Sequence record: LC739534.1 | Reading direction: 5' to 3' (one strand) | Length of the DNA: 64,000 nucleotides | Source of the DNA: Escherichia phage phiWec181 | Shown here: positions 1 to 64,000 of the stretch, piece by piece | Numbering within the stretch: the first letter of the stretch is position 1 | Layout: every line of letters begins with the position of its first letter | Notes under the pieces: generated by a model | What the model was told of the DNA's origin: nothing | What the model saw: only the letters and a program-made list of their open reading frames with translations | Database searches by the model: none | Translations under genes and position numbers: made by a program

Positions 1-1
1 A

Positions 2-844
2 CTAAGCATGACGGATTTGGCAAACGAAGCACAGGTCAAAAGTTTGGTGGTAGAATGCAACCCTGATTTCATTATTCACTTAGCGGCAGAGAGTCATGTG
101 GACAACTCTATCAAAAATCCACGAGCTTTCATCGACTCCAATATCATCGGTACATATAATTTACTGGAAGCTGCGAGACTACTCCCAAGGAATAAGCTGA
201 AGATGTTTGTACACGTCTCCACAGACGAAGTGTACGGCGATATGGCAGACTCTGGCGCTCCCTTTACCGAAGAGACAGCATATACTCCTTCAAGCCCGTA
301 CAGCGCGTCCAAGGCGGCTTCTGATCATCTTGTGAAAGCTTGGCACCGTACTTATGACTTGCCTGTAGTGATAACTAATTGCTCCAATAATTTTGGACCT
401 TACCAATACCCTGAAAAATTGATTCCAAAAGTAATCACAAGCATCTTGACGAACAAAGAAATCCCAGTGTATGGTAAAGGTGATCAGGTACGAGACTGGC
501 TTTTTGTTGAGGACCATGCACGAGCTATTCTTCAGGTAGCTTCTGGCGGCGAACCTGGACAAACTTACAACGTAGGTACACGTAATCCTAAAACCAATAT
601 GGAGATCATCTATATGATTTGTGATTACATGGATGCCGTACACCCGCAAAGTGGAACCTACCCCTCTTCAAGTTTAATAACTTTTGTTGAAGATCGTAAA
701 GGACATGACTTGCATTATGAAATCAACCCTGCTAAGATTGAATCTGAACTGGGTTGGAGTGCAAACTCCACATTTGAACAAGACCTTTACTCTACGATAG
801 AGTGGTATTTAAACAACCCTCAATGGTGGAGAGAAAAGATTTAA
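2..844 (+). CDS. rfbB: dTDP-glucose 4,6-dehydratase (RmlB/RfbB), 5'-truncated at window edge
   Basis: Translation has HLAAESHVD and [13 protein letters not shown] (YxxxK region) typical of RmlB; N-terminal Rossmann part lies upstream of window. Confidence 0.85.
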
Positions 845-852
845 GGAGGGTT

Positions 853-1731
853 ATGAAAGGTATTATTTTGGCTGGAGGAAGTGGAACCCGCCTACATCCA
901 GTAACACGCAGTGTGAGCAAGCAATTGCTCCCTGTGTATGACAAACCTATGATTTATTATCCTTTATCAGTCTTGATGTTGGCAGATATTAAGGATATCT
1001 TAATCATCACAACCCCAGGCGATCAGGAAGATTTTGAGTATCTTCTTGGAGATGGATCTATGTTTGGGATAAAGATCACTTACGCAATGCAGTCTGAACC
1101 ACGAGGTCTTGCAGATGCTTTCATCATTGGTAAAGATTTCATTGGGGAAGATTCTGTTGCCCTTATTTTAGGGGATAACTTGTTCTTCGGACAAAGTTTC
1201 GGAAAACTTCTTATCCAAGCCAGCGAAATGGTGGATGTTTGGGGTGGAGCTTGTATCTTCGGGTATCTGGTGAAAGATCCTGAACGATTCGGTGTTGTTG
1301 AGTTTGGAAGTAATCGCCAAGCTATCTCTATTGAAGAGAAACCGGAACATCCTAAATCAGACTATGCTGTCACGGGTTTGTATTTCTATGACAACTCTGT
1401 TGTTCAACGTGCATTGGAAGTAACCCCTTCCGAGCGTGGAGAACTGGAGATCACAGATATCAATCGCAGCTACCTCGAAGACAGGAAGTTACAAGTTGAA
1501 GTTCTTGGAAGAGGATTCACTTGGTTGGATACAGGGACACACGCCAGTCTAATGGAAGCAGGTCAATTCGTGCAGACTATTGAGAACTGCCAAGGATTGA
1601 AGATTGCGTGCCTGGAAGAGATCGCTTTCAAAAAAGGGTGGATTTCTTTAGAGACTTTGGTGTATCATGGCAACTCATTGAAGAAAACAGAGTACGGGCA
1701 ATATTTGTTAAAATTAGCGGAGGGTAAATGA
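853..1731 (+). CDS. rfbA: glucose-1-phosphate thymidylyltransferase (RmlA/RfbA)
   Basis: N-terminal [12 protein letters not shown] sugar-nucleotidyltransferase motif; SD AAGGAGG upstream of ATG 853. Confidence 0.9.
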
Positions 1732-2288
1732 AAATAAAAGAATTAAGTATTCCTGGTCTGGTTGTCTTTAAACCTCAAGTTTACAAAGATGATCGTGGTT
1801 ACTTCACGGAGACGTTTAACGAGAAGATTTACGAAGAGGTTATTGGCAAACAAACGTTTGTTCAGGATAACCATTCATTCTCTACTTTAGGTGTTCTTCG
1901 CGGAATGCACTTTCAAGTAAACAATCCGCAAGGTAAGCTTGTACGTTGCACACGAGGTGAAGTTTTTGACGTGGCTGTAGATCTTCGTGAAGGTAGTCCA
2001 ACCTTCGGACAATGGGAAGGTGTGATTCTTAGTGGGCGTAACAATAAACAGTTTTGGATTCCACCTGGCTTTGCACATGGTTTTGTTGTAACCTCTTATG
2101 AAGCCAACTTTGAATACAAGTGCACCAACTACTACGATCCGGCATCTGAACGTAGTTTGTTGTGGAACGATCCTACTGTGAATATTGATTGGGGTTTTGA
2201 TATGATTTTCAATGATGAGAATTTTGTACCTATCATTTCGGAAAAGGATGCACAAGCTAAAACACTGAAGGAGCTTATGGAATCATGA
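1728..2288 (+). CDS. rfbC: dTDP-4-dehydrorhamnose 3,5-epimerase (RmlC/RfbC)
   Basis: RmlC-like cupin sequence ([22 protein letters not shown]); start overlaps rfbA stop (ATGA). Confidence 0.85.
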
Positions 2289-3127
2289 AAACATATTTAG
2301 TATTGGGTGGTAATGGTCAATTAGGTCAGGCACTGCGTAAAGTGGTGCCGGAGAATGTGACTTTGGTGTATCCAGAAAAGCGTGTAGATATCACCAGTTT
2401 CGAAGCTGTAAGAAAAGCGATCATGGACACCCCAAATATTAACGGTGTTATCAACTGTGCGGCATACACTGCGGTGGACAAAGCAGAGACAGATGTTGAT
2501 GCAGCTATGGCTGTAAATTTACACGGGGCAGCTAATATTGCTGCCTTCTGTAAGGCTTGGGATATTGACATGGTGCATATTTCTACTGACTATGTGTTCA
2601 ACAGCGATAAACCGTTGTTCCATCAGGATGAACCCAACCCTATCAATGTTTACGGGTTATCTAAAAGTTTGGGTGAAGCTGCTGTTCGTGGTATCTACCA
2701 TAAAGCTTTTATTATCCGCACGGCTTCTGTGTATAGCGAGTTTGGTAACAACTTCCTGAAGACTATGGTGTCTCGTTACAACGATGGTCAAAGAGACTTC
2801 TCGGTAGTTGCAGATCAAACATCTCGACCAACTTATGCCCCAGATTTGGCTAAGATGATTTTCCAAGTGTTGGAAACAGGATATAACACCCGTACTTTGC
2901 ATTACGCTGGGAACATCACTGTTTCGTGGCACCAGTTCGCAAAAATGATATTGACACGTATGCCTGAATCTGTTATTATACACCCGACCTCTGCTGCAAC
3001 CTATAATTCGGCAGCGATGCGACCAGCAAAGTCTATACTAATTACGTCTGGTTGGAACGAACCTTCAAGCGTCGGACAAGGTATTGAAGAATCTTTAGCA
3101 GTATTACTTAATAAGGAGAGAGCATGA
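2285..3127 (+). CDS. rfbD: dTDP-4-dehydrorhamnose reductase (RmlD/RfbD)
   Basis: N-terminal LGGNGQLGQAL dinucleotide-binding motif, RmlD-like length; ATGA overlap with rfbC. Confidence 0.8.
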   Translation: MKTYLVLGGNGQLGQALRKVVPENVTLVYPEKRVDITSFEAVRKAIMDTPNINGVINCAAYTAVDKAETDVDAAMAVNLHGAANIAAFCKAWDIDMVHISTDYVFNSDKPLFHQDEPNPINVYGLSKSLGEAAVRGIYHKAFIIRTASVYSEFGNNFLKTMVSRYNDGQRDFSVVADQTSRPTYAPDLAKMIFQVLETGYNTRTLHYAGNITVSWHQFAKMILTRMPESVIIHPTSAATYNSAAMRPAKSILITSGWNEPSSVGQGIEESLAVLLNKERA

Positions 3128-3384
3128 ATTTTGTAATTTACGGCAAACCAAATTGCCAGTTCTGTGAAATGTCCAAACAACTCTTAACTATGCGTGAAAA
3201 AGAGTTTGAATATCTGACATTAGATCAGGACTATGATTTTGAAGTGATGACTCAAGCAGTGATCGCAGCAACAGGAATTGCACCTCGCACCTTCCCGCAG
3301 ATTTTTGTGGAAGAGCTTGGAGCAGTAACCCACGTAGGCGGTTTTACCGAACTGCGTGATTTCATGGCTCAAATTGCGGAGTAA
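3124..3384 (+). CDS. glutaredoxin/thioredoxin-like protein (NrdC/NrdH-like)
   Basis: 86 aa with CQFC redox motif near N-terminus, same layout as T4 NrdC thioredoxin; ATGA overlap with rfbD. Confidence 0.65.
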   Translation: MNFVIYGKPNCQFCEMSKQLLTMREKEFEYLTLDQDYDFEVMTQAVIAATGIAPRTFPQIFVEELGAVTHVGGFTELRDFMAQIAE

Positions 3385-3389
3385 TATAA

Positions 3390-3539
3390 ATGAAAAGTAA
3401 ACAGAAACGTAAGATCTTTTCTCGTGCTTTAGCAAACGAGCTTAAGTCCAACACAAAGAAGACGAAACCGAAACGTGAGACTTCTCCTGAACATTTACTG
3501 TTTGACGAACTGGATCACGGAGTAGAGGACGACGAATAA
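3390..3539 (+). CDS. small basic protein (49 aa), hypothetical
   Basis: ORF MKSKQKRKIFSRALANELKS... not in ORF track (<60 aa); no clear SD, so low confidence. Confidence 0.3.
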   Translation: MKSKQKRKIFSRALANELKSNTKKTKPKRETSPEHLLFDELDHGVEDDE

Positions 3540-3547
3540 AGGAAAAC

Positions 3548-4051
3548 ATGGCTAAAAAAGTAGTAGATGAGTTTGACATGTTGGCTGTTGATGAAGGACT
3601 GAAGCTGACTGTTTACCCAGACACCTTGGGATATTGGACAGTCGGCATTGGACACCTCTTAACTAAAAAGAAAGATAAGGCGGAAGCTATTCGTATTCTG
3701 GATGCTCTTGTTGGTCGCAAGACTAACGGAGTTATCACAGAGAAAGAAGCCCGTGCTATCTTTGCTGACGATGTTGAAAAGGCGAAAAAACAGATTAAAA
3801 ACAGTTCCATTCTTGCCCCAATTTATGATAAGGTGAGTGAAACCCGTAAACTGGCAATCATCAATATGGTGTTCCAGTTGGGGTTAACAGGAACGGAAGG
3901 CTTTAAAAATAGCTTGACTTTAATCAGTAATTCGTACTATACTCAAGCTGGTAAAAACATGAGAGCCAGTAAATGGTACTCTCAAACGCCAAACCGTGCA
4001 GAACGAGTAATCAAGGTTCTAACATCTGGGACTCTTGATTCTTACAACTAA
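3548..4051 (+). CDS. e: T4-type lysozyme (endolysin, GH24 muramidase)
   Basis: MLAVDEGLKLTVYPDTLGYWTVGIGHLLTK...ITEKEA...INMVFQLG...SKWYSQTPNRAERVI aligns along whole length with T4 lysozyme. Confidence 0.9.
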   Translation: MAKKVVDEFDMLAVDEGLKLTVYPDTLGYWTVGIGHLLTKKKDKAEAIRILDALVGRKTNGVITEKEARAIFADDVEKAKKQIKNSSILAPIYDKVSETRKLAIINMVFQLGLTGTEGFKNSLTLISNSYYTQAGKNMRASKWYSQTPNRAERVIKVLTSGTLDSYN

Positions 4052-4088
4052 CAAAGGGGCGCAAGCCCCTTCTATAAGGAGTGCTACT

Positions 4089-4844
4089 ATGGGAAAAACA
4101 GCTACCGCTAAATCACCGCGCCAGAAGTTAGCTTCTAATGCGAAAGTAGAAAGTCGTTATGCTGCAAAAGCAGTTGGAAATGATGACTATCGTTTAGATG
4201 GGTTTTCACCAGAAGGAGATCAGCAGCAAATCGTTCAAAGTATGATCTGGAATGATCTTACAGTCGTAAATGCTCCAGCAGGGACAGGCAAGACTTCCGT
4301 GACTTTATGGAAAGCTTTGCAGATGCTTCGAGCAGGAGATTTCCGTAAGCTTCTTTTTATTAAAAACCCGACTGAAGTTGGTGATGATCAGATTGGTTTC
4401 CTTTCAGGAGATAAAACTGATAAACTGGCGGCGCACTACGAATCAACCAAACGAATCTTCCAGCAGTTTATGACTGCAAACAAATTAGAGAATGATATTG
4501 GTTCCGGTAAGATTGAACTTAATATCCCGAACTACCTACTGGGTGCTACCCTGGACAACACTATTGTGATCATTGATGAAGCACAGCTTATGTCTCCAGA
4601 AACATTAAAACTTCTGGTAGAGCGTGCAGGGATCAACACTCATGTTGTTGTTCTTGGAGATGTTCGTCAAACCTACGCTATCAAGAAGCGTGCAAACGGT
4701 TTGAAAGATCTTCTTGACAAAGTTGCCCCTGAAGGTGAAGATGGTGTTCGTGTCCCTCTGGTAGACTTTATCGGTTATGTGCAGTTAACCACAGATGACA
4801 ACAAACGATCTCGTTTGTCTAAGTTCATCACGGAAATTTATTAA
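4089..4844 (+). CDS. phoH: PhoH-like ATPase
   Basis: Walker A NAPAGTGKT and Walker B-like VIIDEAQ; SD AAGGAG upstream of ATG 4089. Confidence 0.8.
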   Translation: MGKTATAKSPRQKLASNAKVESRYAAKAVGNDDYRLDGFSPEGDQQQIVQSMIWNDLTVVNAPAGTGKTSVTLWKALQMLRAGDFRKLLFIKNPTEVGDDQIGFLSGDKTDKLAAHYESTKRIFQQFMTANKLENDIGSGKIELNIPNYLLGATLDNTIVIIDEAQLMSPETLKLLVERAGINTHVVVLGDVRQTYAIKKRANGLKDLLDKVAPEGEDGVRVPLVDFIGYVQLTTDDNKRSRLSKFITEIY

Positions 4845-4883
4845 TAACAAAAAAGCAAGGATGCTTTATTAAAGGGAGGGTCG

Positions 4884-5381
4884 ATGGTACAGACAATTAT
4901 AGATCGGACTGGTATTGATGAATGTTACCAAACTGGGCTTGTGAAGCCTAACGAGTTCCGACAGATTTGCGTGAATCATATTGAGAAAGAAATTGCACTA
5001 ACTTTGGAGAACCTTACTCTCCGAGACAAGCTGTCAATGTTTGTGGCTTGGTGTAAAGGTGAAGATTGGTTATTGGCCCATTTTCAAGAACTTTCTGATA
5101 GTCAAGAAGGCTTATATGAATGTATAATAGGAATAGCTGGCTCCAATCCTGAACTTCTCCATTTGGAAGAAGAAGAGGCGAAGTTATTGTTCTTAAGCAA
5201 CATGTTCAATCGTAAAGCATTGCTTGTTCGTGAGTGTAGTGATCTTTTAAATCATCCACTGGCGATCACAAACGAAATACTGGTTGACAAAGAGACATTA
5301 CGTGCGATAGACTATCTGCGCAAGTATGTCAACGGCGGGAAAGCAGTTCTTAAAACATTAACAGAGGAGGAAGCAGAATGA
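4884..5381 (+). CDS. hypothetical protein (165 aa)
   Basis: ORF with SD GGGAGGG upstream; no recognisable motif. Confidence 0.5.
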   Translation: MVQTIIDRTGIDECYQTGLVKPNEFRQICVNHIEKEIALTLENLTLRDKLSMFVAWCKGEDWLLAHFQELSDSQEGLYECIIGIAGSNPELLHLEEEEAKLLFLSNMFNRKALLVRECSDLLNHPLAITNEILVDKETLRAIDYLRKYVNGGKAVLKTLTEEEAE

Positions 5382-6067
5382 CTACAATTATCGCAACCAA
5401 AAACAAGATCCTTAGCGACGGTAAAGTAACTTTCGGTGGTCGTGTAGATTCAACCAATTTCAAGAAAGTACGTAAGATTGGGGATTATCTCGTAGGTGGC
5501 GCAGGGCGTTTGACTTCGGTATTAGCTTTCTTCCAGTGGTTCGAACAGAACCTGCAATGTGAAGCGGCGCGTGAGGCAGTGCCTGGGTTGATGATCAGTT
5601 CTAACCCTGATCGTGAAGATGAAGAGTTTATTGCTCTCGTTGTTCACCCAGACGGACGTATTTTCCTGCATGAAGGTAATGATCCTACTCGTGCATACCC
5701 AATCGACGAAGAATACTACGCAGTAGGTAGTGGTTCCGATTTCGCGCTCGCAGCACTGGACGGCGGTGCTTCTCCAGAAGCTGCTATGGAGGTTGCCAAG
5801 AAGCGTGACGCATACTCCGGTGGCGAAACCTTCGTTGAAGAATTAGATGAGATCATTGAACTGACTGACGAAGATCTCGAAAACTTCACCAAACAAGAAC
5901 TGATCAACCTGCTCAAGTTTGGTGATCCTTCTGGTGAAGAAACTCCTCGTGACGTGGCAGGTGACGAGACGGTAGAAGAAGAGGTTGCTGTAGAAAAAGA
6001 CTTGACTTCTAAACCGGAAAATATTAATCTCGTAAACGTAGCGGATTTCGACAATCCCGCTGCTTAA
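5378..6067 (+). CDS. HslV-like N-terminal-nucleophile peptidase with acidic C-terminal extension
   Basis: Starts MTTII (Thr after Met), KVRKI and AVGSGSDFALAAL resemble HslV MTTIV/KVRRL/AIGSGG; ~50 extra acidic residues at C-terminus. Confidence 0.6.
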   Translation: MTTIIATKNKILSDGKVTFGGRVDSTNFKKVRKIGDYLVGGAGRLTSVLAFFQWFEQNLQCEAAREAVPGLMISSNPDREDEEFIALVVHPDGRIFLHEGNDPTRAYPIDEEYYAVGSGSDFALAALDGGASPEAAMEVAKKRDAYSGGETFVEELDEIIELTDEDLENFTKQELINLLKFGDPSGEETPRDVAGDETVEEEVAVEKDLTSKPENINLVNVADFDNPAA

Positions 6068-6073
6068 TAAAAC

Positions 6074-6096
6074 TGCCCCTTCGGGGGCATTTCTTA
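6074..6096 (+). terminator. rho-independent terminator
   Basis: GCCCC-TTCG-GGGGC hairpin followed by TTTCTT directly after CDS stop. Confidence 0.6.
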
Positions 6097-6112
6097 CACA
6101 GAGGAGATTATT

Positions 6113-6550
6113 ATGTTGAACGTTCCTGTTAAATTCGTCGATAGCTGTGTTAATGCTTACCAACAAACTTGTAAACGTGCCTCAAACTGTTTGCAGTCTT
6201 TGATTCAAACGCGGTACGTGATCCAAAAGAAAAGAAAGTGGTTTGGTAAGGATTCTTATAGTGTTAATGCGTTTGGGGAGTATCAACTCCAATATGACGA
6301 TAACATGCAGCACATCTTAGAGTTTTTACTGATAAAAGATAAAATCTCCCCTGCGGATTACCAGTTACTTAAATTCTACGATCAGAGTTTGTCTATTGAG
6401 GAAGTTATTGAAGATATCCTTTCTCGTAAGACAGATAAGAACACTATTGGTATTACAAACTTAGAGATGCAATTGCTTAATGAGATCTTTTTGTTTGTGG
6501 AAGATGAGTCTGTAACTAAGGAGGAGCTTTTAAATGGCTTTAAGCTATGA
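6113..6550 (+). CDS. hypothetical protein (145 aa)
   Basis: ORF with SD GAGGAG upstream. Confidence 0.5.
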   Translation: MLNVPVKFVDSCVNAYQQTCKRASNCLQSLIQTRYVIQKKRKWFGKDSYSVNAFGEYQLQYDDNMQHILEFLLIKDKISPADYQLLKFYDQSLSIEEVIEDILSRKTDKNTIGITNLEMQLLNEIFLFVEDESVTKEELLNGFKL

Positions 6551-7043
6551 TCGTCCAGAGTCCGATTACTATCCGACTCCGCAAAAAGCGATTAACTCGT
6601 TATTTAGCATTATTGATTTTAAAAATTTGAAAGAGGAAGGATTTACATTTGCAGAACCGTGTAAAGGACAAGCAGCGGCTATTTACCGTCACTTCCCTGA
6701 AGGTTCTCAGTATTGTGAGCTTGAAGAAGGTAAAGATTATTTTAGTCACGTATGGGAAAATCGTCCCGACATTATAATCACTAACCCCCCGTTCAAGCTG
6801 GCATTAGAGTTCTTGGAAAAGAGCTTGAAAGAAGCAGACGTATCAGTCTACCTGCTTCGCTTGGGATTCCTTGAGTCAAAGAAACGTCGAGCGTTTCATC
6901 AAGAAAACCCACCTACGAATTTGATTGTACTCTCCGAACGTCCTTCGTTCGTAGCGGGTGGAACAGATAAGACAGCGTATGCTTGGTACGTATACGATCC
7001 AAAACAAATTTTGGGTCTAACTCAACCATTTTATTTCGTTTAA
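6534..7043 (+). CDS. putative DNA N6-adenine methyltransferase (small, NPPF motif)
   Basis: IITNPPF (motif IV (D/N)PP(F/Y)) preceded by FAEPCKG AdoMet-binding-like motif and DYYPTP. Confidence 0.5.
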   Translation: MALSYDRPESDYYPTPQKAINSLFSIIDFKNLKEEGFTFAEPCKGQAAAIYRHFPEGSQYCELEEGKDYFSHVWENRPDIIITNPPFKLALEFLEKSLKEADVSVYLLRLGFLESKKRRAFHQENPPTNLIVLSERPSFVAGGTDKTAYAWYVYDPKQILGLTQPFYFV

Positions 7044-7053
7044 GGAGCACACT

Positions 7054-7290
7054 ATGGCTAAATTTATTATGACCGTTTCTATTGATTTTGATGATGAGGA
7101 CGGAGGCATTAACTTAGGTATTGCTCAGAACCTGGAAGGGGATTTGAACCCGACAGAAGCAGCTATGGCGGTATTCTTTAAAGATGCCATAACAGCCACA
7201 GCAACGCATTCTGCAAATCAAACTGTAGATTACGGTAGCATGGTTCAAGCCTTGGTTGATGCTCAAAACGGTGAAGATTGGGATGATTAA
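7054..7290 (+). CDS. hypothetical protein (78 aa)
   Basis: ORF with SD AAGGAG upstream. Confidence 0.45.
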   Translation: MAKFIMTVSIDFDDEDGGINLGIAQNLEGDLNPTEAAMAVFFKDAITATATHSANQTVDYGSMVQALVDAQNGEDWDD

Positions 7291-7493
7291 TGGCTTACAA
7301 TTATTATTGCGTTTACGCAAATGAAGCAAAGAAAGGCGACACTGGCACTAATGTCTATGCAGAATCAGAAATACATGCAAAAGAAATTGGTGCGATCCTT
7401 CTGTCACGTTGGACAGGTGGTAACTATTCTGCTGCGGATTTGTTCGCAGAAATGGATGACACCATCCAAGAAGATACCATCACCACAACCTGA
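7290..7493 (+). CDS. hypothetical protein (67 aa)
   Basis: ORF start overlaps previous stop (TAATG). Confidence 0.4.
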   Translation: MAYNYYCVYANEAKKGDTGTNVYAESEIHAKEIGAILLSRWTGGNYSAADLFAEMDDTIQEDTITTT

Positions 7494-7515
7494 TATTGCT
7501 TGAAGTAGTTGGTAC

Positions 7516-7545
7516 TCTCCTTGTTTCGGCAAGGAGGGTATTTTT
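7516..7545 (+). terminator. rho-independent terminator
   Basis: CTCCTTG-TTTCGG-CAAGGAG hairpin followed by GGTATTTTT. Confidence 0.5.
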
Positions 7546-7557
7546 AAGGAGGAAATT

Positions 7558-7749
7558 ATGCAGGAGAATGAAGAGATAGTTGTTAAAAAGTTCCCGACAC
7601 GTACACAGGCAGTCAACTTTGCCTCTGATTTGCTTTTGGATGTGGAAGGAGTTCTCATTAGACATGAAGGGGATTCCTGGAATGTCTCTTATAATGTAAA
7701 CAGATCAATTATATATTTAGGAGAAGAGAACTTCTCTCGTATAGAGTGA
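7558..7749 (+). CDS. hypothetical protein (63 aa)
   Basis: SD AAGGAGG 5 nt upstream of ATG. Confidence 0.45.
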   Translation: MQENEEIVVKKFPTRTQAVNFASDLLLDVEGVLIRHEGDSWNVSYNVNRSIIYLGEENFSRIE

Positions 7750-7763
7750 TCGAAGGAGCAATT

Positions 7764-8336
7764 ATGCGTTCTACTTACACAGGTAAGATTAATTCTGGTA
7801 TCATTTTAGCAGCAGCAGGAATCATCAGCAAAACTTTCAAAGTGGCAAACCTACCAGAGTGTGTAGATTTTGACCACGTATTCAATCCATTAAATCCTTC
7901 TCGTTGTGTTGTTCGTAGCAACGTTGAGAATCCAAATGAGAACTTGTTTTATGTAACATCACCTTCACAAAGTATTCTAAACCAAGTGGAGGCTAAAATT
8001 ATTACCGAAGGTAGTTATTTCTCATTGCTACCTTGTAAATCGGTGGAGATTGAAGATAGTATCACCTTCGCAAATAACTTGGTCTTGACCATGTTCATGG
8101 TTTCTGATAAAGACTGTGGAGACGATATGGTTTTAGCTGTAAGGAATGTTTATGACACATTGGGTATTGCTTATAGCTGTAAGTTGTGCGATGATTATAA
8201 ATCTTGTTCAGACTTTTACATAAATGGTGTTCGGGTATGCCGTGTTGAATCCTACTGGGTGCAAGACACATACATAACAGTAGCGAACGTGATCAATGAA
8301 CCTATGTTCAGCCACGCTTTAGCGTTAATCATTTGA
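7764..8336 (+). CDS. hypothetical protein (190 aa), Cys-rich C-terminal half
   Basis: SD GAAGGAG upstream of ATG 7764; ORF-track start 7746 lacks SD. Confidence 0.5.
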   Translation: MRSTYTGKINSGIILAAAGIISKTFKVANLPECVDFDHVFNPLNPSRCVVRSNVENPNENLFYVTSPSQSILNQVEAKIITEGSYFSLLPCKSVEIEDSITFANNLVLTMFMVSDKDCGDDMVLAVRNVYDTLGIAYSCKLCDDYKSCSDFYINGVRVCRVESYWVQDTYITVANVINEPMFSHALALII

Positions 8337-8346
8337 GGAGGAAGGA

Positions 8347-8676
8347 ATGGAAATTACTACAGAACAGGCTCTTATCGACGAAGGGCGTAAAATCTTAGAG
8401 AAGCATTTGGGAGATATACATCAAACCCCTGGCTACTTAGGGTGGCGCATGGTTGAAGCTGTAGATTTCCTTCCTCGTACAAAACAAGACGTTGAAATGC
8501 GTTCTCTGTTCTTGCTTGTCAAAGTAGACGGGGATACGCCTTTCAAACTCGCAGCTTCACACATTGAGAAGGTGGAGGAGAAAGCTTATTCAGAGTTTGC
8601 CGAACTCGTATTACAGGAGGATCTCGAAGGGAAGGTAAACATTTTTATTTTTCTGGATTTTGAGGAGGAGATATGA
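8347..8676 (+). CDS. hypothetical protein (109 aa)
   Basis: SD GGAGGAAGGA upstream. Confidence 0.5.
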   Translation: MEITTEQALIDEGRKILEKHLGDIHQTPGYLGWRMVEAVDFLPRTKQDVEMRSLFLLVKVDGDTPFKLAASHIEKVEEKAYSEFAELVLQEDLEGKVNIFIFLDFEEEI

Positions 8677-9410
8677 TTTTATATAAAGAGATTACCGTGG
8701 AGCAGGATCAAGACCTCTTCATCATCGGGGACTTACATGGTTGCTACGATCTTTACTTGAAAGGTAAGAATTATCTTGGTATCCGAGATACAGATGTGGT
8801 TGTGTCTCTCGGAGATTTGACAGATCGCGGTAAACAAAACTTCAAATGTGTTGTGGAATTTACACGCAAAGAGAATCGTTATGCGCTTTGTGGTAATCAC
8901 GAAGATATGATGATTAAAGGCTTACTGGAAGGGGATCGTCGTTACTACGAATGTTGGTATCAGAACGGTGGTCATACAGTGTTGGCAGAATGTGATGAAG
9001 AAGGCTCTACATTACTTGCTACGATGGTCGAGGACAACCCTGTGGTTTTGGTTGTGAATTACCGAGGTATGAAGTTAGGGTTTATTCATGGCGGATATCC
9101 TTCCTCTTTTGAATATATTCCGCTGACAGACATACCGCACCTACGTATGAACAAAGCAAGAGAGGCTACTTTTGCTGAAGCTTTGATGTGGGATCGTGAC
9201 ATGGTGGAGTGTGCTAAAGAAGGTATGAAACTTCCGGTTGTTATGGGTGTTGATTATGTGTTTCACGGGCACTCTTATGTGAAAGAACCTTTGATCAATG
9301 CTAATCGTGTTTATATGGACACTGGGTCTGTTTTCAATAACAACTTAACGTTTGCCTATTTTGATGCAGACGGTGGACTTCAGTTTTATTCAACTTTACA
9401 GGAGGATTAA
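8673..9410 (+). CDS. Ser/Thr protein phosphatase (calcineurin-like metallophosphoesterase)
   Basis: Ordered GDLHGC, GDLTDRG and GNHE metallophosphatase motifs. Confidence 0.75.
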   Translation: MILYKEITVEQDQDLFIIGDLHGCYDLYLKGKNYLGIRDTDVVVSLGDLTDRGKQNFKCVVEFTRKENRYALCGNHEDMMIKGLLEGDRRYYECWYQNGGHTVLAECDEEGSTLLATMVEDNPVVLVVNYRGMKLGFIHGGYPSSFEYIPLTDIPHLRMNKAREATFAEALMWDRDMVECAKEGMKLPVVMGVDYVFHGHSYVKEPLINANRVYMDTGSVFNNNLTFAYFDADGGLQFYSTLQED

Positions 9411-9703
9411 TGTATAAAATTACAATCGTAGAATCTGTGGGTGAGATTCGTAAAGAAATTATTCTGGAGACGGAAGATCTGGAACTGGTACGTGAAATCA
9501 TAATTGGTAAGAATGTAGACAAGGTGGAGTCGGACGCACCCAACCTGATGATCGATGACCAATATGCAGAATTTCGTCGTATTTTTGAGGAAGAAAGGAA
9601 GAAGTGGGGCAAAGAACCAAACGTTTTTCGTCCTTATAATCCGTATCCTTCTGGTGATCCGTGGATCATGACTAACAGAAACCCGTTTGAAATAACCTGT
9701 TGA
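9410..9703 (+). CDS. hypothetical protein (97 aa)
   Basis: ORF overlapping previous stop (TAATG). Confidence 0.45.
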   Translation: MYKITIVESVGEIRKEIILETEDLELVREIIIGKNVDKVESDAPNLMIDDQYAEFRRIFEEERKKWGKEPNVFRPYNPYPSGDPWIMTNRNPFEITC

Positions 9704-9711
9704 GGTGGCCT

Positions 9712-10290
9712 ATGAGCAACCTATTTTACACAGGCGTGGGAAGTCGAGAGATAACCCACGAAGAATGGGATTTAATGGTCGCTGTAGCAAAGTGGTTGGC
9801 TAACTGTGGTTTTACTTTACGTTCAGGTAATGCAAACGGTAGTGACTCTGCTTTCGAAACAGGTGTGGAAGAATCCAAAAACAAATCTCTCAAGGAGATT
9901 TATATCCCTTGGGAGAAGTTTGAAGGCAATGATATTCCAGGTGAGAAAATAGTTCTTGCTAAACCTGACAGTATGAACTATGCTATCAGTCTCCAGTGGA
10001 TAAAGGATATTCATCCGGCATTTGATAAATTGAAACAAGGTGCACGTAAATTGCATCAACGTAACGTTCATCAGGTGTTGGGACAAGATCTGGAGCATCC
10101 AATTCCTTCTTTGTTTTTACTGGCTTGTTCCAAAGAAGATAAGAAGGGAGACGTTATGGGTGGAACACGGACGGCGTGGCTCATCGCTAAAGCTAATAAC
10201 GTTCCATGTTTTAACTTACGTGGTAAAACAAAGGAAGAACTTTATGCTTTTCTTAAACCGTTGGTCAAGGGGGCAATCAGTGGCAATTAA
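9712..10290 (+). CDS. SLOG/DprA-like Rossmann-fold protein (putative nucleotide-binding)
   Basis: GVGSREIT...LRSGNANGSDSAFETG resembles the DprA/Smf GxR...SGxAxGxDxAAH core; assignment tentative. Confidence 0.4.
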   Translation: MSNLFYTGVGSREITHEEWDLMVAVAKWLANCGFTLRSGNANGSDSAFETGVEESKNKSLKEIYIPWEKFEGNDIPGEKIVLAKPDSMNYAISLQWIKDIHPAFDKLKQGARKLHQRNVHQVLGQDLEHPIPSLFLLACSKEDKKGDVMGGTRTAWLIAKANNVPCFNLRGKTKEELYAFLKPLVKGAISGN

Positions 10291-10804
10291 GTTAAATCGT
10301 GCAAACGTAGGTAATCGTTTTAACCTTAGCCGTATAAACGAGGACGTAGATGTTACAGCAGATATTGAAAAAATCATGCAGGGTATTGTCCATCACGGTT
10401 TGCGTTTTGCCAGGGATTTGGTAATCTTCCGTTATGACGGAGAAGATGATCGTTCAAAGAATGATGGGATTATCTTCGTAGATAAAGATTTAACCCAAGC
10501 AGATATTGAACAGATCAACCGTTATTTTATTGGTGTAGGGGATCTTCAAGACACGCAGCTTGCACGTATGGCAGAAATTCTGGCGAATAAATTGTTGCAA
10601 GATATCGGAAAAGTTCTTGACAAAAATCCAAAACATGTTATAGTGACTATCCACAAAATGAGTTTTATTAAGTATCTTAACAAACCTGGTAAACTGGGTT
10701 ATGGATGGATACGCACAAGTGGACCACAAACCACTCTCGAAACCGAGATGTGCTATACAATTGAAGAAGTAAAACGTGAGGAGGAAGAGAATGGCGGAAT
10801 TTAA
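10280..10804 (+). CDS. hypothetical protein (~174 aa), GTG start
   Basis: In frame with ORF-track 10040..10804; GTG at 10280 preceded by AAGGGGG and placed just before the upstream stop; longer version would overlap upstream gene. Confidence 0.4.
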   Translation: MAIKLNRANVGNRFNLSRINEDVDVTADIEKIMQGIVHHGLRFARDLVIFRYDGEDDRSKNDGIIFVDKDLTQADIEQINRYFIGVGDLQDTQLARMAEILANKLLQDIGKVLDKNPKHVIVTIHKMSFIKYLNKPGKLGYGWIRTSGPQTTLETEMCYTIEEVKREEEENGGI

Positions 10805-11081
10805 TGAAGTGAAAAGTTACGAAAGCAATTTCGTAAGCAATTGGGAAGCATGGGATGAGATGGGTGTTGGTGAACTCTATTTCTACAATGTAACCCTTCG
10901 TCCAGAATATCAACATCTCATTCCAGAAGGCACTGTGCAGATCGGTATGTTCATGTCTTCTCAAGACGGTGTTGTGCAGTTTGAGTTTTACTCTGACACA
11001 GAACAGAACGAATTCACTTATCGTGCATTCAATATCGTATTAGCTTTAGGAGAGGAGAAATTTTATGACGACGAAGTATAA
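10791..11081 (+). CDS. hypothetical protein (96 aa)
   Basis: SD GAGGAGGAAGAGA upstream of ATG 10791. Confidence 0.45.
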   Translation: MAEFNEVKSYESNFVSNWEAWDEMGVGELYFYNVTLRPEYQHLIPEGTVQIGMFMSSQDGVVQFEFYSDTEQNEFTYRAFNIVLALGEEKFYDDEV

Positions 11082-11262
11082 AACAGTAGCAGAAGCACTG
11101 AAAGCAGCACACGAAGCCATTGCAGAAGCTGAACAATTGGCTGATGAAACTGGCACAAGTTTTCACTTCTCTGTTGAATATGGGATGGGTGGTACTTATG
11201 ACCCAGAAGATGAGAACGAATACACTGGGACCAACTGGCACCCATCTTCCCTCGGTTGTTAA
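11065..11262 (+). CDS. small protein, paralog family G (N-terminal helix, C-terminal Cys)
   Basis: SD GGAGAGGAG upstream; shares architecture with the next two ORFs. Confidence 0.45.
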   Translation: MTTKYKTVAEALKAAHEAIAEAEQLADETGTSFHFSVEYGMGGTYDPEDENEYTGTNWHPSSLGC

Positions 11263-11276
11263 TAAGGAGAAATAAA

Positions 11277-11495
11277 ATGAGTGATCGTAATGCACAAGCA
11301 TTAGCAGACAAAGCAAAAGAAATCATGAAGCTTGTGGATGCACTGGCAGCAGAAGCAGAAAAGGAAGGTTTCGGTCTTAGCTTAGAAAACAATACAATCT
11401 GTTTTGAAGATTGGCAGTCTTCTGCTTGCTATGGCGAAGCTGATGATGGTTTCACCGTTGACTCTGACGGTGTTTGGTATAGCAGTAATTGTTAA
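11277..11495 (+). CDS. small protein, paralog family G
   Basis: SD AAGGAGA upstream of ATG 11277; Ala/Glu-rich N-terminus, ends ...WYSSNC. Confidence 0.45.
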   Translation: MSDRNAQALADKAKEIMKLVDALAAEAEKEGFGLSLENNTICFEDWQSSACYGEADDGFTVDSDGVWYSSNC

Positions 11496-11504
11496 GGAGG
11501 GATC

Positions 11505-11774
11505 ATGTCAGAAGGTAGTGCCTTAATCAAGGCAAAAGTTAAAGAGATGGAAGAATCACAACAGAAGTTCCGCAACGAGATTGAAGAGCTTTGTGAGCAG
11601 TTCCAAGAACAAGCGTGGATCGGTGATTACGGGAATGGGGAAACTTACTACCCAACAGGAACAAACGCAGAAGAACATTATCTCACCTATATCTGCGGAG
11701 ACTATGATATTGAGATTGACGAAAACGGTCTGATGACCGAAGGTCTTTGGGTGTCTTCCTCGGAAATGTGCTAA
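11505..11774 (+). CDS. small protein, paralog family G
   Basis: SD AAGGAGGG upstream; ends ...WVSSSEMC like its neighbours. Confidence 0.45.
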   Translation: MSEGSALIKAKVKEMEESQQKFRNEIEELCEQFQEQAWIGDYGNGETYYPTGTNAEEHYLTYICGDYDIEIDENGLMTEGLWVSSSEMC

Positions 11775-11782
11775 TAAATAAT

Positions 11783-11808
11783 AACCCGCTTCGGCGGGTT
11801 TTTTATTG
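11783..11808 (+). terminator. rho-independent terminator
   Basis: AACCCGC-TTCG-GCGGGTT hairpin followed by TTTTTATT. Confidence 0.65.
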
Positions 11809-11816
11809 TGTGAGTG

Positions 11817-11845
11817 TTGACAAGACACGAAGAACCTGGTAGACT
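11817..11845 (+). promoter_or_regulatory. sigma70-type promoter
   Basis: TTGACA, 17-nt spacer, TAGACT upstream of CDS 11874. Confidence 0.4.
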
Positions 11846-11873
11846 TGTCTCATCAACTAAGAGAGGAGGATAT

Positions 11874-12812
11874 ATGAAAGTATTAATCGGTAGTCGTGCG
11901 TTGGAAATGATTTGTCGTTCTCGTGGTGTAGAACTGTATCGTGCTTGCGTAGATCTGGATTACCTCTGCACTGAAGAAGAGTGGCAAGCAGAAGCCCAGA
12001 AATTCTCGAAAGATCGTTTCGTAGAAATTGTTGAACGTAAAGGTAACAAAGGGCATATCAAAATGATCGCGGGCGCTCATCTGGAATATGATATTGCACA
12101 ACCAGGCGACTCTACAGATGCTTTGATTCAATACATCAAAGAGAATGCAGATCATCTGCCGCGTATTGGTTATGATGTGGTCGCGCCTTTGGATGTTTTA
12201 TACCTTCTGAAGATGAGTCACCGTTTTAAGAAGGACAGTCCTCACTTCCTGAAAACAATGAAGGATATCCACTTCATGCGTAACCTTGGAGCGAAGATCC
12301 CTGAAGAGTTGGAAGATACATACAAACTGCGTCAGAAGGAGTCCTATAATTACGGGCACCCTAATCTGAACGTGAAAAGTAAAGATTTCTTCAAGGGTGA
12401 TGAAGTGCCTTATGTGTATGATCACGATAGCCTGCACAGAGTTTTAGCTGTAATGGAGGAACCAGCTTACACGAACTACCTAAAGGATGGTAACGAGGTA
12501 ATGACAAGTAAAGATAAGTTCTATGCTGTTGACGAAACTACCAGATTGCTTGGGGTGTTAGAGGAGAGTTTGGTTCTGGCTTCGGAAAGGTGTCTAATAC
12601 CTTTCAACTACAGTGTTACAGGGAAGAAGGCATTTCTTATGGCTTTGACTAAAGTTTGCACTTCTATCACATCGGGCTACTTTCGAGAATATGCTTATGA
12701 AAAGTTCTTCCTTGTGTGTAAGGTATACGATAATATGTATCCTAACGACGAGTGGGTGGATACGTTAAGACAAGCCATAGATAAGGGGGCTGTTGATGTA
12801 TATAAAGCATAA
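11874..12812 (+). CDS. hypothetical protein (312 aa), possible minimal nucleotidyltransferase fold
   Basis: SD GAGAGGAGG upstream; N-terminal LIGSRAL...VDLDYL loosely resembles the GS...DxD NTase motif (weak). Confidence 0.5.
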   Translation: MKVLIGSRALEMICRSRGVELYRACVDLDYLCTEEEWQAEAQKFSKDRFVEIVERKGNKGHIKMIAGAHLEYDIAQPGDSTDALIQYIKENADHLPRIGYDVVAPLDVLYLLKMSHRFKKDSPHFLKTMKDIHFMRNLGAKIPEELEDTYKLRQKESYNYGHPNLNVKSKDFFKGDEVPYVYDHDSLHRVLAVMEEPAYTNYLKDGNEVMTSKDKFYAVDETTRLLGVLEESLVLASERCLIPFNYSVTGKKAFLMALTKVCTSITSGYFREYAYEKFFLVCKVYDNMYPNDEWVDTLRQAIDKGAVDVYKA

Positions 12813-13407
12813 ATATTTAGGAATCACAGACGAAGACTCCAAAGATGGAGAATTCGTCTACACGATCACAGCAGCGAATGGATACTACCAGACCCGTATA
12901 GGGGGTTTATGGAGAGCTTTAAATGCGCGGGTAGGTAAGGGATCATACACAAACGTATGTGTAGATTTTAAAGATTTCAAAGAGTTTGCCGAGAGTGTAA
13001 CAATATTAGCCAATTATAAAACATTAGATAGTTATGGGAACCACTATCACTTAGATAAAGACTTAAAATGTTACAAGAAGGATAAATCTTACAACAAAGA
13101 TTCAGTGCTGTTTATCCCTGGGCACTTAAATACCGCCTTGAAAGGTGTGATCCCTTACTTGGAGTGTGGGGCTACTTGTGGAGTCAGTTTTAGTAAGATT
13201 CGGAATAAGTTTCGAGCCTACTGTAATGATGGCGGTAGTAGACAGATACATTTAGGGTACTTCGAAAGTAAAGAAGCTGCTCAAAAAGCTTGGGTATTGG
13301 AGAAGATAAATCAAATAAAACGTTCCTTAATCAAAGAGAACATCTCGGACGAAGATATTTTGTATTTTACGGGTGTTTTGATAAGCGATTTAGAAGGAGG
13401 TTATTGA
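12793..13407 (+). CDS. AP2-domain-like DNA-binding protein (possible homing-endonuclease relative)
   Basis: C-terminal GVSFSKIRNKFRAYCNDGGSRQIHLGYFESKEAAQKAW matches the AP2 pattern common in phage HNH/AP2 endonucleases; nuclease motif not evident. Confidence 0.4.
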   Translation: MMYIKHKYLGITDEDSKDGEFVYTITAANGYYQTRIGGLWRALNARVGKGSYTNVCVDFKDFKEFAESVTILANYKTLDSYGNHYHLDKDLKCYKKDKSYNKDSVLFIPGHLNTALKGVIPYLECGATCGVSFSKIRNKFRAYCNDGGSRQIHLGYFESKEAAQKAWVLEKINQIKRSLIKENISDEDILYFTGVLISDLEGGY

Positions 13408-13408
13408 T

Positions 13409-13807
13409 ATGGGTTGGTGTGATCAGTCACAAAGTTACTTCAAAGTGACACATGTGGATCTCAACAAGGCAAGAGTGAAGCTGTTGAGTATTGAAAAAGA
13501 AACAGCAGCTATTGACAAACGCCTCCGAGAGAGTAAAGTGGTAATCACTTCTTGGTTCGGACTGAAACGTAAAGTCCTCACGCAGCGAGAGCATGTAATT
13601 AAAAATATGCATGGTTGGGCTTGGTTCCACGACATGGCAAAACACCTGGGGTACATTTCTACTGAAGAACACGACCTCTTGGAGCTACGTTATCGCCTTC
13701 CAGATGTAGAAGATTTAGATTTGTGGATCAGTTCCGAACAAATCTTCTTAACCGAGAGCGATTGGAAGAAAGTCAATATTTGTCTTAAATGGAGGGAGAA
13801 TGAGTAA
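13409..13807 (+). CDS. hypothetical protein (132 aa)
   Basis: ORF with SD GAAGGAGG upstream. Confidence 0.45.
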   Translation: MGWCDQSQSYFKVTHVDLNKARVKLLSIEKETAAIDKRLRESKVVITSWFGLKRKVLTQREHVIKNMHGWAWFHDMAKHLGYISTEEHDLLELRYRLPDVEDLDLWISSEQIFLTESDWKKVNICLKWRENE

Positions 13808-14483
13808 AGTAGTTTTATCAACATTTGATGGATCTGGGATCATGGTACTTCGTTACGCAGAAGCGGGACATAAATGCTATTGTGTAAATGCTGACGAAGG
13901 TGATCACGGGGCTTATGAAGTTCGCATGGAACATCCTAACATCACTTACGTGAACGCATGGATTGATTCCAACTTCAACCCTGAAGATTACGGTATTCCT
14001 AAGCCAGATATTATCTTTGGCTTCCCTCCATGTACCATGCTTGCTGGTTGCGGTAGTAAGCACGAACGTAGCGCAGAAGAGTTGGAAGAAGCTTTGGCTA
14101 ACATTCGTATCGTGGAAGCTTTAGGAAATAAATACAACGTTCCGTGGATGATTGAGAATCCGGTGGGTAAACTGTCAACATTGTGGCGTAAACCGGATTT
14201 CTATTTCGATCCTTACGAATATGGCGGATATCTGTTTGATGAAGAAGGCAGCTTCCACCCTAAAATGCCTACCCGTGACGGTTACACAAAGAAAACCTGT
14301 ATTTGGCATGGCAATGGTTTTGTTAAGCCTGTGAAGAAGCCTGTGGAACATATTGGTTGCTTCTGGGGCTGGAAAAGTTTAGGCGGAGCAAGTGCGAAAA
14401 CAAAGCAACTCCGATCGTTAACTGCTCGCGGTTTTGCTCGTGCTGTGTTTTTATCTAACAACCTTTTAGATAAGGAGGAATGA
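13800..14483 (+). CDS. compact C5-methyltransferase-fold protein (motifs I, IV, VI only)
   Basis: FDGSG (motif I), GFPPC (motif IV PC) and ENPVG (motif VI ENV) in canonical order, but only 227 aa with no room for a TRD or motifs VIII-X. Confidence 0.5.
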   Translation: MSKVVLSTFDGSGIMVLRYAEAGHKCYCVNADEGDHGAYEVRMEHPNITYVNAWIDSNFNPEDYGIPKPDIIFGFPPCTMLAGCGSKHERSAEELEEALANIRIVEALGNKYNVPWMIENPVGKLSTLWRKPDFYFDPYEYGGYLFDEEGSFHPKMPTRDGYTKKTCIWHGNGFVKPVKKPVEHIGCFWGWKSLGGASAKTKQLRSLTARGFARAVFLSNNLLDKEE

Positions 14484-15148
14484 TGACCCATTTAAAACCT
14501 TTTGGTGGAAAACCTATTGTGGCGTATCAAGTAGATCGTGATGATTGGGAAGGCAGTGTAGTTGTCTTTGGTAATCATTTCTTTGCTGTGCGTCGTAAAG
14601 GCGCAAGCATGTTAGATTGTGAGGAGGAGTATTGTCATGTCTCCCGTGCCAAAGAATTCGACCAGTATGTAGAAAAAGGTTTTGTGCCTGTCAAAGCTTT
14701 ACTGGAGGCAGGATGGTGGATACACTCTGCTCATGATGGTGTTAGACTTGACGAGTCTGTAGATAGTCTTGAGGCAGATTTTGACGAATGTGAAGATGGC
14801 ATGTATATTGAGGGGGATCTTGTATTTTCCCTTGACGAGAAAAGTGTGTGGAAGAACTGGGAAGAAATGGAACGTCACGCGCATTTTATCAATGATGCTT
14901 TGATTCGTAAAGCTTGGTTCACGGAGGCGGTGAAGGTAGCGTATCCGCAATTCACCTTTACAGAGGTTTGGGGCGGTCCACACCACATCACCCATACAGC
15001 ATTTTTCGACTTCCCTGGTTCACGTTACAAAGGTAATGTAATGTGGGACTGGGATGAGAATGAAGTACCATCTGTTCAAGACTTTCGTTGTTATGTTTGC
15101 CAAGGCGATCAAGAAGCCCTTGACAAATACCTGCAAAGTCTGGTATAG
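14480..15148 (+). CDS. hypothetical protein (222 aa)
   Basis: SD AAGGAGG upstream; start overlaps previous stop. Confidence 0.5.
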   Translation: MMTHLKPFGGKPIVAYQVDRDDWEGSVVVFGNHFFAVRRKGASMLDCEEEYCHVSRAKEFDQYVEKGFVPVKALLEAGWWIHSAHDGVRLDESVDSLEADFDECEDGMYIEGDLVFSLDEKSVWKNWEEMERHAHFINDALIRKAWFTEAVKVAYPQFTFTEVWGGPHHITHTAFFDFPGSRYKGNVMWDWDENEVPSVQDFRCYVCQGDQEALDKYLQSLV

Positions 15149-15164
15149 TGCCAGCATCTGAACA

Positions 15165-15194
15165 AAGCCTCCTGCTTCAGGGGGCTTTTCTTTT
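15165..15194 (+). terminator. rho-independent terminator
   Basis: AGCCTCC...GGGGGCT hairpin followed by TTTCTTTT. Confidence 0.5.
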
Positions 15195-15206
15195 ATGGGA
15201 GGAAAT

Positions 15207-15701
15207 ATGTTTCAAGTAGAAATTCATGTGCACAACAGTTGTTCAAATTGCGAAACTTGTGGTTACAATAGTTCAACCATGATCACTGTTAGCGGAGACT
15301 TAGGACATGCCAAGTTTGGCGAAGTCGCAAGCTGCTTCAGCGGAGAGGATGCAGATTGGCATGATATTGCTTTGTGGCTATGCGGAAGACTGAATGTAAA
15401 TTGTAAAGACTTCCCTGAACTGTTGAGCCGAAATCTTATTGATAGTCGGGAACAAGCCTACAATATTTATGCCGCTTCTGTTTATGTTGATCATAAATGG
15501 GTAGAAGATGAAGAAGCTGAACGTTTGCTGCGCCTCTACTACGAAGCAGAGGAAGCTTATGATAACTATTATAGCATGTCCAACATTCTACGCTTGTTTG
15601 CAGAGTTTGATATTTACTTTGAAGTGAGTTATTCTGAAGAGGAAGTGTATGATTTTGATGACGATGATTACGAGGAGGATGAAGAATGCCAAGACGATTA
15701 A
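15207..15701 (+). CDS. hypothetical acidic protein (164 aa) with N-terminal Cys cluster
   Basis: SD GGGAGG upstream of ATG 15207; CSNCETCG motif; highly acidic C-terminus. Confidence 0.5.
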   Translation: MFQVEIHVHNSCSNCETCGYNSSTMITVSGDLGHAKFGEVASCFSGEDADWHDIALWLCGRLNVNCKDFPELLSRNLIDSREQAYNIYAASVYVDHKWVEDEEAERLLRLYYEAEEAYDNYYSMSNILRLFAEFDIYFEVSYSEEEVYDFDDDDYEEDEECQDD

Positions 15702-16486
15702 TAGTGATCAGCGGTGCTGGTCTAAGCGCCGATAGCGGTGTACGTACTTTCCGCACTGATACAGATAGCGGGAAAGCTTTGTGGGATGAATACGACCTTT
15801 CTGAAGTGTGCGATATTTTCAATTTCCGTGCTGGCTACCAGCAAGAACAATGTGTTCCTGGCGCTGCTGGTGGATTAGATGCAGAGGGATACAACCTCTA
15901 CCGTAAAACTCACGACTTCTACAATAAACGTCGCGTAGAGATGGATAGTGTGTCTCCTAACGCTGCGCATTACCAGATCGCAGAGTGGTTCCAAGAGTAC
16001 GGCTGCGATCGTGTTATCAACATCACAACAAACGTAGATGATCTTCTGGAACAAGCAGGGGTTGTTCATGAAGATGTTCTGCATGTTCACGGCTTCCTGC
16101 CTGAAGTGATTGTAGACAATAGAATCATCAAGGATGTTGGTTATGCTGCTATTGATGTAGATGATTACAAGTATGTGAAGCCCAATGTAGTGTTCTTTGG
16201 GGAGACTGCCCCACTGTATAACGATATGTACCACATCTTAGACGGCTTGACGGCTCAAGATATGGTGGTTGTAGTGGGCTGCTCTAATCAAGTGATCAAC
16301 TTCAACTGGGATTTGTTCCCAGCCCTCAACATAGGAACAAAGATGGTCGTAGTTAATCCTGGGGTTAATTACGAAGAAACACTTCTCTATGAAGATCGTG
16401 GAGTTTTTGTTTACCGAGAAAAAGCTGCAACAGCCTTCAGTAATGAAGGTTTCATTAAAATGATCGAAGACCACTTAAACAAATAA
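15686..16486 (+). CDS. SIR2-family (sirtuin-like) NAD-dependent protein
   Basis: N-terminal VISGAGLSADSGVRTFR matches sirtuin GAGISxxSGIPxFR; HVHGF resembles the catalytic His region. Confidence 0.7.
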   Translation: MPRRLIVISGAGLSADSGVRTFRTDTDSGKALWDEYDLSEVCDIFNFRAGYQQEQCVPGAAGGLDAEGYNLYRKTHDFYNKRRVEMDSVSPNAAHYQIAEWFQEYGCDRVINITTNVDDLLEQAGVVHEDVLHVHGFLPEVIVDNRIIKDVGYAAIDVDDYKYVKPNVVFFGETAPLYNDMYHILDGLTAQDMVVVVGCSNQVINFNWDLFPALNIGTKMVVVNPGVNYEETLLYEDRGVFVYREKAATAFSNEGFIKMIEDHLNK

Positions 16487-16493
16487 ACCAACC

Positions 16494-16518
16494 AAGGGGC
16501 TACGGCCCCTTTCTTATT
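16494..16518 (+). terminator. rho-independent terminator
   Basis: AGGGGC-TACG-GCCCCT hairpin followed by TTCTTATT. Confidence 0.6.
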
Positions 16519-16529
16519 AGGAGATTACT

Positions 16530-16802
16530 ATGCAACAAGAAACTTTCGATTTTTATCTCGCCAATTACGTCTACTACTTCTCTAATGGTACACAGAAAGG
16601 GGAAGGCAACCTTTACCTGGCTACCAACACTGGAGCAGGTGTTCGTAAAGCCAATATTGATTTAGCAAGAGAAACAGTTCGCTCTGGACTGGAAGAGACG
16701 CTTGAAACTCCCGTTGTTGTGGTTATACAAACTATCAGTTACCTTGCAACTTGTACTAAAGAAGATTTTGAGGCTCCTCAAACGCAATCTAACGAAGCAT
16801 AA
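16530..16802 (+). CDS. hypothetical protein (90 aa)
   Basis: SD AGGAG upstream. Confidence 0.45.
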   Translation: MQQETFDFYLANYVYYFSNGTQKGEGNLYLATNTGAGVRKANIDLARETVRSGLEETLETPVVVVIQTISYLATCTKEDFEAPQTQSNEA

Positions 16803-16836
16803 AAGAAAGGCACCCAAGTGGGTGCCTTTTCTATTT
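16801..16836. terminator. bidirectional rho-independent terminator at convergent gene junction
   Basis: GGCACCC-AAGT-GGGTGCC hairpin flanked by A-run on left and T-run on right, between last + gene and first minus gene. Confidence 0.6.
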
Positions 16837-16871
16837 GAGAGCGTCTCTGTGCGATTTAAGGGGGTTCTCGG

Positions 16872-17102
16872 CTATTTGTGAAGTGCTCTCTCGTACAACT
16901 CGATAATCAACTCGTCTTCGGCAGTAATACGGGCCATTTGATCTGTCTTCAGGATTGCTGGTTGGTAATGATGCATTTCACTGCTCAAGATACACTCCCA
17001 CTCATCTTCCCCTACTCTCTCACCTACGTGAATCTTCACAGGATACCAGAAAGGATTGTCCACCAGGAATGCCATACAACCTTCTTCGATTTTGCTCAAC
17101 AT
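16872..17102 (-). CDS. hypothetical protein (76 aa)
   Basis: SD AAGGAGA upstream of ATG. Confidence 0.5.
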   Translation of the reverse strand: MLSKIEEGCMAFLVDNPFWYPVKIHVGERVGEDEWECILSSEMHHYQPAILKTDQMARITAEDELIIELYERALHK

Positions 17103-17123
17103 AGTAATCTCCTTTGTTCAGAT

Positions 17124-17148
17124 ATGAAAAAACCCGCCGAAGCGGGTT
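17124..17148 (-). terminator. rho-independent terminator
   Basis: AACCCGC-TTCG-GCGGGTT hairpin followed by TTTTTT on minus strand. Confidence 0.6.
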
Positions 17149-17192
17149 CATGTGCTGCGGTAGGATCAGTATCCTACAACACGAATTGTTTG

Positions 17193-17477
17193 TCAACGTT
17201 TGGAGTAGAAAAACTCCTCATATTCTGATCGTGTGACTATTGCTGGGCGACCTTTAGTGCCGAAGAAGTTTGCGCTTGGGCCTTGTGCCATACCTTTATT
17301 GAACAAGCAGTAATCCCCACGCATATAAATCCCAGAGAATGTTTCAACAACATCGTATTTGCCAACGCTGGAGAACTTAATTTCTCCATCTGCATCTCGA
17401 ACTGCGATCACAGCTTGTTCAGGCCATTCTTCGTTGAGAGCTTTAAGACCGTTGTAAACTTCTTGTACGAGTTCCAT
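17193..17477 (-). CDS. hypothetical protein (94 aa)
   Basis: SD AAGGAGG upstream. Confidence 0.5.
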   Translation of the reverse strand: MELVQEVYNGLKALNEEWPEQAVIAVRDADGEIKFSSVGKYDVVETFSGIYMRGDYCLFNKGMAQGPSANFFGTKGRPAIVTRSEYEEFFYSKR

Positions 17478-17486
17478 ATTACCTCC

Positions 17487-17660
17487 TTAAAGTACGATTT
17501 TTTCTTCGTCTGGTTTGTCATAATTTGGAGAGTAGACATGTGAAGGGTTGAAACCCTTGAAGCTACCACGTCCTTTACGAGGACAGTTGAAAGTACGAGC
17601 CTGATGATCACCGAAAGACTTACCACAATGCACACATTTGAAGTTGGTAACTTTATTCAT
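17487..17660 (-). CDS. small zinc-ribbon-like protein (57 aa)
   Basis: SD AAAGGAGAAG upstream of ATG 17660; CVHCG...CPRKG Cys pairs; ORF-track start 17690 lacks SD. Confidence 0.45.
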   Translation of the reverse strand: MNKVTNFKCVHCGKSFGDHQARTFNCPRKGRGSFKGFNPSHVYSPNYDKPDEEKIVL

Positions 17661-17715
17661 GTTCTTCTCCTTTAGGTTAATAGGCTGCACCTATTAAGAT
17701 GCAGCTTTTGATAGA

Positions 17716-17817
17716 TTACTTAGATGAGTCCAGAATATCTTTTACTTTGGCGATGATAACATCTTGATACTTATGGATGTGATATCCTACTACTAAACCT
17801 ACGATAAATGCAATCAT
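17716..17817 (-). CDS. small hydrophobic peptide (33 aa)
   Basis: MIAFIVGLVVGYHIHKYQ...; SD GGAGAAA upstream; TAATG overlap with upstream gene; not in ORF track. Confidence 0.3.
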   Translation of the reverse strand: MIAFIVGLVVGYHIHKYQDVIIAKVKDILDSSK

Positions 17818-18416
17818 TATTTTCTCCTATTTTGCTCGAATGTAGCTTGTGTCGGTATGTCAAACCAGTGGAAGTAACCTTTTTGTTGGGGTGCGATGCT
17901 GGTGCCAGTTGCCACAGCCAACACATCCACACTGATACCTATCTGATCATCTTCTACCGTATAATCCGAGGACCATAATTTAACAGTCAACGGTGTCTTT
18001 CCGACGAGGAAGTGAAGTCCTGCGTTTCCCCAGAGATTCACTTCAATCGCCTCGTCTTGAGATACATCTTGCTCTACTTCCTGTAGTTTGTCAAACACTT
18101 TCTGCACATCTTTTGGGTTAAGACGGATACTGTGCAGATAGTCAAACATGTTCACAAAATCTTGTGCTCGTTTTGTGTTTTTGGATACAGGATGAAGACA
18201 GTGTGGCACTAACGGCGACACACGAATATACCCTCCATCATCGTACCAACGCACAATAAACACGTCTCGACTTGGCTGACGATCTTTTGCTAAGATCGTA
18301 ACTTCTTGACCCTCTTCAATAGATGGGTAGTCTGGATCATACGCTGATGCACCATAGACCAAAGCTACGTGTCCAACATCCAAAGGTGTTTTTCCGTCCC
18401 AATAATTTGTTTCCAT
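17817..18416 (-). CDS. hypothetical protein (199 aa)
   Basis: SD AGGAGGGG upstream. Confidence 0.55.
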   Translation of the reverse strand: METNYWDGKTPLDVGHVALVYGASAYDPDYPSIEEGQEVTILAKDRQPSRDVFIVRWYDDGGYIRVSPLVPHCLHPVSKNTKRAQDFVNMFDYLHSIRLNPKDVQKVFDKLQEVEQDVSQDEAIEVNLWGNAGLHFLVGKTPLTVKLWSSDYTVEDDQIGISVDVLAVATGTSIAPQQKGYFHWFDIPTQATFEQNRRK

Positions 18417-18425
18417 TTTCCCCTC

Positions 18426-18689
18426 CTAAATAAGATCTGTGAAGTAGTGAATAACTTCAATATTATGGAAAAGCGTTTTACGCTCTTTTGTGTATTCTGT
18501 TGTCGTGACAGTTACCTTCGCCACCCCAAAATCTTTCATAGGGAACGTGGGTGCCTCTTTCAGGATATTATGTACTGTTTGGATGGCTTCAAATTCTGTC
18601 TCCCAGTAACTGAAGTAACCTTCGTCATCCGTGACGAGATTCTTGCCTTCCAAGTTCACGAAACAATAAAACTCTCGCGGTGTTGTCAT
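18426..18689 (-). CDS. hypothetical protein (87 aa)
   Basis: SD GAAGGTGG upstream; ATGA overlap with upstream small ORF. Confidence 0.5.
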   Translation of the reverse strand: MTTPREFYCFVNLEGKNLVTDDEGYFSYWETEFEAIQTVHNILKEAPTFPMKDFGVAKVTVTTTEYTKERKTLFHNIEVIHYFTDLI

Positions 18690-18844
18690 TCCACCTTCTC
18701 CAAAGCTTTCTTGAAGAATGTAGCATGTAACAGATGGCCCTCTGTATCAAACCATGTCACTTTACAGGAGTCCCCGTAGTCCTCTGTGACGGTCATGATA
18801 ACAGCTTCCCCACGTAAGGTTACAACATCGCCTACTGTAATCAT
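18686..18844 (-). CDS. small protein (52 aa)
   Basis: SD CCGGAGGA upstream; ATGA overlaps at both ends; not in ORF track. Confidence 0.4.
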   Translation of the reverse strand: MITVGDVVTLRGEAVIMTVTEDYGDSCKVTWFDTEGHLLHATFFKKALEKVE

Positions 18845-19287
18845 AAATCCTCCGGTGTACCAGCACGTAAAGCAGCTAAAGGTTCGGCTACAGCTTCCAG
18901 GGCGGCTTCAATTTGATCTTCAATCACATCACGAACCATTGCAATACGCTCATCAATATGCACAACGAAAGCATCGCTATAAGCACCAACTAACGTATTG
19001 TAAAATGTTTCTTGTGCGCTTAACGCGCCGCTAAGAATGAAATTACGTTGATCTTCAGGTAGTTGTTGGTGCTCTTCATATTTGGCAAACGTTTCACGGT
19101 TGATTTCCAACAGAGTCCCCATCATAAGGTCAAACTGCAAATCTTTGTCCGAGGGATTTCCCATTACAATGGTATTGTAAATGTTCAGCAAGCTGGTGCT
19201 AACACGAGCATTGTTTTCTACACCTTCCATCTGACGGAAAATAGTTAACACATCAATAGTTTCTTCAATCTTTTCGTTTTGGTTCAT
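18841..19287 (-). CDS. hypothetical protein (148 aa)
   Basis: SD AGAGGAGAA upstream. Confidence 0.55.
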   Translation of the reverse strand: MNQNEKIEETIDVLTIFRQMEGVENNARVSTSLLNIYNTIVMGNPSDKDLQFDLMMGTLLEINRETFAKYEEHQQLPEDQRNFILSGALSAQETFYNTLVGAYSDAFVVHIDERIAMVRDVIEDQIEAALEAVAEPLAALRAGTPEDL

Positions 19288-19459
19288 ATACGTTCTCCTC
19301 TATTATTGGAAGATATCCTGTAGTTTTACAGGGATTGCACTCATAAAGCTGGCCTACATCAACCATAACGTAGCCTAAACCTCCACAATATGGACACTCC
19401 ATAGGGGTACAAGGTACAGGTGTTGTTACGGTTACATCCACAACACGGGCAATTCTCAT
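19265..19459 (-). CDS. small Cys-rich protein (64 aa), putative zinc-binding
   Basis: CPYCGG...CNPC Cys pairs; SD AGGAGA upstream of ATG 19459. Confidence 0.45.
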   Translation of the reverse strand: MRIARVVDVTVTTPVPCTPMECPYCGGLGYVMVDVGQLYECNPCKTTGYLPIIEENVYEPKRKD

Positions 19460-19683
19460 TCCCATTCTCCTATAAGCTGGGGATTCAAGGCGAATTGTGA
19501 CATACGTTCAGTGGGAGAGTATAAGTACGGAGGTGTAATTTGCTCCAGCACCTTAGCTGCACGTACTTCATCTTCCACATCAATATGGAAACCACGTTCC
19601 ATAGTTAATACGCCATGATCATTAAGAAGGAATAGAGATTCTACTCCATCTACCTTATCAATTGCAACATAAAGTTTAGTCAT
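19456..19683 (-). CDS. small protein, paralog family H
   Basis: SD GGAGAT upstream of ATG 19683; C-terminus FALNPQLIGEWE matches next gene. Confidence 0.45.
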   Translation of the reverse strand: MTKLYVAIDKVDGVESLFLLNDHGVLTMERGFHIDVEDEVRAAKVLEQITPPYLYSPTERMSQFALNPQLIGEWE

Positions 19684-19693
19684 ATTATCTCCA

Positions 19694-19909
19694 TTACCAT
19701 TCGGCAATCAGTTGAGGTTTGACAGCAAAAGCTTGAAAGGTTGTAATATCATAAAGAAAGACATTAGTCGCCTCTTTCAGCTTAGTTGTCATGCCAGCCT
19801 TAGTTTCTCCGTTCCACGGGAAGATAGCAACACCTTGCTCTCCAACTAACCACCAGTGGTAATTGCCGTCACGAAGATCTTTTGCTTTATAAAGATAATT
19901 AGTAATCAT
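19694..19909 (-). CDS. small protein, paralog family H
   Basis: C-terminus FAVKPQLIAEW; start set at ATG 19909 (SD GGGAGA) rather than ORF-track 19999. Confidence 0.4.
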   Translation of the reverse strand: MITNYLYKAKDLRDGNYHWWLVGEQGVAIFPWNGETKAGMTTKLKEATNVFLYDITTFQAFAVKPQLIAEW

Positions 19910-20072
19910 TGCCACGTTTCTCCCATCTTTGCATCGCCTGTAACCAGCCCTCGGCTCTTTCCCTGGTTTCGAAGTAGACAGGAATACCCGTCCCTGCAAA
20001 TGTGACCCACCAAGTGAAGATCCACCAACCTGTTTTTATGCGATATCCTGTTTCATATTCGACCACTTTCAT
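19899..20072 (-). CDS. small Trp-rich protein (57 aa)
   Basis: MKVVEYETGYRIKTGWWIFTWW...; SD AAAGGTGA upstream; explains the N-terminal part of track ORF 19694..19999 in another frame. Confidence 0.4.
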   Translation of the reverse strand: MKVVEYETGYRIKTGWWIFTWWVTFAGTGIPVYFETRERAEGWLQAMQRWEKRGNDY

Positions 20073-20094
20073 GAGTCACCTTTAAAATCGTCTC

Positions 20095-20124
20095 ACTATA
20101 TCATTTACTATGTGTGTCTGTCAA
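20095..20124 (-). promoter_or_regulatory. sigma70-type promoter
   Basis: Minus strand TTGACA, 18-nt spacer, TATAGT; A-tract upstream. Confidence 0.4.
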
Positions 20125-20262
20125 GTTTTTCTTAGGGAAGAAGAGATCACAATAATGAATGTAGAAAAGTTCCACCAAAACCTCATCCTTGTACGACAAA
20201 CACTGCTCATCCTATTATTTTACATTAAAGCTTGGATAACAACCATCAGACAAATCTTAGTA

Positions 20263-20427
20263 TCATCTTATGGCTACAAGATAGAAACATAGAACACATC
20301 CAACCACACTTACTAAGAAACTGACATAAACAACAAACCTGTTATCGTCCACAATAGCCACAGCTAATGCGGCAGATGTTATCAGGAAAAGAACCATCAA
20401 CAGAATATCCCTGTTTACTGCATCCAT
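20263..20427 (-). CDS. small membrane protein (54 aa)
   Basis: Hydrophobic MDAVNRDILLMVLFLITSAALAVAIV...; strong SD AGGAGGTG upstream; not in ORF track. Confidence 0.45.
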   Translation of the reverse strand: MDAVNRDILLMVLFLITSAALAVAIVDDNRFVVYVSFLVSVVGCVLCFYLVAIR

Positions 20428-20556
20428 AGACACCTCCTCTTGTTAGTTACAGAGAGTATAATACCGGAACGTTACGATTACAACTACGAAGAACGGGTGA
20501 TTTTTGATTGATAGGTAGGACTTATCTGAAAGGAATAATTGATAGGGAACGCTGTA

Positions 20557-20585
20557 TTGACTTTTGCGAAAAAACATGCTACCCT
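20557..20585 (+). promoter_or_regulatory. promoter-like element, extended -10 type (TTGACT N17 TGcTACCCT), copy 1
   Basis: Nearly identical element recurs at 61274..61303; on + strand inside a minus-gene block, followed by homologous structured sequence. Confidence 0.35.
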
Positions 20586-20714
20586 AAACATATGTTTACG
20601 AGCGATAGCGAGTAGTGATTTCTATAGTATTATTGCATGTTACTCACGATAGGGAGTAAGCAATGTTAGTGAGGTAGACAGACTATGATCAACCATCTAC
20701 CTACTAACTATCTA

Positions 20715-20915
20715 TTACTCAGAGAAGGTACATTCGAGTACAGTCCAGACTAATATTACAGTCCAAGATGCTAACAGTATCCTGAAGATAGTCCACCAAC
20801 TAAACACATCTACCGTAATCCAGTGTCCAGCTACCAGTGATCCTGCTAACCAACCTCCTACAACAGTGATAACCCAAAGAATAAAACCTATCAAAGAAAA
20901 CGTAGCAAGTTTCAT
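20715..20915 (-). CDS. small membrane protein (66 aa)
   Basis: Two hydrophobic segments rich in Trp; SD AGAGGAGAAG upstream. Confidence 0.55.
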   Translation of the reverse strand: MKLATFSLIGFILWVITVVGGWLAGSLVAGHWITVDVFSWWTIFRILLASWTVILVWTVLECTFSE

Positions 20916-21196
20916 TAGACTTCTCCTCTATAAAGTTTATCTTCTCTTCTAACTTCAATCTTACACTCTTTGTCTACCACAATCAAGACTGAACATGAGT
21001 AATATCCTTCTGCAACAGTCTCGATCTGTTCTTCCAGATCCTTCGTCAATTCCTCTCCCATGAGATAGAAGGCAAACTTCGTGCAATGTAATAACTCTTC
21101 CTTGAAGTTAACCATCTTGTAGATGTTCATCCCAGTCTTATGTTCATCTACTGTCCAACCACTTGATCGAAGTCTGACTGCTGCGTTATGTCTCAT
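20915..21196 (-). CDS. hypothetical protein (93 aa)
   Basis: ATG overlaps stop of upstream small ORF (ATGA coupling). Confidence 0.45.
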   Translation of the reverse strand: MRHNAAVRLRSSGWTVDEHKTGMNIYKMVNFKEELLHCTKFAFYLMGEELTKDLEEQIETVAEGYYSCSVLIVVDKECKIEVRREDKLYRGEV

Positions 21197-21336
21197 CGTC
21201 CGTTACCATTCAATTGATCACGTAGCTTTTCTGCATCTCGTTTCTGTGGGAACGTGGCAACAGAGACATTGAATTCATTAACAACAGAAAAGGACTTGTC
21301 CAGGTTTTCACGGATAGTAAAAGGTTTCTTGCTCAT
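21193..21336 (-). CDS. small protein (47 aa)
   Basis: MSKKPFTIRENLDKSF...; SD GGAGGGAGA upstream; ATGA overlaps at both ends; not in ORF track. Confidence 0.4.
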   Translation of the reverse strand: MSKKPFTIRENLDKSFSVVNEFNVSVATFPQKRDAEKLRDQLNGNGR

Positions 21337-21686
21337 AATCTCCCTCCATCTTTAAGACGATTTTTAACCCAGCGTAGACGATCTGGATCTGTGTGTTGTG
21401 AAGCGTTTTCCGAATCCAGTAAATAAGCCTTTCTTCCGAACGGATAGGTTTCACATAACCCTGCTTCAATAAACTGATTATACATCTCTTTCATAGTGTT
21501 TTCGATTAAATACCAGTTACCTTCTGGAAGGTCTAAATCATACAACCAATACTCAAGATTACCACACAACCCTACAGAAGAGCTAAACACGTCTTCCATA
21601 ACAAGGCCCGTCTCGTCTCCATTTTCAGCCCAAGATAACCAAGCCTGATAAAAATCTAAAAGTAATTTACTTGATGCAATCTTCAT
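21333..21686 (-). CDS. paralog family A member
   Basis: Family pattern L..FY..WL.W...GLC...PF(N/G)...RL.WVK.R; SD AGGAGAG upstream of ATG 21686. Confidence 0.6.
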   Translation of the reverse strand: MKIASSKLLLDFYQAWLSWAENGDETGLVMEDVFSSSVGLCGNLEYWLYDLDLPEGNWYLIENTMKEMYNQFIEAGLCETYPFGRKAYLLDSENASQHTDPDRLRWVKNRLKDGGRL

Positions 21687-21688
21687 GC

Positions 21689-21874
21689 TCACTCTCCTAC
21701 ACTTTCTGGTGTGCCATCCCAAGCACCTAAGACTTCTTTCAGGTGTGCACGGGGTTCTTTAAAATACTCCTCCATTTTATCCAGAAGATCGTCTGTGTTT
21801 GGGCTGTATCCCAACATCCCACGTAAAACTCTTTCTTCTTGCAAGACCAACCATCTATGATAGCTTCGAATCAT
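21689..21874 (-). CDS. small protein (61 aa)
   Basis: SD GGAGG upstream of ATG 21874; ORF-track start 22006 lacks SD. Confidence 0.4.
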   Translation of the reverse strand: MIRSYHRWLVLQEERVLRGMLGYSPNTDDLLDKMEEYFKEPRAHLKEVLGAWDGTPESVGE

Positions 21875-22289
21875 AATATTCCTCCAAGAGTTTCTCAATT
21901 CTCTGAACGGTCTTAGTATCCCAATAAACCTTATTAAAGTCAAGTGTTCCATGTGCATTTCTTTTTGTTTCGAAGTAATAACCACCTTCCCGCTCCAAGC
22001 GATCACGGATCACTTCTATAAGATGATCCTTACCTATCTGCGTCAAACAATAATCATACTCTCCTTTTAAGAGATCTATAGAAGGTTGACGGTTATCTCC
22101 AACCTGGGAAATCTTCCAATTTACCAATGATCCTTGTATACCAACGTCTGTCTGCTTCACAGCGAAGCCTTTGGCACCCCAGCTACCCAACGTTACCACT
22201 AACAGGGCTTCTCCCGTCAGAGAGCGATTAAGCGTGTCGCTTCGGGGTTCACTTAAAGTTGAAAACCATTTAAGAATCTTTTTAAACAT
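21855..22289 (-). CDS. hypothetical protein (144 aa)
   Basis: SD GAGAGGAG upstream of ATG 22289. Confidence 0.5.
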   Translation of the reverse strand: MFKKILKWFSTLSEPRSDTLNRSLTGEALLVVTLGSWGAKGFAVKQTDVGIQGSLVNWKISQVGDNRQPSIDLLKGEYDYCLTQIGKDHLIEVIRDRLEREGGYYFETKRNAHGTLDFNKVYWDTKTVQRIEKLLEEYYDSKLS

Positions 22290-22309
22290 TATATGCTCCT
22301 CTCGTTCAA

Positions 22310-22344
22310 CATGCACAAACAATAACACCCTCCAAAGAGGGTGT
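22310..22344 (-). terminator. putative rho-independent terminator
   Basis: ACACCCTC-TTTG-GAGGGTGT hairpin followed by T-rich run on minus strand. Confidence 0.45.
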
Positions 22345-22350
22345 CAATGA

Positions 22351-22560
22351 TTAATCGATCACAAAAAACGTAGCGTTCAAACGTCTGAATGTCGCAGGGC
22401 TATATCCATGATCACACTCTTCAATGAACTGATCTGTAGTCTGATCGTAACTATAATACTGATCATTTTGGAAATGGAAGGACGCACAGAACAAATCATT
22501 TCCTACAGTCCACACTGCCACAAAATTCTTACCGAACGGATAACCTTCAGCTACTTTCAT
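22351..22560 (-). CDS. hypothetical protein (69 aa)
   Basis: SD AGAGGAGGGAGA upstream of ATG 22560. Confidence 0.45.
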   Translation of the reverse strand: MKVAEGYPFGKNFVAVWTVGNDLFCASFHFQNDQYYSYDQTTDQFIEECDHGYSPATFRRLNATFFVID

Positions 22561-22571
22561 TCTCCCTCCTC

Positions 22572-22841
22572 TTACCAAGAAACATACATAGAATACACAA
22601 AATCATTGCAGTCTGTCGTAAACGTCGCACTGCAACCTTGAGATCTGAATTTATCACAAATCCCGCGTACAATCGAAGCTTGTAGTTCTTTACCTTTCGG
22701 TAGACCTAAAGCTTTTACTGGGTTCTGAATCGTCGTGCTGTAGTAACCCCCTTCTGCTGCCGTTGTAATGAGGATTTCTGCTCGTTTGATATATTCAAAG
22801 TTCACAGAGTCAGCCAAAGCGTGTAAAGAATATGCATCCAT
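22572..22841 (-). CDS. hypothetical protein (89 aa)
   Basis: SD GAGGAGG upstream. Confidence 0.5.
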   Translation of the reverse strand: MDAYSLHALADSVNFEYIKRAEILITTAAEGGYYSTTIQNPVKALGLPKGKELQASIVRGICDKFRSQGCSATFTTDCNDFVYSMYVSW

Positions 22842-22851
22842 TATAACCTCC

Positions 22852-23187
22852 TCAAGAACGATCGAGTTTCATTAAAAATACAATCATAGCTGCACGCAGT
22901 GGTTTATCGTCTTCACGGGACGGTACACCTTCTGTCTTCGCAAGCCAACCGCGAGGAAAACCATCTTCCCCTGTTACAGGGCTGATACAAATCCTATGTT
23001 TTACTATGATAGCCCAAGCATCTGCTGGATCATTGCAGTAATCATACCAAGTGTAATTGCCGTTGCAGTCATTCCCCACTGATCGTCCATCTGCATTGTG
23101 CGGATAACCTAAAGGCTTGACACCGTGGACTGCTGCAAACACACGCTTGTTGATTTCAAAATCACTCATTACTCCATATTCTGTCAT
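22852..23187 (-). CDS. hypothetical protein (111 aa)
   Basis: SD AAGGAGAAAG upstream. Confidence 0.5.
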   Translation of the reverse strand: MTEYGVMSDFEINKRVFAAVHGVKPLGYPHNADGRSVGNDCNGNYTWYDYCNDPADAWAIIVKHRICISPVTGEDGFPRGWLAKTEGVPSREDDKPLRAAMIVFLMKLDRS

Positions 23188-23513
23188 GCTTTCTCCTTAT
23201 CTTTGGATACTGGAAGGATATTGATCATAACAACCCCATCATATCCGTAGGTATCGTTGATTGTAGTTTCAACTTCACGTATGTCGGCTAAAGATGGAGG
23301 CCAATCTGTGAATTGCACATCAATATTACCTGTCCCGATAAAATTACCTTCTTCTGGTCTGTAGTTGTATACAAACACAGCATCGTAACGAAACTCCTTC
23401 TGTTTGTTACGCTTCTTAAAAGTGCGGTCTAAGGCATAGATGCTTCCTATGACACATACCGCTACAGCAACAACAACAATGTTAAAATAGAGTTCTTGTA
23501 AAATTGCGCTCAT
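23184..23513 (-). CDS. membrane-anchored protein (109 aa)
   Basis: N-terminal hydrophobic segment NIVVVAVAVCVIGSIYAL; SD AAAGGGGG upstream. Confidence 0.5.
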   Translation of the reverse strand: MSAILQELYFNIVVVAVAVCVIGSIYALDRTFKKRNKQKEFRYDAVFVYNYRPEEGNFIGTGNIDVQFTDWPPSLADIREVETTINDTYGYDGVVMINILPVSKDKEKA

Positions 23514-23515
23514 TG

Positions 23516-23845
23516 TTATTTACCCCCTTTCAGTTTTGATTTAACCCATGCCAACCGTTCTTTGTTCATATGTTGCGTGCCGTGCTCATAATCCTGCATA
23601 TAAGCTAAGTCACCAAATGGGTACAAGGTGTCTTGGAAATCTTTGAAAAGCATCTCTGCAAATGCTTCGTTAACTTCGTCAATTTCTTTTAATGAAAACC
23701 CTTGTTCCAGTAACCAGTAAGACAAAGAGTCGCAAAGCCTAACAAGTGTGCTGAAAGGTTTGACATTCTCTCTTTTCGGAGCCACTTTAGCCCAGGCTAA
23801 CCATGCCTTAAGAAATTGTTGGATAATCACTTCGTTCTTTGTCAT
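23516..23845 (-). CDS. paralog family A member
   Basis: Family A pattern (FLKAWLAW...YPFG...RLAWVKSKL); SD AGGAG upstream of ATG 23845. Confidence 0.6.
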   Translation of the reverse strand: MTKNEVIIQQFLKAWLAWAKVAPKRENVKPFSTLVRLCDSLSYWLLEQGFSLKEIDEVNEAFAEMLFKDFQDTLYPFGDLAYMQDYEHGTQHMNKERLAWVKSKLKGGK

Positions 23846-23853
23846 TTTAGCTC

Positions 23854-24528
23854 CTATTTGATGTTCAGTTTGTTGAGCAGACGTTGAACCGTATAAGGGT
23901 GCCATGTGGTACTGCCACGAACGGTTTCAATTTTCTCTTCAGTAAAGATCTCTGCAATTCGAGTCAGAGATGCTCCTGCTTTCCTCATTAACGTCACTTT
24001 ATCACGAAGCTTCTCTGCATACAAGACACTTTTATCATTTTTTCGAGGTTGTTTGTAGTCTTGACGTGATTCTTTATACTTAGGGGAAGCAGATCCTAAA
24101 AGAACTCCTTTGCTCTTAGCTACTGCCAAACCTTTTTTGATACGATCTGCCATACCGCGAACTTCCTGTTCGGCGAGAACAGATAAAAGCTGGATAACCA
24201 TCTTATCCGCATCTGGCATAATGGCGATCTTAACGTCGATCATTTCCAGCAAGATTGCTACCGAGGCGTTGTTACGACCTAAACGGTCCACTTTAGCTAC
24301 CAGGAGGGTTGCTCCGGTAGCTTTACACATCTCAACAGCCTTGACAAGTTCTTTACGTTGCTTCCAGTCACCTTTACCTGAATAGAATTCAGAAAACTCT
24401 CCGATCACTTCAGCCTCCGGCACAGACTCCAAGAAGTAACGGATATCGTTCTCCTGACTCTGCATACCATACTGGGCTTCGCCTTTCTTCTGTTTGGACA
24501 AACGGCTGTAAACAACAAACTTTTTCAT
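23854..24528 (-). CDS. serine recombinase (resolvase/invertase family)
   Basis: N-terminal VVYSRLS...Q with catalytic Ser, VDRLGR motif, C-terminal HTH-like SLTRIAEIF; SD GAGGAG 6 nt upstream of ATG 24528. Confidence 0.7.
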   Translation of the reverse strand: MKKFVVYSRLSKQKKGEAQYGMQSQENDIRYFLESVPEAEVIGEFSEFYSGKGDWKQRKELVKAVEMCKATGATLLVAKVDRLGRNNASVAILLEMIDVKIAIMPDADKMVIQLLSVLAEQEVRGMADRIKKGLAVAKSKGVLLGSASPKYKESRQDYKQPRKNDKSVLYAEKLRDKVTLMRKAGASLTRIAEIFTEEKIETVRGSTTWHPYTVQRLLNKLNIK

Positions 24529-24538
24529 GATCAACTCC

Positions 24539-24745
24539 TCAATCGTTATTAGGCTTCCATTTTACAAACTTGAAGCAGTTATTGTCAAGGAATTTATTGG
24601 CATCTTTTTCCTGTTTCCAAACGGTGCATTGTTCTTTAAGGGCTATCTGTTCATTCTGCACATCTGATACCACATCAGCAAGGAGGATCAGAAATCCCAA
24701 AAAGACCAACATCAATAACAGATTAAAGAAAGTTTGAAAACTCAT
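24539..24745 (-). CDS. small membrane protein (68 aa)
   Basis: Hydrophobic FNLLLMLVFLGFLILL; SD GGGAGG upstream of ATG 24745. Confidence 0.45.
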   Translation of the reverse strand: MSFQTFFNLLLMLVFLGFLILLADVVSDVQNEQIALKEQCTVWKQEKDANKFLDNNCFKFVKWKPNND

Positions 24746-24996
24746 GCGTCCTCCCATTTGATCCACAGAATCATTTCTTCAACGTAAACCTCTTTACCTT
24801 TGTTATTGATGAAAGTGTATTCTATGAACTCCGCTGTATACTTTTTGTTGTATTGCTCCGCTGCTGGGATCGGACACTTTGTCATACGTGTCTCAACCCA
24901 TTGACGATGAATCGTTGCCTTGTTTTTGGGGTCAAACGGGTGTAAATAGTGTGGTTCCCCACCCTGACTTTGCCCCATCTTATTTTTCTTTGCCAT
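24742..24996 (-). CDS. hypothetical protein (84 aa)
   Basis: SD GGAGGAGG upstream of ATG 24996. Confidence 0.4.
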   Translation of the reverse strand: MAKKNKMGQSQGGEPHYLHPFDPKNKATIHRQWVETRMTKCPIPAAEQYNKKYTAEFIEYTFINNKGKEVYVEEMILWIKWEDA

Positions 24997-25324
24997 GCTG
25001 CACCTCCTCCAGACGGTCATACACCCAAGCAAGACGATCGAAGTTTTTGTGTTGGGTGCCGGACTTCTTCTCAATCCAATAACAAGGAATCCAACCTGAC
25101 AGATCCCACTCGCCATCGAACGGATAGTTCCATTCTAAACCTTCCGCTTCAAACTGCTCTACCATTTCATCAGAAAGGGAAATATACAAATCTTGGTCTT
25201 CCCCGCAATACACTTCCACTGCATGACACAAACCGCAAGCTTTGATGTTTTCGTGCGGATCTTGGCCCATAGCCTGATCCAACCACCACTCATAAAACTC
25301 CAGTAAAGCTTCACTTGATCTCAT
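24980..25324 (-). CDS. paralog family A member
   Basis: Family A pattern (LLEFYEWWL...GLC...YPFDG...RLAWVYDRL); SD GGGGAGGGGAAG upstream. Confidence 0.6.
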   Translation of the reverse strand: MRSSEALLEFYEWWLDQAMGQDPHENIKACGLCHAVEVYCGEDQDLYISLSDEMVEQFEAEGLEWNYPFDGEWDLSGWIPCYWIEKKSGTQHKNFDRLAWVYDRLEEVQHGKEK

Positions 25325-25697
25325 TTTCTTCCCCTCCCCCTTTTCCAATAAGCGGCGAAGCCGCGATCATCGACTTATAGACAACTTCGGCTGTTCGGGT
25401 TAGCCCCGTCCAGTCCTTCGCTGCCTCCAACATTTCTGGGGTAGGCTCTTTCGGGACCAAGACATACCCTTCTGGGACACACATCCCACTCTCTTTCTTT
25501 TCGGCTTCTTCCGACATAACTTGCCACACTCCATAGCTGCAATTCTCGAACAAACAATAGAGTTCAGATCCTTCATCATCCACGACAATGAAACAGTTCT
25601 CATCTGCTACTTTGGCATTATAGATCCGACCTATGGTCAAATAGTCTCGGACATTAATAAACTTAGAGGCAAGAAACTTCACACGAATGTTTTTCAT
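25311..25697 (-). CDS. hypothetical protein (128 aa)
   Basis: SD CGGAG upstream. Confidence 0.5.
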   Translation of the reverse strand: MKNIRVKFLASKFINVRDYLTIGRIYNAKVADENCFIVVDDEGSELYCLFENCSYGVWQVMSEEAEKKESGMCVPEGYVLVPKEPTPEMLEAAKDWTGLTRTAEVVYKSMIAASPLIGKGGGEENEIK

Positions 25698-25933
25698 TTC
25701 TTAAACTCCGAAAAGCAACCCAAAGAGATGACCCCGCCATTATAGACGATAGCAAACTGGCACCCTGTCTTTGTGTCTGTGATGATGTAATCTAAAGCCC
25801 CAGTCATGCCAGTTTGAACAAAGCGATCCTTGGTTACAACTTTTGAGTCCGAGAAGCCGTTAACTTTCGGCACAGTGTCTGCCATAACAGTAGGAGTCAC
25901 CAGAAACAATGCGATCAGTAATGCCTTTTTCAT
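25694..25933 (-). CDS. small secreted protein (79 aa) with signal peptide
   Basis: MKKALLIALFLVTPTVMA signal-like N-terminus; SD TGGAGGG upstream. Confidence 0.5.
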   Translation of the reverse strand: MKKALLIALFLVTPTVMADTVPKVNGFSDSKVVTKDRFVQTGMTGALDYIITDTKTGCQFAIVYNGGVISLGCFSEFKK

Positions 25934-25944
25934 AAACCCTCCAG

Positions 25945-26259
25945 TTAGCCTTGAAATGAATTGCGACGACCAATACGGGCACAGCGATCACCTTCATAAG
26001 AGGTGAAATCCAGACTCACTCGGAAGCCAGGGTGGGTATCAGAGATCCCCACATTCTTCACCCACATCTCGAAACTGCCGATATGTAAGGTCATAATGTT
26101 TACATACCATTCCAGCGTCACTTCTGTGCCGTCTACGCCTGTGATGTAGAAATCACGAGCGAAATGGGTGTCGTGCTTCTGTTTCTGACGCTCATACTTA
26201 GCGATTGCACCTTTCTCAACAGCCGCTTTCAGGATCACTTCTAACTCTTCTATTTGCAT
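25945..26259 (-). CDS. hypothetical protein (104 aa)
   Basis: SD AAAGGAGAGAGA upstream. Confidence 0.5.
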   Translation of the reverse strand: MQIEELEVILKAAVEKGAIAKYERQKQKHDTHFARDFYITGVDGTEVTLEWYVNIMTLHIGSFEMWVKNVGISDTHPGFRVSLDFTSYEGDRCARIGRRNSFQG

Positions 26260-26288
26260 GTTCTCTCTCCTTTATTGTTGATGCAACC

Positions 26289-26317
26289 ACTATAATATGT
26301 CTGACACTCTCTGTCAA
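26289..26317 (-). promoter_or_regulatory. sigma70-type promoter
   Basis: Minus strand TTGACA, 17-nt spacer, TATAGT upstream of CDS 25945..26259. Confidence 0.4.
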
Positions 26318-26529
26318 ATGTTTTCTGCTTCCAGCACTACTCTTTGGATCTGCACGTCATCAATGTTTGCGAGACAATTCCCTAAAATAAGCCCTGCTCG
26401 GAAAGGGGCTTGGAACTTGGAGGAAGCCCCCACTCGAATAGAATACTCCACACCGCACATAACATAATCTACACGGTACATATTCAAGCCCATGAACATG
26501 AGTTCTTCTTCCGACTCTTCGATTTGCAT
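26314..26529 (-). CDS. hypothetical protein (71 aa)
   Basis: SD AGAGGAGA upstream. Confidence 0.45.
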   Translation of the reverse strand: MQIEESEEELMFMGLNMYRVDYVMCGVEYSIRVGASSKFQAPFRAGLILGNCLANIDDVQIQRVVLEAENI

Positions 26530-26541
26530 TTTTATCTCCTC

Positions 26542-27096
26542 TTAGTTCCAACTAATAATGATGTGTTTGATAACCCCAAAAACGCTATATTCCGCTGTTG
26601 TCAACGTTACATCTAAACCTTTTGCACGCAACATTGCGGCTACTACATTCACCCCTTCTTTCTGTTTATCCATCTCTTCGTAAGAAGAAGGGCTGTTACA
26701 CAAACCAAAACTCGAAGGTTCAAAATATTTTTGGAATTTTCCCTGTTCTGCATAATCTTCAATCTCCAGCAGAACACAGTCTACCATTTCAGTAAAATGG
26801 GAATTTGCTTGCAGTGCTTTACTACGTAGTTTATCACGTAAACTTCCCACAAACCCTTCCTGATCTTCTGTTTGCTCTACTTCACAGAAAGGATGAAGTT
26901 CAGCCCAGTCCCAAACGTCTCCCTCTAAAGCAAACGTTGTGTTGTAGTTGAAGAAGGTGCAACGTGGAAGTTCCCCGTTGAAAGAATCCTTCAGCAAAAT
27001 GTATTTCTTACCATTTGCGTGGAAGAGTTCCCCTTTGATAACCTTGCCTTTCTGGATATCGCTGTCGGTGGAACGGGTGCAGATAAACTGTTTCAT
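26542..27096 (-). CDS. hypothetical protein (184 aa), paralog family B (C-terminal domain)
   Basis: C-terminal FEPSSFGLCNSP...AMLRAKGLDV resembles CDS 33333..33635; SD GAGAGGAGAA upstream. Confidence 0.55.
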   Translation of the reverse strand: MKQFICTRSTDSDIQKGKVIKGELFHANGKKYILLKDSFNGELPRCTFFNYNTTFALEGDVWDWAELHPFCEVEQTEDQEGFVGSLRDKLRSKALQANSHFTEMVDCVLLEIEDYAEQGKFQKYFEPSSFGLCNSPSSYEEMDKQKEGVNVVAAMLRAKGLDVTLTTAEYSVFGVIKHIIISWN

Positions 27097-27150
27097 GATT
27101 TTCTCCTCTCTGTTTCGATGAGATGATTATGACAAAGACAGATCCTTCTG

Positions 27151-27477
27151 TCAACCAATTATTTCTTCTGCTATACGTTCTTTTACCCAGTTCACACGAT
27201 CCACATTCAAATGACAACGGCTTCTTTCCGCTTCTAAGGTGTACTTTCCAAAATTACTGTTGAAAGGCAACACCATAACCAAATCTTTGCGGTAGAACTG
27301 CTCATGCATTTCATCCAGTACAGGTTCGTATCGTTCGCTTTCCCCCATATCGTAAAAATCATAGAGGTTCGAGCACAAACCTGTGCAACGGGTGAACGGT
27401 TCACCTTCAGGAGCACCAGCTTCCAACCATGCCAAATACGTGCGGTAAAATGTTAATAGTTCTTCGCTCATTTCCAC
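27151..27477 (-). CDS. paralog family A member
   Basis: Family A pattern (LLTFYRTYLAWL...GLC...LPFNSN...HLNVDRVNWVKERI); SD AAGGAGAG upstream. Confidence 0.6.
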   Translation of the reverse strand: MEMSEELLTFYRTYLAWLEAGAPEGEPFTRCTGLCSNLYDFYDMGESERYEPVLDEMHEQFYRKDLVMVLPFNSNFGKYTLEAERSRCHLNVDRVNWVKERIAEEIIG

Positions 27478-27680
27478 TCTCCTTCATGATAGTAAACCTC
27501 AAAAGAATAGTAAGTGAACATGCTCATTGTAACACCTCCCATTTCTGGATCAACGGAAGTGTTGTTATACATGTCAACTACTGCCTGACCCGCTGCTTTG
27601 GCATGTGCTGCCGAATCACAGGCACAAACATCTTTCTCCCACGGAAACTTGCCATCATACTTAAGACGGACAATCCACAT
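27468..27680 (-). CDS. hypothetical protein (70 aa)
   Basis: SD TGGAGGAA upstream. Confidence 0.45.
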   Translation of the reverse strand: MWIVRLKYDGKFPWEKDVCACDSAAHAKAAGQAVVDMYNNTSVDPEMGGVTMSMFTYYSFEVYYHEGEWK

Positions 27681-27682
27681 GA

Positions 27683-27910
27683 TTATTCCTCCATCTTAAA
27701 CCATTGAGGGAATACTTTACGGAAGACACGAGTTGCTTCCAAAAGGAATTCCAATTCTTTTTCCCGATCTGCGTTCCAACCGTGTACTTTAACATTGATC
27801 GCCAGTGCATCAGCGCGCTGACTCAATGCTTGGCAAATCGGATCGCGCAACACTACCGCATCATAAAACTGACAAACAGCTTCAAGTTCATACCAATTAT
27901 AAGCAGCCAT
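27683..27910 (-). CDS. hypothetical protein (75 aa)
   Basis: SD AGAGGAGAA upstream. Confidence 0.45.
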   Translation of the reverse strand: MAAYNWYELEAVCQFYDAVVLRDPICQALSQRADALAINVKVHGWNADREKELEFLLEATRVFRKVFPQWFKMEE

Positions 27911-28236
27911 TATTCATTCTCCTCTGCAATACGATCTTTAACCCAATTAATCCTGTCCACGTTCAGGTGACAGGCATCTGCATCTGACTCTAAAACATAT
28001 GCATCGTAGTTCTCATTGAAAGGGAGTTCTTGACTCAACCCTTTATAGTGGAACTGTGCGTGCATCTCATCTGACAAGGTTATTATAATGAGATTGAAGC
28101 CATCCCTGTGCACATAATCGAACAAGTTGGCACACAAACCCACACTTGGCAGAAACGGTCTGCCATAAGGAGCACCATTTTCAATCCATGCCAGATACTT
28201 TTTGTAAAACTTCATCAACTCTTCACTTGTTTTCAT
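27910..28236 (-). CDS. paralog family A member
   Basis: Closest relative of 27151..27477 (…GLCANL…HLNVDRINWVKDRIAEE); SD GAGGTGG upstream. Confidence 0.6.
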   Translation of the reverse strand: MKTSEELMKFYKKYLAWIENGAPYGRPFLPSVGLCANLFDYVHRDGFNLIIITLSDEMHAQFHYKGLSQELPFNENYDAYVLESDADACHLNVDRINWVKDRIAEENE

Positions 28237-28474
28237 TTAGCCACCTCGTCAGTTTTTCTTGCTCTTTGTTTGCGCGTTCTAAGCTTCTAAACTTTAAACA
28301 AAGGGGAAGAGTATCCACACCCATGCACAAGCTTTTATCTAAGCTGTGCTCCCCAACCAACCAAAGAGAATATGTTTGAACATCTAACCCATAGTTTCTG
28401 TCTTTCCATAATCTCACCCCAAGAACATCAAAAGGCGCTTCCGCGACTAAAGAAAGAAACCGATCTTTATTCAT
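28223..28474 (-). CDS. hypothetical protein (83 aa)
   Basis: SD GAGGTGG upstream. Confidence 0.45.
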   Translation of the reverse strand: MNKDRFLSLVAEAPFDVLGVRLWKDRNYGLDVQTYSLWLVGEHSLDKSLCMGVDTLPLCLKFRSLERANKEQEKLTRWLNENK

Positions 28475-28475
28475 G

Positions 28476-28820
28476 TTACACCACCTCTACCACATGAATG
28501 GACACATCGTCACGGTAGTATTTATCATCCCCGTAAATCTGGCCCAAACGTACACATGCGTCGTAGATAGAAAGGGCTGGGATCTGATAAGTTTTAATAC
28601 TGCCGTTATCTTTTGTATACCGGATCTCAAAAAGACGCATCACATCTTCAGCTACCACCTCAAAAGTGGCGCAGCCCATTCTCAACTCAATAACACAATC
28701 TGTTCCGTCATCACTATTGATCCAGTAGTAGTCCACATCCTCGTCTGTATTTGTCACAGGGTATTGCTTACCAACAGTGAAATATGGAACGGAAGATGAT
28801 ACGCACAAAAGTTTAGTCAT
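28476..28820 (-). CDS. hypothetical protein (114 aa)
   Basis: SD AAGGAGAGAA upstream of ATG 28820; ORF-track start 28877 lacks SD. Confidence 0.5.
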   Translation of the reverse strand: MTKLLCVSSSVPYFTVGKQYPVTNTDEDVDYYWINSDDGTDCVIELRMGCATFEVVAEDVMRLFEIRYTKDNGSIKTYQIPALSIYDACVRLGQIYGDDKYYRDDVSIHVVEVV

Positions 28821-28848
28821 TTTTCTCTCCTTATTGTCTTGATGTGGT

Positions 28849-28877
28849 AAGCATACCATACAGAAATCAGGTGTCAA
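28849..28877 (-). promoter_or_regulatory. sigma70-type promoter
   Basis: Minus strand TTGACA, ~16-nt spacer, TATGCT upstream of CDS 28476..28820. Confidence 0.35.
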
Positions 28878-28880
28878 GCT

Positions 28881-29081
28881 TTATCGACACAGATAGTTGT
28901 AACGATCTGCTTTATCCTCTGCTTCAGCAAAGTCAGCAATCAAGGAAGTTTTGAGTTCTTCCAACTCTTTCACCCAAGAGTCGTAATCGCTCTGTGTTTC
29001 CCCGATGGTTTGGAGAAAACAATCGTCGTAGCCAATAGACATGGCTAACTCGATAATACGTTCCAGTTTTTCTTCCATCAT
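28881..29081 (-). CDS. hypothetical acidic protein (66 aa)
   Basis: SD GAAGGAGAGA upstream. Confidence 0.45.
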   Translation of the reverse strand: MMEEKLERIIELAMSIGYDDCFLQTIGETQSDYDSWVKELEELKTSLIADFAEAEDKADRYNYLCR

Positions 29082-29602
29082 TTCTCTCCTTCTACAGATT
29101 CTTGTTTAATATGATAATAGGCACCCCGTGCCAGATACACTTCGTGTTCTACATCGCTGATCGGGAACCCATCAGGATTGGAAAGTCCTTGCTCAATAGT
29201 GAGAATAAGGCTTCGCAAACTAAGAGCCAGCAATTCTATACGTGCTTCAAGCACACGGTTGTGTTTACGAGAAATATCGTAGTTGCACTGTGCTTCCTTC
29301 CATTGTTCGGTGGCATGTTCCGCTACACGCAGAAGAACAGCTTTCTCCTGTTCAGCTTTAGATACTTCCCAGTTCACAGAAGTGTCAGCAGGAACAAGAA
29401 TGAAAGGTTCTTCTTTCTCTCCCACAACAGACCAACGCCCCAGCTTACTATCTTTCAATGTATCCCACGCATAGTCCCCATCGTCACAAGTAAATCGGAA
29501 TACCTCTCCTTCCTTGGCCTCCCATTCAGCCTCGTAAGTTTTACCAGTGGTAACAAAGGAATGTTTAGAGAGACTACAGTAAACAGCGAATACCTTGCTC
29601 AT
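29078..29602 (-). CDS. hypothetical protein (174 aa)
   Basis: SD GAGGAGG upstream. Confidence 0.55.
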   Translation of the reverse strand: MSKVFAVYCSLSKHSFVTTGKTYEAEWEAKEGEVFRFTCDDGDYAWDTLKDSKLGRWSVVGEKEEPFILVPADTSVNWEVSKAEQEKAVLLRVAEHATEQWKEAQCNYDISRKHNRVLEARIELLALSLRSLILTIEQGLSNPDGFPISDVEHEVYLARGAYYHIKQESVEGEK

Positions 29603-29844
29603 TCTACCTCCTCATTAGAAATTACAGACAAAGAGAGCGTAGCAAAACCTACAGAGATTGCTCGCCCCTCATCAATAGCTTCGTTAATCATATAACTTAC
29701 CAAACTGGTAGTAGCAAAATCACCATCTTCAGTAAGGCGAAACACTTCTTGATCCGGTTCGGTGATGAAAGGCAGAAGGTATTCTTTCTTTGTATCCAGG
29801 AAACGTACTACATGGAATAAACGGGTTTTATTTCCGTAAGACAT
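29599..29844 (-). CDS. hypothetical protein (81 aa)
   Basis: SD AAAGGAGAGA upstream of ATG 29844. Confidence 0.4.
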   Translation of the reverse strand: MSYGNKTRLFHVVRFLDTKKEYLLPFITEPDQEVFRLTEDGDFATTSLVSYMINEAIDEGRAISVGFATLSLSVISNEEVE

Positions 29845-30109
29845 TCTTTCTCTCCTTTGCTTTTGGATACTCCCAACCCTCTGGGAGATCTTCGTTAAGC
29901 ATCCACTCAAAAGGCCAGCGACAATAGCTATGCCACTTTCCATCCAAGTAGAGGCAATCTTCATCTACTGGTCCACAAGGATTGATAACTACAACACACC
30001 CTTTTGCTCGCCAATACTGAACTATTTCGGGGTAAAAACAAGAAACATCAGTCCACTCCCAAATACGTTCATCATTCAAACGATACGCTGCTGGTAATGT
30101 TTCTTTCAT
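29828..30109 (-). CDS. hypothetical Cys/Trp-rich protein (93 aa)
   Basis: ORF; weak SD AGAGG. Confidence 0.45.
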   Translation of the reverse strand: MKETLPAAYRLNDERIWEWTDVSCFYPEIVQYWRAKGCVVVINPCGPVDEDCLYLDGKWHSYCRWPFEWMLNEDLPEGWEYPKAKERKNVLRK

Positions 30110-30113
30110 CCGA

Positions 30114-30560
30114 TCAAACCTCTGTCAAAGAGAAACGCCAATCTTTACTACTACCCACACCAAGGAAGTAATAGTCTCCGGTACTAACGGAAATACGCCA
30201 AGCGGAAATCCAGTCAGGAATCTCTGGCTTATGGCTGTAGCCATAGCGATCACCACTTGAATCTGTTGCAATATAATTAACAAATTCAGGCACATCTAAA
30301 GTTTCACCTTGATACTCTACACGCTTGAAGCCATCTTCCACTTGTTCCTCCCCTTCTACCAGAAGGGCAAGAAGCTGAATGTGCGGACAAGTGAAATCTT
30401 GCCCTGGATAACGTGAACGGATATCTGTAAGCAGAGCGATCACCGCGTCTGCCAGATTTTGGTAATCTTCATACTTCACGAACGTCCCTTTTGTAGGATC
30501 ATCCGAACACAAAAGCCAAGCGTCGTTCGGATTCACTCCATAATGTTTAACTTTAGACAT
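30114..30560 (-). CDS. hypothetical protein (148 aa), paralog family D
   Basis: YEDYQNLADAVIALLTD resembles YDDYQKLAEATSWLVSML of CDS 33121..33333; SD AGGAGGG upstream. Confidence 0.5.
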   Translation of the reverse strand: MSKVKHYGVNPNDAWLLCSDDPTKGTFVKYEDYQNLADAVIALLTDIRSRYPGQDFTCPHIQLLALLVEGEEQVEDGFKRVEYQGETLDVPEFVNYIATDSSGDRYGYSHKPEIPDWISAWRISVSTGDYYFLGVGSSKDWRFSLTEV

Positions 30561-30640
30561 ACACCCTCCTATTCGTACATTAAGAAGCCCAAAATAATAA
30601 TCAGGGCAGCGAAAATAATAATCTCTATCATATCACATTC

Positions 30641-30853
30641 TCACTTATTCATAGAAGCAGGAAGAATCGAATGACACTTCCTGCACACTTTCACTTTAAC
30701 AAGATTATCACTCCCTTCTGCGTAAATCAAAGCTTCTTTCAACTTATTCCCACACGAACAATACTCTGTTAGGTCCAGGGGAACATCAAAAAGCCCGTAA
30801 TCGCTCTCATATTGTTTCTTACACAACGAAACCACTCTTGTAAAGTAAGACAT
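30641..30853 (-). CDS. small zinc-finger-like protein (70 aa)
   Basis: CSCGNK...CRKCH four-Cys arrangement; SD GAGGAA upstream. Confidence 0.45.
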   Translation of the reverse strand: MSYFTRVVSLCKKQYESDYGLFDVPLDLTEYCSCGNKLKEALIYAEGSDNLVKVKVCRKCHSILPASMNK

Positions 30854-30856
30854 TTC

Positions 30857-31078
30857 TTATTCCTCGATCACTTCTACATCCCAAGAGAAGAATACATAGT
30901 CACAACCTTCCCAAACATCATCCTCCAGGATCTCACAACCTTCCACTTTAGCCATCTCTTCTTGGGAAACGAAGAATGTTTGCAGATCATCGCTGAAAAG
31001 GTGTGCTTCAACAACAAAAGGAAGCTGAACGTTCTCGAAACCTACATAGCCTGTAACATCAATAATCTTAATTTTCAT
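30857..31078 (-). CDS. small acidic protein (73 aa), paralog family C
   Basis: MKIKIIDVTGYVGFENVQLPFVV... resembles CDS 35471..35701; SD AAAGGAGAA upstream. Confidence 0.5.
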   Translation of the reverse strand: MKIKIIDVTGYVGFENVQLPFVVEAHLFSDDLQTFFVSQEEMAKVEGCEILEDDVWEGCDYVFFSWDVEVIEE

Positions 31079-31269
31079 GATGGTTCTCCTTTATAAAGTA
31101 AACCTCTTAGTTCGCATTCTGCCACCAATAGACGGTTGGCTTGATTGTCCATAGACACGTCTATCTCCACACTCCAAGCATTAATATACACTTCGTTGAT
31201 CTTTGCGTCAAGCATTTGTGCAACTAAAGCTACGGCTCCAGCATATTCAAGTTTGATCTCTATAATCAT
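31075..31269 (-). CDS. hypothetical protein (64 aa)
   Basis: ORF with start overlapping upstream stop; no clear SD. Confidence 0.4.
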   Translation of the reverse strand: MIIEIKLEYAGAVALVAQMLDAKINEVYINAWSVEIDVSMDNQANRLLVAECELRGLLYKGEPS

Positions 31270-31553
31270 TTAAGATGATCCCTTACCCATTGGATACGGA
31301 CAGCATTGAGATGAGAACCATCTTCCTTGTATTCTTTCGCGTAATCATCCCAATCCTTATTGAACGGGAGTTCTGGGTCCAACCCCGCAGCTTCAAACTG
31401 TTTTGACATTTCATACAGCAAATCATCATCACAATAACCGAAGAAATAGAGATTAGTACATAAACCCCATTCACGGCGGAAAGGATTACCGTCTGGCGCT
31501 CCCGCGTCCACCCAATCTGCGTAAGCTTGATAGAACTCTCGTAATGTTTTCAT
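31266..31553 (-). CDS. paralog family A member
   Basis: Family A pattern (LREFYQAYADWV...GLC...LPFNKD...RIQWVRDHL); ATG 31553 overlaps stop of upstream small ORF. Confidence 0.6.
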   Translation of the reverse strand: MKTLREFYQAYADWVDAGAPDGNPFRREWGLCTNLYFFGYCDDDLLYEMSKQFEAAGLDPELPFNKDWDDYAKEYKEDGSHLNAVRIQWVRDHLK

Positions 31554-31708
31554 AACCACCCCTTATCTTGATAACCTTTAGAAAACCCTTCTTCCCACTC
31601 TTGAAACTGTTCAGGATGTTTATTGGGATCGTAAGGATTGTGGCGGCAAAACATGCCGAATTTATAACCCTGTGCGTAGCCTTTATCGAATGCGTTCTTA
31701 CTCTCCAT
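31550..31708 (-). CDS. small protein (52 aa) with KGY repeats
   Basis: MESKNAFDKGYAQGYKFG...SKGYQDKGWL; strong SD AGAGGAGAGAA upstream; not in ORF track. Confidence 0.4.
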   Translation of the reverse strand: MESKNAFDKGYAQGYKFGMFCRHNPYDPNKHPEQFQEWEEGFSKGYQDKGWL

Positions 31709-31720
31709 TGTTCTCTCCTC

Positions 31721-31993
31721 TTATTCAACGTTCCAGAAAACACCCCGTTTATCTGTAATGTCTATACGATACTCCTCCCACATCTTAGTTACAAGAGGTC
31801 TTTTCACATAACCGTGAAAATAAACTTCAGAATGCACCCCGTAAGCTGTGTAATTGTCAACAGTCCCTTCTACCTTGAAGATCACCATGTCTCCACCTAA
31901 AAATCTTTCAAAAACCAAGGTGAAACAGTCGAACTTAACAACGTCTCCCTCGAAGAGGGAGATATCTTTCACCTTACAGAAATGTCCGATCAT
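31721..31993 (-). CDS. hypothetical protein (90 aa)
   Basis: SD AAGGAGAGAA upstream. Confidence 0.5.
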   Translation of the reverse strand: MIGHFCKVKDISLFEGDVVKFDCFTLVFERFLGGDMVIFKVEGTVDNYTAYGVHSEVYFHGYVKRPLVTKMWEEYRIDITDKRGVFWNVE

Positions 31994-32002
31994 TTTCTCT
32001 CC

Positions 32003-32194
32003 TTAATACACATCACCTACAAACCAGATTTCTGGATCGCCATACTGATCCTTCTCGTAAGATTTGTAGACACTACAGCAATATTTCAAAACACCGTCCA
32101 CAAGGATTGTTGATCTTTCTTCTGGAATCTCTGTGATCTCCCCTTTGCGGGTTTCGAAGATGGTATCACCCTTTTCAATTAGTCGGATTTTCAT
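32003..32194 (-). CDS. hypothetical protein (63 aa)
   Basis: SD GGGAGG upstream. Confidence 0.5.
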   Translation of the reverse strand: MKIRLIEKGDTIFETRKGEITEIPEERSTILVDGVLKYCCSVYKSYEKDQYGDPEIWFVGDVY

Positions 32195-32195
32195 A

Positions 32196-32393
32196 TCATA
32201 CCTCCCTCAATGCGATTAGTGCGTTCACCAGATTATCAACACCTTGAGCATCCAGGGCAATAACATCAAAGTTAAACCCTGTATCAGTTGGGACTTTACG
32301 TGTTATGGTGTAATAATCCTCTGCATGACGTTCAACATATGCGTATGGGTAACTGGTGTTCGGATCATGTTTTACGCGAATAGATGTTTTCAT
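32196..32393 (-). CDS. hypothetical protein (65 aa)
   Basis: SD AAGAGGAGAA upstream. Confidence 0.5.
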   Translation of the reverse strand: MKTSIRVKHDPNTSYPYAYVERHAEDYYTITRKVPTDTGFNFDVIALDAQGVDNLVNALIALREV

Positions 32394-32863
32394 GTTTTGT
32401 TCTCCTCTTTAGTTGCAACACGGAACTTATTAGCTTCTCTCACCTGGAACATGAAGTCTTTCTTCTTCATAATCCCGATGGACATTTCATCCAGTTCTTC
32501 TGGATGGATCTGGAGATTACGGCGATCGGACAGGAACCAAGATTTCTCCCACCAGAAGCGTTGATCCTCCTCCTTGTGGTGCTTGTATTCCTCTTTTTCT
32601 TTTTCTGTGAGGATCTTGAAGCGATTCTTTCCTTCCCAACGCATTGCTGTGTTAAAAGGAATACCGTTATCCCCATTATACACTGCGGAAGTAGGAAGGC
32701 AATAGCCAGTTTCTGCGTCGATCATTTGGTAGTGAAATTCACATTCCAGTTCAACGTACTCTAAATCCCCATAAAAATCACTGATCAAGAAAGCAATGTA
32801 AGTTTCACCATGTTCGGGAACAAATTCTTGCTTTGTCAACATCTCCAGTTTCAAACCTGCCAT
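32390..32863 (-). CDS. hypothetical protein (157 aa)
   Basis: SD AAAGGAGAAAG upstream. Confidence 0.55.
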   Translation of the reverse strand: MAGLKLEMLTKQEFVPEHGETYIAFLISDFYGDLEYVELECEFHYQMIDAETGYCLPTSAVYNGDNGIPFNTAMRWEGKNRFKILTEKEKEEYKHHKEEDQRFWWEKSWFLSDRRNLQIHPEELDEMSIGIMKKKDFMFQVREANKFRVATKEENKT

Positions 32864-32875
32864 TGCTTTCTCCTT

Positions 32876-33109
32876 TTAGTCGAACCAGTTATATTCAGAA
32901 GGGTAACGCGCATAGTTTGGCTTATACCCCAGCCTTTTCATCTTAACAGACATACGAGTGAAGCCAAAGGTTTTTTTGCCCTTAGACATAAACTTCTTCC
33001 CACTCTTCATTGGCTTCTTAGGGTCTTTGATCGCCTGGTTTAACGCTCGCGCAAGCCACAAAGTGTATGCGCTCGGTGCTTGGTTAACTTTCATCTTGTT
33101 ACCCTTCAT
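32876..33109 (-). CDS. small basic protein (77 aa)
   Basis: Lys-rich (KDPKKPMKSGKKFMSKGKK); SD AAGAGGAGA upstream. Confidence 0.5.
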   Translation of the reverse strand: MKGNKMKVNQAPSAYTLWLARALNQAIKDPKKPMKSGKKFMSKGKKTFGFTRMSVKMKRLGYKPNYARYPSEYNWFD

Positions 33110-33120
33110 ACGATCTCCTC

Positions 33121-33333
33121 TTATAAAATTTCAAGTTCTTCGAGTGTTTCTTTCAGGGAAACTGGCAAATCACACTCCACATCCAGCATCGAAACCAACC
33201 AAGAGGTGGCTTCGGCTAACTTCTGGTAATCATCATACAACACATAACCCCCTTCGTCAACCTCTACGATGCAACGATAAGATGCAAAAGGGTTTTTGCT
33301 CATTTCTTCAATGTCATAACGTTCAACAACCAT
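33121..33333 (-). CDS. small acidic protein (70 aa), paralog family D
   Basis: SD AGAGGTGA upstream of ATG 33333; related to CDS 30114..30560. Confidence 0.45.
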   Translation of the reverse strand: MVVERYDIEEMSKNPFASYRCIVEVDEGGYVLYDDYQKLAEATSWLVSMLDVECDLPVSLKETLEELEIL

Positions 33334-33635
33334 TATTTCACCTCTGACCAATCAACAGTAATACATTGATAAGCTTGATGATTTATGTCCAATTCAATAT
33401 AAACCACAAGCCCACGCTCGCGGAGTGCTGTTACCACCATATACATTAACTCGCGCTGTCTGGCGATCCCATCTTGGGAAAGAGGACGATTACAGAAGCC
33501 AAAATCAGAGGGCGTGAAATCCCGTTGGTAATTTCCCGCCCGTGCTTCTGAAAAACACGTCTCAATAACCTCTTCAATAGGAAAACCGATGGAAGCTTCT
33601 TTGGCAATACTGCGTAACTGTTCGGTCAAATTCAT
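33333..33635 (-). CDS. hypothetical protein (100 aa), paralog family B
   Basis: FTPSDFGFCNRP...TALRERGLVV resembles C-terminus of CDS 26542..27096; SD GAGAGGAGAA upstream. Confidence 0.5.
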   Translation of the reverse strand: MNLTEQLRSIAKEASIGFPIEEVIETCFSEARAGNYQRDFTPSDFGFCNRPLSQDGIARQRELMYMVVTALRERGLVVYIELDINHQAYQCITVDWSEVK

Positions 33636-33700
33636 TTCATTTCTCCTCTCGTCTGTGTATGCAAAGATTATCTACCAACGTGATCCTTATGTCAAGCTAT

Positions 33701-34213
33701 TTATTCAAAATAAACTTTAACTTGTGCCGTGCTGTAGCGATTGTAAATCTCGACCACGGCTTTAGCATTATCTTCTTTATAGGATTCTGCCAGATCTTCC
33801 GCATCTCGGATATTTCCGGCAACACCTACGAGAACAAGATCCACCATTACAAGATATTTTTTATCTTCTGGACTCTCTTGAGAAGGCTCTTGCACTGGTT
33901 CTTCCTTTGGTTCTGGTGGCAAACCAACCTCTGCCTCAACATAAGAGTCAAACCAAGTGATATCGTTAAAATGCTTTAACTCGTGTTTGGACAGCAGCAT
34001 ACCACAATCAACGAAAGCACCTGCATCAGCTTCAAAGACATGCCCTTCAAATGTTTGGAACTTAACCACATCCCCTTTTTCTGTTGTCTCCAACACCAGG
34101 AAGTGTTTTGGCCCCAGCAGATCTGAAATCTTTCGGTTCAGATTGACAGCTTCACGGAACGCATTGTACTCTTTTGTATTTTTGAATTTATAAGAATGCC
34201 CTTGAATAAACAT
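33701..34213 (-). CDS. hypothetical protein (170 aa), paralog family E
   Basis: SD AAGAGGAGA upstream; tandem duplicate of next gene. Confidence 0.55.
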   Translation of the reverse strand: MFIQGHSYKFKNTKEYNAFREAVNLNRKISDLLGPKHFLVLETTEKGDVVKFQTFEGHVFEADAGAFVDCGMLLSKHELKHFNDITWFDSYVEAEVGLPPEPKEEPVQEPSQESPEDKKYLVMVDLVLVGVAGNIRDAEDLAESYKEDNAKAVVEIYNRYSTAQVKVYFE

Positions 34214-34225
34214 AGTAGTCTCCTC

Positions 34226-34744
34226 TTAGTCAAATATCACATTACTTACGAGTTTCGCTGTGCTACGCAGAGTATAAATCTCCACAAGCTTCCCTGGACT
34301 CTCTTTCTTCGCTTTCGTGGCTCTTTCTTGTGCCTCTGAAAAAGATGATACAGTATGCACTACTACGTAGTCAACAATAACTGCAAACTTTTTAGGCACA
34401 ATATCGGCATCAGGACGATCGTCGTGCGCAGAAACATCCTTACCTGGCTGTGGTGCCAGCGGCGGCAAGCCTGTCATTAACAGTGCACCTCCATCAAAGA
34501 AATATCCGATTTCATCGTGTGCAATAAGGAAGCGATCCATTTGAGCATCACCTACTCCCTGATCCCAGAACACTTTCCTATCTTCTACGAAGATGATAAG
34601 GGACAGGACATTCCCATGAACATCCGTGTTAACTGGTTGGAACCAGTGATCCCCAATCGCTTCAGCCAATTGTTTAGAGATTGATTGAAACAACTCTTGG
34701 TACGTGCCTTGTCTGAAACGATATACATTATTTGTTTTAAACAT
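34226..34744 (-). CDS. hypothetical protein (172 aa), paralog family E
   Basis: SD AAGAGGAGA upstream; C-terminal KKFAVIVDYVVVHT...VEIY resembles previous gene. Confidence 0.55.
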   Translation of the reverse strand: MFKTNNVYRFRQGTYQELFQSISKQLAEAIGDHWFQPVNTDVHGNVLSLIIFVEDRKVFWDQGVGDAQMDRFLIAHDEIGYFFDGGALLMTGLPPLAPQPGKDVSAHDDRPDADIVPKKFAVIVDYVVVHTVSSFSEAQERATKAKKESPGKLVEIYTLRSTAKLVSNVIFD

Positions 34745-34766
34745 TAGTGTCTCCTCTTGTATTAAA

Positions 34767-35225
34767 TTATTGTTCTACTTCACGCAGCCACGCTAAAGCC
34801 TCTTCTGGGGATTTATCGAAGTCGTTGAGCAGTTCCTGCTCCAACTCCTCTTTCATTTCATTCAGCACTTGTAGTTGACGTGCCTTTTTCCACAAGGCTA
34901 CACGATAATCAACACCTTGTGGTGCTTCTTCTGCCACTTTTACATTACCTGTCGGGCAGCGAGGAAGATAGTCTTCAATATCTTCCAAGGCACGGCGATA
35001 ATTGGGGTCCATGTAGTTCACACGAACACGATTACATTCTAACAAAGTGGCACGGAACACTTCATAACGTGTTTCGGATAGAATGTGTTTCACACAGACA
35101 GCACCAGTATCTTCTGAAATTACGCTATACACTTCCAGTAGGCTGGAGTTTCTCTTGACATAATCTGTAACGCATTGCACATATGCTCCCAATATTGTGG
35201 AAGCTCTCGCTGGTTTTTCGCTCAT
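34767..35225 (-). CDS. hypothetical protein (152 aa)
   Basis: SD GGGGAGG upstream. Confidence 0.55.
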   Translation of the reverse strand: MSEKPARASTILGAYVQCVTDYVKRNSSLLEVYSVISEDTGAVCVKHILSETRYEVFRATLLECNRVRVNYMDPNYRRALEDIEDYLPRCPTGNVKVAEEAPQGVDYRVALWKKARQLQVLNEMKEELEQELLNDFDKSPEEALAWLREVEQ

Positions 35226-35461
35226 TTTCTACCTCCCCATAATGCCACCATTTTATTAAAGATGGAAGCGCGTCGTGCACGAGATGCTAACATACGATTG
35301 GCTTCTTCGTAGCCATAGAACAAACGATCTGTCAATACCAACGCCAGTGTCTTCTCTTGCAGAGACTGGCAATTATGTTCAGGACGACAGTCGTGCCCTG
35401 CATCGAAGTACAGATTGTTCAGATAGTTGTTTGCTCTCTCATTCTGCTTTGCAGTGATCAC
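35222..35461 (-). CDS. hypothetical protein (79 aa), GTG start
   Basis: ORF-track start is GTG preceded by AAGGAGGG; start uncertain. Confidence 0.4.
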   Translation of the reverse strand: MITAKQNERANNYLNNLYFDAGHDCRPEHNCQSLQEKTLALVLTDRLFYGYEEANRMLASRARRASIFNKMVALWGGRK

Positions 35462-35470
35462 GATCCCTCC

Positions 35471-35701
35471 TTAATGAACAATTTCATATTCGTGAGGAAG
35501 GAAAACATAATCTTCCCCTTCACCTGCATCTTCTTCATCCCAGAAGAAACCTGGTATCTCAATCATCTTCGAAAAGCGCACATGCGCCAACCCACTATAC
35601 CCTATCTGTGCATTCAGCACAACGGGTAACTCTGCACCAATCAGACCTACATACCCGCAAGCGGTTTCAATACGAATTTTCATACGTTTTATGTTATGCA
35701 T
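35471..35701 (-). CDS. small protein (76 aa), paralog family C
   Basis: Related to CDS 30857..31078; weak SD. Confidence 0.45.
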   Translation of the reverse strand: MHNIKRMKIRIETACGYVGLIGAELPVVLNAQIGYSGLAHVRFSKMIEIPGFFWDEEDAGEGEDYVFLPHEYEIVH

Positions 35702-35903
35702 CTTTCATATTCTCCACGAAGTGACGAGCAACAGGATTCCCGTAGAAATATTCATTGATGAAATCGATCACACAGGTTTCACTGCCTGTCACAACGGACG
35801 GTGCGAAGTTTCGGAACTGCACGAGTACACGACTTGCGTTAGCAAGGGCGTTCACACGATCAGTATTAGCTAAATACAAGGATACAGTTTTCATATTCGA
35901 CAT
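35694..35903 (-). CDS. hypothetical protein (69 aa)
   Basis: SD TGAGGAGA upstream. Confidence 0.5.
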   Translation of the reverse strand: MSNMKTVSLYLANTDRVNALANASRVLVQFRNFAPSVVTGSETCVIDFINEYFYGNPVARHFVENMKDA

Positions 35904-35974
35904 TTCAATCTCCTCATTGGCTATCTGTTATGCGCGGTATTGCGCCTCTCATGCAAACAAGTATACAGACATTT

Positions 35975-36343
35975 TTATTCAATGCAAGCATTATTTGCAT
36001 CTTCGATGCGATCTTTCACCCATTGAAGACGTAACGTGTTGGTATGACACGCCAAGTCTATACACTCTGAAAGGTAATCCATGCAATCTGCATTGAACGG
36101 AAGATTGTAGTCCAGTTTTGCACATGTAAATTGTTTCCTCATTTCGTATTTCAAACTATCCAACAAACGATCACGCCATCTTTTATCTTCTTCTCTAATT
36201 ACCTCACCAACAAAATCATCTACATAATCTACCAGACAACCACACAAGCCACTCGTTGTGCGATTCATTGCCGGATGGTTGGCAATCCATGCTTTATAGA
36301 ATCGTATTAATGTTGCACTGCTCAACGGAATGTTACTTTTCAT
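35975..36343 (-). CDS. paralog family A member
   Basis: Family A pattern (LIRFYKAWIANH...GLCGCL...LPFNAD...RLQWVKDRI); SD GAAGGAGG upstream of ATG 36343. Confidence 0.6.
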   Translation of the reverse strand: MKSNIPLSSATLIRFYKAWIANHPAMNRTTSGLCGCLVDYVDDFVGEVIREEDKRWRDRLLDSLKYEMRKQFTCAKLDYNLPFNADCMDYLSECIDLACHTNTLRLQWVKDRIEDANNACIE

Positions 36344-36698
36344 TATTGCCTCCTTCACAATCCTGGATACGATCTTCTACCCATTGCACACGCAGTCGGT
36401 TGAGATGACATTTTCTGTTTTCACATTCTTCCTCGTAGTCGAAGAAGTTGGTATTGAAAGGTGTGGTTTTAGACAACCCTGCATACATAAACTGTACCAG
36501 CATTTCATCAGCTAAAGCTTCACGCATCTCCCAAAACTGATCCACATCGGCACCATGTATCGGACACAATACGTCCCATGCAAAATTGCCTAAACATACG
36601 CACAAGCCATTCGCTGTGTTCACCAACTCACTACGGTGAGCCATCCAATTCTTATAGAACATCAGAAGAGTATCACTACTCAAGGGAATATTTTTCAT
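36333..36698 (-). CDS. paralog family A member
   Basis: Family A pattern; N-terminus MKNIPLSSDTLLMFYKNWM; SD AAAGGAG upstream. Confidence 0.6.
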   Translation of the reverse strand: MKNIPLSSDTLLMFYKNWMAHRSELVNTANGLCVCLGNFAWDVLCPIHGADVDQFWEMREALADEMLVQFMYAGLSKTTPFNTNFFDYEEECENRKCHLNRLRVQWVEDRIQDCEGGNNEK

Positions 36699-36699
36699 A

Positions 36700-37080
36700 T
36701 CAGGCTCCTTTACGATTATGGAAACAATCTTTCACTCGCTCTTGCACCCACTCTACACGAAGCTTGTTTTCATGCGCTCTGTTGTGGTTATGCTCTTGCA
36801 CATAGTCTTCGTAGTTCACATTAAAGGGAACACTGACAGACAATCCTGCACAACGAAATTGTTTCTTCATTTCTTTTAATGTCGCATCACTTAGGGCACA
36901 AAGCTGATTTGCCTGTTCCTCACTGAAGTTACTGTCCCACATCTCATCCCAGATAAAACTATCCAAGCATACACATAACCCATGCCTTGTGCGCTCTTTA
37001 GTATGATGATCAGCAAGCCAACTTTCATAGAAAGCTAACAACACCGGACTACTCAACGGAACATTTTTACTCTCTTGCAT
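36700..37080 (-). CDS. paralog family A member
   Basis: Family A pattern; SD AGAGAGGAGA upstream of ATG 37080; ORF-track start 37167 lacks SD. Confidence 0.6.
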   Translation of the reverse strand: MQESKNVPLSSPVLLAFYESWLADHHTKERTRHGLCVCLDSFIWDEMWDSNFSEEQANQLCALSDATLKEMKKQFRCAGLSVSVPFNVNYEDYVQEHNHNRAHENKLRVEWVQERVKDCFHNRKGA

Positions 37081-37133
37081 GATAATCTCCTCTCTTGGTT
37101 TCATGACAAACATCCTAATTCTCAACGAGGAAC

Positions 37134-37162
37134 ATCTTACGATCAATCCTCGGCAATTACAA
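37134..37162 (-). promoter_or_regulatory. putative sigma70-type promoter for the three tandem family-A genes
   Basis: Minus strand TTGTAA, 17-nt spacer, TAAGAT (same -10 as array promoters). Confidence 0.35.
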
Positions 37163-37437
37163 TTCATTTATCATCGCTTTTCCCTATCAATTATTCTATA
37201 TATACCTGTTATTTTTGACACCCCCTTTGGTCAAATATTAATCGGCAAAATATCTGGGGGTACTCTATAAAATGATGCCCCCTGTTCCTGCAATTTATCG
37301 AGGAGAATATCATTCGACTATCATCGGCAAAGAGACAGAAAAGCCTTTGGTAGCAAGGATTTATGGCGAGTACGTCAGGACTGCTTAACGCGAATTTTTC
37401 GGCCCCTCCACTTCTGCGAGCCGGAATCCTCAAATAT

Positions 37438-37470
37438 CAATGAGAATAATTATCATTATCATTCGTATTC
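37438..37470. promoter_or_regulatory. Fur-box-like palindromic operator motif
   Basis: AATGAGAATAATTATCATTATCATT: 16/19 identity to Fur consensus GATAATGATAATCATTATC; related copies at 52026..52140. Confidence 0.35.
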
Positions 37471-37859
37471 AATAACTTAGGCGATCTTTTCCCCTGCTAT
37501 AAGGTCGGGCCTAACTTAACCATCACTTTTCAAACAATCCTTTATCAATCAACTACTTAACAACCTAAACATATGATTACTACGGTGTAAAGGTGCCGCC
37601 CATAACAGACTACCTATAAAATAGATGAGAATGATTATTATTCAGACAATTCTTACAACAAATCGACCAACAAATCAAGAATTTTCTTATTTTTATTCAC
37701 GTTTAAGAGAACGTGCTCAACATTCCGCTACGCGTAACGGTTCGCCCCCAAAAGATTAGCCTTTGCTTTCCTGTATATTTATACACTATGTGCAAGGTGT
37801 CGCTACACGCTCGCCTTGCCCCGCATAATCCTTCACTGTGCTAATGATTTCATAGTGCA

Positions 37860-38060
37860 ACAATAACACTTATTATTATATTACGCTTAATTATTCTTAC
37901 ATACAATGCTAATAATAAGCCAGCGTAATTAGTGTAAGCGTAATACGCTTGCAATAATTGCAAGCTACATAATCACAAGAAATAACTATCACCGATAGTT
38001 ATGATTGTGGGGGTGTAGTTGGCTTATTATTAGCTCGCTACGTGTCCGGCGTAGCGTGCT
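37860..38060. repeat. cluster of four distinct perfect palindromes in non-coding DNA
   Basis: AAGCGTA-a-TACGCTT, GCTTGCAAT-a-ATTGCAAGC, ATAACTATC-acc-GATAGTTAT, CGCTACG-N7-CGTAGCG within ~120 bp. Confidence 0.45.
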
Positions 38061-38099
38061 AATGATGAGGCTTGGAATGATTCATTTTGCAATTATTAC

Positions 38100-38480
38100 A
38101 GTCTTCACTATTTTGATAATAGTTGTTCTTTTAATGGTTTCATTTGTTATCGTTAGTTAGTTGGTTGTTTTGTAGTGTTATCGTTATCTTGCTTAGTATT
38201 CATCACGGTTTGATTGTTTGTCGTTATCAATCATCTTTCTATTATTCCTTTGATTATGATTAGTTTGCTTATTGTTTTAGGTTGTTGGTTGGTTAGTTGT
38301 TGCGAACTATTATCAACATTATAGTTATGCACTTATATTGCATAGATACGCAAGGGTAGATGATAATGGTTATCATTGCACTGGAAAGGAAGAAAACAGC
38401 CTTTTTCGGTTGTTTGTTGTTGGTTGTTGATCTATTTTAACCGCTCTAAATAGCTCTCTAACAGCCTGTTTACCTGGGGT
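38100..38480. repeat. G+T-rich low-complexity tract with reiterated GTTATC / GGTTGG motifs (iteron-like)
   Basis: Multiple GTTATC(G/A) and GTTGTTGG repeats; no ORF with SD on either strand. Confidence 0.4.
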
Positions 38481-38583
38481 GTATGGTTATTCGTTTGCTG
38501 GTTGATTAGCTCGATACCGCGATTTATTCAGTTTTGTTCTGTGTCGGTTTTTCATAGGCGGAATCTATCAACATTGTTCGGGC

Positions 38584-38612
38584 AAAAAGAAAGGGCGCTT
38601 GGTGCGCCCCTT
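38584..38612 (-). terminator. rho-independent terminator
   Basis: AAGGGGCGC-ACCAA-GCGCCCTT hairpin followed by TTTCTTTTT on minus strand, just after CDS 38626..39045. Confidence 0.55.
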
Positions 38613-38625
38613 GTTTTGTTGTCGA

Positions 38626-39045
38626 TTATAACGCTTCATAGATTGAGTAGATCCGGTTCGCCAGGTCATTACGAAAGCGGAATTTTTCATCACGTTTAAT
38701 CATCAGATCCTTAAAACCGCATTCTTTCAAGGCTTCATTAACTTTACTGCGGCATACTTTCATATTGTCCTGCGCGTCACCAATAAACTTATTGCTATGA
38801 TGCATTGCTTTGATCTCTTCCTCCAGGACCAGGGCAACTACACGGATCGGATCAAGCTGATACGCGGTAACATCCATGCGGCATTGTAAACGGCTTTTAA
38901 CATCGTTTACCGGATACACTGCAACCTCTTCCCCGTCAACGTTCACGATAACCAGTTTGCCATCAATTTCGAAGCCTTTAGCGGCGCTACCGTGACAAAA
39001 AGCGTTATCGAAGGAGTAAGCCGGATTATTTGATTTAATGTTCAT
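38626..39045 (-). CDS. hypothetical protein (139 aa)
   Basis: SD AAAGGAC upstream; promoter TTGACA inside palindrome CCCCTGTCAATAGGGG upstream. Confidence 0.55.
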   Translation of the reverse strand: MNIKSNNPAYSFDNAFCHGSAAKGFEIDGKLVIVNVDGEEVAVYPVNDVKSRLQCRMDVTAYQLDPIRVVALVLEEEIKAMHHSNKFIGDAQDNMKVCRSKVNEALKECGFKDLMIKRDEKFRFRNDLANRIYSIYEAL

Positions 39046-39156
39046 GTTGTTGTCCTTTGTTTGGTTGCGTTGTTTGCTGCCAGTGAGTTAAATATAATAT
39101 AACGCCGATCCCCTGTCAATAGGGGATAGCGTATTATTTACATTTCTTTACGTTAA

Positions 39157-39175
39157 AGGGCGCTTAGTGCGCCCT
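39157..39175 (-). promoter_or_regulatory. intergenic GC hairpin (weak terminator or mRNA-stabilising element)
   Basis: AGGGCGC-ACTAA-GCGCCCT 10 nt after stop of CDS 39185..39553; only a short T-run follows. Confidence 0.35.
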
Positions 39176-39184
39176 TGTATAATC

Positions 39185-39553
39185 TTACTTTGTGCGGTTG
39201 TGAACGTTATCGCGTTCAACCATCAAGGCAAGGCGGATCAGTTGATCAGTTGTATCGCGTAAGCTGTCAGGCCATGTCTTATAGTTCCAGCTATCCAGGT
39301 TTGATTGTATATAGGTTTCAATCGCTTGATCCATATTATCAAACAAGTTTTCCTCCAAGCTCTCGGCTGTTTCACACTGGAAAGCATCAGCGACACTATT
39401 AATCAATAAGCAAGCCAGTAAATCAGCGTTGCGCCAATTTTTACGGATAGTTTCATCTGTCAGATAACCAACGAGATTAACCTTTGCGCCAGTGGTGGAC
39501 GTTGCGATCACTTCTTGCGCTTTTTCAACTGCTTTAATTGCTGATTTGCTCAT
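39185..39553 (-). CDS. hypothetical protein (122 aa)
   Basis: SD AAAGAGGAAAAG upstream. Confidence 0.55.
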   Translation of the reverse strand: MSKSAIKAVEKAQEVIATSTTGAKVNLVGYLTDETIRKNWRNADLLACLLINSVADAFQCETAESLEENLFDNMDQAIETYIQSNLDSWNYKTWPDSLRDTTDQLIRLALMVERDNVHNRTK

Positions 39554-39631
39554 CTTCTTTTCCTCTTTGTGGGCTTGCTGTATTGCTTGCCCTACGCAAT
39601 AACTATAAGTTAACAGGGTGTATAAAGCAAG

Positions 39632-39865
39632 CTATTTTTTATAAAATTTTTCTGCTGTGATATTCTTCCCTGTAGGCTTAACCGCTTGCAAAATCTTATC
39701 ATGTGCCGAACGTCCAAAGGAATAAGATCCGTAAACGGTAAACCAATAATCGCCATTGGGTTGCACGGTTACGGCGGCGTATGGTGTACCTCTCTCATTA
39801 TCACCGATAAAGTGTGAAACATTGCCGTTAACGTTCGATTTAGTGCTTTTAATTTGTCCGATCAT
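39632..39865 (-). CDS. hypothetical protein (77 aa)
   Basis: SD TAGGAAT upstream. Confidence 0.5.
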   Translation of the reverse strand: MIGQIKSTKSNVNGNVSHFIGDNERGTPYAAVTVQPNGDYWFTVYGSYSFGRSAHDKILQAVKPTGKNITAEKFYKK

Positions 39866-39885
39866 GGTGTTATTCCTATATTAGA

Positions 39886-39942
39886 CGGGAAACATTCCCG
39901 CCCTACGTGATAAATAATAATATAAGCGTGATCCGGTGTCAA
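39886..39942 (-). promoter_or_regulatory. promoter + 5'-proximal GC stem-loop cassette (PeSL-like), hairpin class IV
   Basis: Minus strand TTGACA, 17 nt, TATTAT, 10 nt, GGGAATGTTTCCC hairpin, then CDS 39632..39865. Confidence 0.5.
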
Positions 39943-40077
39943 TAGGTAGAATTGTAAAGATTTGATAGTTTGTCTCTTTGTTGTTTTGTTGTTTGATAGA
40001 TGTTAGCTATCAATATATAGCGGGGTCGTCCGGTGATTACCTCCCCCGTTGCCAGTGCCGCCCGTTCAATAAGCATA

Positions 40078-40107
40078 ACAAAAAACAGGACAAAAGCAAG
40101 CCCTGTT
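40078..40107 (-). terminator. rho-independent terminator
   Basis: ACAGGGCTTGCTTTTGTCCTGT hairpin followed by TTTTTTGTT on minus strand after CDS 40117..40320. Confidence 0.55.
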
Positions 40108-40116
40108 TTGTAAAGA

Positions 40117-40320
40117 TTAGATGATCTGCATATCCTCCACGATAATTTCTAATTTCCAAACAAGATGATCTAAGCTCCCTGATAAAAATGATTCCGATAC
40201 ATAACCGCCATCGGACACCGTAGCAAGGATCTCGCCATTTGCTTGCTCTTTGATTTGAACATCCAGGCGGTTAGCCTTTGCTTTGTTCAGGACGGCGATC
40301 AGGCGGTTAGCTGTAGTCAT
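40117..40320 (-). CDS. hypothetical protein (67 aa)
   Basis: SD GAAAGGAAAA upstream; loosely similar to CDS 41063..41299. Confidence 0.5.
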   Translation of the reverse strand: MTTANRLIAVLNKAKANRLDVQIKEQANGEILATVSDGGYVSESFLSGSLDHLVWKLEIIVEDMQII

Positions 40321-40340
40321 GGTGTTTTCCTTTCAGTTGT

Positions 40341-40398
40341 GAGCGGCACCATTGCCGCCCTACGTGATACATCTTACACTATCAGATACATTGTGCAA
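40341..40398 (-). promoter_or_regulatory. PeSL-like cassette, hairpin class I
   Basis: TTGCAC, ~16 nt, TAAGAT, 10 nt, GGCGGCA-ATGG-TGCCGCT hairpin ~20 nt before ATG of CDS 40117..40320. Confidence 0.5.
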
Positions 40399-40404
40399 GC
40401 TATT

Positions 40405-40596
40405 TTAGATCTCGTCACCTATATAATCAGATCTGTTCTTCTCTGTCATACGTTTTAATAATTCTTGCATATCGCTTATAGCTTGCAATGTGTCTTCTTC
40501 CAGGCTTGAATCCACATAGTCAGGATCATTCTTTACCTTGCTATGGTTATGATAGCGCAACGCTGCTAATACCTTTCTAACTTGTTCCACGTTCAT
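40405..40596 (-). CDS. hypothetical protein (63 aa)
   Basis: ORF; weak SD AAGGG. Confidence 0.45.
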   Translation of the reverse strand: MNVEQVRKVLAALRYHNHSKVKNDPDYVDSSLEEDTLQAISDMQELLKRMTEKNRSDYIGDEI

Positions 40597-40605
40597 GATG
40601 TACCC

Positions 40606-40725
40606 TTAAAATAGTGTGCCGATGGAAGATAGCAGGTCACTAATAACCAGGACCAGATCTACTATCACATATCTAATCAGGAAGGGGATTAGCGCCAGCG
40701 TCGCTACTATGATCCCCATTGTCAT
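40606..40725 (-). CDS. small hydrophobic peptide (39 aa)
   Basis: MTMGIIVATLALIPFLIRYVIVDLVLV...; SD GAGAAAGG upstream; not in ORF track. Confidence 0.4.
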   Translation of the reverse strand: MTMGIIVATLALIPFLIRYVIVDLVLVISDLLSSIGTLF

Positions 40726-40736
40726 GATTACCTTTC

Positions 40737-41027
40737 TCATTGTTGGCGGTTTACATAAGCTTTACCGTTTACGGTCATCGGTATGGCCTCAAGGTCTGGA
40801 TCTTCCTTAAGGTCGCGTGCAAGCTCACCGCACCGGACACCCTCGAATCCGTGGTATTCTGTTTCCCCGTTCTTAAAAGTTTTAGCGGCAAGGCATAGGC
40901 GATAATTAACACCGATCCGGTTTACTGCGTTGATATCGGTTAACGTGATCGATTCCGGCAAATCGTTAGCCATTACAGGCGCGTTAATACCAACAACCAG
41001 GGCAACTACTGCGATCATCTTTTTCAT
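40737..41027 (-). CDS. small secreted protein (96 aa) with signal peptide
   Basis: MKKMIAVVALVVGINAPVMA signal-like N-terminus; SD GGAAGAGGA upstream. Confidence 0.5.
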   Translation of the reverse strand: MKKMIAVVALVVGINAPVMANDLPESITLTDINAVNRIGVNYRLCLAAKTFKNGETEYHGFEGVRCGELARDLKEDPDLEAIPMTVNGKAYVNRQQ

Positions 41028-41062
41028 GTGTCTATCCTCTTCCTATTGCGTTTAATGGGGCG

Positions 41063-41299
41063 TTATTGATTGATGTTATGATGAAAGTTATTTTCTTCAA
41101 CGGCTTTTAAAATAAAGGCTGTTACCGCTTTCGTGTCTACTTGTTCGAACGTATCAGAATAAGCCCAATAATAATCATCCCCTACTTTAGGCGGGTAAAC
41201 CTGGACAAGGAGATCGCCACCTGGTTGATCTATAAGCTCAACATGTAAGCCGGATGATTCAGCGGTTTTAACGGCGTTTAATACTGTTGCAATACTCAT
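41063..41299 (-). CDS. hypothetical protein (78 aa)
   Basis: SD GAAAGGAAAAG upstream. Confidence 0.5.
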   Translation of the reverse strand: MSIATVLNAVKTAESSGLHVELIDQPGGDLLVQVYPPKVGDDYYWAYSDTFEQVDTKAVTAFILKAVEENNFHHNINQ

Positions 41300-41318
41300 A
41301 ATCTTTTCCTTTCTAATG

Positions 41319-41334
41319 TGGGGCGTTGCCGCCC
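41319..41334 (-). promoter_or_regulatory. intergenic GC hairpin without adjacent promoter
   Basis: GGGGCG-GCAA-CGCCCC between CDS 41344..41643 and 41063..41299; no -35/-10 next to it. Confidence 0.3.
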
Positions 41335-41343
41335 CTTTGTTGA

Positions 41344-41643
41344 TTAGATCGCTGTTTCCAGTAGTTCGGCTAACGTCTTACCGCCTGATAGTTGGTCTAA
41401 CGTTTGCTCTTCTGACAAGAAATTAGCGGATATTAAACCGACCTGGTTCCCTTTGTGCCAGTTAGCCTGGCGGGTGATTCCATCCTTTAAGGATTTTACC
41501 GCCATTGTGCAACCATCACCAAATGATTCATTTTTATGGTCCATCACTTCATAAGCGCCCAGCTTGCTGCTGTTAGGCACCATTAACGCGAATACATCAC
41601 CAACAACCAGTTTTTCTACGGTAACAATAGCGATAGTTTCCAT
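41344..41643 (-). CDS. hypothetical protein (99 aa)
   Basis: SD TGAGGAAAAC upstream. Confidence 0.5.
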   Translation of the reverse strand: METIAIVTVEKLVVGDVFALMVPNSSKLGAYEVMDHKNESFGDGCTMAVKSLKDGITRQANWHKGNQVGLISANFLSEEQTLDQLSGGKTLAELLETAI

Positions 41644-41660
41644 TTTGTTTTCCTCATTAT

Positions 41661-41718
41661 CGGCGGCACCATTGCCGCCCTACGTGGTAAATATTATCAC
41701 ACTGGCGATCTGTGTCAA
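41661..41718 (-). promoter_or_regulatory. PeSL-like cassette, hairpin class I
   Basis: TTGACA, 16 nt, TAATAT, 10 nt, GGCGGCA-ATGG-TGCCGCC hairpin, then CDS 41344..41643. Confidence 0.5.
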
Positions 41719-41724
41719 TACTTT

Positions 41725-42111
41725 TTATTCAATATAAATCAAATTATCTTCACCAATGTAAGCCGACACGTCCGGCATGAATTTAGCGGCATTTGTTAGG
41801 CGGTTGGCTGTGTTAGTAGTGTATATTTCAGGGCGATCCCAAAATCCTACGCCGTGACCGTTACGGGTAAAATGTAAATCATTCCCGATCTGGTTGGCTG
41901 TAGCGCCGTCGCTCATTGCTTCCGCAATAGCGGCAACGTTAGCATTACAAAATGATGTAACATCGTCCGCGATACGGTCCAGGGCTTGAGAAGAAAAATC
42001 ATAATCGTCTAAGTTATCAATAAAATCACCTTCGTGATCCCTGGCTGATTCAGCAAAAATAAAAACGTCTTTATAACCGTTGATGATTTCGTTAATGATT
42101 TCTGTTTTCAT
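41725..42111 (-). CDS. hypothetical acidic protein (128 aa)
   Basis: SD AAAGAGAGA upstream. Confidence 0.55.
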   Translation of the reverse strand: MKTEIINEIINGYKDVFIFAESARDHEGDFIDNLDDYDFSSQALDRIADDVTSFCNANVAAIAEAMSDGATANQIGNDLHFTRNGHGVGFWDRPEIYTTNTANRLTNAAKFMPDVSAYIGEDNLIYIE

Positions 42112-42125
42112 GTTGTGTCTCTCTT

Positions 42126-42230
42126 TTAACCGATACCGTGGGAAGATAGGATCATATTAGCCATAGTTGCAACCACTCCAACCGATAACGCCAGGCCAAC
42201 TACTGCAACCGTGAAAATTTTCTCTAACAT
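42126..42230 (-). CDS. small hydrophobic peptide (34 aa)
   Basis: MLEKIFTVAVVGLALSVGVVATMANMILSSHGIG; SD GAGGGTAG upstream; C-terminus resembles 40606..40725 peptide; not in ORF track. Confidence 0.4.
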   Translation of the reverse strand: MLEKIFTVAVVGLALSVGVVATMANMILSSHGIG

Positions 42231-42248
42231 GATGCTACCCTCATTAAT

Positions 42249-42310
42249 GGGCGTTGCCTTATTGCCCCGCCCTACGTAATACAGTTTACCCGATTTATAA
42301 TTGTTGTCAA
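42249..42310 (-). promoter_or_regulatory. PeSL-like cassette, hairpin class V
   Basis: TTGACA, 16 nt, TAAACT, 10 nt, GC hairpin GGGCG...CGCCC, then small ORF 42126..42230. Confidence 0.45.
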
Positions 42311-42311
42311 A

Positions 42312-42593
42312 TTATTTTTTCAAGCTTGACCACTCAAAACACGGCGGGATCTCGTTAAAACTTGCACCCTGTAAAGCACATAATTTTTTAGCAATAGCCG
42401 CCGTAACCTGGCGTTGTACGCGCGGATCTGCTACTGATTGGAGAAAGTAGGCGGCTTTATATGTGATCATGCTTTCGCCTGTTTCCTTGTTAACGTGGTG
42501 CACTATTTTAGCCTTATCATCTTTAACCAGGGTGTAACCGGATTCGATGGCCTTGATTGCAACGTCCAATGATATTTTCATGATTTGTCTCAT
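42312..42593 (-). CDS. hypothetical protein (93 aa)
   Basis: ATG only 7 nt after hairpin and without SD; possible short-leader translation. Confidence 0.45.
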   Translation of the reverse strand: MRQIMKISLDVAIKAIESGYTLVKDDKAKIVHHVNKETGESMITYKAAYFLQSVADPRVQRQVTAAIAKKLCALQGASFNEIPPCFEWSSLKK

Positions 42594-42599
42594 CTGATA

Positions 42600-42658
42600 A
42601 GCGGGGCGGTTGTCGCCCCTGTAAAATGAATACTACGCGCTTATTTTGCTGTTGTCAA
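42600..42658 (-). promoter_or_regulatory. PeSL-like cassette, hairpin class III
   Basis: TTGACA, 17 nt, TAGTAT, ~10 nt, GGGGCG-ACAAC-CGCCCC hairpin, then CDS 42312..42593. Confidence 0.5.
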
Positions 42659-42823
42659 CAACGGGCGAAAAAACTTTTTGATCTGGTTTGCTGTTAGGCG
42701 CATATCTGCTTTGAGCGTTGCCAGGCGATAAGCTTTACCCTTGATCAGTTTATGGTGTCCGGTGCCGTTGCCGATGATAACATCGATTTCACACAATACG
42801 CGGGAAGCATCAATCTTTTTCAT
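42641..42823 (-). CDS. hypothetical basic protein (60 aa)
   Basis: SD GAAAGGTAA upstream. Confidence 0.45.
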   Translation of the reverse strand: MKKIDASRVLCEIDVIIGNGTGHHKLIKGKAYRLATLKADMRLTANQIKKFFRPLLTTAK

Positions 42824-42843
42824 GTTGTTACCTTTCGTGTTAT

Positions 42844-42899
42844 GGGGCGCTTGTCGCCCCCTGTCTGATAAAGATAATCCCTTTCGGGATATCTGTCAA
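42844..42899 (-). promoter_or_regulatory. PeSL-like cassette, hairpin class III, with second hairpin in promoter spacer
   Basis: TTGACA, 17 nt (contains ATCCC-GAAA-GGGAT), TATCTT, 10 nt, GGGGCG-ACAAG-CGCCCC. Confidence 0.5.
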
Positions 42900-42905
42900 C
42901 TATTT

Positions 42906-43091
42906 TTATTGTACGGTGTGGCGATCGCTGTATTCAGCGTAAAACTCACATCCATCGTCACGGCTATCAAGTTTAACGATGTACCCGCTATTCCAACGTT
43001 CAACTGATACTACCGGATAATACTTCCCGTTAAGGATATTTTTCACCAGGTCGCCTTTTACCAGTTCTTTCGTTTTCTTGTAAGTAGTCAT
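42906..43091 (-). CDS. hypothetical protein (61 aa)
   Basis: ATG 43091 preceded by AGAAGAGAAAAC; ORF-track start 43172 would lie inside the promoter cassette. Confidence 0.45.
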   Translation of the reverse strand: MTTYKKTKELVKGDLVKNILNGKYYPVVSVERWNSGYIVKLDSRDDGCEFYAEYSDRHTVQ

Positions 43092-43110
43092 GATGTTTTC
43101 TCTTCTGTTT

Positions 43111-43172
43111 TGCGGTGGACCGTTCCGCCGCCCTATGTAATAAACTATACGCGCCAACGTTCCAGGCGTCAA
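43111..43172 (-). promoter_or_regulatory. PeSL-like cassette, hairpin class II
   Basis: TTGACG, 17 nt, TATAGT, 10 nt, GGCGGCGGA-ACGG-TCCACCGC hairpin. Confidence 0.5.
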
Positions 43173-43289
43173 GTATATTTTTAAAATTATTTTCTACAAC
43201 GTAAAACGCCCCAGCATAAGCCAGGGCGCACTAATTAAATCAGGTAGGGGATTGCATTGCCTTACACCTTTTAGGCTGTTAGCTGGCGA

Positions 43290-43517
43290 TTAGTAGCGTA
43301 GGATGTTTACACGCTCATCCCGCCCCAAGATATCTTCATATCTGTTTCCCCTTCCTTCGTACCAGATGATCACGGTGTCAGGATCAAACGGATTGTTTTC
43401 GATAGCCGTTACCTTACAAAAATCATAAAACGGGAACGGATAAACGCCAACCTGTAAACGCGCCCGATCTCCTGGGCGAATGGTAGCGGCACGATCTGCA
43501 ATGACATTGTTATACAT
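43290..43517 (-). CDS. hypothetical protein (75 aa)
   Basis: SD TAAGGGG upstream of ATG 43517. Confidence 0.45.
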   Translation of the reverse strand: MYNNVIADRAATIRPGDRARLQVGVYPFPFYDFCKVTAIENNPFDPDTVIIWYEGRGNRYEDILGRDERVNILRY

Positions 43518-43527
43518 AGTAAGCCCC

Positions 43528-43806
43528 TTAACGATTATAAACATTGTGGATGGCATCGAAAGCAAGCCGACCATAAGCCGCCAAATCGGGATTGATCCAG
43601 GCGTTATCTAACATCGTTTCAAGGACTGTGGAATCATCGTATAAAGCATCATAAAAATCTGCACGGATGATCGTTTCAATATCGTCCGGTGTTAGTTCCC
43701 TGTTAAGGTTGCAAACCGCTAAAACGTCCACCAATAATTTCCAATCTTGCAAATTAGTGGTTAATACTGTTTTCATTTCTTCGGTTGTGAGTTTAACGAT
43801 GGTCAT
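43528..43806 (-). CDS. hypothetical acidic protein (92 aa)
   Basis: SD AGAGAGATAA upstream. Confidence 0.5.
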   Translation of the reverse strand: MTIVKLTTEEMKTVLTTNLQDWKLLVDVLAVCNLNRELTPDDIETIIRADFYDALYDDSTVLETMLDNAWINPDLAAYGRLAFDAIHNVYNR

Positions 43807-43823
43807 GATTTTATCTCTCTGTT

Positions 43824-43882
43824 AGGCGGGGCGCTTGTCGCCCCTATGTGATACACTTTATCAGATTGGTTGGGCTTGTCAA
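43824..43882 (-). promoter_or_regulatory. PeSL-like cassette, hairpin class III
   Basis: TTGACA, 17 nt, TAnnnT -10, GGGGCG-ACAAG-CGCCCC hairpin, then CDS 43528..43806. Confidence 0.5.
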
Positions 43883-43883
43883 A

Positions 43884-43994
43884 CTATTTTTTCTTTTTCT
43901 TTGCTTCCAACCGTCTAAGGTTACGGCTTGACTTATTGCGCAAGGCGCTTAGATCGTCGTACCCTTTCCATGCTTGCATATCTTTCGGATTCAT
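43884..43994 (-). CDS. small basic protein (36 aa)
   Basis: MNPKDMQAWKGYDDL...KKKKK; SD TAAGGGGGG upstream of ATG 43994. Confidence 0.4.
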   Translation of the reverse strand: MNPKDMQAWKGYDDLSALRNKSSRNLRRLEAKKKKK

Positions 43995-44004
43995 GTTAGC
44001 CCCC

Positions 44005-44211
44005 TTAACGCGTTGCGTAAATAATATGACTTGCCGGACTACTGCAAACCAGGTTAAGCGGCTTGCTGTTATATTGCATCTTGTCGGCTTGTTTGCTTGC
44101 TGCGATGATTCCATCTATTACACGTTGCAAACTAACCTTTACCGCCTTTTTTGCCAACCGTTGACGCTTTACCAGTGCCTGGATCTTTTTCTTGTCTGCG
44201 TTGCTTAACAT
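44005..44211 (-). CDS. hypothetical basic protein (68 aa)
   Basis: SD TAAGGGCG upstream. Confidence 0.45.
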   Translation of the reverse strand: MLSNADKKKIQALVKRQRLAKKAVKVSLQRVIDGIIAASKQADKMQYNSKPLNLVCSSPASHIIYATR

Positions 44212-44220
44212 GGTGCGCCC

Positions 44221-44400
44221 TTACTTGTTAGCCGGATTGTATGCCAGGATCGCGCCGCTTGCTTTCACGCTTTCATCTTCATAGTTGCGCAGATCGTTTT
44301 CTGTAAGATTGAGCGCGATCACTTCCTCGATCTCAATGCCAGTGGCAAGGGCGATCTCTTTAATGATGTTTGATGATCTGATAACGTTTACTGTTTTCAT
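44221..44400 (-). CDS. hypothetical protein (59 aa)
   Basis: SD AAGGTG upstream of ATG 44400. Confidence 0.45.
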   Translation of the reverse strand: MKTVNVIRSSNIIKEIALATGIEIEEVIALNLTENDLRNYEDESVKASGAILAYNPANK

Positions 44401-44410
44401 GGTGTGCACC

Positions 44411-44530
44411 TTATAAGATGATTGATAAGATAGTGATAACGAAAGCGATAACACCAACGGCGATCGTAGTCTTACGCCCTTCGGATACTGCCGGATTCTC
44501 TACCGTGTATTCTACTGTGTATTTGTTCAT
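44411..44530 (-). CDS. small hydrophobic peptide (39 aa)
   Basis: MNKYTVEYTVENPAVSEGRKTTIAVGVIAFVITILSIIL; SD AGAGGATAA upstream; not in ORF track. Confidence 0.4.
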   Translation of the reverse strand: MNKYTVEYTVENPAVSEGRKTTIAVGVIAFVITILSIIL

Positions 44531-44552
44531 TGTGTTATCCTCTCGCTTGCTT

Positions 44553-44610
44553 TGAGAACTATTCCCGCCGCCCTATGAATTAAATATACACTATCCCAAA
44601 ATGATTGCAA
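44553..44610 (-). promoter_or_regulatory. PeSL-like cassette, hairpin class IV (degenerate stem)
   Basis: TTGCAA -35, TAnnnT -10, GGCGGCGGGAATAGTTCTC region with weaker pairing. Confidence 0.4.
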
Positions 44611-44629
44611 GCCTTTTTCTAAATTATTT

Positions 44630-44914
44630 TTATGCAGTAAACAGACCATCATTTACAACGGCGGCGATGATCTCCCGTGCCATTGATTCAGGGAACGGGG
44701 CGCTATAGTCCTGGCTTGTCTCGTCGCTGTCTGTTACCCAATGATAAGCCAACGAGTAAAAGCCTTTACTCCCTGTTTTCAGTGAAACGATGATCACTCG
44801 GTTAAGTCCATCGGTAAACGTTGCCGTTAATGTGTTATCATCTTGCGTCATGTTGGACAAGTAAGCGGCATCATTAACCAGGGAAAACAGTAGCACCGTG
44901 TTAGCTTTAACCAT
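44630..44914 (-). CDS. hypothetical protein (94 aa)
   Basis: SD GAGGAT upstream of ATG 44914, immediately after hairpin. Confidence 0.5.
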   Translation of the reverse strand: MVKANTVLLFSLVNDAAYLSNMTQDDNTLTATFTDGLNRVIIVSLKTGSKGFYSLAYHWVTDSDETSQDYSAPFPESMAREIIAAVVNDGLFTA

Positions 44915-44932
44915 GATTTGATCCTCAAACGG

Positions 44933-44990
44933 GCGCGGCACCATTGCCGCCCTACGTAATACACTTTACCTTATTTCTTCCAAAAAGCAA
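44933..44990 (-). promoter_or_regulatory. PeSL-like cassette, hairpin class I
   Basis: TTGCTT, ~17 nt, TAAAGT, 10 nt, GGCGGCA-ATGG-TGCCGCGC hairpin; -35 overlaps 3' end of upstream CDS. Confidence 0.45.
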
Positions 44991-45171
44991 GTTTATTTGC
45001 AATTGGTGACAAATAACGTTTACCCGCGTAAAACAGTACAGCGACACTAACCACGGCGGCGATCTCATGCATAGCCGACGGGAAACGAGTATCATAATAA
45101 GATCCAATAATAGCAATAGCGGCAACGGCTGCAACGTCGATAATGATTTTTTCTTGTTTTGCGGTGATCAT
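44971..45171 (-). CDS. small membrane protein (66 aa)
   Basis: Two hydrophobic segments; SD AAAAGGTAAAT upstream. Confidence 0.5.
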   Translation of the reverse strand: MITAKQEKIIIDVAAVAAIAIIGSYYDTRFPSAMHEIAAVVSVAVLFYAGKRYLSPIANKLAFWKK

Positions 45172-45192
45172 AATATTTACCTTTTTGTATGG

Positions 45193-45253
45193 TGGGGGGA
45201 ACTATTCCCCGCCCTGATGTAATACAGTTTAACAGATCCGGTTATAGTGTCAA
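45193..45253 (-). promoter_or_regulatory. PeSL-like cassette, hairpin class IV
   Basis: TTGACA, TAnnnT -10, GGGGAA-TAG-TTCCCC hairpin, then CDS 44971..45171. Confidence 0.5.
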
Positions 45254-45259
45254 CCACTT

Positions 45260-45445
45260 TTAAAGATATTTTATACTGATAACATTTTCCGGTTTAACCT
45301 GGTTGTGATAAGCATCAATGTAAATCAAACCATCGTTAGAAACGCCCAGGATCACGCCTTGCGCAATAAAACCGTATCGGTCGCGGTAACGTGCCGCCAC
45401 TTTGTTCGCTGCGTTGTAGGCTGTTTTAATCTCGTTTAAGGTCAT
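45260..45445 (-). CDS. hypothetical protein (61 aa)
   Basis: SD GAGAGGATAA upstream. Confidence 0.5.
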   Translation of the reverse strand: MTLNEIKTAYNAANKVAARYRDRYGFIAQGVILGVSNDGLIYIDAYHNQVKPENVISIKYL

Positions 45446-45469
45446 GTGCTGTTATCCTCTCGTTAGATA

Positions 45470-45493
45470 TAAGAAAGGGCGCTATTTGCGCCC
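45470..45493 (-). terminator. rho-independent terminator
   Basis: GGGCGC-AAATA-GCGCCC hairpin followed by TTTCTTAT on minus strand. Confidence 0.5.
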
Positions 45494-45503
45494 TTGATTT
45501 GTT

Positions 45504-45650
45504 TTAGTCTTCCAGGTCCATCCATGCACGTTTCTCGGTGCGGTCGCGCTTAGTTTTGTTGCGCTTGTCGCCCTTGCGGATCACTTCTTCATTCCACGCT
45601 GCGCGTGTTTTAGAAGATTGGATTTTTTCGGCGCGATTAGATGTATTCAT
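45504..45650 (-). CDS. small basic protein (48 aa)
   Basis: MNTSNRAEKIQSSKTRAAWNEEVIRKGDKRNKTKRDR...; SD AAAGAGGAAA upstream; not in ORF track. Confidence 0.4.
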   Translation of the reverse strand: MNTSNRAEKIQSSKTRAAWNEEVIRKGDKRNKTKRDRTEKRAWMDLED

Positions 45651-45672
45651 GATGTTTCCTCTTTTTAGTTGT

Positions 45673-45731
45673 GAGCGGCACCATTGCCGCCCTACGTGTT
45701 TTAATTTACTTTATTGTTTGATGCCTGTCAA
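45673..45731 (-). promoter_or_regulatory. PeSL-like cassette, hairpin class I
   Basis: TTGACA, TAnnnT -10, GGCGGCA-ATGG-TGCCGCT hairpin, then small ORF 45504..45650. Confidence 0.5.
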
Positions 45732-45748
45732 CTACTTTTAAAAACTTT

Positions 45749-46102
45749 TTATTCGTGGGAAAGTGTAAGGATCACACCTGCAATATATAACCAATAGTTT
45801 TCCCTTTCTTTCTGGATCTTGTTTTCGCTACTACGCTCGTTAATGTACCCCCAGGATGTTAACAACCGATCTACTTCCCAATACTCGAAAGCTATATTAA
45901 TATTTGACGGTAAACCTTGTAACCATGATGCTATTGCTCTGATAATGTTATGATCGTAACGTTTTTGATTATCGGTGTACCAATATTCAGATTTAAAACA
46001 GCGCATCAATTCCGCGATCTTCTCTTTCTCTTCTGTGATGCCATACTCGCTATAATCAATTGAGGCCAGAATATAAAGTTTAATTGCATTTTGTGCTTTC
46101 AT
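45749..46102 (-). CDS. hypothetical protein (117 aa)
   Basis: SD AGAAGAGAGA upstream. Confidence 0.5.
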   Translation of the reverse strand: MKAQNAIKLYILASIDYSEYGITEEKEKIAELMRCFKSEYWYTDNQKRYDHNIIRAIASWLQGLPSNINIAFEYWEVDRLLTSWGYINERSSENKIQKERENYWLYIAGVILTLSHE

Positions 46103-46121
46103 GGTGTCTCTCTTCTGTTGT

Positions 46122-46179
46122 GAGCGGCACCATTGCCGCCCTATGTGTTACATCTTACCGGATTTTTAAAACTTGTCAA
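46122..46179 (-). promoter_or_regulatory. PeSL-like cassette, hairpin class I
   Basis: TTGACA, TAAGAT -10, GGCGGCA-ATGG-TGCCGCT hairpin, then CDS 45749..46102. Confidence 0.5.
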
Positions 46180-46401
46180 TCATTTTTCTACTATCATTTG
46201 ATAACCTGTTTCAAGGTTAGTAAACACCGTGATCCCGTCCTGGCGTTCACTCATAAGCAAGCAAGGCGCTAACATCCTTCCTACTTCCTTGCACTCGTTA
46301 TAAGCGGCGGTAATGTCTCCCGCTGCTTTGTCTTCTGTGGTGAATGTATCGTTTACGTAAACTTTACCAGCGACAACGGCGACAATAGCAAAAGTGATCA
46401 T
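46180..46401 (-). CDS. hypothetical protein (73 aa) with hydrophobic N-terminus
   Basis: SD AAAGAGGAAAAC upstream of ATG 46401; ORF-track start 46473 lacks SD. Confidence 0.45.
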   Translation of the reverse strand: MITFAIVAVVAGKVYVNDTFTTEDKAAGDITAAYNECKEVGRMLAPCLLMSERQDGITVFTNLETGYQMIVEK

Positions 46402-46479
46402 GATGTTTTCCTCTTTGTGTTTTTCGTTTTGATTAGTTGATAATACAGCAATTCGCAGATTAGTCTTTAGCAATTCATG

Positions 46480-46698
46480 CTATTTACTCACAACAGTATC
46501 GAAAACAAATTTTTCTTTGTTGTCGAAGCTAACATATCCGATTCGACCACGCAAGCCGCCAGTAGTGCCGTATTCGTAACCATCAAGGCCTTTAACCTTC
46601 CAATCCGTACCCATTAAAACCGCATTATATTTCTGACCAACTACAAACGCGCCACCAGTTGATTCAATGCAAACAACTTTAATTTTACGGATTGCCAT
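46480..46698 (-). CDS. hypothetical protein (72 aa)
   Basis: SD AAAGAGAGAAAG upstream. Confidence 0.5.
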   Translation of the reverse strand: MAIRKIKVVCIESTGGAFVVGQKYNAVLMGTDWKVKGLDGYEYGTTGGLRGRIGYVSFDNKEKFVFDTVVSK

Positions 46699-46766
46699 TT
46701 TCTTTCTCTCTTTGTGGTGATTGGTTTCTCTTCTCTATAGCGCCCATTATAAGGCGCTATAACGAA

Positions 46767-46934
46767 AAGTCAACGATTATTTTTTACGGCTTAAGGTGCC
46801 CAAGTTATCAGCGTGACGCAGACCAGGGAAGATCCAAGCGCCGGATTCATCTTTTACAGGTGCCTTAACACTTGCGCCCAGGTTGGCGGCGTTAACTTTA
46901 CGTGCTACGTTGCGAGCGGCTTCACGGGTAGTAA
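46767..46934 (-). CDS. small protein (~55 aa)
   Basis: MITFTTREAARNVARKVNAANLGA...; SD AGAGGAAAAC upstream; not in ORF track. Confidence 0.4.
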
Positions 46935-46957
46935 AAGTAATCATGATGTTTTCCTCT

Positions 46958-47020
46958 TCTCTTTGTTAGGCGGTGGACCATTCCGCCGCCTTGATGTAAT
47001 ACAGTTTACTCTATTTTTAT
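46958..47020 (-). promoter_or_regulatory. PeSL-like cassette, hairpin class II
   Basis: TTGCAA, 16 nt, TAAACT, ~11 nt, GGCGGCGGA-ATGG-TCCACCGCC hairpin. Confidence 0.5.
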
Positions 47021-47165
47021 TTCTTTGCAACTACTTTTATATTTTCTTTCTTTGCCTCTTCCACCTGGTCCGCCCACTGCTTACCCCACGTTTGAGCGTT
47101 ATAGTGATATTGACAAAGAGCAACACCACGTTTTAAACCAGCGATAGACTTTTTACCACATTGAC
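47007..47165 (-). CDS. small Cys-containing protein (52 aa)
   Basis: MKTCQCGKKSIAGLKRGVALCQYHY...; SD TAAGGGA upstream; overlaps -35 of downstream cassette; not in ORF track. Confidence 0.4.
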
Positions 47166-47186
47166 AAGTTTTCATTTTGTGATCCC

Positions 47187-47399
47187 TTAGTTGATGATAG
47201 TCAGTGTAAAATTATAATCACCATTCTTATATAACACCATATTACCGAAGGTGCCGACTCGACGCATATCCATACGGATACCTATAACATCTTTAACGTC
47301 TTTAATGTTTTTAACGCCCGTGATATCTTTATTAAAATATTCCTCGTCTGAAAATAAAACTTGACTTGCATTTTTTAACAGTGTGCGGATATTAGCCAT
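47187..47399 (-). CDS. hypothetical protein (70 aa)
   Basis: Purine-rich AGAAGAGAGA upstream. Confidence 0.5.
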   Translation of the reverse strand: MANIRTLLKNASQVLFSDEEYFNKDITGVKNIKDVKDVIGIRMDMRRVGTFGNMVLYKNGDYNFTLTIIN

Positions 47400-47422
47400 C
47401 GTGATAATCTCTCTTCTGTTGT

Positions 47423-47480
47423 GAGCGGCACCATTGCCGCCCTACGTAATACAGTTTACTCTTTTTCTTTCCGGTGTCAA
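47423..47480 (-). promoter_or_regulatory. PeSL-like cassette, hairpin class I
   Basis: TTGACA, 16 nt, TAAACT, 10 nt, GGCGGCA-ATGG-TGCCGCT hairpin, then CDS 47187..47399. Confidence 0.5.
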
Positions 47481-47488
47481 CAATCTTT

Positions 47489-47716
47489 TTAGATTAATTC
47501 GTCCAGGCATAACAGGCGATCAACGTTGAGATCGGTCAGGCTGATGGTTGGCACCTGATAAGATTCGATGTACTCGACGCTTGCATATTCCCCAAAGTTA
47601 GCAATAGCCCACTTATTCAAGATCTCACATACATCATTAATCTTTTTGTTTGTTACAACTGCAATAACCTGGGAAGTGCCAACGGTGCCGGATACGCGAA
47701 CAATATTGATAGCCAT
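47489..47716 (-). CDS. hypothetical protein (75 aa)
   Basis: SD AGAAGAGAGAAAA upstream. Confidence 0.5.
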   Translation of the reverse strand: MAINIVRVSGTVGTSQVIAVVTNKKINDVCEILNKWAIANFGEYASVEYIESYQVPTISLTDLNVDRLLCLDELI

Positions 47717-47735
47717 GATTTTTCTCTCTTCTGTT

Positions 47736-47794
47736 AGGCGGGGCGCTTGTCGCCCCTATGTGATACATCTTACACTAATTTAAAACTTTGTCAA
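47736..47794 (-). promoter_or_regulatory. PeSL-like cassette, hairpin class III
   Basis: TTGACA, TAAGAT -10, GGGGCG-ACAAG-CGCCCC hairpin, then CDS 47489..47716. Confidence 0.5.
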
Positions 47795-47795
47795 A

Positions 47796-47876
47796 TTATT
47801 TTCTATTTCTTCCGTAATAGCCCAATTTATGATCTAAGCTAAAACGTTTTGTGAGATAGGTCGAACGATGTTTCAT
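47796..47876 (-). CDS. tiny basic peptide (26 aa), speculative
   Basis: MKHRSTYLTKRFSLDHKLGYYGRNRK; SD AAAGGAGAC upstream; may be spurious. Confidence 0.25.
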   Translation of the reverse strand: MKHRSTYLTKRFSLDHKLGYYGRNRK

Positions 47877-47889
47877 TTTTATGTCTCCT

Positions 47890-48129
47890 TTACATTCCAA
47901 CCATAGCGGCGCGGATCGCGGTAGTGCTATACTTGAAACCGTCTGGAGTTTTATCTTGTCCAGTCTGTTCCAGAAAGAGCATCATATCACGCGCCGCATC
48001 GTTACGGTTAGAATTATAACTAATAAATTCTTTCGCGGTGCGGTATAATGATTCATCGTTATTAATCCAAAGGCTTACATTCCAATGAGTTTTGTTTTTG
48101 TGACCTAAGAACATTTTTGATTTAGCCAT
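47890..48129 (-). CDS. hypothetical protein (79 aa)
   Basis: SD AAAAAGAGA upstream. Confidence 0.5.
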   Translation of the reverse strand: MAKSKMFLGHKNKTHWNVSLWINNDESLYRTAKEFISYNSNRNDAARDMMLFLEQTGQDKTPDGFKYSTTAIRAAMVGM

Positions 48130-48150
48130 GATGTTAATCTCTTTTTCAGT

Positions 48151-48212
48151 GAGGCGGGAACTATTCCCGCGCCCTATGTAATACAGTTTACTCTTTTTAT
48201 TCGTGCTGTCAA
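48151..48212 (-). promoter_or_regulatory. PeSL-like cassette, hairpin class IV
   Basis: TTGACA, TAAACT -10, GCGGGAA-TAG-TTCCCGC hairpin, then CDS 47890..48129. Confidence 0.5.
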
Positions 48213-48218
48213 TGCTTT

Positions 48219-48572
48219 TTATAAATCTTTTTTACGTTTTACATCGCTTGCATGACTGTATACAGCGATCCCATTATCACGACAAAAACGGGTAAGGTAT
48301 GATCCGCGTGAAAACTCTTTCCCTTCCAGGTCAACAACCTTGCTAAATTCTTCCAGGGCAACGGTATCAAAATGATCACCATAACCATATTGAAACGGCA
48401 CGTTAACAACTTCAATCAATTTACCGCCGATCTCAACGTCCACGCTTAAAGAAAAATATGTGTTACCGTAGGACTGTTGAAACCAGCGACGGGCGCTAAT
48501 GTGAACGGCTTCAATCTCACCAATTTTAAATTGAGTGTTACCCAGGATCGCAACGTTGATATTTTTAGCCAT
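48219..48572 (-). CDS. hypothetical protein (117 aa)
   Basis: SD AAAGAGAGAAAA upstream. Confidence 0.5.
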   Translation of the reverse strand: MAKNINVAILGNTQFKIGEIEAVHISARRWFQQSYGNTYFSLSVDVEIGGKLIEVVNVPFQYGYGDHFDTVALEEFSKVVDLEGKEFSRGSYLTRFCRDNGIAVYSHASDVKRKKDL

Positions 48573-48597
48573 GATTTTTTCTCTCTTTTTGGTTAGT

Positions 48598-48649
48598 GGG
48601 AAGTGTTCCCGATAAAAGTTATTATGCTTATACTATCGTTTTTTGTCAA
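48598..48649 (-). promoter_or_regulatory. PeSL-like cassette, hairpin class IV
   Basis: TTGACA, 17 nt, CATAAT, 10 nt, GGGAAC-ACT-TCCC hairpin, then CDS 48219..48572. Confidence 0.45.
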
Positions 48650-48668
48650 TAGTATAAGACTAAAACTT

Positions 48669-48848
48669 TTAACGATAATCATCGTAGGCTTTATTAACCT
48701 GGCGAATATAACATTCGAAAGCGAGATCAATAGAATCATATTCCCGCACATAATCCCCGTAAGAAACTACATACACACCTTTTTGATCCTCAAACGTCAT
48801 GATGATAGAATCCAGGCCGATGATTTCAGTTTTAGCGATGATAGTCAT
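48669..48848 (-). CDS. hypothetical protein (59 aa)
   Basis: MTIIAKTEIIGLDSIIMTFEDQKGVYVVSYGDYV...; SD AAAAAGGT upstream; not in ORF track. Confidence 0.45.
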   Translation of the reverse strand: MTIIAKTEIIGLDSIIMTFEDQKGVYVVSYGDYVREYDSIDLAFECYIRQVNKAYDDYR

Positions 48849-48867
48849 AATAATAACCTTTTTATTG

Positions 48868-48926
48868 TTGGCGGCACCATTGCCGCCCTACGTGATAAAC
48901 TATACCAGAATTTTAAACAGTGTCAA
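48868..48926 (-). promoter_or_regulatory. PeSL-like cassette, hairpin class I
   Basis: TTGACA, TAnnnT -10, GGCGGCA-ATGG-TGCCGCC hairpin, then CDS 48669..48848. Confidence 0.5.
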
Positions 48927-48936
48927 ACGTTTTTTC

Positions 48937-49182
48937 TTAGTTTGCGAAATATGGCGCGGCGGCTGATGCCGTTAATCTCCAAGTGATTTGGCTATCGATC
49001 AAGTATTCTTCATTCTTGATCCGCACGGTATCAATCGAGAAGTTACTGAAAGGCTTGCTCTTGATTTTACGAACAACCGTTACACGACGGTTATTTTTCA
49101 TCTCTTTTAACTGAATCCAGGCGTAACCTTTTTCATTGACAAATATTTCATTGTGATTGGTGATAGATGATAAGTGTTTCAT
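48937..49182 (-). CDS. hypothetical protein (81 aa)
   Basis: SD AGAAGAGAGAAAA upstream. Confidence 0.5.
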   Translation of the reverse strand: MKHLSSITNHNEIFVNEKGYAWIQLKEMKNNRRVTVVRKIKSKPFSNFSIDTVRIKNEEYLIDSQITWRLTASAAAPYFAN

Positions 49183-49203
49183 GATTTTTCTCTCTTCTGT
49201 TTT

Positions 49204-49265
49204 GAGCGGTGGACCATTCCGCCGCCCTATGTGTTACATCTTACTACTTTTTTAAACATTGTCAA
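49204..49265 (-). promoter_or_regulatory. PeSL-like cassette, hairpin class II
   Basis: TTGACA, TAAGAT -10, GGCGGCGGA-ATGG-TCCACCGC hairpin, then CDS 48937..49182. Confidence 0.5.
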
Positions 49266-49273
49266 GGATATTT

Positions 49274-49555
49274 TTAACTATATGATCCACATCGTTCGCA
49301 GTAGTGATCATCGTCGTCATCTGCTACCTGGCTGATAAAATGATCTACCTTTGCTTTCAAATTATTATAATTGCTTTCTACTTCCTGTAGTCGTCGTTGG
49401 TAGTATTCCAGGGCTTGCACATAGGCCATTTGTTCGGTTTTAGCTTGCATAGCTAAATTCATGCCACGCGTTTCATCGTATAACCAATAACCATCATTAC
49501 ATTCACTAATAGATAGTGTAGGGCTTAGTTTTTCGTGACGGATAACCTTGCTCAT
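49274..49555 (-). CDS. hypothetical protein (93 aa), coiled-coil-like with C-terminal CxxC
   Basis: SD TAAGGGG upstream; ends ...HYCERCGSYS. Confidence 0.5.
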   Translation of the reverse strand: MSKVIRHEKLSPTLSISECNDGYWLYDETRGMNLAMQAKTEQMAYVQALEYYQRRLQEVESNYNNLKAKVDHFISQVADDDDDHYCERCGSYS

Positions 49556-49565
49556 AGTGTGCCCC

Positions 49566-49676
49566 TTACTTCAAAATGATTGTTGTGATAACTGCTACGG
49601 TGATCCAGAATGGAACAACTAAGATAATAGCGTTAATCGTTCCAACTGTCAAACTATTTTCTTTCTTGATCATCAT
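49566..49676 (-). CDS. small hydrophobic peptide (36 aa)
   Basis: MMIKKENSLTVGTINAIILVVPFWITVAVITTIILK; SD AAGGAAAAC upstream; in frame with track ORF 49566..49799, whose N-terminal extension is rejected. Confidence 0.4.
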   Translation of the reverse strand: MMIKKENSLTVGTINAIILVVPFWITVAVITTIILK

Positions 49677-49683
49677 GTTTTCC

Positions 49684-49767
49684 TTACAGTGTCCAAAGAA
49701 TGATTTCAAGTGCAGCACGGAAACCAGGAATAAAATTGATTGCAAAAAACAGGGAAGTAGTAAACAT
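49684..49767 (-). CDS. small hydrophobic peptide (27 aa)
   Basis: MFTTSLFFAINFIPGFRAALEIILWTL; SD GAAAGGATAG upstream; not in ORF track. Confidence 0.35.
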   Translation of the reverse strand: MFTTSLFFAINFIPGFRAALEIILWTL

Positions 49768-49786
49768 TTTTCTATCCTTTCAGTTG

Positions 49787-49845
49787 TGAGCGGCACCATT
49801 GCCGCCTGATGAGTTAACTATAAGGGATCACGTTTTACCTGTCAA
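49787..49845 (-). promoter_or_regulatory. PeSL-like cassette, hairpin class I
   Basis: TTGACA, TAnnnT -10, GGCGGCA-ATGG-TGCCGCT hairpin, then the two small hydrophobic peptide ORFs. Confidence 0.5.
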
Positions 49846-50399
49846 CCTAAATCATCAAAATAAAGATAATTTTTTTCGGCTTCTTTCTTCTCTTCCTGTG
49901 ATGCCTCAAAGACTGGGAGAAAGTGATCAAAGGCGACGCACTCAACCGCTTGATCGTCTTCCTCTTCCTGGTCTTCCTCCTGGGCTATGGCTGCAATTTT
50001 GGCTAATTTCCTTTCAGCCTGGATCAGCTTACCATCTAAAACGCTTTTAGCGGTGCTGTACGCCGTCCAAGTGATGCGCTTACTTTCCAGCGCGGCATCA
50101 AGCGCCGCTATCTTGCTGGGGTATTCATCCAGGACACGAAAAGCCGGATCTACCTTGTACAGCGGATTATCTTTCGCGCCGTCGCTATCATCTGCGGCGC
50201 TTGCAATGTCAGCGTTACCATTCGCCAGCCAACCAGGGCGATCGCTGCGTGTTTTGGTATTCCCATGACTACGCGCCGATCTGTTGCCTACTTGCTCGCC
50301 ACTATAGCCAGGAGCATGATCGATCATGTCGTCCGGTATAATGCGCGGATCATTAACGTCATGTTTTACCCAGGACTGGATCACATATTCGCGCCCCAT
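49842..50399 (-). CDS. hypothetical protein (185 aa), acidic C-terminus
   Basis: SD AAAAGGGGTG upstream. Confidence 0.55.
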   Translation of the reverse strand: MGREYVIQSWVKHDVNDPRIIPDDMIDHAPGYSGEQVGNRSARSHGNTKTRSDRPGWLANGNADIASAADDSDGAKDNPLYKVDPAFRVLDEYPSKIAALDAALESKRITWTAYSTAKSVLDGKLIQAERKLAKIAAIAQEEDQEEEDDQAVECVAFDHFLPVFEASQEEKKEAEKNYLYFDDLG

Positions 50400-50659
50400 T
50401 ATACACCCCTTTTAACAATCATTTCACACACAAGAAATAAGCTGGCGGAATCACGGCAAGGATAGAAAGATGTACGATAATCTCTCACCCCTGCTTTTAT
50501 GATCTCCGTGGTTTTACCTGATAGCACATTGTAAATAGTGTAACTTGTCGGACTGTTTTTATATACCTTGCCAGGGTAGATCATAACATAACGAGCAAGG
50601 TTATAAAATTCCTCGTTACGAAAGGCTATGATCTTCCCGCATACCTTAAGAAAGTGCAC
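50399..50659 (-). CDS. hypothetical protein (86 aa), GTG start
   Basis: GTG preceded by TAAGGGGGG at 6 nt; start overlaps downstream gene stop. Confidence 0.45.
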   Translation of the reverse strand: MHFLKVCGKIIAFRNEEFYNLARYVMIYPGKVYKNSPTSYTIYNVLSGKTTEIIKAGVRDYRTSFYPCRDSASLFLVCEMIVKRGV

Positions 50660-50669
50660 GTTAGCCCCC

Positions 50670-50942
50670 TTACAGCAAAAAGTTTACTTGTCTTGCTGTT
50701 AATGTAGTATCAACCATTTTCGGGCTTTTATAATTGACAAAACGCGCGGTTTTTTCAATAGCGAAGCCGAGATAATCTTGTTTGTTGAAATTACATTCTT
50801 TCTTAAATGTTTCCCGTGCAATGGCGATCGCTGCGTCCAGGGATAAACGCCCGTCAATATTGATATTTGCGAAAGATCCGCCACCGCTCATAGGTTTACC
50901 AGTGGTGCCCGTTACGATCATTGTTGCGCTATATGATGCCAT
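50670..50942 (-). CDS. hypothetical protein (90 aa)
   Basis: ATG 50942 preceded by AAGAGAGATTATC; ORF-track start 50978 would lie inside the hairpin cassette. Confidence 0.5.
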   Translation of the reverse strand: MASYSATMIVTGTTGKPMSGGGSFANINIDGRLSLDAAIAIARETFKKECNFNKQDYLGFAIEKTARFVNYKSPKMVDTTLTARQVNFLL

Positions 50943-50964
50943 GATGATAATCTCTCTTAGTTGT

Positions 50965-51026
50965 GAGCGGTGGACCATTCCGCCGCTCTACGTGATACAT
51001 CTTATCAGGTTGTTGCCTGTTGTCAA
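50965..51026 (-). promoter_or_regulatory. PeSL-like cassette, hairpin class II
   Basis: TTGACA, TAAGAT -10, AGCGGCGGA-ATGG-TCCACCGCT hairpin, then CDS 50670..50942. Confidence 0.5.
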
Positions 51027-51032
51027 TACTTT

Positions 51033-51230
51033 TTATTCAAGCCCTACGATATGTAAGACACGGCGATTAGCAATAGCGTGCTGGTCTTCTGTTATAACGC
51101 CCATTTCTACCAGTGAATCAAGAAAGGAAAGCACCGTGATATATTCGTCATCGGGTACACTCATTTCATTAGTACCGTTTACCACTACGTTGATTTGTCC
51201 TGCTTTCGCTACAATGTGCAATGTTGCCAT
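51033..51230 (-). CDS. hypothetical protein (65 aa)
   Basis: SD CTGGAG upstream; long GC-rich leader. Confidence 0.5.
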   Translation of the reverse strand: MATLHIVAKAGQINVVVNGTNEMSVPDDEYITVLSFLDSLVEMGVITEDQHAIANRRVLHIVGLE

Positions 51231-51365
51231 GATCTTAACTCCAGGTGATGAATGATGTTTTTTGTTGGTTGACGGTGGATTATGGAGATCCTCACCTTTG
51301 CCCGTCCTGCATTGCGCCCTCCTGTTGTTTATTGTCGTTGTGCCTCGCCCCCCTCGACAAGATTA

Positions 51366-51394
51366 ATACTACGCTACCAGGTGCGGAACGTCAA
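51366..51394 (-). promoter_or_regulatory. sigma70-type promoter with long GC-rich leader
   Basis: Minus strand TTGACG, 17-nt spacer, TAGTAT; ~130-nt leader before CDS 51033..51230. Confidence 0.45.
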
Positions 51395-51504
51395 CGACTT
51401 TTTCAATCTTTTTTATTTTCTTTTTGCTTGCTATATATAAAGGAAAGGGCTATCATCTTTCTACCGCGCCAACCAGGGCGCACAACAGAAGAAAGGGCGA
51501 CACC

Positions 51505-51771
51505 ATGACAACTACTACATTACACCTTATGCACTCGTTAGGCTGGCAAGGCGGCACGGTCCACCAGGTAGCAAGCGCAACGGGCTTAAAGGTTGAAACA
51601 GTTCTCAACCTGGGCGATCATAAAGTGGAAGAGATAGACCATTTTGATCCGTTCGCTGATGGTTATCTCTGGGCTTGCAGTGGCGGCGGGGAAAGCAAGA
51701 TACCGCCAGCCGCGCGGGGCGATATGCATTTTTGGTTAGGTGTTCTCTCCTGGCAAGAAAACAAAAAATAA
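51505..51771 (+). CDS. hypothetical protein (88 aa) in GC-rich island, opposite strand to neighbours
   Basis: ATG 51505 preceded by GAAGAAAGGG; codon composition visibly more GC-rich than surrounding genes. Confidence 0.35.
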   Translation: MTTTTLHLMHSLGWQGGTVHQVASATGLKVETVLNLGDHKVEEIDHFDPFADGYLWACSGGGESKIPPAARGDMHFWLGVLSWQENKK

Positions 51772-51773
51772 TC

Positions 51774-51802
51774 TTGACAAGCCCAGGGATCGGGCTTATA
51801 CT
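51774..51802 (+). promoter_or_regulatory. near-consensus sigma70 promoter on + strand with no downstream SD-led ORF
   Basis: TTGACA, exactly 17-nt spacer, TATACT; downstream ~150 nt GC-rich with no convincing ORF. Confidence 0.5.
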
Positions 51803-52025
51803 GTTTTACATACAGAAGAGGAAGCGCCACCCCACGGCGTAAAGGCGGGGCTAACATACCAGGGGCACTGGTTGGAAGGTCGATCGCCGGGAGGCTGGGC
51901 GCTATATATTTGTAAAGAAATGTAAAGATAAAATAATCGCTTGCTTTCCTGGCTGGATCTGTTATTCTTATTACATGGCGAGGGGACACGGGAGCGCGAG
52001 ACAATCACCGGACCTGCCCGTCATT

Positions 52026-52140
52026 CTGCAAATGAGAAAAATTCTCATTTGCAAATAAGACTCATTCGCATTTAATAATTGAATGAGAATCATTCTCATT
52101 CTCATTCGTATTTCGATTTTAAGTGAGAATAATTCTCATT
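52026..52140. promoter_or_regulatory. three palindromic operator-like sites (AATGAGAAT-n-ATTCTCATT), Fur-box-like
   Basis: 27-bp perfect palindrome TGCAAATGAGAA-AAA-TTCTCATTTGCA at 52026..52052; further copies at 52082..52100 and 52121..52140. Confidence 0.45.
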
Positions 52141-52152
52141 TCGGTAATTTTC

Positions 52153-52338
52153 ACGTAAACTTTAGAATTTGCTTTTCAACTTTCACTTTTGTAAAAGCAA
52201 AAAAACTTTAAATACCTGGTGCGCGCGACTTTTTAAAAAATTTTTCTCGGTTTTTTGCTTTGAAATCTGGCCCACCAATTTGAGATAGTGTACGTAAACT
52301 TTAGAATTTGGTTTTGGATTCTCACTTTTGTAAACTCG
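52153..52338. repeat. pair of ~46-bp direct repeats in non-coding DNA
   Basis: ACGTAAACTTTAGAATTTG(C/G)TTTT...TTCTCACTTTTGTAAA at 52153..52198 and 52292..52338; TTGAGATAGT also repeated. Confidence 0.45.
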
Positions 52339-52483
52339 TAAAAAGTTTAAATAATTGTAGGGATTTTGAGATAGTTTGCTTGTAAGGTTTGAGATAATCC
52401 TTCCCGAAGATGTTACGCAGCCTACAGCCTACCTGAATGCTCGTCTAACGAGATTAACTCTAAAAGATGAGTGTTGGTGTAGC

Positions 52484-52521
52484 TAAAGAGAAAAGGCTCT
52501 CTACGGTGTTGTAGGAGCCTT
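52484..52521 (-). terminator. rho-independent terminator after NADAR gene
   Basis: AAGGCTC-N15-GAGCCTT hairpin followed by TTTTCTCTTT on minus strand. Confidence 0.45.
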
Positions 52522-52591
52522 ATTTCTGTGGCACAAAGTTGACGTATTCTTTTTAAAAACGAATTTTTTCAAAATATCACGAATATCGCCT

Positions 52592-53119
52592 TTATGGTAT
52601 TTTGGCTGGGAACAGGATTTTAATCAGATTGTTGTGGTATTGTCCTAAAAGATTCTGCCCTTTCCAGTTGGCAGGATTAAGCACCCCTGGTTCGTACATA
52701 CCCATTCCAATTCCGTAAACCTTATCATAAGGACTCGCCTCAACGAACGTTTTGAATTGGTACAGTCGCAAGTCAGAATAAAGATCAGGGTTCTGTGTAT
52801 ACTTCAAGCATAAGCCTCGCATTACGATACGCTCTCGGTACTCTTCCCACATGTCATTATTAAAACCAGACACCGCTCGACCCATGCGCTTGTAGTATGC
52901 CTGTCCCTTCTCGTCGTCACGCTTCATTGAGTGATCAAGGATAGCTGCTGCGATTACCTGATCCTTGAACAGCAAAGCCTTACGCCACATCATGTATTGC
53001 TCTACACAACAGAAAGTTTCATTGTACCCTGGTTCCGTCTCTGTGAATGGTGCAATGTACCAATTGCTAAACACATCTTTATGTGAAAAGAAGAATACAT
53101 ATTCATTAGTTATTCGCAT
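52592..53119 (-). CDS. NADAR-domain protein (YbiA-like, NAD/ADP-ribose processing family)
   Basis: N-terminal FFFSHKDVFSNWY and overall ~175 aa layout resemble NADAR/DUF1768 (YbiA). Confidence 0.65.
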   Translation of the reverse strand: MRITNEYVFFFSHKDVFSNWYIAPFTETEPGYNETFCCVEQYMMWRKALLFKDQVIAAAILDHSMKRDDEKGQAYYKRMGRAVSGFNNDMWEEYRERIVMRGLCLKYTQNPDLYSDLRLYQFKTFVEASPYDKVYGIGMGMYEPGVLNPANWKGQNLLGQYHNNLIKILFPAKIP

Positions 53120-53294
53120 TTTTCATGCCTCTTAAGACTTCAGCTTGCCCGTCTTGAAAAGCTTTCATCAGAACTATCTTAAGATTGACTTCCAAGCGTT
53201 CTTCATCCTCTTTATAACAATCCAACACTGCCTTAAGTTCATCATAGTGGTTCAGAATAGGTTTAAAGATTTCATGATCTGCTAAACGTGCCAT
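53106..53294 (-). CDS. hypothetical protein (62 aa)
   Basis: SD AAAGGAGAAAC upstream of ATG 53294. Confidence 0.45.
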   Translation of the reverse strand: MARLADHEIFKPILNHYDELKAVLDCYKEDEERLEVNLKIVLMKAFQDGQAEVLRGMKNANN

Positions 53295-53307
53295 AGTTTC
53301 TCCTTTG

Positions 53308-53673
53308 TTAGTCCATCCACCAGTAGCCATAAACTGCGTCTGCGTCGATGAGTTTGTGTTTGTTGTTCCGCATGTAGTCTAAGATAAGTAGACGTTTATT
53401 GTATCTGGAGAGATTATGACCCTCTTTTCCGCCATAGTCAAAATATTTTGCAAGACTTTTACACTCAAACAAAATCAGTTCGGGAGTTTCTTCACATTGG
53501 TCTGTCTGGTACACTTGACGGATGATCATGTATACGTCATCGTCTTCCGCTAAGTGCTCTACTGGTCCACACCCAGCAGGAATAAATTCATAGTCCCATC
53601 GAATCAGATGTTTCTCTACTGCTTCAAAGAAATCCATTTTTTCGCTACGCATGATCTGAACATCAATTAACAT
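53308..53673 (-). CDS. hypothetical protein (121 aa)
   Basis: SD CAGGAGGAAAA upstream. Confidence 0.5.
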   Translation of the reverse strand: MLIDVQIMRSEKMDFFEAVEKHLIRWDYEFIPAGCGPVEHLAEDDDVYMIIRQVYQTDQCEETPELILFECKSLAKYFDYGGKEGHNLSRYNKRLLILDYMRNNKHKLIDADAVYGYWWMD

Positions 53674-54679
53674 AATTTTCCTCCTGTCTCATTATTCCAC
53701 CTGCTTGGTTGATAGCACTTAAGACAACAGCCAAATCCTCACGCAGGAAGGTTTCACTATGACCGTCTTTCATGTGCAACGCTTCCACACAGCCGATAGA
53801 CGGTAGGATCTGATCAGTCTTAGATTTTAGCTTACTCTCTAACGCCCTGCAAGCCTGGTAGGACGGCAGATCAAACAATGCTACACGTTGCATAAAGTAG
53901 TTATTATTTGCATTCTGAATCTTCAAACGTATATCACTATCCTTTGCAATCCCCAGCTTGAAAGCTCCCGTATCTTCTCCATACTCATCAAGGATAACGT
54001 TGATGTAAAATTCTTGCTGTGATCTGCCTTTACATTCAGAACAACCATTCCCACTTAGATACTTATTAGGTGTTATCGTTTGTTCTCCGTGCTCACTACA
54101 TAAATATTTAAACTTAGACATGGTTCCCACCTTACCAACGAACCCTATAAACTGGTCCCCTCGTTCCTGGCAAGCTTCAGTCATACGGAAAATCCATTGC
54201 GCAGGAGTGTAACGATGGTTTTTAGAACAACGGCAAGCAAGCAGCCCATCTCTAAGACTGCTCCTCGTTACTTCAAACCTACCGTTACACACGCCAGCCT
54301 TTACATATTCGTCATGAGAACATACGGAACACTTAACTATCCAATAAGCCGCCCATCCTTTACTATCTAATCTATCACTACGATAATACTCACGCGGAAC
54401 GTTATCAGGACACGCTTTGTTAAAGGTTGTGATATGGATTGAATCATCAATTAAACATGTTTGCCTTATTGCTTCCACCCTACAACCTTTACAACCACTT
54501 CCTATTTTAGCATTATCTATAGAAGTTGTTCTCCATTCCCCATGTATAGAACATTCACAGGTTAGTTTAGTGCGTGCCCCCTTCCATTCACCATGCCACC
54601 CCGTAATGGTCCACGGTTTATCCTGGTAAGCTTGTTCTATTTCTTCCTGATATTCCTCCCAACTTTTAGCCCTCATCAT
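53663..54679 (-). CDS. T5orf172-like (GIY-YIG-related) domain protein with N-terminal CxxC zinc-ribbon repeats
   Basis: Repeated CxxC pairs, then C-terminal KLGIAKD...R...KDGHSETF resembling T5orf172; paralog of CDS 58247..59200. Confidence 0.5.
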   Translation of the reverse strand: MMRAKSWEEYQEEIEQAYQDKPWTITGWHGEWKGARTKLTCECSIHGEWRTTSIDNAKIGSGCKGCRVEAIRQTCLIDDSIHITTFNKACPDNVPREYYRSDRLDSKGWAAYWIVKCSVCSHDEYVKAGVCNGRFEVTRSSLRDGLLACRCSKNHRYTPAQWIFRMTEACQERGDQFIGFVGKVGTMSKFKYLCSEHGEQTITPNKYLSGNGCSECKGRSQQEFYINVILDEYGEDTGAFKLGIAKDSDIRLKIQNANNNYFMQRVALFDLPSYQACRALESKLKSKTDQILPSIGCVEALHMKDGHSETFLREDLAVVLSAINQAGGIMRQEENYVN

Positions 54680-54716
54680 CCCCCCTACAACAAATGCCCC
54701 TTGCGGGGCATCTTTA

Positions 54717-55856
54717 TTAGAACACGCTACTTAAGGTTGCAGATCGTGTAGTGGTTGGTTCCAGAACCACACGGAACGTATCCCCAGGTTTATCGCTCAC
54801 TACTACAATCTTACCACCTTCGATCAGGTCACACTTCAAACCTTCGGCAGTAGCTTTCAGGTCGATGCGTGGATCGCCATCATCATCCAGGATAACGTAG
54901 CTGCTATCTTCGAGAGGCTCCAGTTCTTCGTCTTTCACGGCTTCCAGGTAGATGTTCAGTTCACATGCACCAGACAAGAACTTGGTAGGAGTGAACTCAT
55001 GCCAGTTGTTGACCCAGTTAGGCTTGATAGCTTTACCGTTGACAACAATAGAGCTAATCGTCCAGCGTGCATCGTTACCCAGAGAGATACCCATCATCTC
55101 CAGACAGGTCTTGAACGTCATTTTCGGATAGAAGTTTAACTCTTCTACGATCCCTTGAATAACATCGAAAGACAGTTCAGTGCTAACATCCCACAAACGT
55201 TGGAAGCTTTCAACATGTTTGCGATTCTTCAGATTCTTGTCCAGGTAGTCCAGCATAGTTTCAATAGACAGTTTGTCGTAGTTGAAGCTATAGAAGATAC
55301 GGCTCGGACGGTTGACGAAGTATTCCGAGATGTATCCGCTGTTCTTTGTCAGCATGAACAGTTTGTTACCGCTACCTGTGCCATCCAGCAGAGTCAGCAG
55401 TGCTTCCTGATCTTCCTTCTTGGAATACACTTTGTCGAACTCATCGAACAGTACTACTGCGCGTTCAGAGATCTTACTCATGAACTCCAGGAAATTGGCA
55501 TCAGAATATGGCTGCGTTACCAGAATAGTTGGGATTCCCAGGTCTTCCGCTTCCAACAGAGTGTTACTGATCAGTTTTGCCAGCATTGTCTTGCCACTGC
55601 CTTTTGTACCCGACAACAGGACACCTGTGTTCTTACCTTCTTTACTACGACGAGCGAAGGTACGGATAACGTGGGCTGCACGTTCTTTGGTTTCCCCGTA
55701 CAGGCGATCAGGAATCGTGAACTTATCAGCGCGACTAAGAGAATAGTTACCATGTGGATCACAATTGACAGTCCAAACGCCAGCGGGGAGTTTATCAACC
55801 TCTACACCAAAATCTTTATTAACAATTGCAACATCCCCATAAACTGTGTATTTCAT
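54717..55856 (-). CDS. AAA+ family ATPase
   Basis: Walker A GTKGSGKT and Walker B VVLFDEFD; SD AGAGGAGAAAG upstream. Confidence 0.7.
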   Translation of the reverse strand: MKYTVYGDVAIVNKDFGVEVDKLPAGVWTVNCDPHGNYSLSRADKFTIPDRLYGETKERAAHVIRTFARRSKEGKNTGVLLSGTKGSGKTMLAKLISNTLLEAEDLGIPTILVTQPYSDANFLEFMSKISERAVVLFDEFDKVYSKKEDQEALLTLLDGTGSGNKLFMLTKNSGYISEYFVNRPSRIFYSFNYDKLSIETMLDYLDKNLKNRKHVESFQRLWDVSTELSFDVIQGIVEELNFYPKMTFKTCLEMMGISLGNDARWTISSIVVNGKAIKPNWVNNWHEFTPTKFLSGACELNIYLEAVKDEELEPLEDSSYVILDDDGDPRIDLKATAEGLKCDLIEGGKIVVVSDKPGDTFRVVLEPTTTRSATLSSVF

Positions 55857-55879
55857 TTACTTTCTCCTCTTCTGTTGGA

Positions 55880-55916
55880 ATAGACGTATTATCTCTTGTC
55901 TAATACGTCTTGTCAA
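55880..55916 (-). promoter_or_regulatory. sigma70-type promoter overlapped by 10-bp inverted repeat (operator-like)
   Basis: TTGACA, 17 nt, GATAAT; inverted repeat AGACGTATTA / TAATACGTCT spans the spacer and -10. Confidence 0.45.
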
Positions 55917-55924
55917 TACTTGTT

Positions 55925-56284
55925 TTAGATCCCTTCGCCTTTAGTGATGATAGCTTCCATCACCACAGCTTTCTTCTTACGTTGAACATCTTGACGGATC
56001 AGGAGGCTACCACCTTGATCATCCTTATACTGCTTCATGATGATGAAGTTGTTGCCACACACAGCGCCGATAGCCACGTATGGGCGATTAGAATTATCCA
56101 CATCCGCAGATGGGGTTACATCCGTGCAAGTAAAGAACTTGCCATCAGGATCAGTATAAGCAAAGTGGCCTTTAGCAGTTACTGCAACTTCTCCGGTGCT
56201 TGTGGACTGTGCAGCCACAAACGGTGCAGCAGATGCTACGAAACTTGCAGACAGCAGGGCTACAGCTAAAATAATCTTTTTCAT
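55925..56284 (-). CDS. secreted protein (119 aa) with signal peptide
   Basis: MKKIILAVALLSASFVASAAPFVAA signal-like N-terminus; SD AAGAGGAGA upstream. Confidence 0.55.
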   Translation of the reverse strand: MKKIILAVALLSASFVASAAPFVAAQSTSTGEVAVTAKGHFAYTDPDGKFFTCTDVTPSADVDNSNRPYVAIGAVCGNNFIIMKQYKDDQGGSLLIRQDVQRKKKAVVMEAIITKGEGI

Positions 56285-56296
56285 GGTGATCTCCTC

Positions 56297-56458
56297 TTAT
56301 TCCAACAACATACACAATGCAGCTACAACCAAGAACAGAGTAGCCACGCTTAAAGCGATAAACATTCCTAATTGAGAATGAAATTCGCCTATGATAGGTG
56401 CAGACAACGCACTTAGCAAACAACCTGTCAAACTTGCTTTGATAATAAGATCTAACAT
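56297..56458 (-). CDS. small membrane protein (53 aa)
   Basis: Two hydrophobic segments; strong SD TAGGAGGTAAT upstream; not in ORF track. Confidence 0.45.
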   Translation of the reverse strand: MLDLIIKASLTGCLLSALSAPIIGEFHSQLGMFIALSVATLFLVVAALCMLLE

Positions 56459-56466
56459 ATTACCTC

Positions 56467-56718
56467 CTACAATTCCACAATAGTTTTATCTAAGTGGTGT
56501 GCCTCAACTTGAGATAAGGTTAGCACTTCAACCAAACCTCTGTCAATACCTAATTTGATCACTTGCAAATAATCACCGAAAAGATCAGAGATTTCAATCT
56601 GGTGTTCAGTAACCACCACGACCTCGTTACCCTTGGTATACTCTCTCCAGATTCGTCCACACTTATAAATGAAATCTTTCTGGTCTTCACTGATCATCTT
56701 AGGCTTAACGCTTAACAT
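56467..56718 (-). CDS. hypothetical protein (83 aa)
   Basis: SD CGGGAG upstream. Confidence 0.5.
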   Translation of the reverse strand: MLSVKPKMISEDQKDFIYKCGRIWREYTKGNEVVVVTEHQIEISDLFGDYLQVIKLGIDRGLVEVLTLSQVEAHHLDKTIVEL

Positions 56719-57056
56719 TACATACTCCCGTAGTCTGGTTCAATATGGTGTTTACGACAAATAGCATCCCAACGTTCACTACCGAAACCCCGTCCGTGTA
56801 GTGCATCGTATGCGAAATGTTCTGCCAACCACAATACTACACCATCTGGTTCAGTGTCAAGCGGAATTCGAAATTCTCGATCATAACGCATACGGAGAAC
56901 AAACTCATTACCGTCTTCCAGGAGATGCATGTGACTTTTCGCTCGTGATGCCAAGTCAAAGAAAGGTGCCTCGTCTTTCCAAACCTGGCGCTCAACCTCA
57001 ATACCGTGATCAACTACCAGGGTAGCAATCACATCTTTCATTTCTTTACTAAACAT
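56718..57056 (-). CDS. hypothetical protein (112 aa)
   Basis: SD TAGGAGGGAAT upstream of ATG 57056. Confidence 0.5.
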   Translation of the reverse strand: MFSKEMKDVIATLVVDHGIEVERQVWKDEAPFFDLASRAKSHMHLLEDGNEFVLRMRYDREFRIPLDTEPDGVVLWLAEHFAYDALHGRGFGSERWDAICRKHHIEPDYGSM

Positions 57057-57064
57057 ATTCCCTC

Positions 57065-57310
57065 CTAATAATGTTTTAAAGTCCACTCAATACCTGACGG
57101 GTAACTGCCTCGACAAATCTTACCATCGGAATGCCAGTTAATGCTATCAGGGAAAGTATGATTTAGTGTTTTTTCATGAGGAAGCCATTCTGTAGGCTTC
57201 TCTCCACCATTGATCCATACAAAACCTTCGTCTTCCAGTAAACCTAAAGCAAACTCCATCTCTTCTGCATCGTGAACCGTTACTTTCTGACCTTTCTGTA
57301 ATTTAATCAT
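57065..57310 (-). CDS. hypothetical protein (81 aa)
   Basis: SD TAAGGGGG upstream. Confidence 0.5.
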   Translation of the reverse strand: MIKLQKGQKVTVHDAEEMEFALGLLEDEGFVWINGGEKPTEWLPHEKTLNHTFPDSINWHSDGKICRGSYPSGIEWTLKHY

Positions 57311-57319
57311 ATTACCCCC

Positions 57320-57493
57320 TTAACCAATTAGTTGGACTGCCTTGCAGATGTAAATCCAAACAGGACTAAGCATAAGTGCTACAATACTGGGGTAAATCCC
57401 TTTTGGCTCTATCTCAATTATTGATAAGATTAAGGTGACAGCACTGATAAACATATAAGCTCCCAAGAAAGCCAGCGTCAAGAATTCAGACAT
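57320..57493 (-). CDS. small membrane protein (57 aa)
   Basis: Two hydrophobic helices; SD GTGGAG upstream of ATG 57493. Confidence 0.45.
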   Translation of the reverse strand: MSEFLTLAFLGAYMFISAVTLILSIIEIEPKGIYPSIVALMLSPVWIYICKAVQLIG

Positions 57494-57495
57494 AA

Positions 57496-57828
57496 TTAGC
57501 TCCACAAGTTATGAAAATATTCAGCAAACAGGCAACGACCTTCGATTTTATCCGTTTTGGTCATAACGGATTCAGGTTTAAAACCTTCAATCATTTGATC
57601 AATAATGGATAACCACTCCACTGTAGCTTCCCGCTCCTGCTCTTCTGTTAGTTTACGGTAATCTGACACATATTTAGCCCAAATCTTAGATGGGATAAGG
57701 ATATCCCCTCGTTCCACAATACGTGCCTTGAACGCGTACAGTCCAGCACAGATAATCGCGGAGAACGTATCATCCAGGTCTTGCAGATCTTCTACGCCAA
57801 ATTGTAATTCATCATGGATAATTTTCAT
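57496..57828 (-). CDS. hypothetical protein (110 aa)
   Basis: SD CGGGGAGAAAC upstream. Confidence 0.5.
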   Translation of the reverse strand: MKIIHDELQFGVEDLQDLDDTFSAIICAGLYAFKARIVERGDILIPSKIWAKYVSDYRKLTEEQEREATVEWLSIIDQMIEGFKPESVMTKTDKIEGRCLFAEYFHNLWS

Positions 57829-58112
57829 TTTGTTTCTCCCCGCTCTGCGTCTAATTTCAATAAGAAGGCTGCATACTCTTCCGAACCTTTGTGTAAGAAC
57901 ATACGATAAGAACTCACCAGTTTCTTCGTTGTTGTATAACGCTCCATTCCGCCGACAACCCCTGTACCGAGAGTGTAGAGAACAACACCTTCAACCCCAA
58001 CATGGGTTACGACTTCAACCATGTCCGTGTTATCCCAGTGATATTTAGGGGATACAATAAGATCGCCAACTGCTAATTTGATGTTTGCCGCTTCGTCTTG
58101 TGAATAGTACAT
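57825..58112 (-). CDS. hypothetical protein (95 aa)
   Basis: SD GAGAGGAGAA upstream. Confidence 0.5.
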   Translation of the reverse strand: MYYSQDEAANIKLAVGDLIVSPKYHWDNTDMVEVVTHVGVEGVVLYTLGTGVVGGMERYTTTKKLVSSYRMFLHKGSEEYAAFLLKLDAERGETK

Positions 58113-58157
58113 TTTGTTCTCCTCTCACATTAGGACACGTTTTGTGTCGATGGGTGT

Positions 58158-58186
58158 AGATTACGTGAGCACAAAGGGGTTGTCAA
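58158..58186 (-). promoter_or_regulatory. sigma70-type promoter
   Basis: Minus strand TTGACA, 17 nt, TAATCT upstream of CDS 57825..58112. Confidence 0.45.
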
Positions 58187-58194
58187 CTACTTAT

Positions 58195-58222
58195 TGACAA
58201 AAATTTCTAAACGTTGTAAATT
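58195..58222 (+). promoter_or_regulatory. sigma70-type promoter, divergent from 58158..58186
   Basis: TTGACA, 16 nt, TAAATT upstream of + strand CDS 58247. Confidence 0.45.
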
Positions 58223-58246
58223 AAAAACATCTACAAAGGAGGAAAC

Positions 58247-59200
58247 ATGAAATACGAAGATTTTAAACAAATAGTTAAAGACGATGTGGTATTTGAGAAC
58301 TTACAGGAAGGTTGTGAAGTCTTAGGTTGGACAGAAAGAGATAGAAACTTTGCAAAAATATACGTAATACGTTGTAGTGTTTGTGCCAAAGACCCCGAAA
58401 TGTATGGAGATGGTCTTTTTACAGCTACAAAAGGGCGTTTAGTGAAAGGTCAGAAATGTTGCGCGTGCGCTGTATCCTTTAAATACAGTCAAAACCAACA
58501 CCTAATTCTGCTAAACAGGCATTTAAGTGTCGCAGGGTACAGCATAGTTTCTATTGGTGCTTGGGAGTGTTCTAAGACGAGAATAGAGTTTAGTTGTGAG
58601 AATGGACACACGAAGAACAGAACCCTGGCTCAAGCAAAGGTAGTAGAACCTTGTAAACAGTGTCTTGAAGAAGGCTGTACAAAACACAAACAAGATGAGG
58701 CAGAGGCAAAAATTATGAAGATAATAGAAGATAAATGTTTACCTTATGTATTTGTAGGGTGGGATACTTCTTACAAGAATGTAACTTCAAAATTCAACCT
58801 CATCTGTTCGGATCACGGTTTAAAAACAATAAGATACGCTTGTTTCCTAAATGGTCATTTTTGTAACGAGTGTTCTGGTAGAAATTGCCTAAGTCTTTAT
58901 TTATTAGGAGTTTATGATAGAGACTTGTTGGTAGGTTTAAAATTTGGCATCTCTCAGAGTCCAGTAAGAAGGGTTCAACAGTTAAATAAAAGGAACTTAT
59001 TTAAATGTAAAATACTACAGATTTGGACTTTTACATCACATGATCAAGCTGTACGGATGGAAACATTATTAAAGAACACATTGCGAACTGGAATATTTAC
59101 TAAAAGAGAGATGAAAGATGGTCATACAGAAACCACAGAAGTTACTAATTTAGAAACCATAATGGACCTTATGACCTCATCTCATGGATTGGTTAGTTAA
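58247..59200 (+). CDS. T5orf172-like (GIY-YIG-related) domain protein with CxxC repeats; + strand gene inside minus-strand block
   Basis: Repeated CxxC pairs, then C-terminal KFGISQS...R...KDGHTETT; own divergent promoter; SD AAAGGAGGAAAC upstream. Confidence 0.5.
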   Translation: MKYEDFKQIVKDDVVFENLQEGCEVLGWTERDRNFAKIYVIRCSVCAKDPEMYGDGLFTATKGRLVKGQKCCACAVSFKYSQNQHLILLNRHLSVAGYSIVSIGAWECSKTRIEFSCENGHTKNRTLAQAKVVEPCKQCLEEGCTKHKQDEAEAKIMKIIEDKCLPYVFVGWDTSYKNVTSKFNLICSDHGLKTIRYACFLNGHFCNECSGRNCLSLYLLGVYDRDLLVGLKFGISQSPVRRVQQLNKRNLFKCKILQIWTFTSHDQAVRMETLLKNTLRTGIFTKREMKDGHTETTEVTNLETIMDLMTSSHGLVS

Positions 59201-59495
59201 CAAAAACCTTAACATTTCCGATGTTCTTGCTGACTTCTTGTGAGAACATTGAAAGTACCTTGTCAAGCAGTTTTACTAATTCATTTGTAATTTGTTCCTC
59301 TGAACGAGAAGAAGTAAGTACCTTACTCTCACCAACGATGTGCATCACCTTGATAGGAGCATTCAGGATAACATTGTGCTTTTCATCTTCTTCGAAAGAT
59401 GCTAACCACTTCTCATTATTCCCGTGCAAAGCCACGATAACACCAAAACCGTTAATAGTTTGTGAAATGTTCTTAGTTGCTAATGTAATGTTCAT
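59193..59495 (-). CDS. hypothetical protein (100 aa)
   Basis: SD AAGAGAGGTGA upstream; 3' end overlaps 3' end of + strand gene by 8 nt. Confidence 0.5.
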   Translation of the reverse strand: MNITLATKNISQTINGFGVIVALHGNNEKWLASFEEDEKHNVILNAPIKVMHIVGESKVLTSSRSEEQITNELVKLLDKVLSMFSQEVSKNIGNVKVFVN

Positions 59496-59523
59496 TGTTC
59501 ACCTCTCTTAATAATGTAGGGCT

Positions 59524-59582
59524 ATTGTACACTAAAAATATTTCAGGTCAAGTGTTGACAAGCTTTTTGGTTCTGTTATGAT
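59524..59582. promoter_or_regulatory. back-to-back divergent sigma70-type promoters at strand-switch point
   Basis: Minus: TTGACC, 16 nt, TACAAT (59524..59551); plus: TTGACA, 16 nt, TATGAT (59555..59582); -35 boxes 4 bp apart. Confidence 0.45.
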
Positions 59583-59612
59583 TAGCTCATACTAAATGAG
59601 AGGAGAAAACAA

Positions 59613-60050
59613 ATGCAAAACATCAAACTGACTTGGACCGAAGCTAAAGAAGCAATGAAGGAAGGTAGACGTGTTAAACACGAGTATTTCTGTGGTGGGG
59701 AATGGTTTGAGATGCAATATGGTGTTATTCTGGACGAACATGGTTATAATATGACTGATTGGTATCGTGACGAAGCTTGGCAGGATGATGGTTGGTCTGT
59801 GGTTGAGAAAGAAGGTAATGAGGAAGAAGGACTGTTGTCTAATGTAGAGCGCGAAATGCGGGAAACAAAGGTGCCCGAACTGGACTACCATCACCTGGAA
59901 CTTCTTGTGGCAGCATCTTTCGCTACTGGAGATACAATGTGGCAAACTCCGGTGTCCCGTGTCGATAACCAAAATAAACCGTCTGCCCGTAATCACAAGC
60001 TTTACAAAGGTAAAGGTCATAACAAACTGAAGAAAGGAAAGAAGAAATGA
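59613..60050 (+). CDS. hypothetical protein (145 aa), Lys-rich C-terminal tail
   Basis: SD GAGAGGAGAAAAC upstream. Confidence 0.55.
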   Translation: MQNIKLTWTEAKEAMKEGRRVKHEYFCGGEWFEMQYGVILDEHGYNMTDWYRDEAWQDDGWSVVEKEGNEEEGLLSNVEREMRETKVPELDYHHLELLVAASFATGDTMWQTPVSRVDNQNKPSARNHKLYKGKGHNKLKKGKKK

Positions 60051-60193
60051 TCTACAAAAACAAGTTCACTGGTTGTCTACGTAAGTTTGTCGATAAAAAA
60101 GGTTATGTTTCGCTTGACAACGGGACTACATGGGTGCAGAATGGGACTTCAGAACAATTGATCAAGGCTCTGCCTTACTACGAGGAGGTTTAA
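60047..60193 (+). CDS. small protein (48 aa)
   Basis: ATGA overlap with upstream stop; next gene starts directly after its TAA with SD GAGGAGG inside it; not in ORF track. Confidence 0.4.
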   Translation: MIYKNKFTGCLRKFVDKKGYVSLDNGTTWVQNGTSEQLIKALPYYEEV

Positions 60194-60517
60194 ATGTCCA
60201 ACAATCTGTTTAGCGTGTCAATCGCACCGCGTGTTAATATTCGCTGTCAGTTTGTTACCTTGCCAGGCGTGACACACATTACTTTAGAGTATGATCCTCG
60301 TTCACGAGAGAACCCAATTACAGGCAAGATTGATTCAGCCTACGGCGACTTCCTAATGGATCACCAAGCGATCTTATGTTGTGTGCAACGCTTACAGGCA
60401 GGGTCTTTATACATCTTTAAGAAGTCTGTGTTCCAAGAGATTGCTCAAGCAGTTGAAAGCGGTATGGAGACTCTTAACGCTATGATTGAAGCAGCCAACA
60501 AGAAGGAGGTTTTATGA
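60194..60517 (+). CDS. hypothetical protein (107 aa)
   Basis: SD GAGGAGG upstream. Confidence 0.55.
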   Translation: MSNNLFSVSIAPRVNIRCQFVTLPGVTHITLEYDPRSRENPITGKIDSAYGDFLMDHQAILCCVQRLQAGSLYIFKKSVFQEIAQAVESGMETLNAMIEAANKKEVL

Positions 60518-60771
60518 CACTCTATCACGTAACCACTGAAGGCGATACCGAAGGTCGTACTACAAAAGACTTAGGGTATGTTGAAGCAGATTCGCCTGAA
60601 CATGCAATCAAGTATCTGCACTCTATAGGGAAGTATGCAGGGTATAAATATGACATTCAAGAAGTTGAAGTCAACCCTGTACAAGTGGCAACACCTATGG
60701 TAGAGTTGCAGTATCTTAAAGCCAAGGTTACACCTGGGCCTTTGGGCGGTTATAAGGGAGAGGTAAAATGA
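60514..60771 (+). CDS. hypothetical protein (85 aa)
   Basis: ATGA overlap with previous gene; SD AAGGAGG upstream. Confidence 0.5.
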   Translation: MTLYHVTTEGDTEGRTTKDLGYVEADSPEHAIKYLHSIGKYAGYKYDIQEVEVNPVQVATPMVELQYLKAKVTPGPLGGYKGEVK

Positions 60772-60977
60772 GCGGTTGGATTAAGGTATCTGGCACCGAA
60801 GATGTTCCTGTAGGAGAGTGGCTTGTCATCATGGCAGACGGCAAGAAGGGCTTCTGTGAGGTGCACAAAGCCGCAAAAGGGACAATAGCAGTCATTAACC
60901 GTTTATTTTACTTTGACTGTGAACCTGTAATAGCGTATCATGCATTACCAACTTATGAAGAGGAGACTAACAAATGA
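60768..60977 (+). CDS. hypothetical protein (69 aa)
   Basis: ATGA overlap; SD GGGAGAGG upstream. Confidence 0.5.
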   Translation: MSGWIKVSGTEDVPVGEWLVIMADGKKGFCEVHKAAKGTIAVINRLFYFDCEPVIAYHALPTYEEETNK

Positions 60978-61270
60978 GCCTTACCACTATGCACAAAACA
61001 CTGCTCAAACTATTTAACAATCAACGTAATCTTTTGATCGAAGATTTCCGTAGCTTTAAACGTAACAAGGTCAATCGTGCCTACATGCCTCATTCAGCCT
61101 TTGATGCCACGTTAAAAGAGTTTCGTAACCGTATCTCTGAAATGGATGCTTACATCCGTGGCACAAAGCTTGCACGCACAGTAACTATCCAAACAGGATT
61201 GTTGCACTTTTATGATGGAACTACCGGATCGATCTACAATCCAGACAGCATAGAGAATTATTTAAAATAG
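60974..61270 (+). CDS. hypothetical protein (98 aa)
   Basis: ATGA overlap; SD GAGGAGA upstream. Confidence 0.5.
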   Translation: MSLTTMHKTLLKLFNNQRNLLIEDFRSFKRNKVNRAYMPHSAFDATLKEFRNRISEMDAYIRGTKLARTVTIQTGLLHFYDGTTGSIYNPDSIENYLK

Positions 61271-61273
61271 TTG

Positions 61274-61303
61274 TTGACTTTGATATACGAAGTATGCTAC
61301 CCT
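61274..61303 (+). promoter_or_regulatory. promoter-like element, extended -10 type (TTGACT N18 TGcTACCCT), copy 2
   Basis: Shares TTGACTTT and ATGCTACCCTA with element at 20557..20585. Confidence 0.4.
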
Positions 61304-61470
61304 ACCCACGAAGTGCCGAGCGGGAGCGAGGTATAAGTGTTACCCTCCCGTTAGGGTAGAGGGTAGTAATTATAGTTTCTATCGTTAGATTGTTCGAAGA
61401 ACAGAAACTTAGATCTTGTTCTTATCGTTAGATGATCGTAAGATCAAGAACATAATATAGAGGAGATAAA
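61304..61470 (+). promoter_or_regulatory. structured 5' leader with inverted and direct repeats
   Basis: CGAGCGGGAGCGAGG block and TTACCCTC...GAGGGTAG hairpin homologous to 20600..20665; GTTC-gaa-GAAC palindrome; two CGTTAGAT repeats. Confidence 0.35.
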
Positions 61471-61472
61471 GA

Positions 61473-62009
61473 ATGAAATTGTTAGACTATGCGATGGTTA
61501 TGGATCTTAGTGTGCTTCGTGACGATGCTCAATACATGACACAGAACCAGGATGGCACCTTAAACCTGTATTCTGCCTATCCACGTAATCATGGTCCAGT
61601 TACAACTTACGGTTGGGGTGATAGCAACTTCCTGGATTACTACCCAGCACCACGTAGCCTGGAAACTGCTGAAGATTGGTTCCACTCTATTATCAACTTG
61701 CAAGCAATCCGTGACTACCAAGAGAGTGGGTCAGATAGCAACCTGGCAAATACATTGGGAACGTTGAATACCATCTCTTACAAAGAGAAGCCGCCTAAGC
61801 TTTACTTCCTGCGGGATATTCCAGAAGGCACTTTCTTTGTCTATGGCGGTGCTGACGCTTCTGGTGAGCCTCCTATCTGGCAGAAAGTAGATGGCGGTTT
61901 AGCAGTTATGTTTGATACAGGGATCACTTCTCCGCAAGATACTTTCTCTCAAGATCGTGTGTGGAAAATCTTGAAAGCGCATCTGACTGTTAGCCCAATC
62001 CGAGAATAA
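61473..62009 (+). CDS. hypothetical protein (178 aa)
   Basis: SD AGAGGAGATAAAG upstream. Confidence 0.55.
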   Translation: MKLLDYAMVMDLSVLRDDAQYMTQNQDGTLNLYSAYPRNHGPVTTYGWGDSNFLDYYPAPRSLETAEDWFHSIINLQAIRDYQESGSDSNLANTLGTLNTISYKEKPPKLYFLRDIPEGTFFVYGGADASGEPPIWQKVDGGLAVMFDTGITSPQDTFSQDRVWKILKAHLTVSPIRE

Positions 62010-62087
62010 TCTTAATCTGCAAATAAGTCTTGATCACAAGGTTGTATTCTGATAGAATGCAATCTCACTAAACAAAAGGAGATTTAA

Positions 62088-62285
62088 ATGGCTACGAAGA
62101 AACAAAAAATGAAATGTCTGTCACTAACTCAACTGGGACACAGTGCAGGTTGTGTGACGATCGGTAAAACCTACTCCACCACTTTGAATAAAGAGAACAA
62201 CAGCTTTACATTCAAAGATGACAATGGTAACATGCAGGTGGGGATTTACCCTGAGTGTGCATTCGGTACTTGGGAAAAAGTTTAA
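62088..62285 (+). CDS. hypothetical protein (65 aa)
   Basis: SD AAAAGGAGA upstream. Confidence 0.5.
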   Translation: MATKKQKMKCLSLTQLGHSAGCVTIGKTYSTTLNKENNSFTFKDDNGNMQVGIYPECAFGTWEKV

Positions 62286-62304
62286 TTAACTGATCGGAGG
62301 GAGT

Positions 62305-62478
62305 ATGCAAGACAAGAAAAACAATGTTCGTTATGCTTTGTACGGACGTATGGGCGTAGACTGCGAATGGAGACTTCTGTTACAGCGTATTCCCTCTTAT
62401 CAAGAAGCTATGACGAAGCGAGAACATTATAAGAAGACGTGGAGACACGTTGTTTGCAAACATTACGAGGAGGCATAA
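62305..62478 (+). CDS. small basic protein (57 aa)
   Basis: MQDKKNNVRYALYGRMGVDCEWRLL...; SD GGAGGGAG upstream; TAATG overlap with next gene; not in ORF track. Confidence 0.4.
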   Translation: MQDKKNNVRYALYGRMGVDCEWRLLLQRIPSYQEAMTKREHYKKTWRHVVCKHYEEA

Positions 62479-62786
62479 TGAGCACATTATCAACAGCAGT
62501 CAAGTTCCACCAGGATTATGAAGAAGCTGTCAAAGATGCTGACAATCCTTCCTCGTTAGTGTTTGAGGATCGTACAGGTTTGAAGTGGGTTAAATCTTTC
62601 GATGAGATCTATTTCTGGTATCCGCAGGGAGCCACAAGCAATAGTTCTCTGTATAGCTACGAACTGGAATACCGTGGCCCTGTAGATGAAGATGAAAACT
62701 TTATCATGTATTTCGTAAATAATGGTTGCGGTGAAACGTTTAATGTTGTATTCTCTAAAGCAGATGAGTCTGACGAGGAGGTGTAA
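62478..62786 (+). CDS. hypothetical protein (102 aa), paralog family F
   Basis: SD GAGGAGG upstream of ATG 62478; ...DENFIMYFVNNGCGETFNVVF resembles next gene. Confidence 0.5.
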   Translation: MSTLSTAVKFHQDYEEAVKDADNPSSLVFEDRTGLKWVKSFDEIYFWYPQGATSNSSLYSYELEYRGPVDEDENFIMYFVNNGCGETFNVVFSKADESDEEV

Positions 62787-63091
62787 TGCAGTACAATACG
62801 ACTTTAAGTTTGGCAGTTGCAGCCCACATGCTGTACAATGATTCTGTGAAGGATGAGTTGTCGCCTGTGAGTTTAGCTTTCTATCTGATAGAAAGGGATT
62901 GGATGTTCTCTGGTGAGGACGAAATCTACTACGTAAATTCGCGCGGTTTTATTGAAAGTTTTGAACTTGAACATCGCGCACCAACAGCAGAAGATGATCG
63001 TTTTATTATGTTCTGTGTAAGTGATGGTTACGGAGAGGTATATGATGTAGTATTCTTCAAAAACCGACAGAAGATTGAAGAGGAATTCTAA
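62786..63091 (+). CDS. hypothetical protein (101 aa), paralog family F
   Basis: ...DDRFIMFCVSDGYGEVYDVVFF parallel to previous gene; SD GACGAGGAGG upstream. Confidence 0.5.
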   Translation: MQYNTTLSLAVAAHMLYNDSVKDELSPVSLAFYLIERDWMFSGEDEIYYVNSRGFIESFELEHRAPTAEDDRFIMFCVSDGYGEVYDVVFFKNRQKIEEEF

Positions 63092-63454
63092 ATGAAAAAG
63101 CTACTTTGTGTCCTGATGTTGATGATTGCCACCAATGCTACAGCCGCCCGTGACGGTTTCAAGATTGGGGTGGAAGGTAGCCAATTCTTCACTTGGTACG
63201 GTGGTGAAGCTGTCTACCAGGTGGATGATAAAAAGTATAACTGTAAGTTTGATCGTATAGATCGTGGAGTAGATAATTGGGGCGACGCTTATAAAGCAAC
63301 AGGTTTTTATTGCACCAAAGAAATCTACATTACGGTCAAAGAACCACAAGACAACAGAAAGGTGTTGTTTATTGTGATAAACCCTGCTAAATTTGAAGAA
63401 CGTAAAGCTTACTATGCAGATATGTTCATTGAATACAAAAAGGAGGAAAAATGA
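63092..63454 (+). CDS. secreted protein (120 aa) with signal peptide
   Basis: MKKLLCVLMLMIATNATAA signal-like N-terminus; SD GAGGAA upstream. Confidence 0.5.
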   Translation: MKKLLCVLMLMIATNATAARDGFKIGVEGSQFFTWYGGEAVYQVDDKKYNCKFDRIDRGVDNWGDAYKATGFYCTKEIYITVKEPQDNRKVLFIVINPAKFEERKAYYADMFIEYKKEEK

Positions 63455-63813
63455 GAGAAACAATCGTAGATGTTGTTATTAATGGACAACGTTATGTACC
63501 TGTTATAGAGAAAGCTGAACCAGACGCTTTAGATGTTGTCTTTGAAGATGATGATCTTGGCACTGTTACTGTACGTGAATATTTCAGACGACTACTCTCT
63601 ACACTTTGGGAAGAAGAAGACAGTTTTAGTGGAAAACGACCTTTTGGTAACTCTTGCTGGCAGTTCGATTTGATTATCGGTTTGATCGATGCTGGCTACC
63701 TGGAGGGTAAAGTTTATCGTGACGAAGATGGAGGTATAGAAGATACCGACTATGATCGTGAAGAAGCAGATAAACTCATTCAAGGTCTAATTTCACGTAT
63801 GTGTTTGGGGTAA
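63451..63813 (+). CDS. hypothetical acidic protein (120 aa)
   Basis: SD AAAAAGGAGGAAAA upstream; ATGA overlap. Confidence 0.55.
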   Translation: MRETIVDVVINGQRYVPVIEKAEPDALDVVFEDDDLGTVTVREYFRRLLSTLWEEEDSFSGKRPFGNSCWQFDLIIGLIDAGYLEGKVYRDEDGGIEDTDYDREEADKLIQGLISRMCLG

Positions 63814-63814
63814 T

Positions 63815-64000
63815 ATGAAAGTCTTGAACTTCTACCATTTAGGTAAAGTTGTTCCCGACACTGCAATATACATTGGACGCGCGATGCCCCACTTCGGGTT
63901 GAAAGCGTCAAAGTTTGCCAACCCGTTCAAACTGAAAGAGGATGAACCAAGAGGTGCTACCATTCAAAGATACAAAGAGTGGTTGTGGGATCAGATCCGT
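63815..64000 (+). CDS. hypothetical protein, 3'-truncated at window edge
   Basis: ORF MKVLNFYHLGKVVPDTAIYIGRAMPHFGLKASKFANPFKL... continues past window end; weak SD. Confidence 0.4.
   Translation, partial: MKVLNFYHLGKVVPDTAIYIGRAMPHFGLKASKFANPFKLKEDEPRGATIQRYKEWLWDQIR

Follow-up and report, generated by a model that had tools for sequence, protein, structure and literature searches.

Homologous small-gene pairs, probably old duplicates, in the early-gene block of a phAPEC8/phi92-type Escherichia coli phage

Background

Families of paralogous genes in the early region are a textbook, ordinary feature of large lytic phages. A first-pass annotation of 64,000 nucleotides of Escherichia phage phiWec181 (LC739534.1; this whole stretch is called the window below) listed, beyond a family A, six pairs of similar small genes (B, C, D, E, H and F). 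It regarded them as products of recurrent local duplication, which would have driven the expansion of a hyperplastic accessory region. This raises the question whether the members of each pair are homologous, how old the pairs are, and how much of the region they account for. Our literature searches did not turn up any account of these paralog families for phAPEC8, phi92 or the Wec phages.

Results

The early-gene block

The window is ~99-100% identical to phiWec179 (an Escherichia phage of the Stephanstirmvirinae, proposed genus "Wecvirus"); it stems from an E. coli phage of the phAPEC8/phi92 type and contains the early-gene block adjoining the genome end. The features considered here are:

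16872..37080, minus strand: early-gene block of 64 densely packed small genes (median 86 aa), according to the annotation
37081..38625, no strand: 1.5-kb stretch without annotated CDS upstream of the early block (annotation gap)
33667..33695, minus strand: candidate sigma-70-like promoter (TTGACA, 17 nt spacer, GATAAT; a consensus match only) in the E1-B2 intergenic gap
26542..27096, minus strand: B1, 184 aa, with an N-domain (aa 1-80) and a B domain (aa 84-184)
33333..33635, minus strand: B2, 100 aa, a stand-alone B domain and positional orthologue of phi92 gp005
22572..22841, minus strand: possible third, very divergent B member (weak evidence)
30857..31078, minus strand: C1, 73 aa, 71% identical to its phAPEC8 orthologue
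35471..35701, minus strand: C2, 76 aa, 68% identical to its phAPEC8 orthologue
30114..30560, minus strand: D1, with an N-terminal D domain (aa 1-67) and an unrelated C-terminal domain (aa 73-148)
33121..33333, minus strand: D2, 70 aa, most similar to the C-terminal portion of phAPEC8 gp238
33701..34213, minus strand: E1, with a GoF-like N-domain (aa 2-90), a Pro/Glu-rich linker and a beta-beta-alpha-beta C-domain
34226..34744, minus strand: E2, tandem paralog 12 bp upstream of E1
19456..19683, minus strand: H1, 75 aa, in tandem with H2
19694..19909, minus strand: H2, 71 aa, the closer of the two to phi92 gp024
62478..62786, plus strand: F1, 102 aa, with phAPEC8 gp034 and phi92 gp205 as orthologues
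62786..63091, plus strand: F2, 101 aa, tandem copy of F1

All 12 intervals of the six pairs are complete ORFs on the strand given, and they match CDSs of phiWec179 annotated as 'hypothetical protein'. Families A, B, C, D, E and H lie in the early block, where paralogs make up 19 of the 64 genes. The block (~20 kb) is collinear with phi92 gp001-gp036 according to the synteny table, and blastn showed the 1.5-kb stretch upstream of it to be a homologue of phi92's left terminal repeat and leader, in the opposite orientation. The best five sigma-70-like sites (11/12 match) are all located on the minus strand, which is the coding strand of the block, four of them at short intergenic gaps. A tRNA scan of the window found no tRNA genes. 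The genes of the block encode small, lineage-restricted proteins and are probably transcribed early by the host RNA polymerase; their role is presumably host takeover.

Homology of the pairs

For each pair, the Smith-Waterman score was compared with those of 2000 shuffles, none of which scored as high as the observed pair. In addition, all 159 annotated genes were compared with each other by means of phmmer (threshold E < 1e-3), and profiles were aligned with hhalign; pair F is absent from the latter comparison, as it lies outside the compared block. The results were as follows:

Pair B: z = 19.1; 39% identity, 75 aligned columns; phmmer E = 3e-10; hhalign probability 97.8%
Pair C: z = 15.5; 36% identity, 69 aligned columns; phmmer E = 2e-8; hhalign probability 100%
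Pair E: z = 17.5; 28% identity, 152 aligned columns; phmmer E = 7e-9; hhalign probability 96.9%
Pair H: z = 13.6; 36% identity, 66 aligned columns; phmmer E = 3e-5; hhalign probability 97.6%
Pair F: z = 25.9; 45% identity, 94 aligned columns; phmmer E = 4e-17
Pair D: z = 6.4; 39% identity, merely 28 aligned columns; phmmer E = 6e-4; hhalign probability 73-84%

All six pairs were thus recovered by phmmer. Homology is clear for B, C, E, H and F: their scores lie far above the shuffled controls (z = 14-26), most of the shorter protein takes part in the significant similarity, and both members match the same PHROGs. The paralogy proposed for these five pairs was borne out, as was the tandem arrangement of E, which is strict and also seen in H and F, whereas the copies of B, C and D are 2.6-6.2 kb apart. 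The phmmer comparison also yielded two pairs that the first-pass annotation had not listed. One of them joins 25311-25697(-) to 62088-62285(+); the other, 53663-54676(-) and 58247-59200(+), is homing-endonuclease-like.

Two pairs turned out to be related in part of their length. B1 and B2 are homologous, as had been claimed, but they are no whole-gene duplicates: the similarity is at the domain level, because B1 has an additional N-terminal domain and residues 84-184 alone match B2. The phAPEC8 orthologue of B1, gp218, is 84% identical to it. The N-domain of B1 is found elsewhere with different C-termini; in Mt1B1_P17, gp187 consists of this N-domain fused to the next gene, the B domain being deleted. 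The possible third B member was aligned with B2 by hhalign at 36% probability over 83 columns, and the B HMM matches its phAPEC8 orthologue at E = 0.001. For pair D, similarity was detected as well, but it does not amount to whole-gene paralogy: the common part is a motif of ~25-60 aa, 24-28 of 70 residues align, and no PHROG is matched by both members. Since 2 of 20 shuffled proteomes gave a pair below 1e-3, D is borderline by phmmer alone. An iterated D HMM connects D2 with the N-terminal domain of D1 (70% identical to phi92 gp008), with phi92 gp008 and gp025 and with the C-terminus of phAPEC8 gp238. Judged from these alignments, D is a short domain in common and no whole-gene duplicate.

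Age and copy number

Within pairs B, C, E, H and F, amino acid identity is 28-45%. When the paralogous genes were compared by blastn, B, C, E and H gave no match at all, while F gave one of 67 nt at 70%. Within 16-47 kb, repeats did not exceed 46 nt, nor did any of them join two paralogs. For B, C and H, syntenic orthologues of each of the two copies are present in phAPEC8, ESCO13, Mt1B1_P17 and WPEC4. A single B, a single E and a single H occur in phi92 and two relatives from IMG/VR, a single F in phi92 and alia; family C has no homologue in phi92-type genomes, and the D domain is already present in two copies in phi92. The lack of meaningful DNA similarity, the syntenic orthologues and the single copies in phi92-type phages together indicate that the duplications are old rather than recent.

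Copy numbers vary among the relatives (E 1-4 units, F 1-2, B 1-2, C 1-2). F2 occurs in ~35 of 123 records; phAPEC8, alia and Klebsiella phage KP2025 lack it. At the E locus, phages have 1, 2, 3 or 4 units, and paralogs have exchanged their C-domains. In ESCO13, two E units are fused into one protein, gp008, of 261 aa. In phAPEC8 gp239, the N-domain is 99% identical to that of ESCO13 gp007 and the C-domain 100% identical to that of ESCO13 gp008; this chimera is the footprint left by a deletion within the E array.

In a mutual-closest-relative comparison, which was based on scores, the partners of three pairs were not each other's best match: B2, E1 and H2 score better with their phi92 homologue than with their partner (B2-gp005 2e-19 vs B1-B2 3e-10; E1-gp003 1e-14 vs E1-E2 7e-9; H2-gp024 7e-11, at 43% identity with this single phi92 homologue, vs H1-H2 3e-5). 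Because one copy is nearer to phi92 than to its partner, these scores fall short of demonstrating that the copies arose simply by duplication once the phi92 lineage had split off; the pattern would fit asymmetric divergence, a more ancient duplication with later loss, or a diverged copy acquired from a relative through recombination. No outgroup beyond the Stephanstirmvirinae was found for these families, which makes gain indistinguishable from loss. A duplication of a multi-gene segment, suggested by the order A-x-C at 35975-35471 and 31266-30857, was rejected, because the intervening genes (35694-35903 and 31075-31269) are dissimilar in the profile-profile all-versus-all comparison.

Sequence and structure searches for functions

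No function could be assigned to families B, C, D, H and F by database searches: none of the members of any family, E included, has a Pfam match or anything meaningful in NCBIfam, and a sequence search of the PDB with the B and E profiles gave nothing below E = 0.016. The AF2 model of B2 reached a pLDDT of 82.6 and a pTM of 0.73. Foldseek found no match for it in the PDB (best E = 0.3, TM below 0.4), and the BFVD matches were limited to uncharacterised phage proteins. The fold of the B domain is predicted with confidence and lacks an analogue among solved structures. Its distribution is narrow, with 3 loci only in IMG/VR, 5, 17 and 11 clusters in word-index searches of 5.8 billion proteins, and ~7 genuine clusters in a full HMMER scan of 1.84 billion representatives; none of these searches revealed distant relatives that could hint at a function.

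For family E, hhalign aligned the N-domain with residues 5-89 of T4 GoF (93.9%, E = 1.6e-7, 83 columns), and PHROG goF families were matched at 7e-6 and 4e-3; MotB.1 of T4 gave 6.6%, i.e. no link. In the AF2 model of E1, residues 7-73 form five strands and two helices at pLDDT 60-74, and the linker, which is gap-rich and Pro/Glu-rich in the alignment, is below 50 for residues 76-116. Foldseek matched the model to two-domain proteins of T4-like phages, one of them annotated as GoF, with low TM-scores; due to the low overall confidence of the model (pLDDT 58) these fold matches are merely suggestive. GoF, Frd.2 as well as MotB.1 of T4 constitute a family of early proteins with a predicted LSm-like fold, which has been reported to be conserved among Tevenvirinae (Kim et al. 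2025, PMC12152347). Family E resembles it in having an N-domain of ~90 aa that is joined by a flexible linker to a C-domain which varies, as well as several paralogs per genome encoded within the early region. In contrast, the E genes are found in Stephanstirmvirinae rather than Tevenvirinae, their C-domain is different, and the copies are arranged in tandem, 1-4 in number, with chimeras. The N-domain of the E proteins is homologous to that of T4 GoF, for which an LSm/SH3-like fold is predicted; this is the sole functional lead, and the E proteins may act on RNA.

Discussion

The pairs are, in our judgement, quite likely old intragenomic duplicates of genes or domains within the early block beside the left terminal repeat of a phiWec179-type phage. 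Tandem copies would have been produced when replicating genomes, or co-infecting relatives, recombined unequally or illegitimately. The copies would then have diverged to the identities seen today, with E, H and F keeping the tandem state; the copies of B, C and D would have been split apart by insertion of other small ORFs, and some copies (the two-domain proteins B1 and D1) would have gained or lost domains. Most duplications would be older than the split between Phapecoctavirus and the proposed "Wecvirus". In the E array and at F2, birth-and-death evolution would be continuing via deletion, fusion and formation of chimeras.

That the similarities merely reflect chance, or the common composition of short, acidic early proteins with AT-rich genes, is very improbable. 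Pair D comes nearest to it, given its short alignment, its phmmer E-value within the range of the shuffled proteomes and the missing common PHROG; yet even here hhalign gave 73-84% with independent orthologue profiles, and the iterated HMM connects the members of the domain family. For B, C, E, H and F, chance is refuted by the shuffles (z at least 13.6, 0/2000 as high), by full-length alignments and, in B, C, E and H, by the agreement of cross-PHROG matches with hhalign at 97-100%. A weightier alternative, which we nevertheless regard as unlikely, is that the second copies are xenologs, i.e. diverged alleles from related phages which recombined in beside or near the resident copy. The N-domain of E1 is indeed more similar to unit 2 of ESCO13 gp008 (35%) and to phi92 gp003 (29%) than to that of its neighbour E2 (18%), and close E1 homologues occur in 5 records only; the patchy distribution of F2 and the mosaic character of the region, with orthologue identities from 24% to 99% across the early block, point in the same direction. 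However, B, C and H have kept their two copies in synteny across two genera, so that any acquisition must be as old as a duplication, and the families are restricted to the subfamily Stephanstirmvirinae. Moreover, misaligned recombination between co-infecting relatives is in practice the same process as unequal crossing-over.

The early block comprises ~35 ORFs in 11 kb in phi92, ~51 ORFs in 17 kb in phAPEC8 and 64 ORFs in 20 kb in the window, and its size climbs with paralog content; family A has 2, 7 and 9 copies, respectively. Compared to phi92, the window has ~29 extra genes, of which only ~11-12 are added paralog copies, the remainder being unrelated ORFans. The idea of recurrent local duplication finds support in the single B, E, H and F of the phi92-type sister genus, with the qualification that the events are ancient. 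Similarly, the notion of a hyperplastic accessory region agrees with the mosaic gene content (18 of the 64 genes lack a phAPEC8 counterpart covering >70% of their length) and with the growth of the block, but most pairs represent conserved, old paralogy rather than present-day hyperplasticity.

In phi92 (Justusliebigvirus), E, B, the D domain, H and F have direct homologues in gp003, gp005, gp008, gp024 and gp205, which keep the gene order beside the left terminal repeat as in the window; unlike there, they are single-copy, and the early block of phi92 is roughly half as large. The T4 superfamily reportedly has a 'plastic periphery', plastic and hyperplastic regions being attributed to large lytic phages. 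The window resembles it in its small early ORFs of no assigned function, variable content and mosaic identity, whereas most of its pairs are stably inherited across two genera, and plasticity is focused on the E array, F2, and the intervals 25.3-26.5 kb and 28.5-32.9 kb. Poxviruses are said to possess a 'genomic accordion', in which genes for host interaction are amplified in tandem by recombination and then contracted. The E locus is similar in its tandem copy-number change; in contrast to recent, near-identical amplifications, the copies in the window are old and 18-45% identical.

Conclusion

The phenomenon is ordinary in kind and leaves current understanding unchanged. What has been gained is that 19 of the 64 'hypothetical' early genes are now sorted into six families, and that positional orthologues of phi92 genes have been identified among the paralog copies. 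More speculatively, and with considerable doubt on our part, the E array might be a diversifying set of LSm-like, GoF-type RNA-binders outside the T4 group, whose N- and C-domains are reshuffled within the array by recombination, so that other RNAs of the host or the phage are targeted or defences of the host are escaped, and B might represent a new alpha/beta fold restricted to the subfamily. If this were true, the block would be a natural experiment in the birth-and-death evolution of post-transcriptional takeover factors. The link between E and GoF takes the GoF family beyond the Tevenvirinae and supplies a naturally variable tandem array for its study.

Homology of the paralog pairs

In addition to the larger family A, six small paralog gene pairs had been proposed in the first-pass annotation:

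26542..27096 (-) and 33333..33635 (-): B1 and B2
30857..31078 (-) and 35471..35701 (-): C1 and C2
30114..30560 (-) and 33121..33333 (-): D1 and D2
33701..34213 (-) and 34226..34744 (-): E1 and E2, in tandem
19456..19683 (-) and 19694..19909 (-): H1 and H2
62478..62786 (+) and 62786..63091 (+): F1 and F2

All twelve intervals (12/12) were translated into intact ORFs on the expected strand; each is annotated as a 'hypothetical protein' CDS. In Smith-Waterman comparisons, none of 2000 shuffles reached the observed score in any of the six pairs. The z-values were 25.9 (F), 19.1 (B), 17.5 (E), 15.5 (C), 13.6 (H) and 6.4 (D); identities within the aligned parts were 45%, 39%, 28%, 36%, 36% and 39%, respectively. 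An all-versus-all phmmer comparison of the 159 annotated proteins recovered the six pairs and the nine members of family A. As 2 of 20 shuffled proteomes, which served as control, contained a spurious pair under E = 1e-3, the pairs H (E = 3e-5) and above all D (E = 6e-4) need extra support. Both members match common PHROGs in each of the pairs B, C, E and H, and orthologue-based profiles aligned in hhalign at a probability of 100% for C, 97.8% for B, 97.6% for H and 96.9% for E. Family F lies outside the block compared by hhalign; F1 and F2 both match phrog_7812. Judged by these scores (z of 13.6-25.9), chance similarity is excluded for B, C, E, F and H, which were rightly named as paralog families. 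For D chance is unlikely, but what D1 and D2 have in common is a short module: the alignment comprises only 28 residues, and hhalign aligns only 24-29 columns at 73-84% probability.

The comparison added two pairs absent from the first-pass annotation. The genes 25,311-25,697 (-) and 62,088-62,285 (+), on opposite strands and 36 kb apart, are a further paralog or domain pair, similar at phmmer E = 8e-6 and both matching phrog_27862 and phrog_10169. The genes 53,663-54,676 (-) and 58,247-59,200 (+) are homologous at E = 6e-20 and both contain CapR-homology domains and show PHROG 'endonuclease' matches; the latter also has weak, sub-threshold GIY-YIG/T5orf172-like matches. These two are probably homing endonucleases, i.e. 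copies of a mobile element and not ordinary duplicates. Finally, family B may have a third member in 22,572-22,841 (-), which would be very divergent: it aligns over its full length, albeit weakly (hhalign 36%), with B2 and the B1 C-domain, and its phAPEC8 orthologue is matched by the B HMM at E = 0.001.

Domain architecture and predicted function

A ~100-aa domain defines family B; 17 of its positions are invariant in six sequences, with the motifs F-PS-FG, LR--GL, and W. B2 consists of this domain alone; B1 (184 aa) carries an additional N-domain of 80 aa, and the alignment covers B1 residues 85-163. In many Phapecoctavirus genomes, the B1 N-domain is found with another C-terminus. An iterated D HMM joins D2 with D1 residues 1-67, two phi92 proteins (gp008, gp025), and the C-terminal end of phAPEC8 gp238; the C-terminal half of D1 is unrelated. 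In family E proteins, a gap-rich Pro/Glu linker connects the N-domain (about 90 aa) to the C-domain (about 55 aa).

Pfam and NCBIfam searches of the family proteins gave nothing meaningful, nor did a PDB sequence search with the B and E profiles give any match. The E profile aligned with residues 5-89 of GoF, a T4 early protein, at 93.9% hhalign probability; E1 also matches PHROG 'goF' families, and the architecture is common to GoF and family E. As described by Kim et al. (PMC12152347), the GoF(D25Y) variant stabilises an mRNA. The AF2 model of E1 is of low confidence (pLDDT 58; below 50 in linker residues 76-116); its BFVD matches are two-domain proteins of T4-like phages, one of them annotated as GoF. 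The B2 model is confident (pLDDT 82.6, pTM 0.73), with the element order alpha-alpha-beta-alpha-beta-beta; it has no analogue in the PDB, and its structural neighbours are only uncharacterised phage proteins. When 1.84 billion representative proteins were scanned in full with HMMER, only about 7 genuine B clusters emerged.

The predicted early block and its relatives

Megablast assigns the window to Escherichia phage phiWec179/phiWec186 (LC739533/LC739535), with 100% identity across 26,000-36,000. The window stems from a very close relative, a sibling isolate or another record, and is not identical to LC739533.1, since small indels and substitutions occur past ~38.6 kb: the offset rises to +107 nt, and several proteins are 84-99% identical, one only 67%. 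For phages of this type, which belong to the Stephanstirmvirinae, the new genus "Wecvirus" has been proposed (PMC12695924). At 1-3,127 (+), the window encodes four dTDP-rhamnose pathway genes (rffG, rfbA-like, rfbC, rfbD), which phi92 also has (gp064-gp067).

The block 16,872-37,080 (-) comprises 64 genes with a median of 86 aa, whose start and stop codons mostly overlap or nearly abut. It is collinear with phi92 gp001-gp036, which come after the left terminal repeat of phi92. The 1.5 kb upstream of the block (37,081-38,625) is AT-rich, free of annotated genes, and contains CAACCAAC-type repeats; its identity with the equivalent phAPEC8 gap is 79%, and it shows collinear homology, in reverse orientation, to the left terminal repeat and leader of phi92. 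This stretch is probably the physical genome end together with an early control region, and the terminal repeat would lie at about 37.2-37.7 kb. The coding strand carries all five of the best sigma-70-like sites in the block (11/12 matches), four of which lie in short intergenic gaps, one of these sites being between E1 and B2; yet the total of 49 versus 42 ± 5.5 signals no overall enrichment. We therefore infer, rather than demonstrate, early transcription by the host polymerase.

Two further elements were observed. Within the block, 23,854-24,528 (-) encodes a serine recombinase, recognised by its Resolvase N-terminal domain (Pfam, E = 6e-17); the phi92 homologue gp053 (55% identical) is encoded on the opposite strand and is not part of the equivalent block. 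At 39,880-46,170, small minus-strand genes are preceded by a conserved cassette of ~45-67 nt that occurs in 5-8 copies. Its + strand sequence is GCGGCACCATTGCCGCCCTACGTGATACA, in which a conserved motif comes after a GC-rich hairpin. The cassette looks like a unit of terminator and phage-specific promoter; the equivalent phAPEC8 places carry annotated PHIRE/MEME promoters.

Block size rises with paralog content, from ~35 ORFs in 11 kb (phi92) via ~51 in 17 kb (phAPEC8) to 64 in 20 kb (window), with two, seven, and nine copies of family A. Among the ~29 additional genes relative to phi92, ~11-12 are extra paralog copies; the rest are unrelated ORFans. Duplication is therefore a substantial but not the sole contributor to the larger block; the direction may be gain in the window or loss in phi92. 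The proposed duplication-driven, hyperplastic accessory region is partly supported.

Age and turnover of the probable duplications

For B, C, and H, each of the two copies has a syntenic orthologue in phAPEC8, Mt1B1_P17, WPEC4, and ESCO13 (54-85% identity to the window); E and F2 vary. In phi92 and two phi92-like IMG/VR contigs, there is one B (gp005), one E (gp003), and one H (gp024), and no family C homologue was found; F is single-copy in alia, Klebsiella phage KP2025, and phAPEC8. Given these shared and single copies, most duplications predate the Phapecoctavirus/"Wecvirus" split. Within 16-47 kb, no direct DNA repeat links the paralogs of any pair, and blastn of the genes against their partners found at most 67 nt at 70% (F). 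The recurrent local duplication first proposed is thus mostly old paralogy.

The E locus contains one unit in phi92, two in the window and phAPEC8, three in Mt1B1_P17 and WPEC4, and four in ESCO13. ESCO13 gp008 (record L011, 18,602-19,387; 261 aa) is a fused double-E in which a single C-domain follows two E-type N-domains. The fused or chimeric E genes in the phAPEC8 record L004 are:

19,919-20,356: gp238, an E-type N-domain joined to a D-type C-terminus
20,366-20,815: gp239, a chimera of two E genes

By domain-wise identity, the gp239 N-domain is 99% identical to ESCO13 gp007 and the C-domain 100% to ESCO13 gp008, which marks a deletion between tandem paralogs. In Mt1B1_P17 gp187, the B1 N-domain is fused with the counterpart of the neighbouring gene that comes next (26314-26529), and the B domain is lost. 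F2 was found in only ~35 of 123 records. Birth-and-death can still be seen at the E and F loci.

The main rival explanation is that the second copies are diverged copies acquired from relatives; it is possible because one copy of each pair resembles the phi92 homologue more closely than it does its own partner. The best reading of the pairs is old duplication, after which the copies would have diverged, become interspersed, and gained or lost domains inside a mosaic early block. The block's composition is mixed: 18 of its 64 genes lack a phAPEC8 counterpart spanning >70% of their length, and orthologue identities range from 24% to 99%. Paralog families of this sort are ordinary in the genomes of large lytic phages; the new points, which are modest, would be the link of family E to GoF outside the Tevenvirinae, the variable array of chimeric E genes, and the predicted orphan fold of family B.

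Follow-up and report, generated by a model that had tools for sequence, protein, structure and literature searches.

Why should one stretch of a phage genome repeat the same promoter and GC-rich hairpin before one small gene after another, and what could the hairpin be doing there? In the 64,000-nt stretch of Escherichia phage phiWec181 analyzed here (LC739534.1; the window), we count 26 near-identical sigma70-type promoter modules, all on the minus strand between 39046 and 51394 (39.05–51.4 kb), preceding about 40 small genes. The first-pass annotation had reported at least 22 promoter and stem-loop cassettes at 39886–51394. Every element it described is present and its upper end stands, but the array reaches about 800 nt further down. 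A strong GC hairpin (dG −10.3 to −16.6 kcal/mol) occurs in 21 of the 26 modules; the remainder comprise one decayed copy, two weak hairpins and two modules without any.

Each cassette fits within an intergenic gap of about 80–90 nt and runs in the order A-tract, −35, spacer, −10, conserved block, hairpin, SD and ATG. The −35 is TTGACA in 18 of 26 modules; 16 of the spacers measure 16 nt and the other 10 measure 17 nt, and the −10 conforms to TAnnnT, most often TAAGAT, TAAACT, TATAGT or TAAAGT. Runs of four or more A, forming an A-rich UP-like tract, lie 5′ of the −35 in 22 of 26. By sequence, then, the modules resemble strong sigma70 promoters. Beyond the −10 comes the block G/T-T-A-T-C-A-C-R-T-A-G, and the stem begins 11–12 nt past the −10 in most copies. 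A purine-rich, unstructured leader containing the SD separates the hairpin from the ATG, mostly by 17–23 nt; the ATG lies 45–58 nt from the end of the −10. Cassette orientation is always that of the downstream gene, even in the divergent arrays of phage WPEC6. Hairpins are found in 22 of 26 promoter gaps (21 strong, one decayed), versus one non-terminator hairpin in 13 promoter-less gaps. Four promoters stand without a strong hairpin, and one hairpin without a promoter.

These numbers are well above chance. Promoter-like sites, defined by at least a 5/6 match at the −35, number 22 in 15 kb, compared with 4.9 ± 2.2 in 100 dinucleotide shuffles (a 4.5-fold excess). Under the same strict criteria, with a hairpin cut-off of dG <= −9, we find 17 in-register promoter and hairpin modules, versus 0.24 ± 0.45 in shuffles; the other 49 kb of the window hold three, both strands summed. 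A strict regular expression returns 15 matches over the 64 kb, all on the minus strand at 39919–49243, plus one unrelated match. A whole-genome motif search, proposed in the first-pass annotation, was made with a covariance model (R1): run over the complete phage genome (154.5 kb; 160 kb searched), it gave 19 matches, all on the minus strand at 39563–51004, with no copy outside the array.

Table. Promoter modules of the array, followed by terminator-like and stray hairpins in and around it.
Feature	Position	Strand	−35, spacer, −10	Hairpin (dG, kcal/mol)	Remarks
c51371	51231..51394	-	TTGACG, 17 nt, TAGTAT	weak (−6.3)	first promoter; long leader; orthologue in Schickermooser has canonical hairpin
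c51004	50943..51026	-	TTGACA, 16 nt, TAAGAT	50963-50991 GTAGAGCGGCGGAATGGTCCACCGCTCAC (−16.4)	ATG at 50942; annotated start 50978 falls within cassette
c49822	49768..49845	-	TTGACA, 17 nt, TATAGT	49780-49809 (−11.8)	precedes unannotated 27-aa ORF, start 49767
c49243	49183..49265	-	TTGACA, 16 nt, TAAGAT	49204-49227 GGGCGGCGGAATGGTCCACCGCTC (−15.0)	
c48904	48849..48926	-	TTGACA, 16 nt, TATAGT	48867-48891 (−14.4)	
c48626	48573..48649	-	TTGACA, 17 nt, CATAAT	short, weak GGGAACACTTCCC (−5.5)	usual offset
c48190	48130..48212	-	TTGACA, 16 nt, TAAACT	48151-48174 GGGCGCGGGAATAGTTCCCGCCTC (−14.4)	
c47772	47717..47794	-	TTGACA, 16 nt, TAAGAT	47740-47756 GGGGCGACAAGCGCCCC (−12.7)	
c47458	47400..47480	-	TTGACA, 16 nt, TAAACT	47421-47445 GTAGGGCGGCAATGGTGCCGCTCAC (−14.9)	
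c47008	46945..47030	-	TTGCAA, 16 nt, TAAACT	46968-46991 AGGCGGCGGAATGGTCCACCGCCT (−15.8)	
c46751	46699..46773	-	TTGACT, 16 nt, TATAAT	no 5′ hairpin	inverted repeat AGCGCC/GGCGCT flanks −10
c46157	46103..46179	-	TTGACA, 16 nt, TAAGAT	46122-46141 GGGCGGCAATGGTGCCGCTC (−14.4)	
c45708	45651..45731	-	TTGACA, 17 nt, TAAATT	45671-45695 (−14.9)	
c45231	45172..45253	-	TTGACA, 16 nt, TAAACT	45194-45214 GGGCGGGGAATAGTTCCCCCC (−11.7)	
c44968	44915..44990	-	TTGCTT, 16 nt, TAAAGT	44933-44952 (−14.2)	ATG at 44914; annotated start 44944 falls within cassette
c44588	44531..44610	-	TTGCAA, 16 nt, TATATT	decayed (−5.1)	left arm GGGCGGCGGGAATAGTT retained, right arm gone
c43860	43807..43882	-	TTGACA, 16 nt, TAAAGT	43828-43844 GGGGCGACAAGCGCCCC (−12.7)	
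c43149	43092..43172	-	TTGACG, 17 nt, TATAGT	43112-43131 (−11.3)	
c42876	42824..42899	-	TTGACA, 17 nt, TATCTT	42844-42860 GGGGCGACAAGCGCCCC (−12.7)	
c42635	42582..42658	-	TTGACA, 17 nt, TAGTAT	42603-42619 GGGGCGACAACCGCCCC	
c42288	42231..42310	-	TTGACA, 16 nt, TAAACT	42249-42272 GGGCGGGGCAATAAGGCAACGCCC (−14.9)	
c41696	41644..41718	-	TTGACA, 16 nt, TAATAT	41662-41679 (−14.2)	
c40376	40321..40398	-	TTGCAC, 16 nt, TAAGAT	40339-40363 (−14.9)	top covariance-model score, 67.7 bits
c39919	39866..39942	-	TTGACA, 17 nt, TATTAT	39883-39903 GGGCGGGAATGTTTCCCGTCT (−13.0)	G·U pairs
c39607	39554..39630	-	TTGCTT, 17 nt, TATAGT	39569-39595 (−10.3)	divergent hairpin
c39096	39046..39119	-	TTGACA, 17 nt, TATATT	none	last promoter
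Terminator-like	45475..45495	both		hairpin + T-run on both strands	inside array
Terminator-like	43206..43229	-		hairpin + T-run	upstream of promoter c43149
Terminator-like	40082..40109	-		hairpin + T-run	3′ of CDS 40117-40320
Terminator-like	39156..39176	-		AAGGGCGC-ACTA-AGCGCCCTT	3′ of CDS 39185-39553
Terminator-like	38590..38612	-		hairpin + T-run	end of array, 3′ of CDS 38626-39045
Stray hairpin	41320..41335			GGGGCGGCAACGCCCC	between two genes, no promoter; no U-run in sense, T-run on plus strand

Across the logo built from 69 unique cassettes, A (37) or G (27) fills position 8 past the −10, with C before it in 56/69 and T after it in 59/69. A pyrimidine at −1 and a purine at +1, spaced from the −10 as start sites usually are, put the predicted transcript start 0–3 nt ahead of the stem. 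Since the hairpin keeps a fixed offset from the −10, it would fall within the first ~25 nt of the predicted transcript, at the start of a message rather than after a gene, as the first-pass annotation had argued. A start at position 6 or 7 would leave 4–5 nt unpaired and give weaker protection. When 20 predicted transcripts were folded over their first 40 nt, another check proposed earlier, the stem began at nt 1–6 in all 20 (nt 1–5 in 19), with minimum free energies of −11 to −16.6 in 19 and z-scores mostly between −2 and −4.4.

Several features bear on whether the repeat acts as RNA. The sense strand gives the better fold in 57 of the 69 unique copies and the antisense in 11; 39 G·U pairs occur across the set, one model pair alternating between G·U (36 sequences) and G-C (24), and one hairpin class has a C·A mismatch for which the opposite strand would offer G·U pairing. 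There are at least five stem/loop classes. Pairing holds for 95.5% of cells in the covariance-model alignment, and two-sided changes affect 23 cells versus 7.3 in shuffles (equaled in 0/500), a modest covariation given that double changes fall in only 3 of 8 model pairs and that the alignment was fitted to the structure. On balance, these patterns suggest an RNA structure in the sense strand, selected as structure rather than sequence; the antisense-favoring copies and the C·A class count against it. Could that structure be a terminator? Hairpins of this kind with T-runs do exist in and around the array (Table), but the cassette hairpins have no more than one T in the 8 nt past the stem in 46 of 63 unique copies. 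The missing U-run, together with sense-strand RNA behavior, makes a 5′ stabilizer or handle the more likely role. The first-pass annotation had preferred the same role; the sequence tests support that preference, and its interpretation as a whole is partly supported.

A generic hairpin would not call for the degree of conservation seen in the 11-nt block and outer stem (CACRTAGGGCGG). Such conservation could point to a sequence-specific partner, or it could reflect only the concerted evolution of cassettes.

We favor, with a probability of roughly 0.6, a reading in which these are early promoters whose transcripts start with a protective 5′ stem-loop, the locus being the early host-RNA-polymerase region of a phAPEC8-like coliphage (Phapecoctavirus). 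Each gap would then be a self-contained expression cassette, with the predicted start at the purine 8 nt past the −10, the hairpin at about +1/+4 to +25 and the ATG ~50 nt past the −10. In E. coli, mRNA is stabilized by 5′ secondary structure, as RppH and RNase E require single-stranded 5′ ends (review PMC3997798). On DNA entry, the sigma70 holoenzyme would fire all promoters of the array, and each primary transcript would open with a stable stem-loop with 0–3 unpaired nt ahead of it. Neither RppH nor RNase E, through its 5′-end sensor, would then find the single-stranded end that it needs, so that expression of many short mRNAs would be stabilized and standardized. Because there are few terminators between modules, read-through transcripts would hold hairpins internally, where these could shield downstream segments after cleavage. 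Promoter activity, exact start site, early timing and stabilizing effect are all things we infer from the DNA; a literature search on this phage group found no start-site, promoter-activity, timing, half-life or transcriptome data.

The array is real and striking, yet it is a variant of known phage designs. The first-pass annotation likened it to the PeSL cassettes of T4-type phages, and the likeness holds as analogy: both combine promoter, stem-loop and SD, both occupy an ORFan-rich variable region, and both show some cassette-to-cassette indels. Membership does not follow. The T4-type stem-loop is a terminator or attenuator, lying upstream of the promoter or in variable positions, whereas the array hairpin lacks a U-run and is fixed downstream of the −10; phage lineage and sequences are likewise unrelated. 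The array is thus a functional analogue of PeSL cassettes. The terminator-like hairpin at 43206..43229, followed by promoter c43149, does have the PeSL-type order of stem-loop, then promoter. The repeated hairpin 20-mer is already labeled a putative PHIRE promoter in the phAPEC8 GenBank record, of which the first-pass annotation was unaware.

Repeated cassettes of ~100 nt may also provide homology for recombination; as in T4-type PeSLs, single small genes would then be gained, lost or exchanged, each together with its expression signals. Among related phages, orthologous genes differ in hairpin class while the hairpin itself is always kept: more than one hairpin sequence occurs in 15 of 24 orthologous gene groups, and several groups have three or four classes, all stable. 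Phage phiWec179 lacks window positions 42276–42616, with both junctions within cassettes; the missing 342-nt module is bounded by c42635 and c42288. Schickermooser carries one extra cassette and gene at the c41696 site, and phAPEC8 a chimeric hairpin, GAGCGGCGGAATGG joined to TTTCCCGCTC. As for the genes, 39 small ORFs match 37 different PHROGs, all function-unknown, and one small ORF matches the family of the early T7 protein gp1.1.

We count 26 promoter modules on the minus strand between 39046 and 51394, identified by printing TTGAC sites and then anchoring on the -10 hexamer. The first-pass annotation had claimed at least 22 such cassettes, and their anatomy is largely as it described: an A-tract, a -35 and a -10 element, a conserved block, a GC-rich hairpin, and the Shine-Dalgarno (SD) sequence and ATG of a small gene. 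Given the tight distances from stop codon to -35 and from -10 to ATG, most of the 77-99-nt intergenic gaps consist of a cassette and nothing else. The modules serve about 39-40 genes, one to four apiece, which lie on the minus strand throughout and are each annotated as a hypothetical protein; 39 of the array ORFs match 37 PHROGs of unknown function. The tabulated properties of the modules and the positions of other features of the region are collected below, where the letter c plus a number designates one module.

Properties of the 26 promoter modules, and positions of neighboring features in the window
Feature	Position (strand)	Observation
-35 hexamer		TTGACA in 18 of 26 modules
Spacer		16 nt in 16 modules, 17 nt in 10
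-10 hexamer		TAnnnT; mainly TAAGAT, TAAACT, TATAGT, TAAAGT
A-run of at least 4 upstream of -35		22 of 26 modules
Strong GC hairpin, -10.3 to -16.6 kcal/mol		21 modules
Decayed hairpin		1 module (c44588)
Weak hairpin		2 modules (c48626, c51371)
No hairpin		2 modules (c46751, c39096)
Stop codon of preceding gene to -35		usually 0-19 nt
End of -10 to ATG		45-58 nt
Inverted repeat around the -10 of c46751	46746-46773	AGCGCC / GGCGCT
Promoter-less GC hairpin between two genes	41320-41335	GGGGCGGCAACGCCCC
Tiny hydrophobic ORFs	49687-49767; ~49575-49685; 42126-42230; 40606-40740	27-44 aa
Terminator at array end	38590-38612	
Region without annotated gene	37081-38626	1.5 kb, 37% GC
NADAR-domain protein, two paralogous CapR-domain or HNH-like endonucleases, AAA ATPase	52592-53119, 53663-54679, 54717-55856 (-); 58247-59200 (+)	
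Two adjacent phrog_3710 paralogues	33701-34213, 34226-34744 (-)	
Serine recombinase / DNA invertase	23854-24534 (-)	Pfam Resolvase, E = 6e-17

The finding is real and statistically overwhelming. Stringent promoter-like sites number 22 in the 15-kb region, against 4.9 +/- 2.2 in 100 dinucleotide shuffles, and promoter-plus-hairpin modules number 17, against 0.24 +/- 0.45 in 100 such shuffles; the remaining 49 kb of the window contains 3. A whole-genome search with a covariance model built from 20 class-A copies returned 19 matches, every one on the minus strand within the array, and by this model the other 140 kb of the genome, structural genes included, lack the hairpin motif. One looser cassette-like copy lies outside the window, at 15885-15940 on the plus strand of the phiWec186 record, directly upstream of a TerC-like gene. 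It consists of TTGACA, a 16-nt spacer, TAAGAT and the hairpin GCGGGGAGTGGTTCCCCGC, and lies below detection by the covariance model at E <= 1.

Some details concern individual modules and genes. In c46751, the inverted repeat holds TTATAAT in its loop and replaces the downstream hairpin. The annotated starts of three genes (44630-44944, 50670-50978 and 42312-42593) fall inside a cassette, in the hairpin or the leader, and the cassette register suggests that their true starts are 44914, 50942 and 42581. The tiny hydrophobic ORFs, one of which is MFTTSLFFAINFIPGFRAALEIILWTL, follow cassettes or show translational coupling; the phiWec186 annotation lacks those near 49.6-49.8 kb and the one ending the list in the table. 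The promoter-less hairpin is followed by a T-run on the plus strand, with no U-run in the direction of the genes.

In a logo of 69 unique cassettes, collected at eight loci across related phages, the -10 is followed by 16 nt that read G/T-T-A-T-C-A-C-R-T-A-G-G-G-C-G-G. Position 8 past the -10 is A in 37 and G in 27 of the 69, and its neighbors are a near-invariant C and T. A pyrimidine at -1 and a purine at +1, at such a distance from the -10, is the usual start-site choice in E. coli, and the +1 is therefore predicted at position 8. The stem begins 11-12 nt after the -10, which would leave 0-3 unpaired nucleotides between the predicted 5′ end and the stem; with G as +1, two additional outer pairs can form. 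On the 3' side of the stem, the leader is purine-rich and unpaired in the predicted folds, so that the SD is left free.

When the predicted transcript 5′ ends are folded, minimum free energies (MFE) range from -11 to -16.6, with z-scores down to -4.4. The sense strand is more stable than the antisense strand in 57 of the 69 copies, and the helices hold 39 G·U pairs, which on the opposite strand would become A·C mismatches. RNAalifold gave no consensus structure on plain MAFFT alignments, because stems of unequal length misalign; we therefore relied instead on per-sequence folding, a hand-anchored structural table and a covariance-model alignment. In this last alignment (85 matches), 95.5% of cells are paired and 23 cells carry double-sided changes, compared with 7.3 in shuffles (0/500 shuffles reach 23), although this covariation is modest, in an alignment that was itself fitted to the structure. 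Slid controls of the covariation test collapse, and one stem pair occurs as G·U in 36 sequences and as G-C in 24. The hairpins fall into at least five stem/loop classes, with stems of 6-10 bp. Between phages, hairpin sequence differs in 15 of 24 orthologous gene groups, several of which have three or four unrelated classes, and all variants are stable. In line with the first-pass annotation, which had reported the lack of a U-run, 46 of 63 unique copies have at most one T in the 8 nt past the stem; true terminators with T-runs are found at five separate sites in the array. Because of the sense bias and the G·U pairs, the maintained pairing, the uniformly stable class swaps and the scarcity of T after the stem, these data point to a transcribed RNA structure, not a DNA site or a terminator.

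How might such a structure act? Host sigma70 RNA polymerase would fire the array promoters on DNA entry, and every array mRNA would start with a stem-loop. In E. coli, both RppH and the 5′ sensor of RNase E require single-stranded 5′ termini, which is the accepted reason why 5′ secondary structure stabilizes the ompA and papA mRNAs (PMC3997798). With a hairpin at a fixed place and an unstructured, purine-rich leader after it, many short, unrelated genes could thus acquire 5′ ends that are uniform, protected and translatable. Since most modules lack separating terminators, upstream transcripts would read through into the next units, and internal hairpins in these read-through transcripts may protect processed segments as well. 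We infer the promoter activity, early timing, start site and stabilizing effect of the cassettes. The function envisaged in the first-pass annotation, a role at the 5′ end of the mRNA, is plausible but unproven, its anatomy was largely right, and the comparison it drew with promoter-early stem-loop (PeSL) cassettes holds as an analogy only. Close counterparts are the stabilizing stem-loops of ompA and papA (Emory, Bouvet and Belasco 1992, cited in PMC3997798), in which a stable hairpin lies a few nucleotides from the 5′ end and is followed by an accessible ribosome-binding site, in the same host. The array hairpins are likewise stable on the sense strand, by the energies and strand preference reported here. 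The difference is that ompA and papA are single host genes with a mapped 5′ end, whereas the array uses an exchangeable, repeated module at the predicted 5′ end of about 22 phage transcripts.

Several other readings of the repeated hairpin need to be weighed against this protective role. The 5′ hairpin, perhaps together with the CACRTAG leader, might be a handle for a phage or host RNA-binding protein, which would switch about 22 early mRNAs jointly through translational repression, targeted decay or antitermination, in the manner of T4 RegA/RegB or of lambda N and nut. Conservation of the leader block and outer stem goes well past what pairing needs, an apical AAU(G/A)GU-like motif is common to most classes, the order of block and hairpin recalls boxA-boxB, and the phage must have an early-to-middle switch, of which none is known. 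However, loops and stems vary by class (AUGG, UAG, UGG, ACAAG, AUAAGG) and are freely exchanged at orthologous genes, which would be unexpected for a sequence-specific site. In addition, the leader block is unlike boxA (CGCTCTTA), few terminators would have to be overcome inside the array, and Rfam has no match; we judge a handle of this kind rather unlikely. The tight conservation of CACRTAGGGCGG, beyond the needs of pairing, is nonetheless the strongest residual doubt, and may reflect either a specific partner or concerted evolution by recombination. Alternatively, the hairpins might act mainly inside long read-through transcripts, as intercistronic barriers to 3′-5′ exonucleases or as caps shielding what lies downstream of an RNase E cut, their nearness to the start site being a by-product of compact intergenic regions. 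Nested transcripts are expected where most modules have no terminator between them, one promoter-less hairpin does sit between two genes, and the AU-rich promoter RNA just 5' of the hairpin could plausibly serve as an RNase E site. Yet a barrier would not need the register of hairpin to -10 to be fixed within 1-2 nt, as it is, while the gap to the upstream stop codon ranges from -20 to +174 nt; moreover, a hairpin without a promoter is almost never seen. We give this reading little weight as the primary function, but such a role would be compatible with 5′-end protection and does not exclude it.

Other proposals have the element working as DNA, either as a palindromic operator over the +1, bound by a phage repressor of early transcription, or as the target of a recombination protein. 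Repressor operators typically lie over the start site, as the element does, CACRTAGGGCGG is strongly conserved as DNA, a DNA-binding recombination factor was suggested by the PeSL authors for stem-loops rich in G, and some indel junctions lie inside cassettes. What makes a DNA element improbable is that half-site sequence, arm length (6-10 bp) and center spacing (3-6 nt) differ between classes, and that G·T pairs and greater stability of the sense strand would be meaningless for duplex DNA. The enrichment of breakpoints in cassettes is also modest: 19 of 72 alignment ends fall in cassettes versus 11.4 expected (p ~0.015), and the comparisons are not independent. Termination or attenuation, directed at transcription from the upstream cassette or at plus-strand antisense transcription, is what T4-type PeSL stem-loops would suggest, as these terminated transcription in reporter assays. 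Two of the array hairpins scored as terminator-like on the plus strand in a simple scan, and the promoter-less hairpin has its T-run on that strand. We regard this as very improbable, because the stems lack a U-run in the sense direction, the plus-strand sequence past the stem (CCTAYGTR) is only weakly T-rich, no plus-strand gene or promoter is directed into the array, and the array has separate, true terminators. Finally, the repeat has already been noticed in the GenBank record of phAPEC8, but was taken for a promoter. In that record (JX561091), the -35/-10 region is annotated "host dependent promoter (MEME)", and the 20-mer just downstream, which spans the leader end and most of the hairpin, is labeled 'putative promoter determined with PHIRE' (10 such 20-mers in the two pieces read, e.g., RTAGGGCGGCAATGGTGCCG). 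The element is the same as ours, and the interpretation alone differs. PHIRE reports over-represented 20-mers and no more; across the 69 unique cassettes, the motif starts some 8 nt past a sigma70-type -10 and stops some 20 nt short of an ATG, which leaves no room for a second promoter. A stand-alone, phage-specific promoter is further at odds with the absence of the motif elsewhere in the genome and with a variable part that preserves pairing rather than sequence, and is hardly credible. The position, pairing and strand bias of the 20-mer speak for a hairpin that is transcribed from a host-type promoter upstream of it.

The array invites comparison with the PeSLs of T4-type phages, described by Arbiol et al. 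2010 (PMC2839356) and Comeau et al. 2014 (PMC4122927) in RB49/phi1, PST and nt-1. Those elements are composite cassettes, each some 100 nt long, that combine an AT-rich tract with a strong sigma70 promoter, a G/C stem-loop and an SD/ATG; they populate ORFan-rich hyperplastic regions, recombine among themselves and form mini-circles (PMC2839356; PMC4122927). The stem-loops terminated transcription; in PST and nt-1 they precede the promoter, and in RB49/phi1 they have five variable positions (PMC2839356; PMC4122927). The array resembles them in its composite intergenic make-up of about 100 nt, dense in a variable, hyperplastic region of small ORFans: a strong sigma70-like promoter (TTGACA, 16-17 nt, TAnnnT) with upstream A-runs opens the cassette, and an SD with the start codon of a small ORFan closes it. 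As with PeSLs, the cassettes are conserved enough that they may serve as recombination linkers; two clean cassette-bounded single-gene indels and a loop-chimeric hairpin are seen here, beside the modest overall enrichment of alignment ends given above. The array hairpin, however, occupies one fixed site past the -10, within the transcript and without a U-run, where PeSL stem-loops are terminators of varying position; and the phages that carry it belong to Stephanstirmvirinae/Vequintavirinae, are not T4-like, and have unrelated sequences. The cassettes are thus partly PeSL-like as shuffling linkers, but are not members of the PeSL family, and their stem-loop most likely has a different job.

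Two other early regions come to mind. The host-takeover module of phage SPO1, which Stewart and colleagues are said to have described in 1998, reportedly comprises some two dozen small early genes in a terminal region, arranged in short operons, each with a strong host-type promoter and a strong SD. The array is similar in having terminal-region small early genes in many short operons with their own promoters, but SPO1 has a Bacillus host and belongs to another lineage, and we know of no conserved start-proximal hairpin described for its module. The early promoters of T5, such as PN25, are reported (work ascribed to Kammerer and colleagues, 1986) to have a conserved sequence past +1 that affects promoter output. 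Very strong early sigma70 promoters, predicted in the case of the array, are common to both, as is a conserved initially transcribed region; in T5, however, that region is A/T-rich and unstructured, whereas in the array it is a GC hairpin.

The array region is 100% identical to that of phiWec186 (LC739535.1; Phapecoctavirus, Stephanstirmvirinae; 154.5 kb), and its coverage by other relatives is patchy, at 49-72%. The same architecture is seen in ESCO13, Schickermooser, phAPEC8 and phiWec179 (Phapecoctavirus), in phi92 (Justusliebigvirus) and, with fewer copies, in FV3 (Vequintavirus, rV5-like). WPEC6, which is unclassified, has a divergent array in which cassettes follow genes on both strands. 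The cassette is conserved across two phage subfamilies, Stephanstirmvirinae and Vequintavirinae, and the motif is restricted to phAPEC8-, phi92- and rV5-like genomes. Some single-unit differences between these phages suggest recombination. phiWec179 lacks window positions 42276-42616, with junctions in the start-site block of module c42288 and the hairpin of module c42635, and has a hybrid cassette in their place; Schickermooser has one additional cassette plus gene at c41696. In phAPEC8 (position 5729 of locus L004), the hairpin GAGCGGCGGAATGGTTTCCCGCTC has a left arm typical of one class and a right arm typical of another; its lower stability (-12.4) is in keeping with a crossover inside the loop.

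Beyond these phages, we find little trace of the cassette. There are no matches in 5,426 complete E. coli genomes, so the cassette is not host- or prophage-derived. A scan of IMG/VR with the canonical cassette matched 7 contigs in 12 stretches; five of the contigs are 137-153 kb in length, and no lineage beyond the phAPEC8/phi92/rV5-like group was added. At gathering thresholds, Rfam has no match, and at E <= 1 it gives two chance matches only (a miRNA and an L2 leader). Our literature search, which did not cover the phAPEC8 and PVP-SE1 genome papers, found no transcriptome or start-site map for Phapecoctavirus, Stephanstirmvirinae or Vequintavirinae, and no description of the repeat as a 5′ stem-loop. 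Four 'Campylobacter phage' records (A150, A110a, A142 and A13b; MG065639, MG065689, MG065662 and MG065677; 141-146 kb) contain the coliphage cassette with 75-88% identity. The phages in question resemble phi92- or rV5-like coliphages, and mislabeling or contamination is likely.

Other identities were considered and rejected. The "spacers" of a CRISPR-like array would be 300-500 nt long and contain genes. Integron attC sites do not fit units that each have their own promoter, hairpins that are too short and the lack of an adjacent integron integrase, and REP or MITE elements do not fit the lack of terminal repeats or target duplications and the absence of copies in the host. An RNase III processing site of the T7 early type needs a duplex of about 20 bp or more, for which stems of 6-10 bp are too short. 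Most loops lack the GGA of CsrA sites. An intrinsic terminator would have a U-run directly after its GC hairpin. For a lambda nut site, the leader GTATCACRTAG is again the wrong sequence, and loops differ by class.

The array is a variant of early-promoter cassettes and 5′ stabilizing hairpins, both of which are known, and reveals no mechanism that is new in kind. Should the start sites lie as predicted, this phage group fits its early mRNAs systematically with a 5′ stem-loop, turning a host mRNA-stabilizing trick into a reusable part of a mobile expression cassette. The phAPEC8 database annotation, in which hairpins are labeled as phage promoters, would be corrected, and an early regulon would be defined for widely used therapeutic coliphages (phAPEC8-, phi92- and rV5-like). 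The array would also be a second, independent case of cassette-mediated shuffling of small ORFans, outside the T4-like phages, and would offer E. coli engineers a natural collection of strong promoters, 5′ hairpins and RBSs to use as parts. A further-reaching idea, which we consider unlikely, is that the hairpin goes beyond passive protection and marks about 22 early transcripts as one post-transcriptional regulon, with the promoter-hairpin-SD unit acting as a portable, integron-like gene carrier. In one version, the hairpin would exempt phage mRNAs from a phage-triggered speeding-up of 5′-end-dependent host mRNA decay; in another, a single phage or host protein would bind it and time early shut-off. 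As a carrier, the unit could let single anti-host genes move among rV5-like, phi92-like and phAPEC8-like phages.

A search near the array for an Srd-like or other RNase-modulating protein turned up only the NADAR-domain protein, the CapR-domain endonucleases, the AAA ATPase and a weak goF-like match. This last is one of the two phrog_3710 paralogues, which weakly matches the T4 goF 'mRNA metabolism modulator' family (E = 7e-6); it may be relevant to mRNA fate, although this is far from proven. A divergent control region near 51.4-52.5 kb marks the start of the array. Upstream, at 52.6-58 kb on the minus strand, the genes are larger and tightly packed, and the NADAR, CapR and AAA ATPase genes look like accessory or anti-defense functions. 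No tRNA genes were found in the window. Beyond the far end of the array, parts of the region without annotated genes are about 80% identical to the right-end non-coding region and right terminal repeat of phi92. In phi92, the equivalent array (gp225-gp248) is oriented toward the right direct terminal repeat, which makes the array a terminal small-gene block. It is probably in the region without annotated genes (37081-38626) that phiWec186 has its physical genome end or terminal repeat, the GenBank record having been opened elsewhere. Record LC739535 itself stops at window position 58668, and the window resumes with record positions 149-5480, so that it crosses a record junction at 58668/58669 with an offset of 148 nt. 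Farther from the array, this lytic myovirus genome also encodes the serine recombinase or DNA invertase listed in the table.
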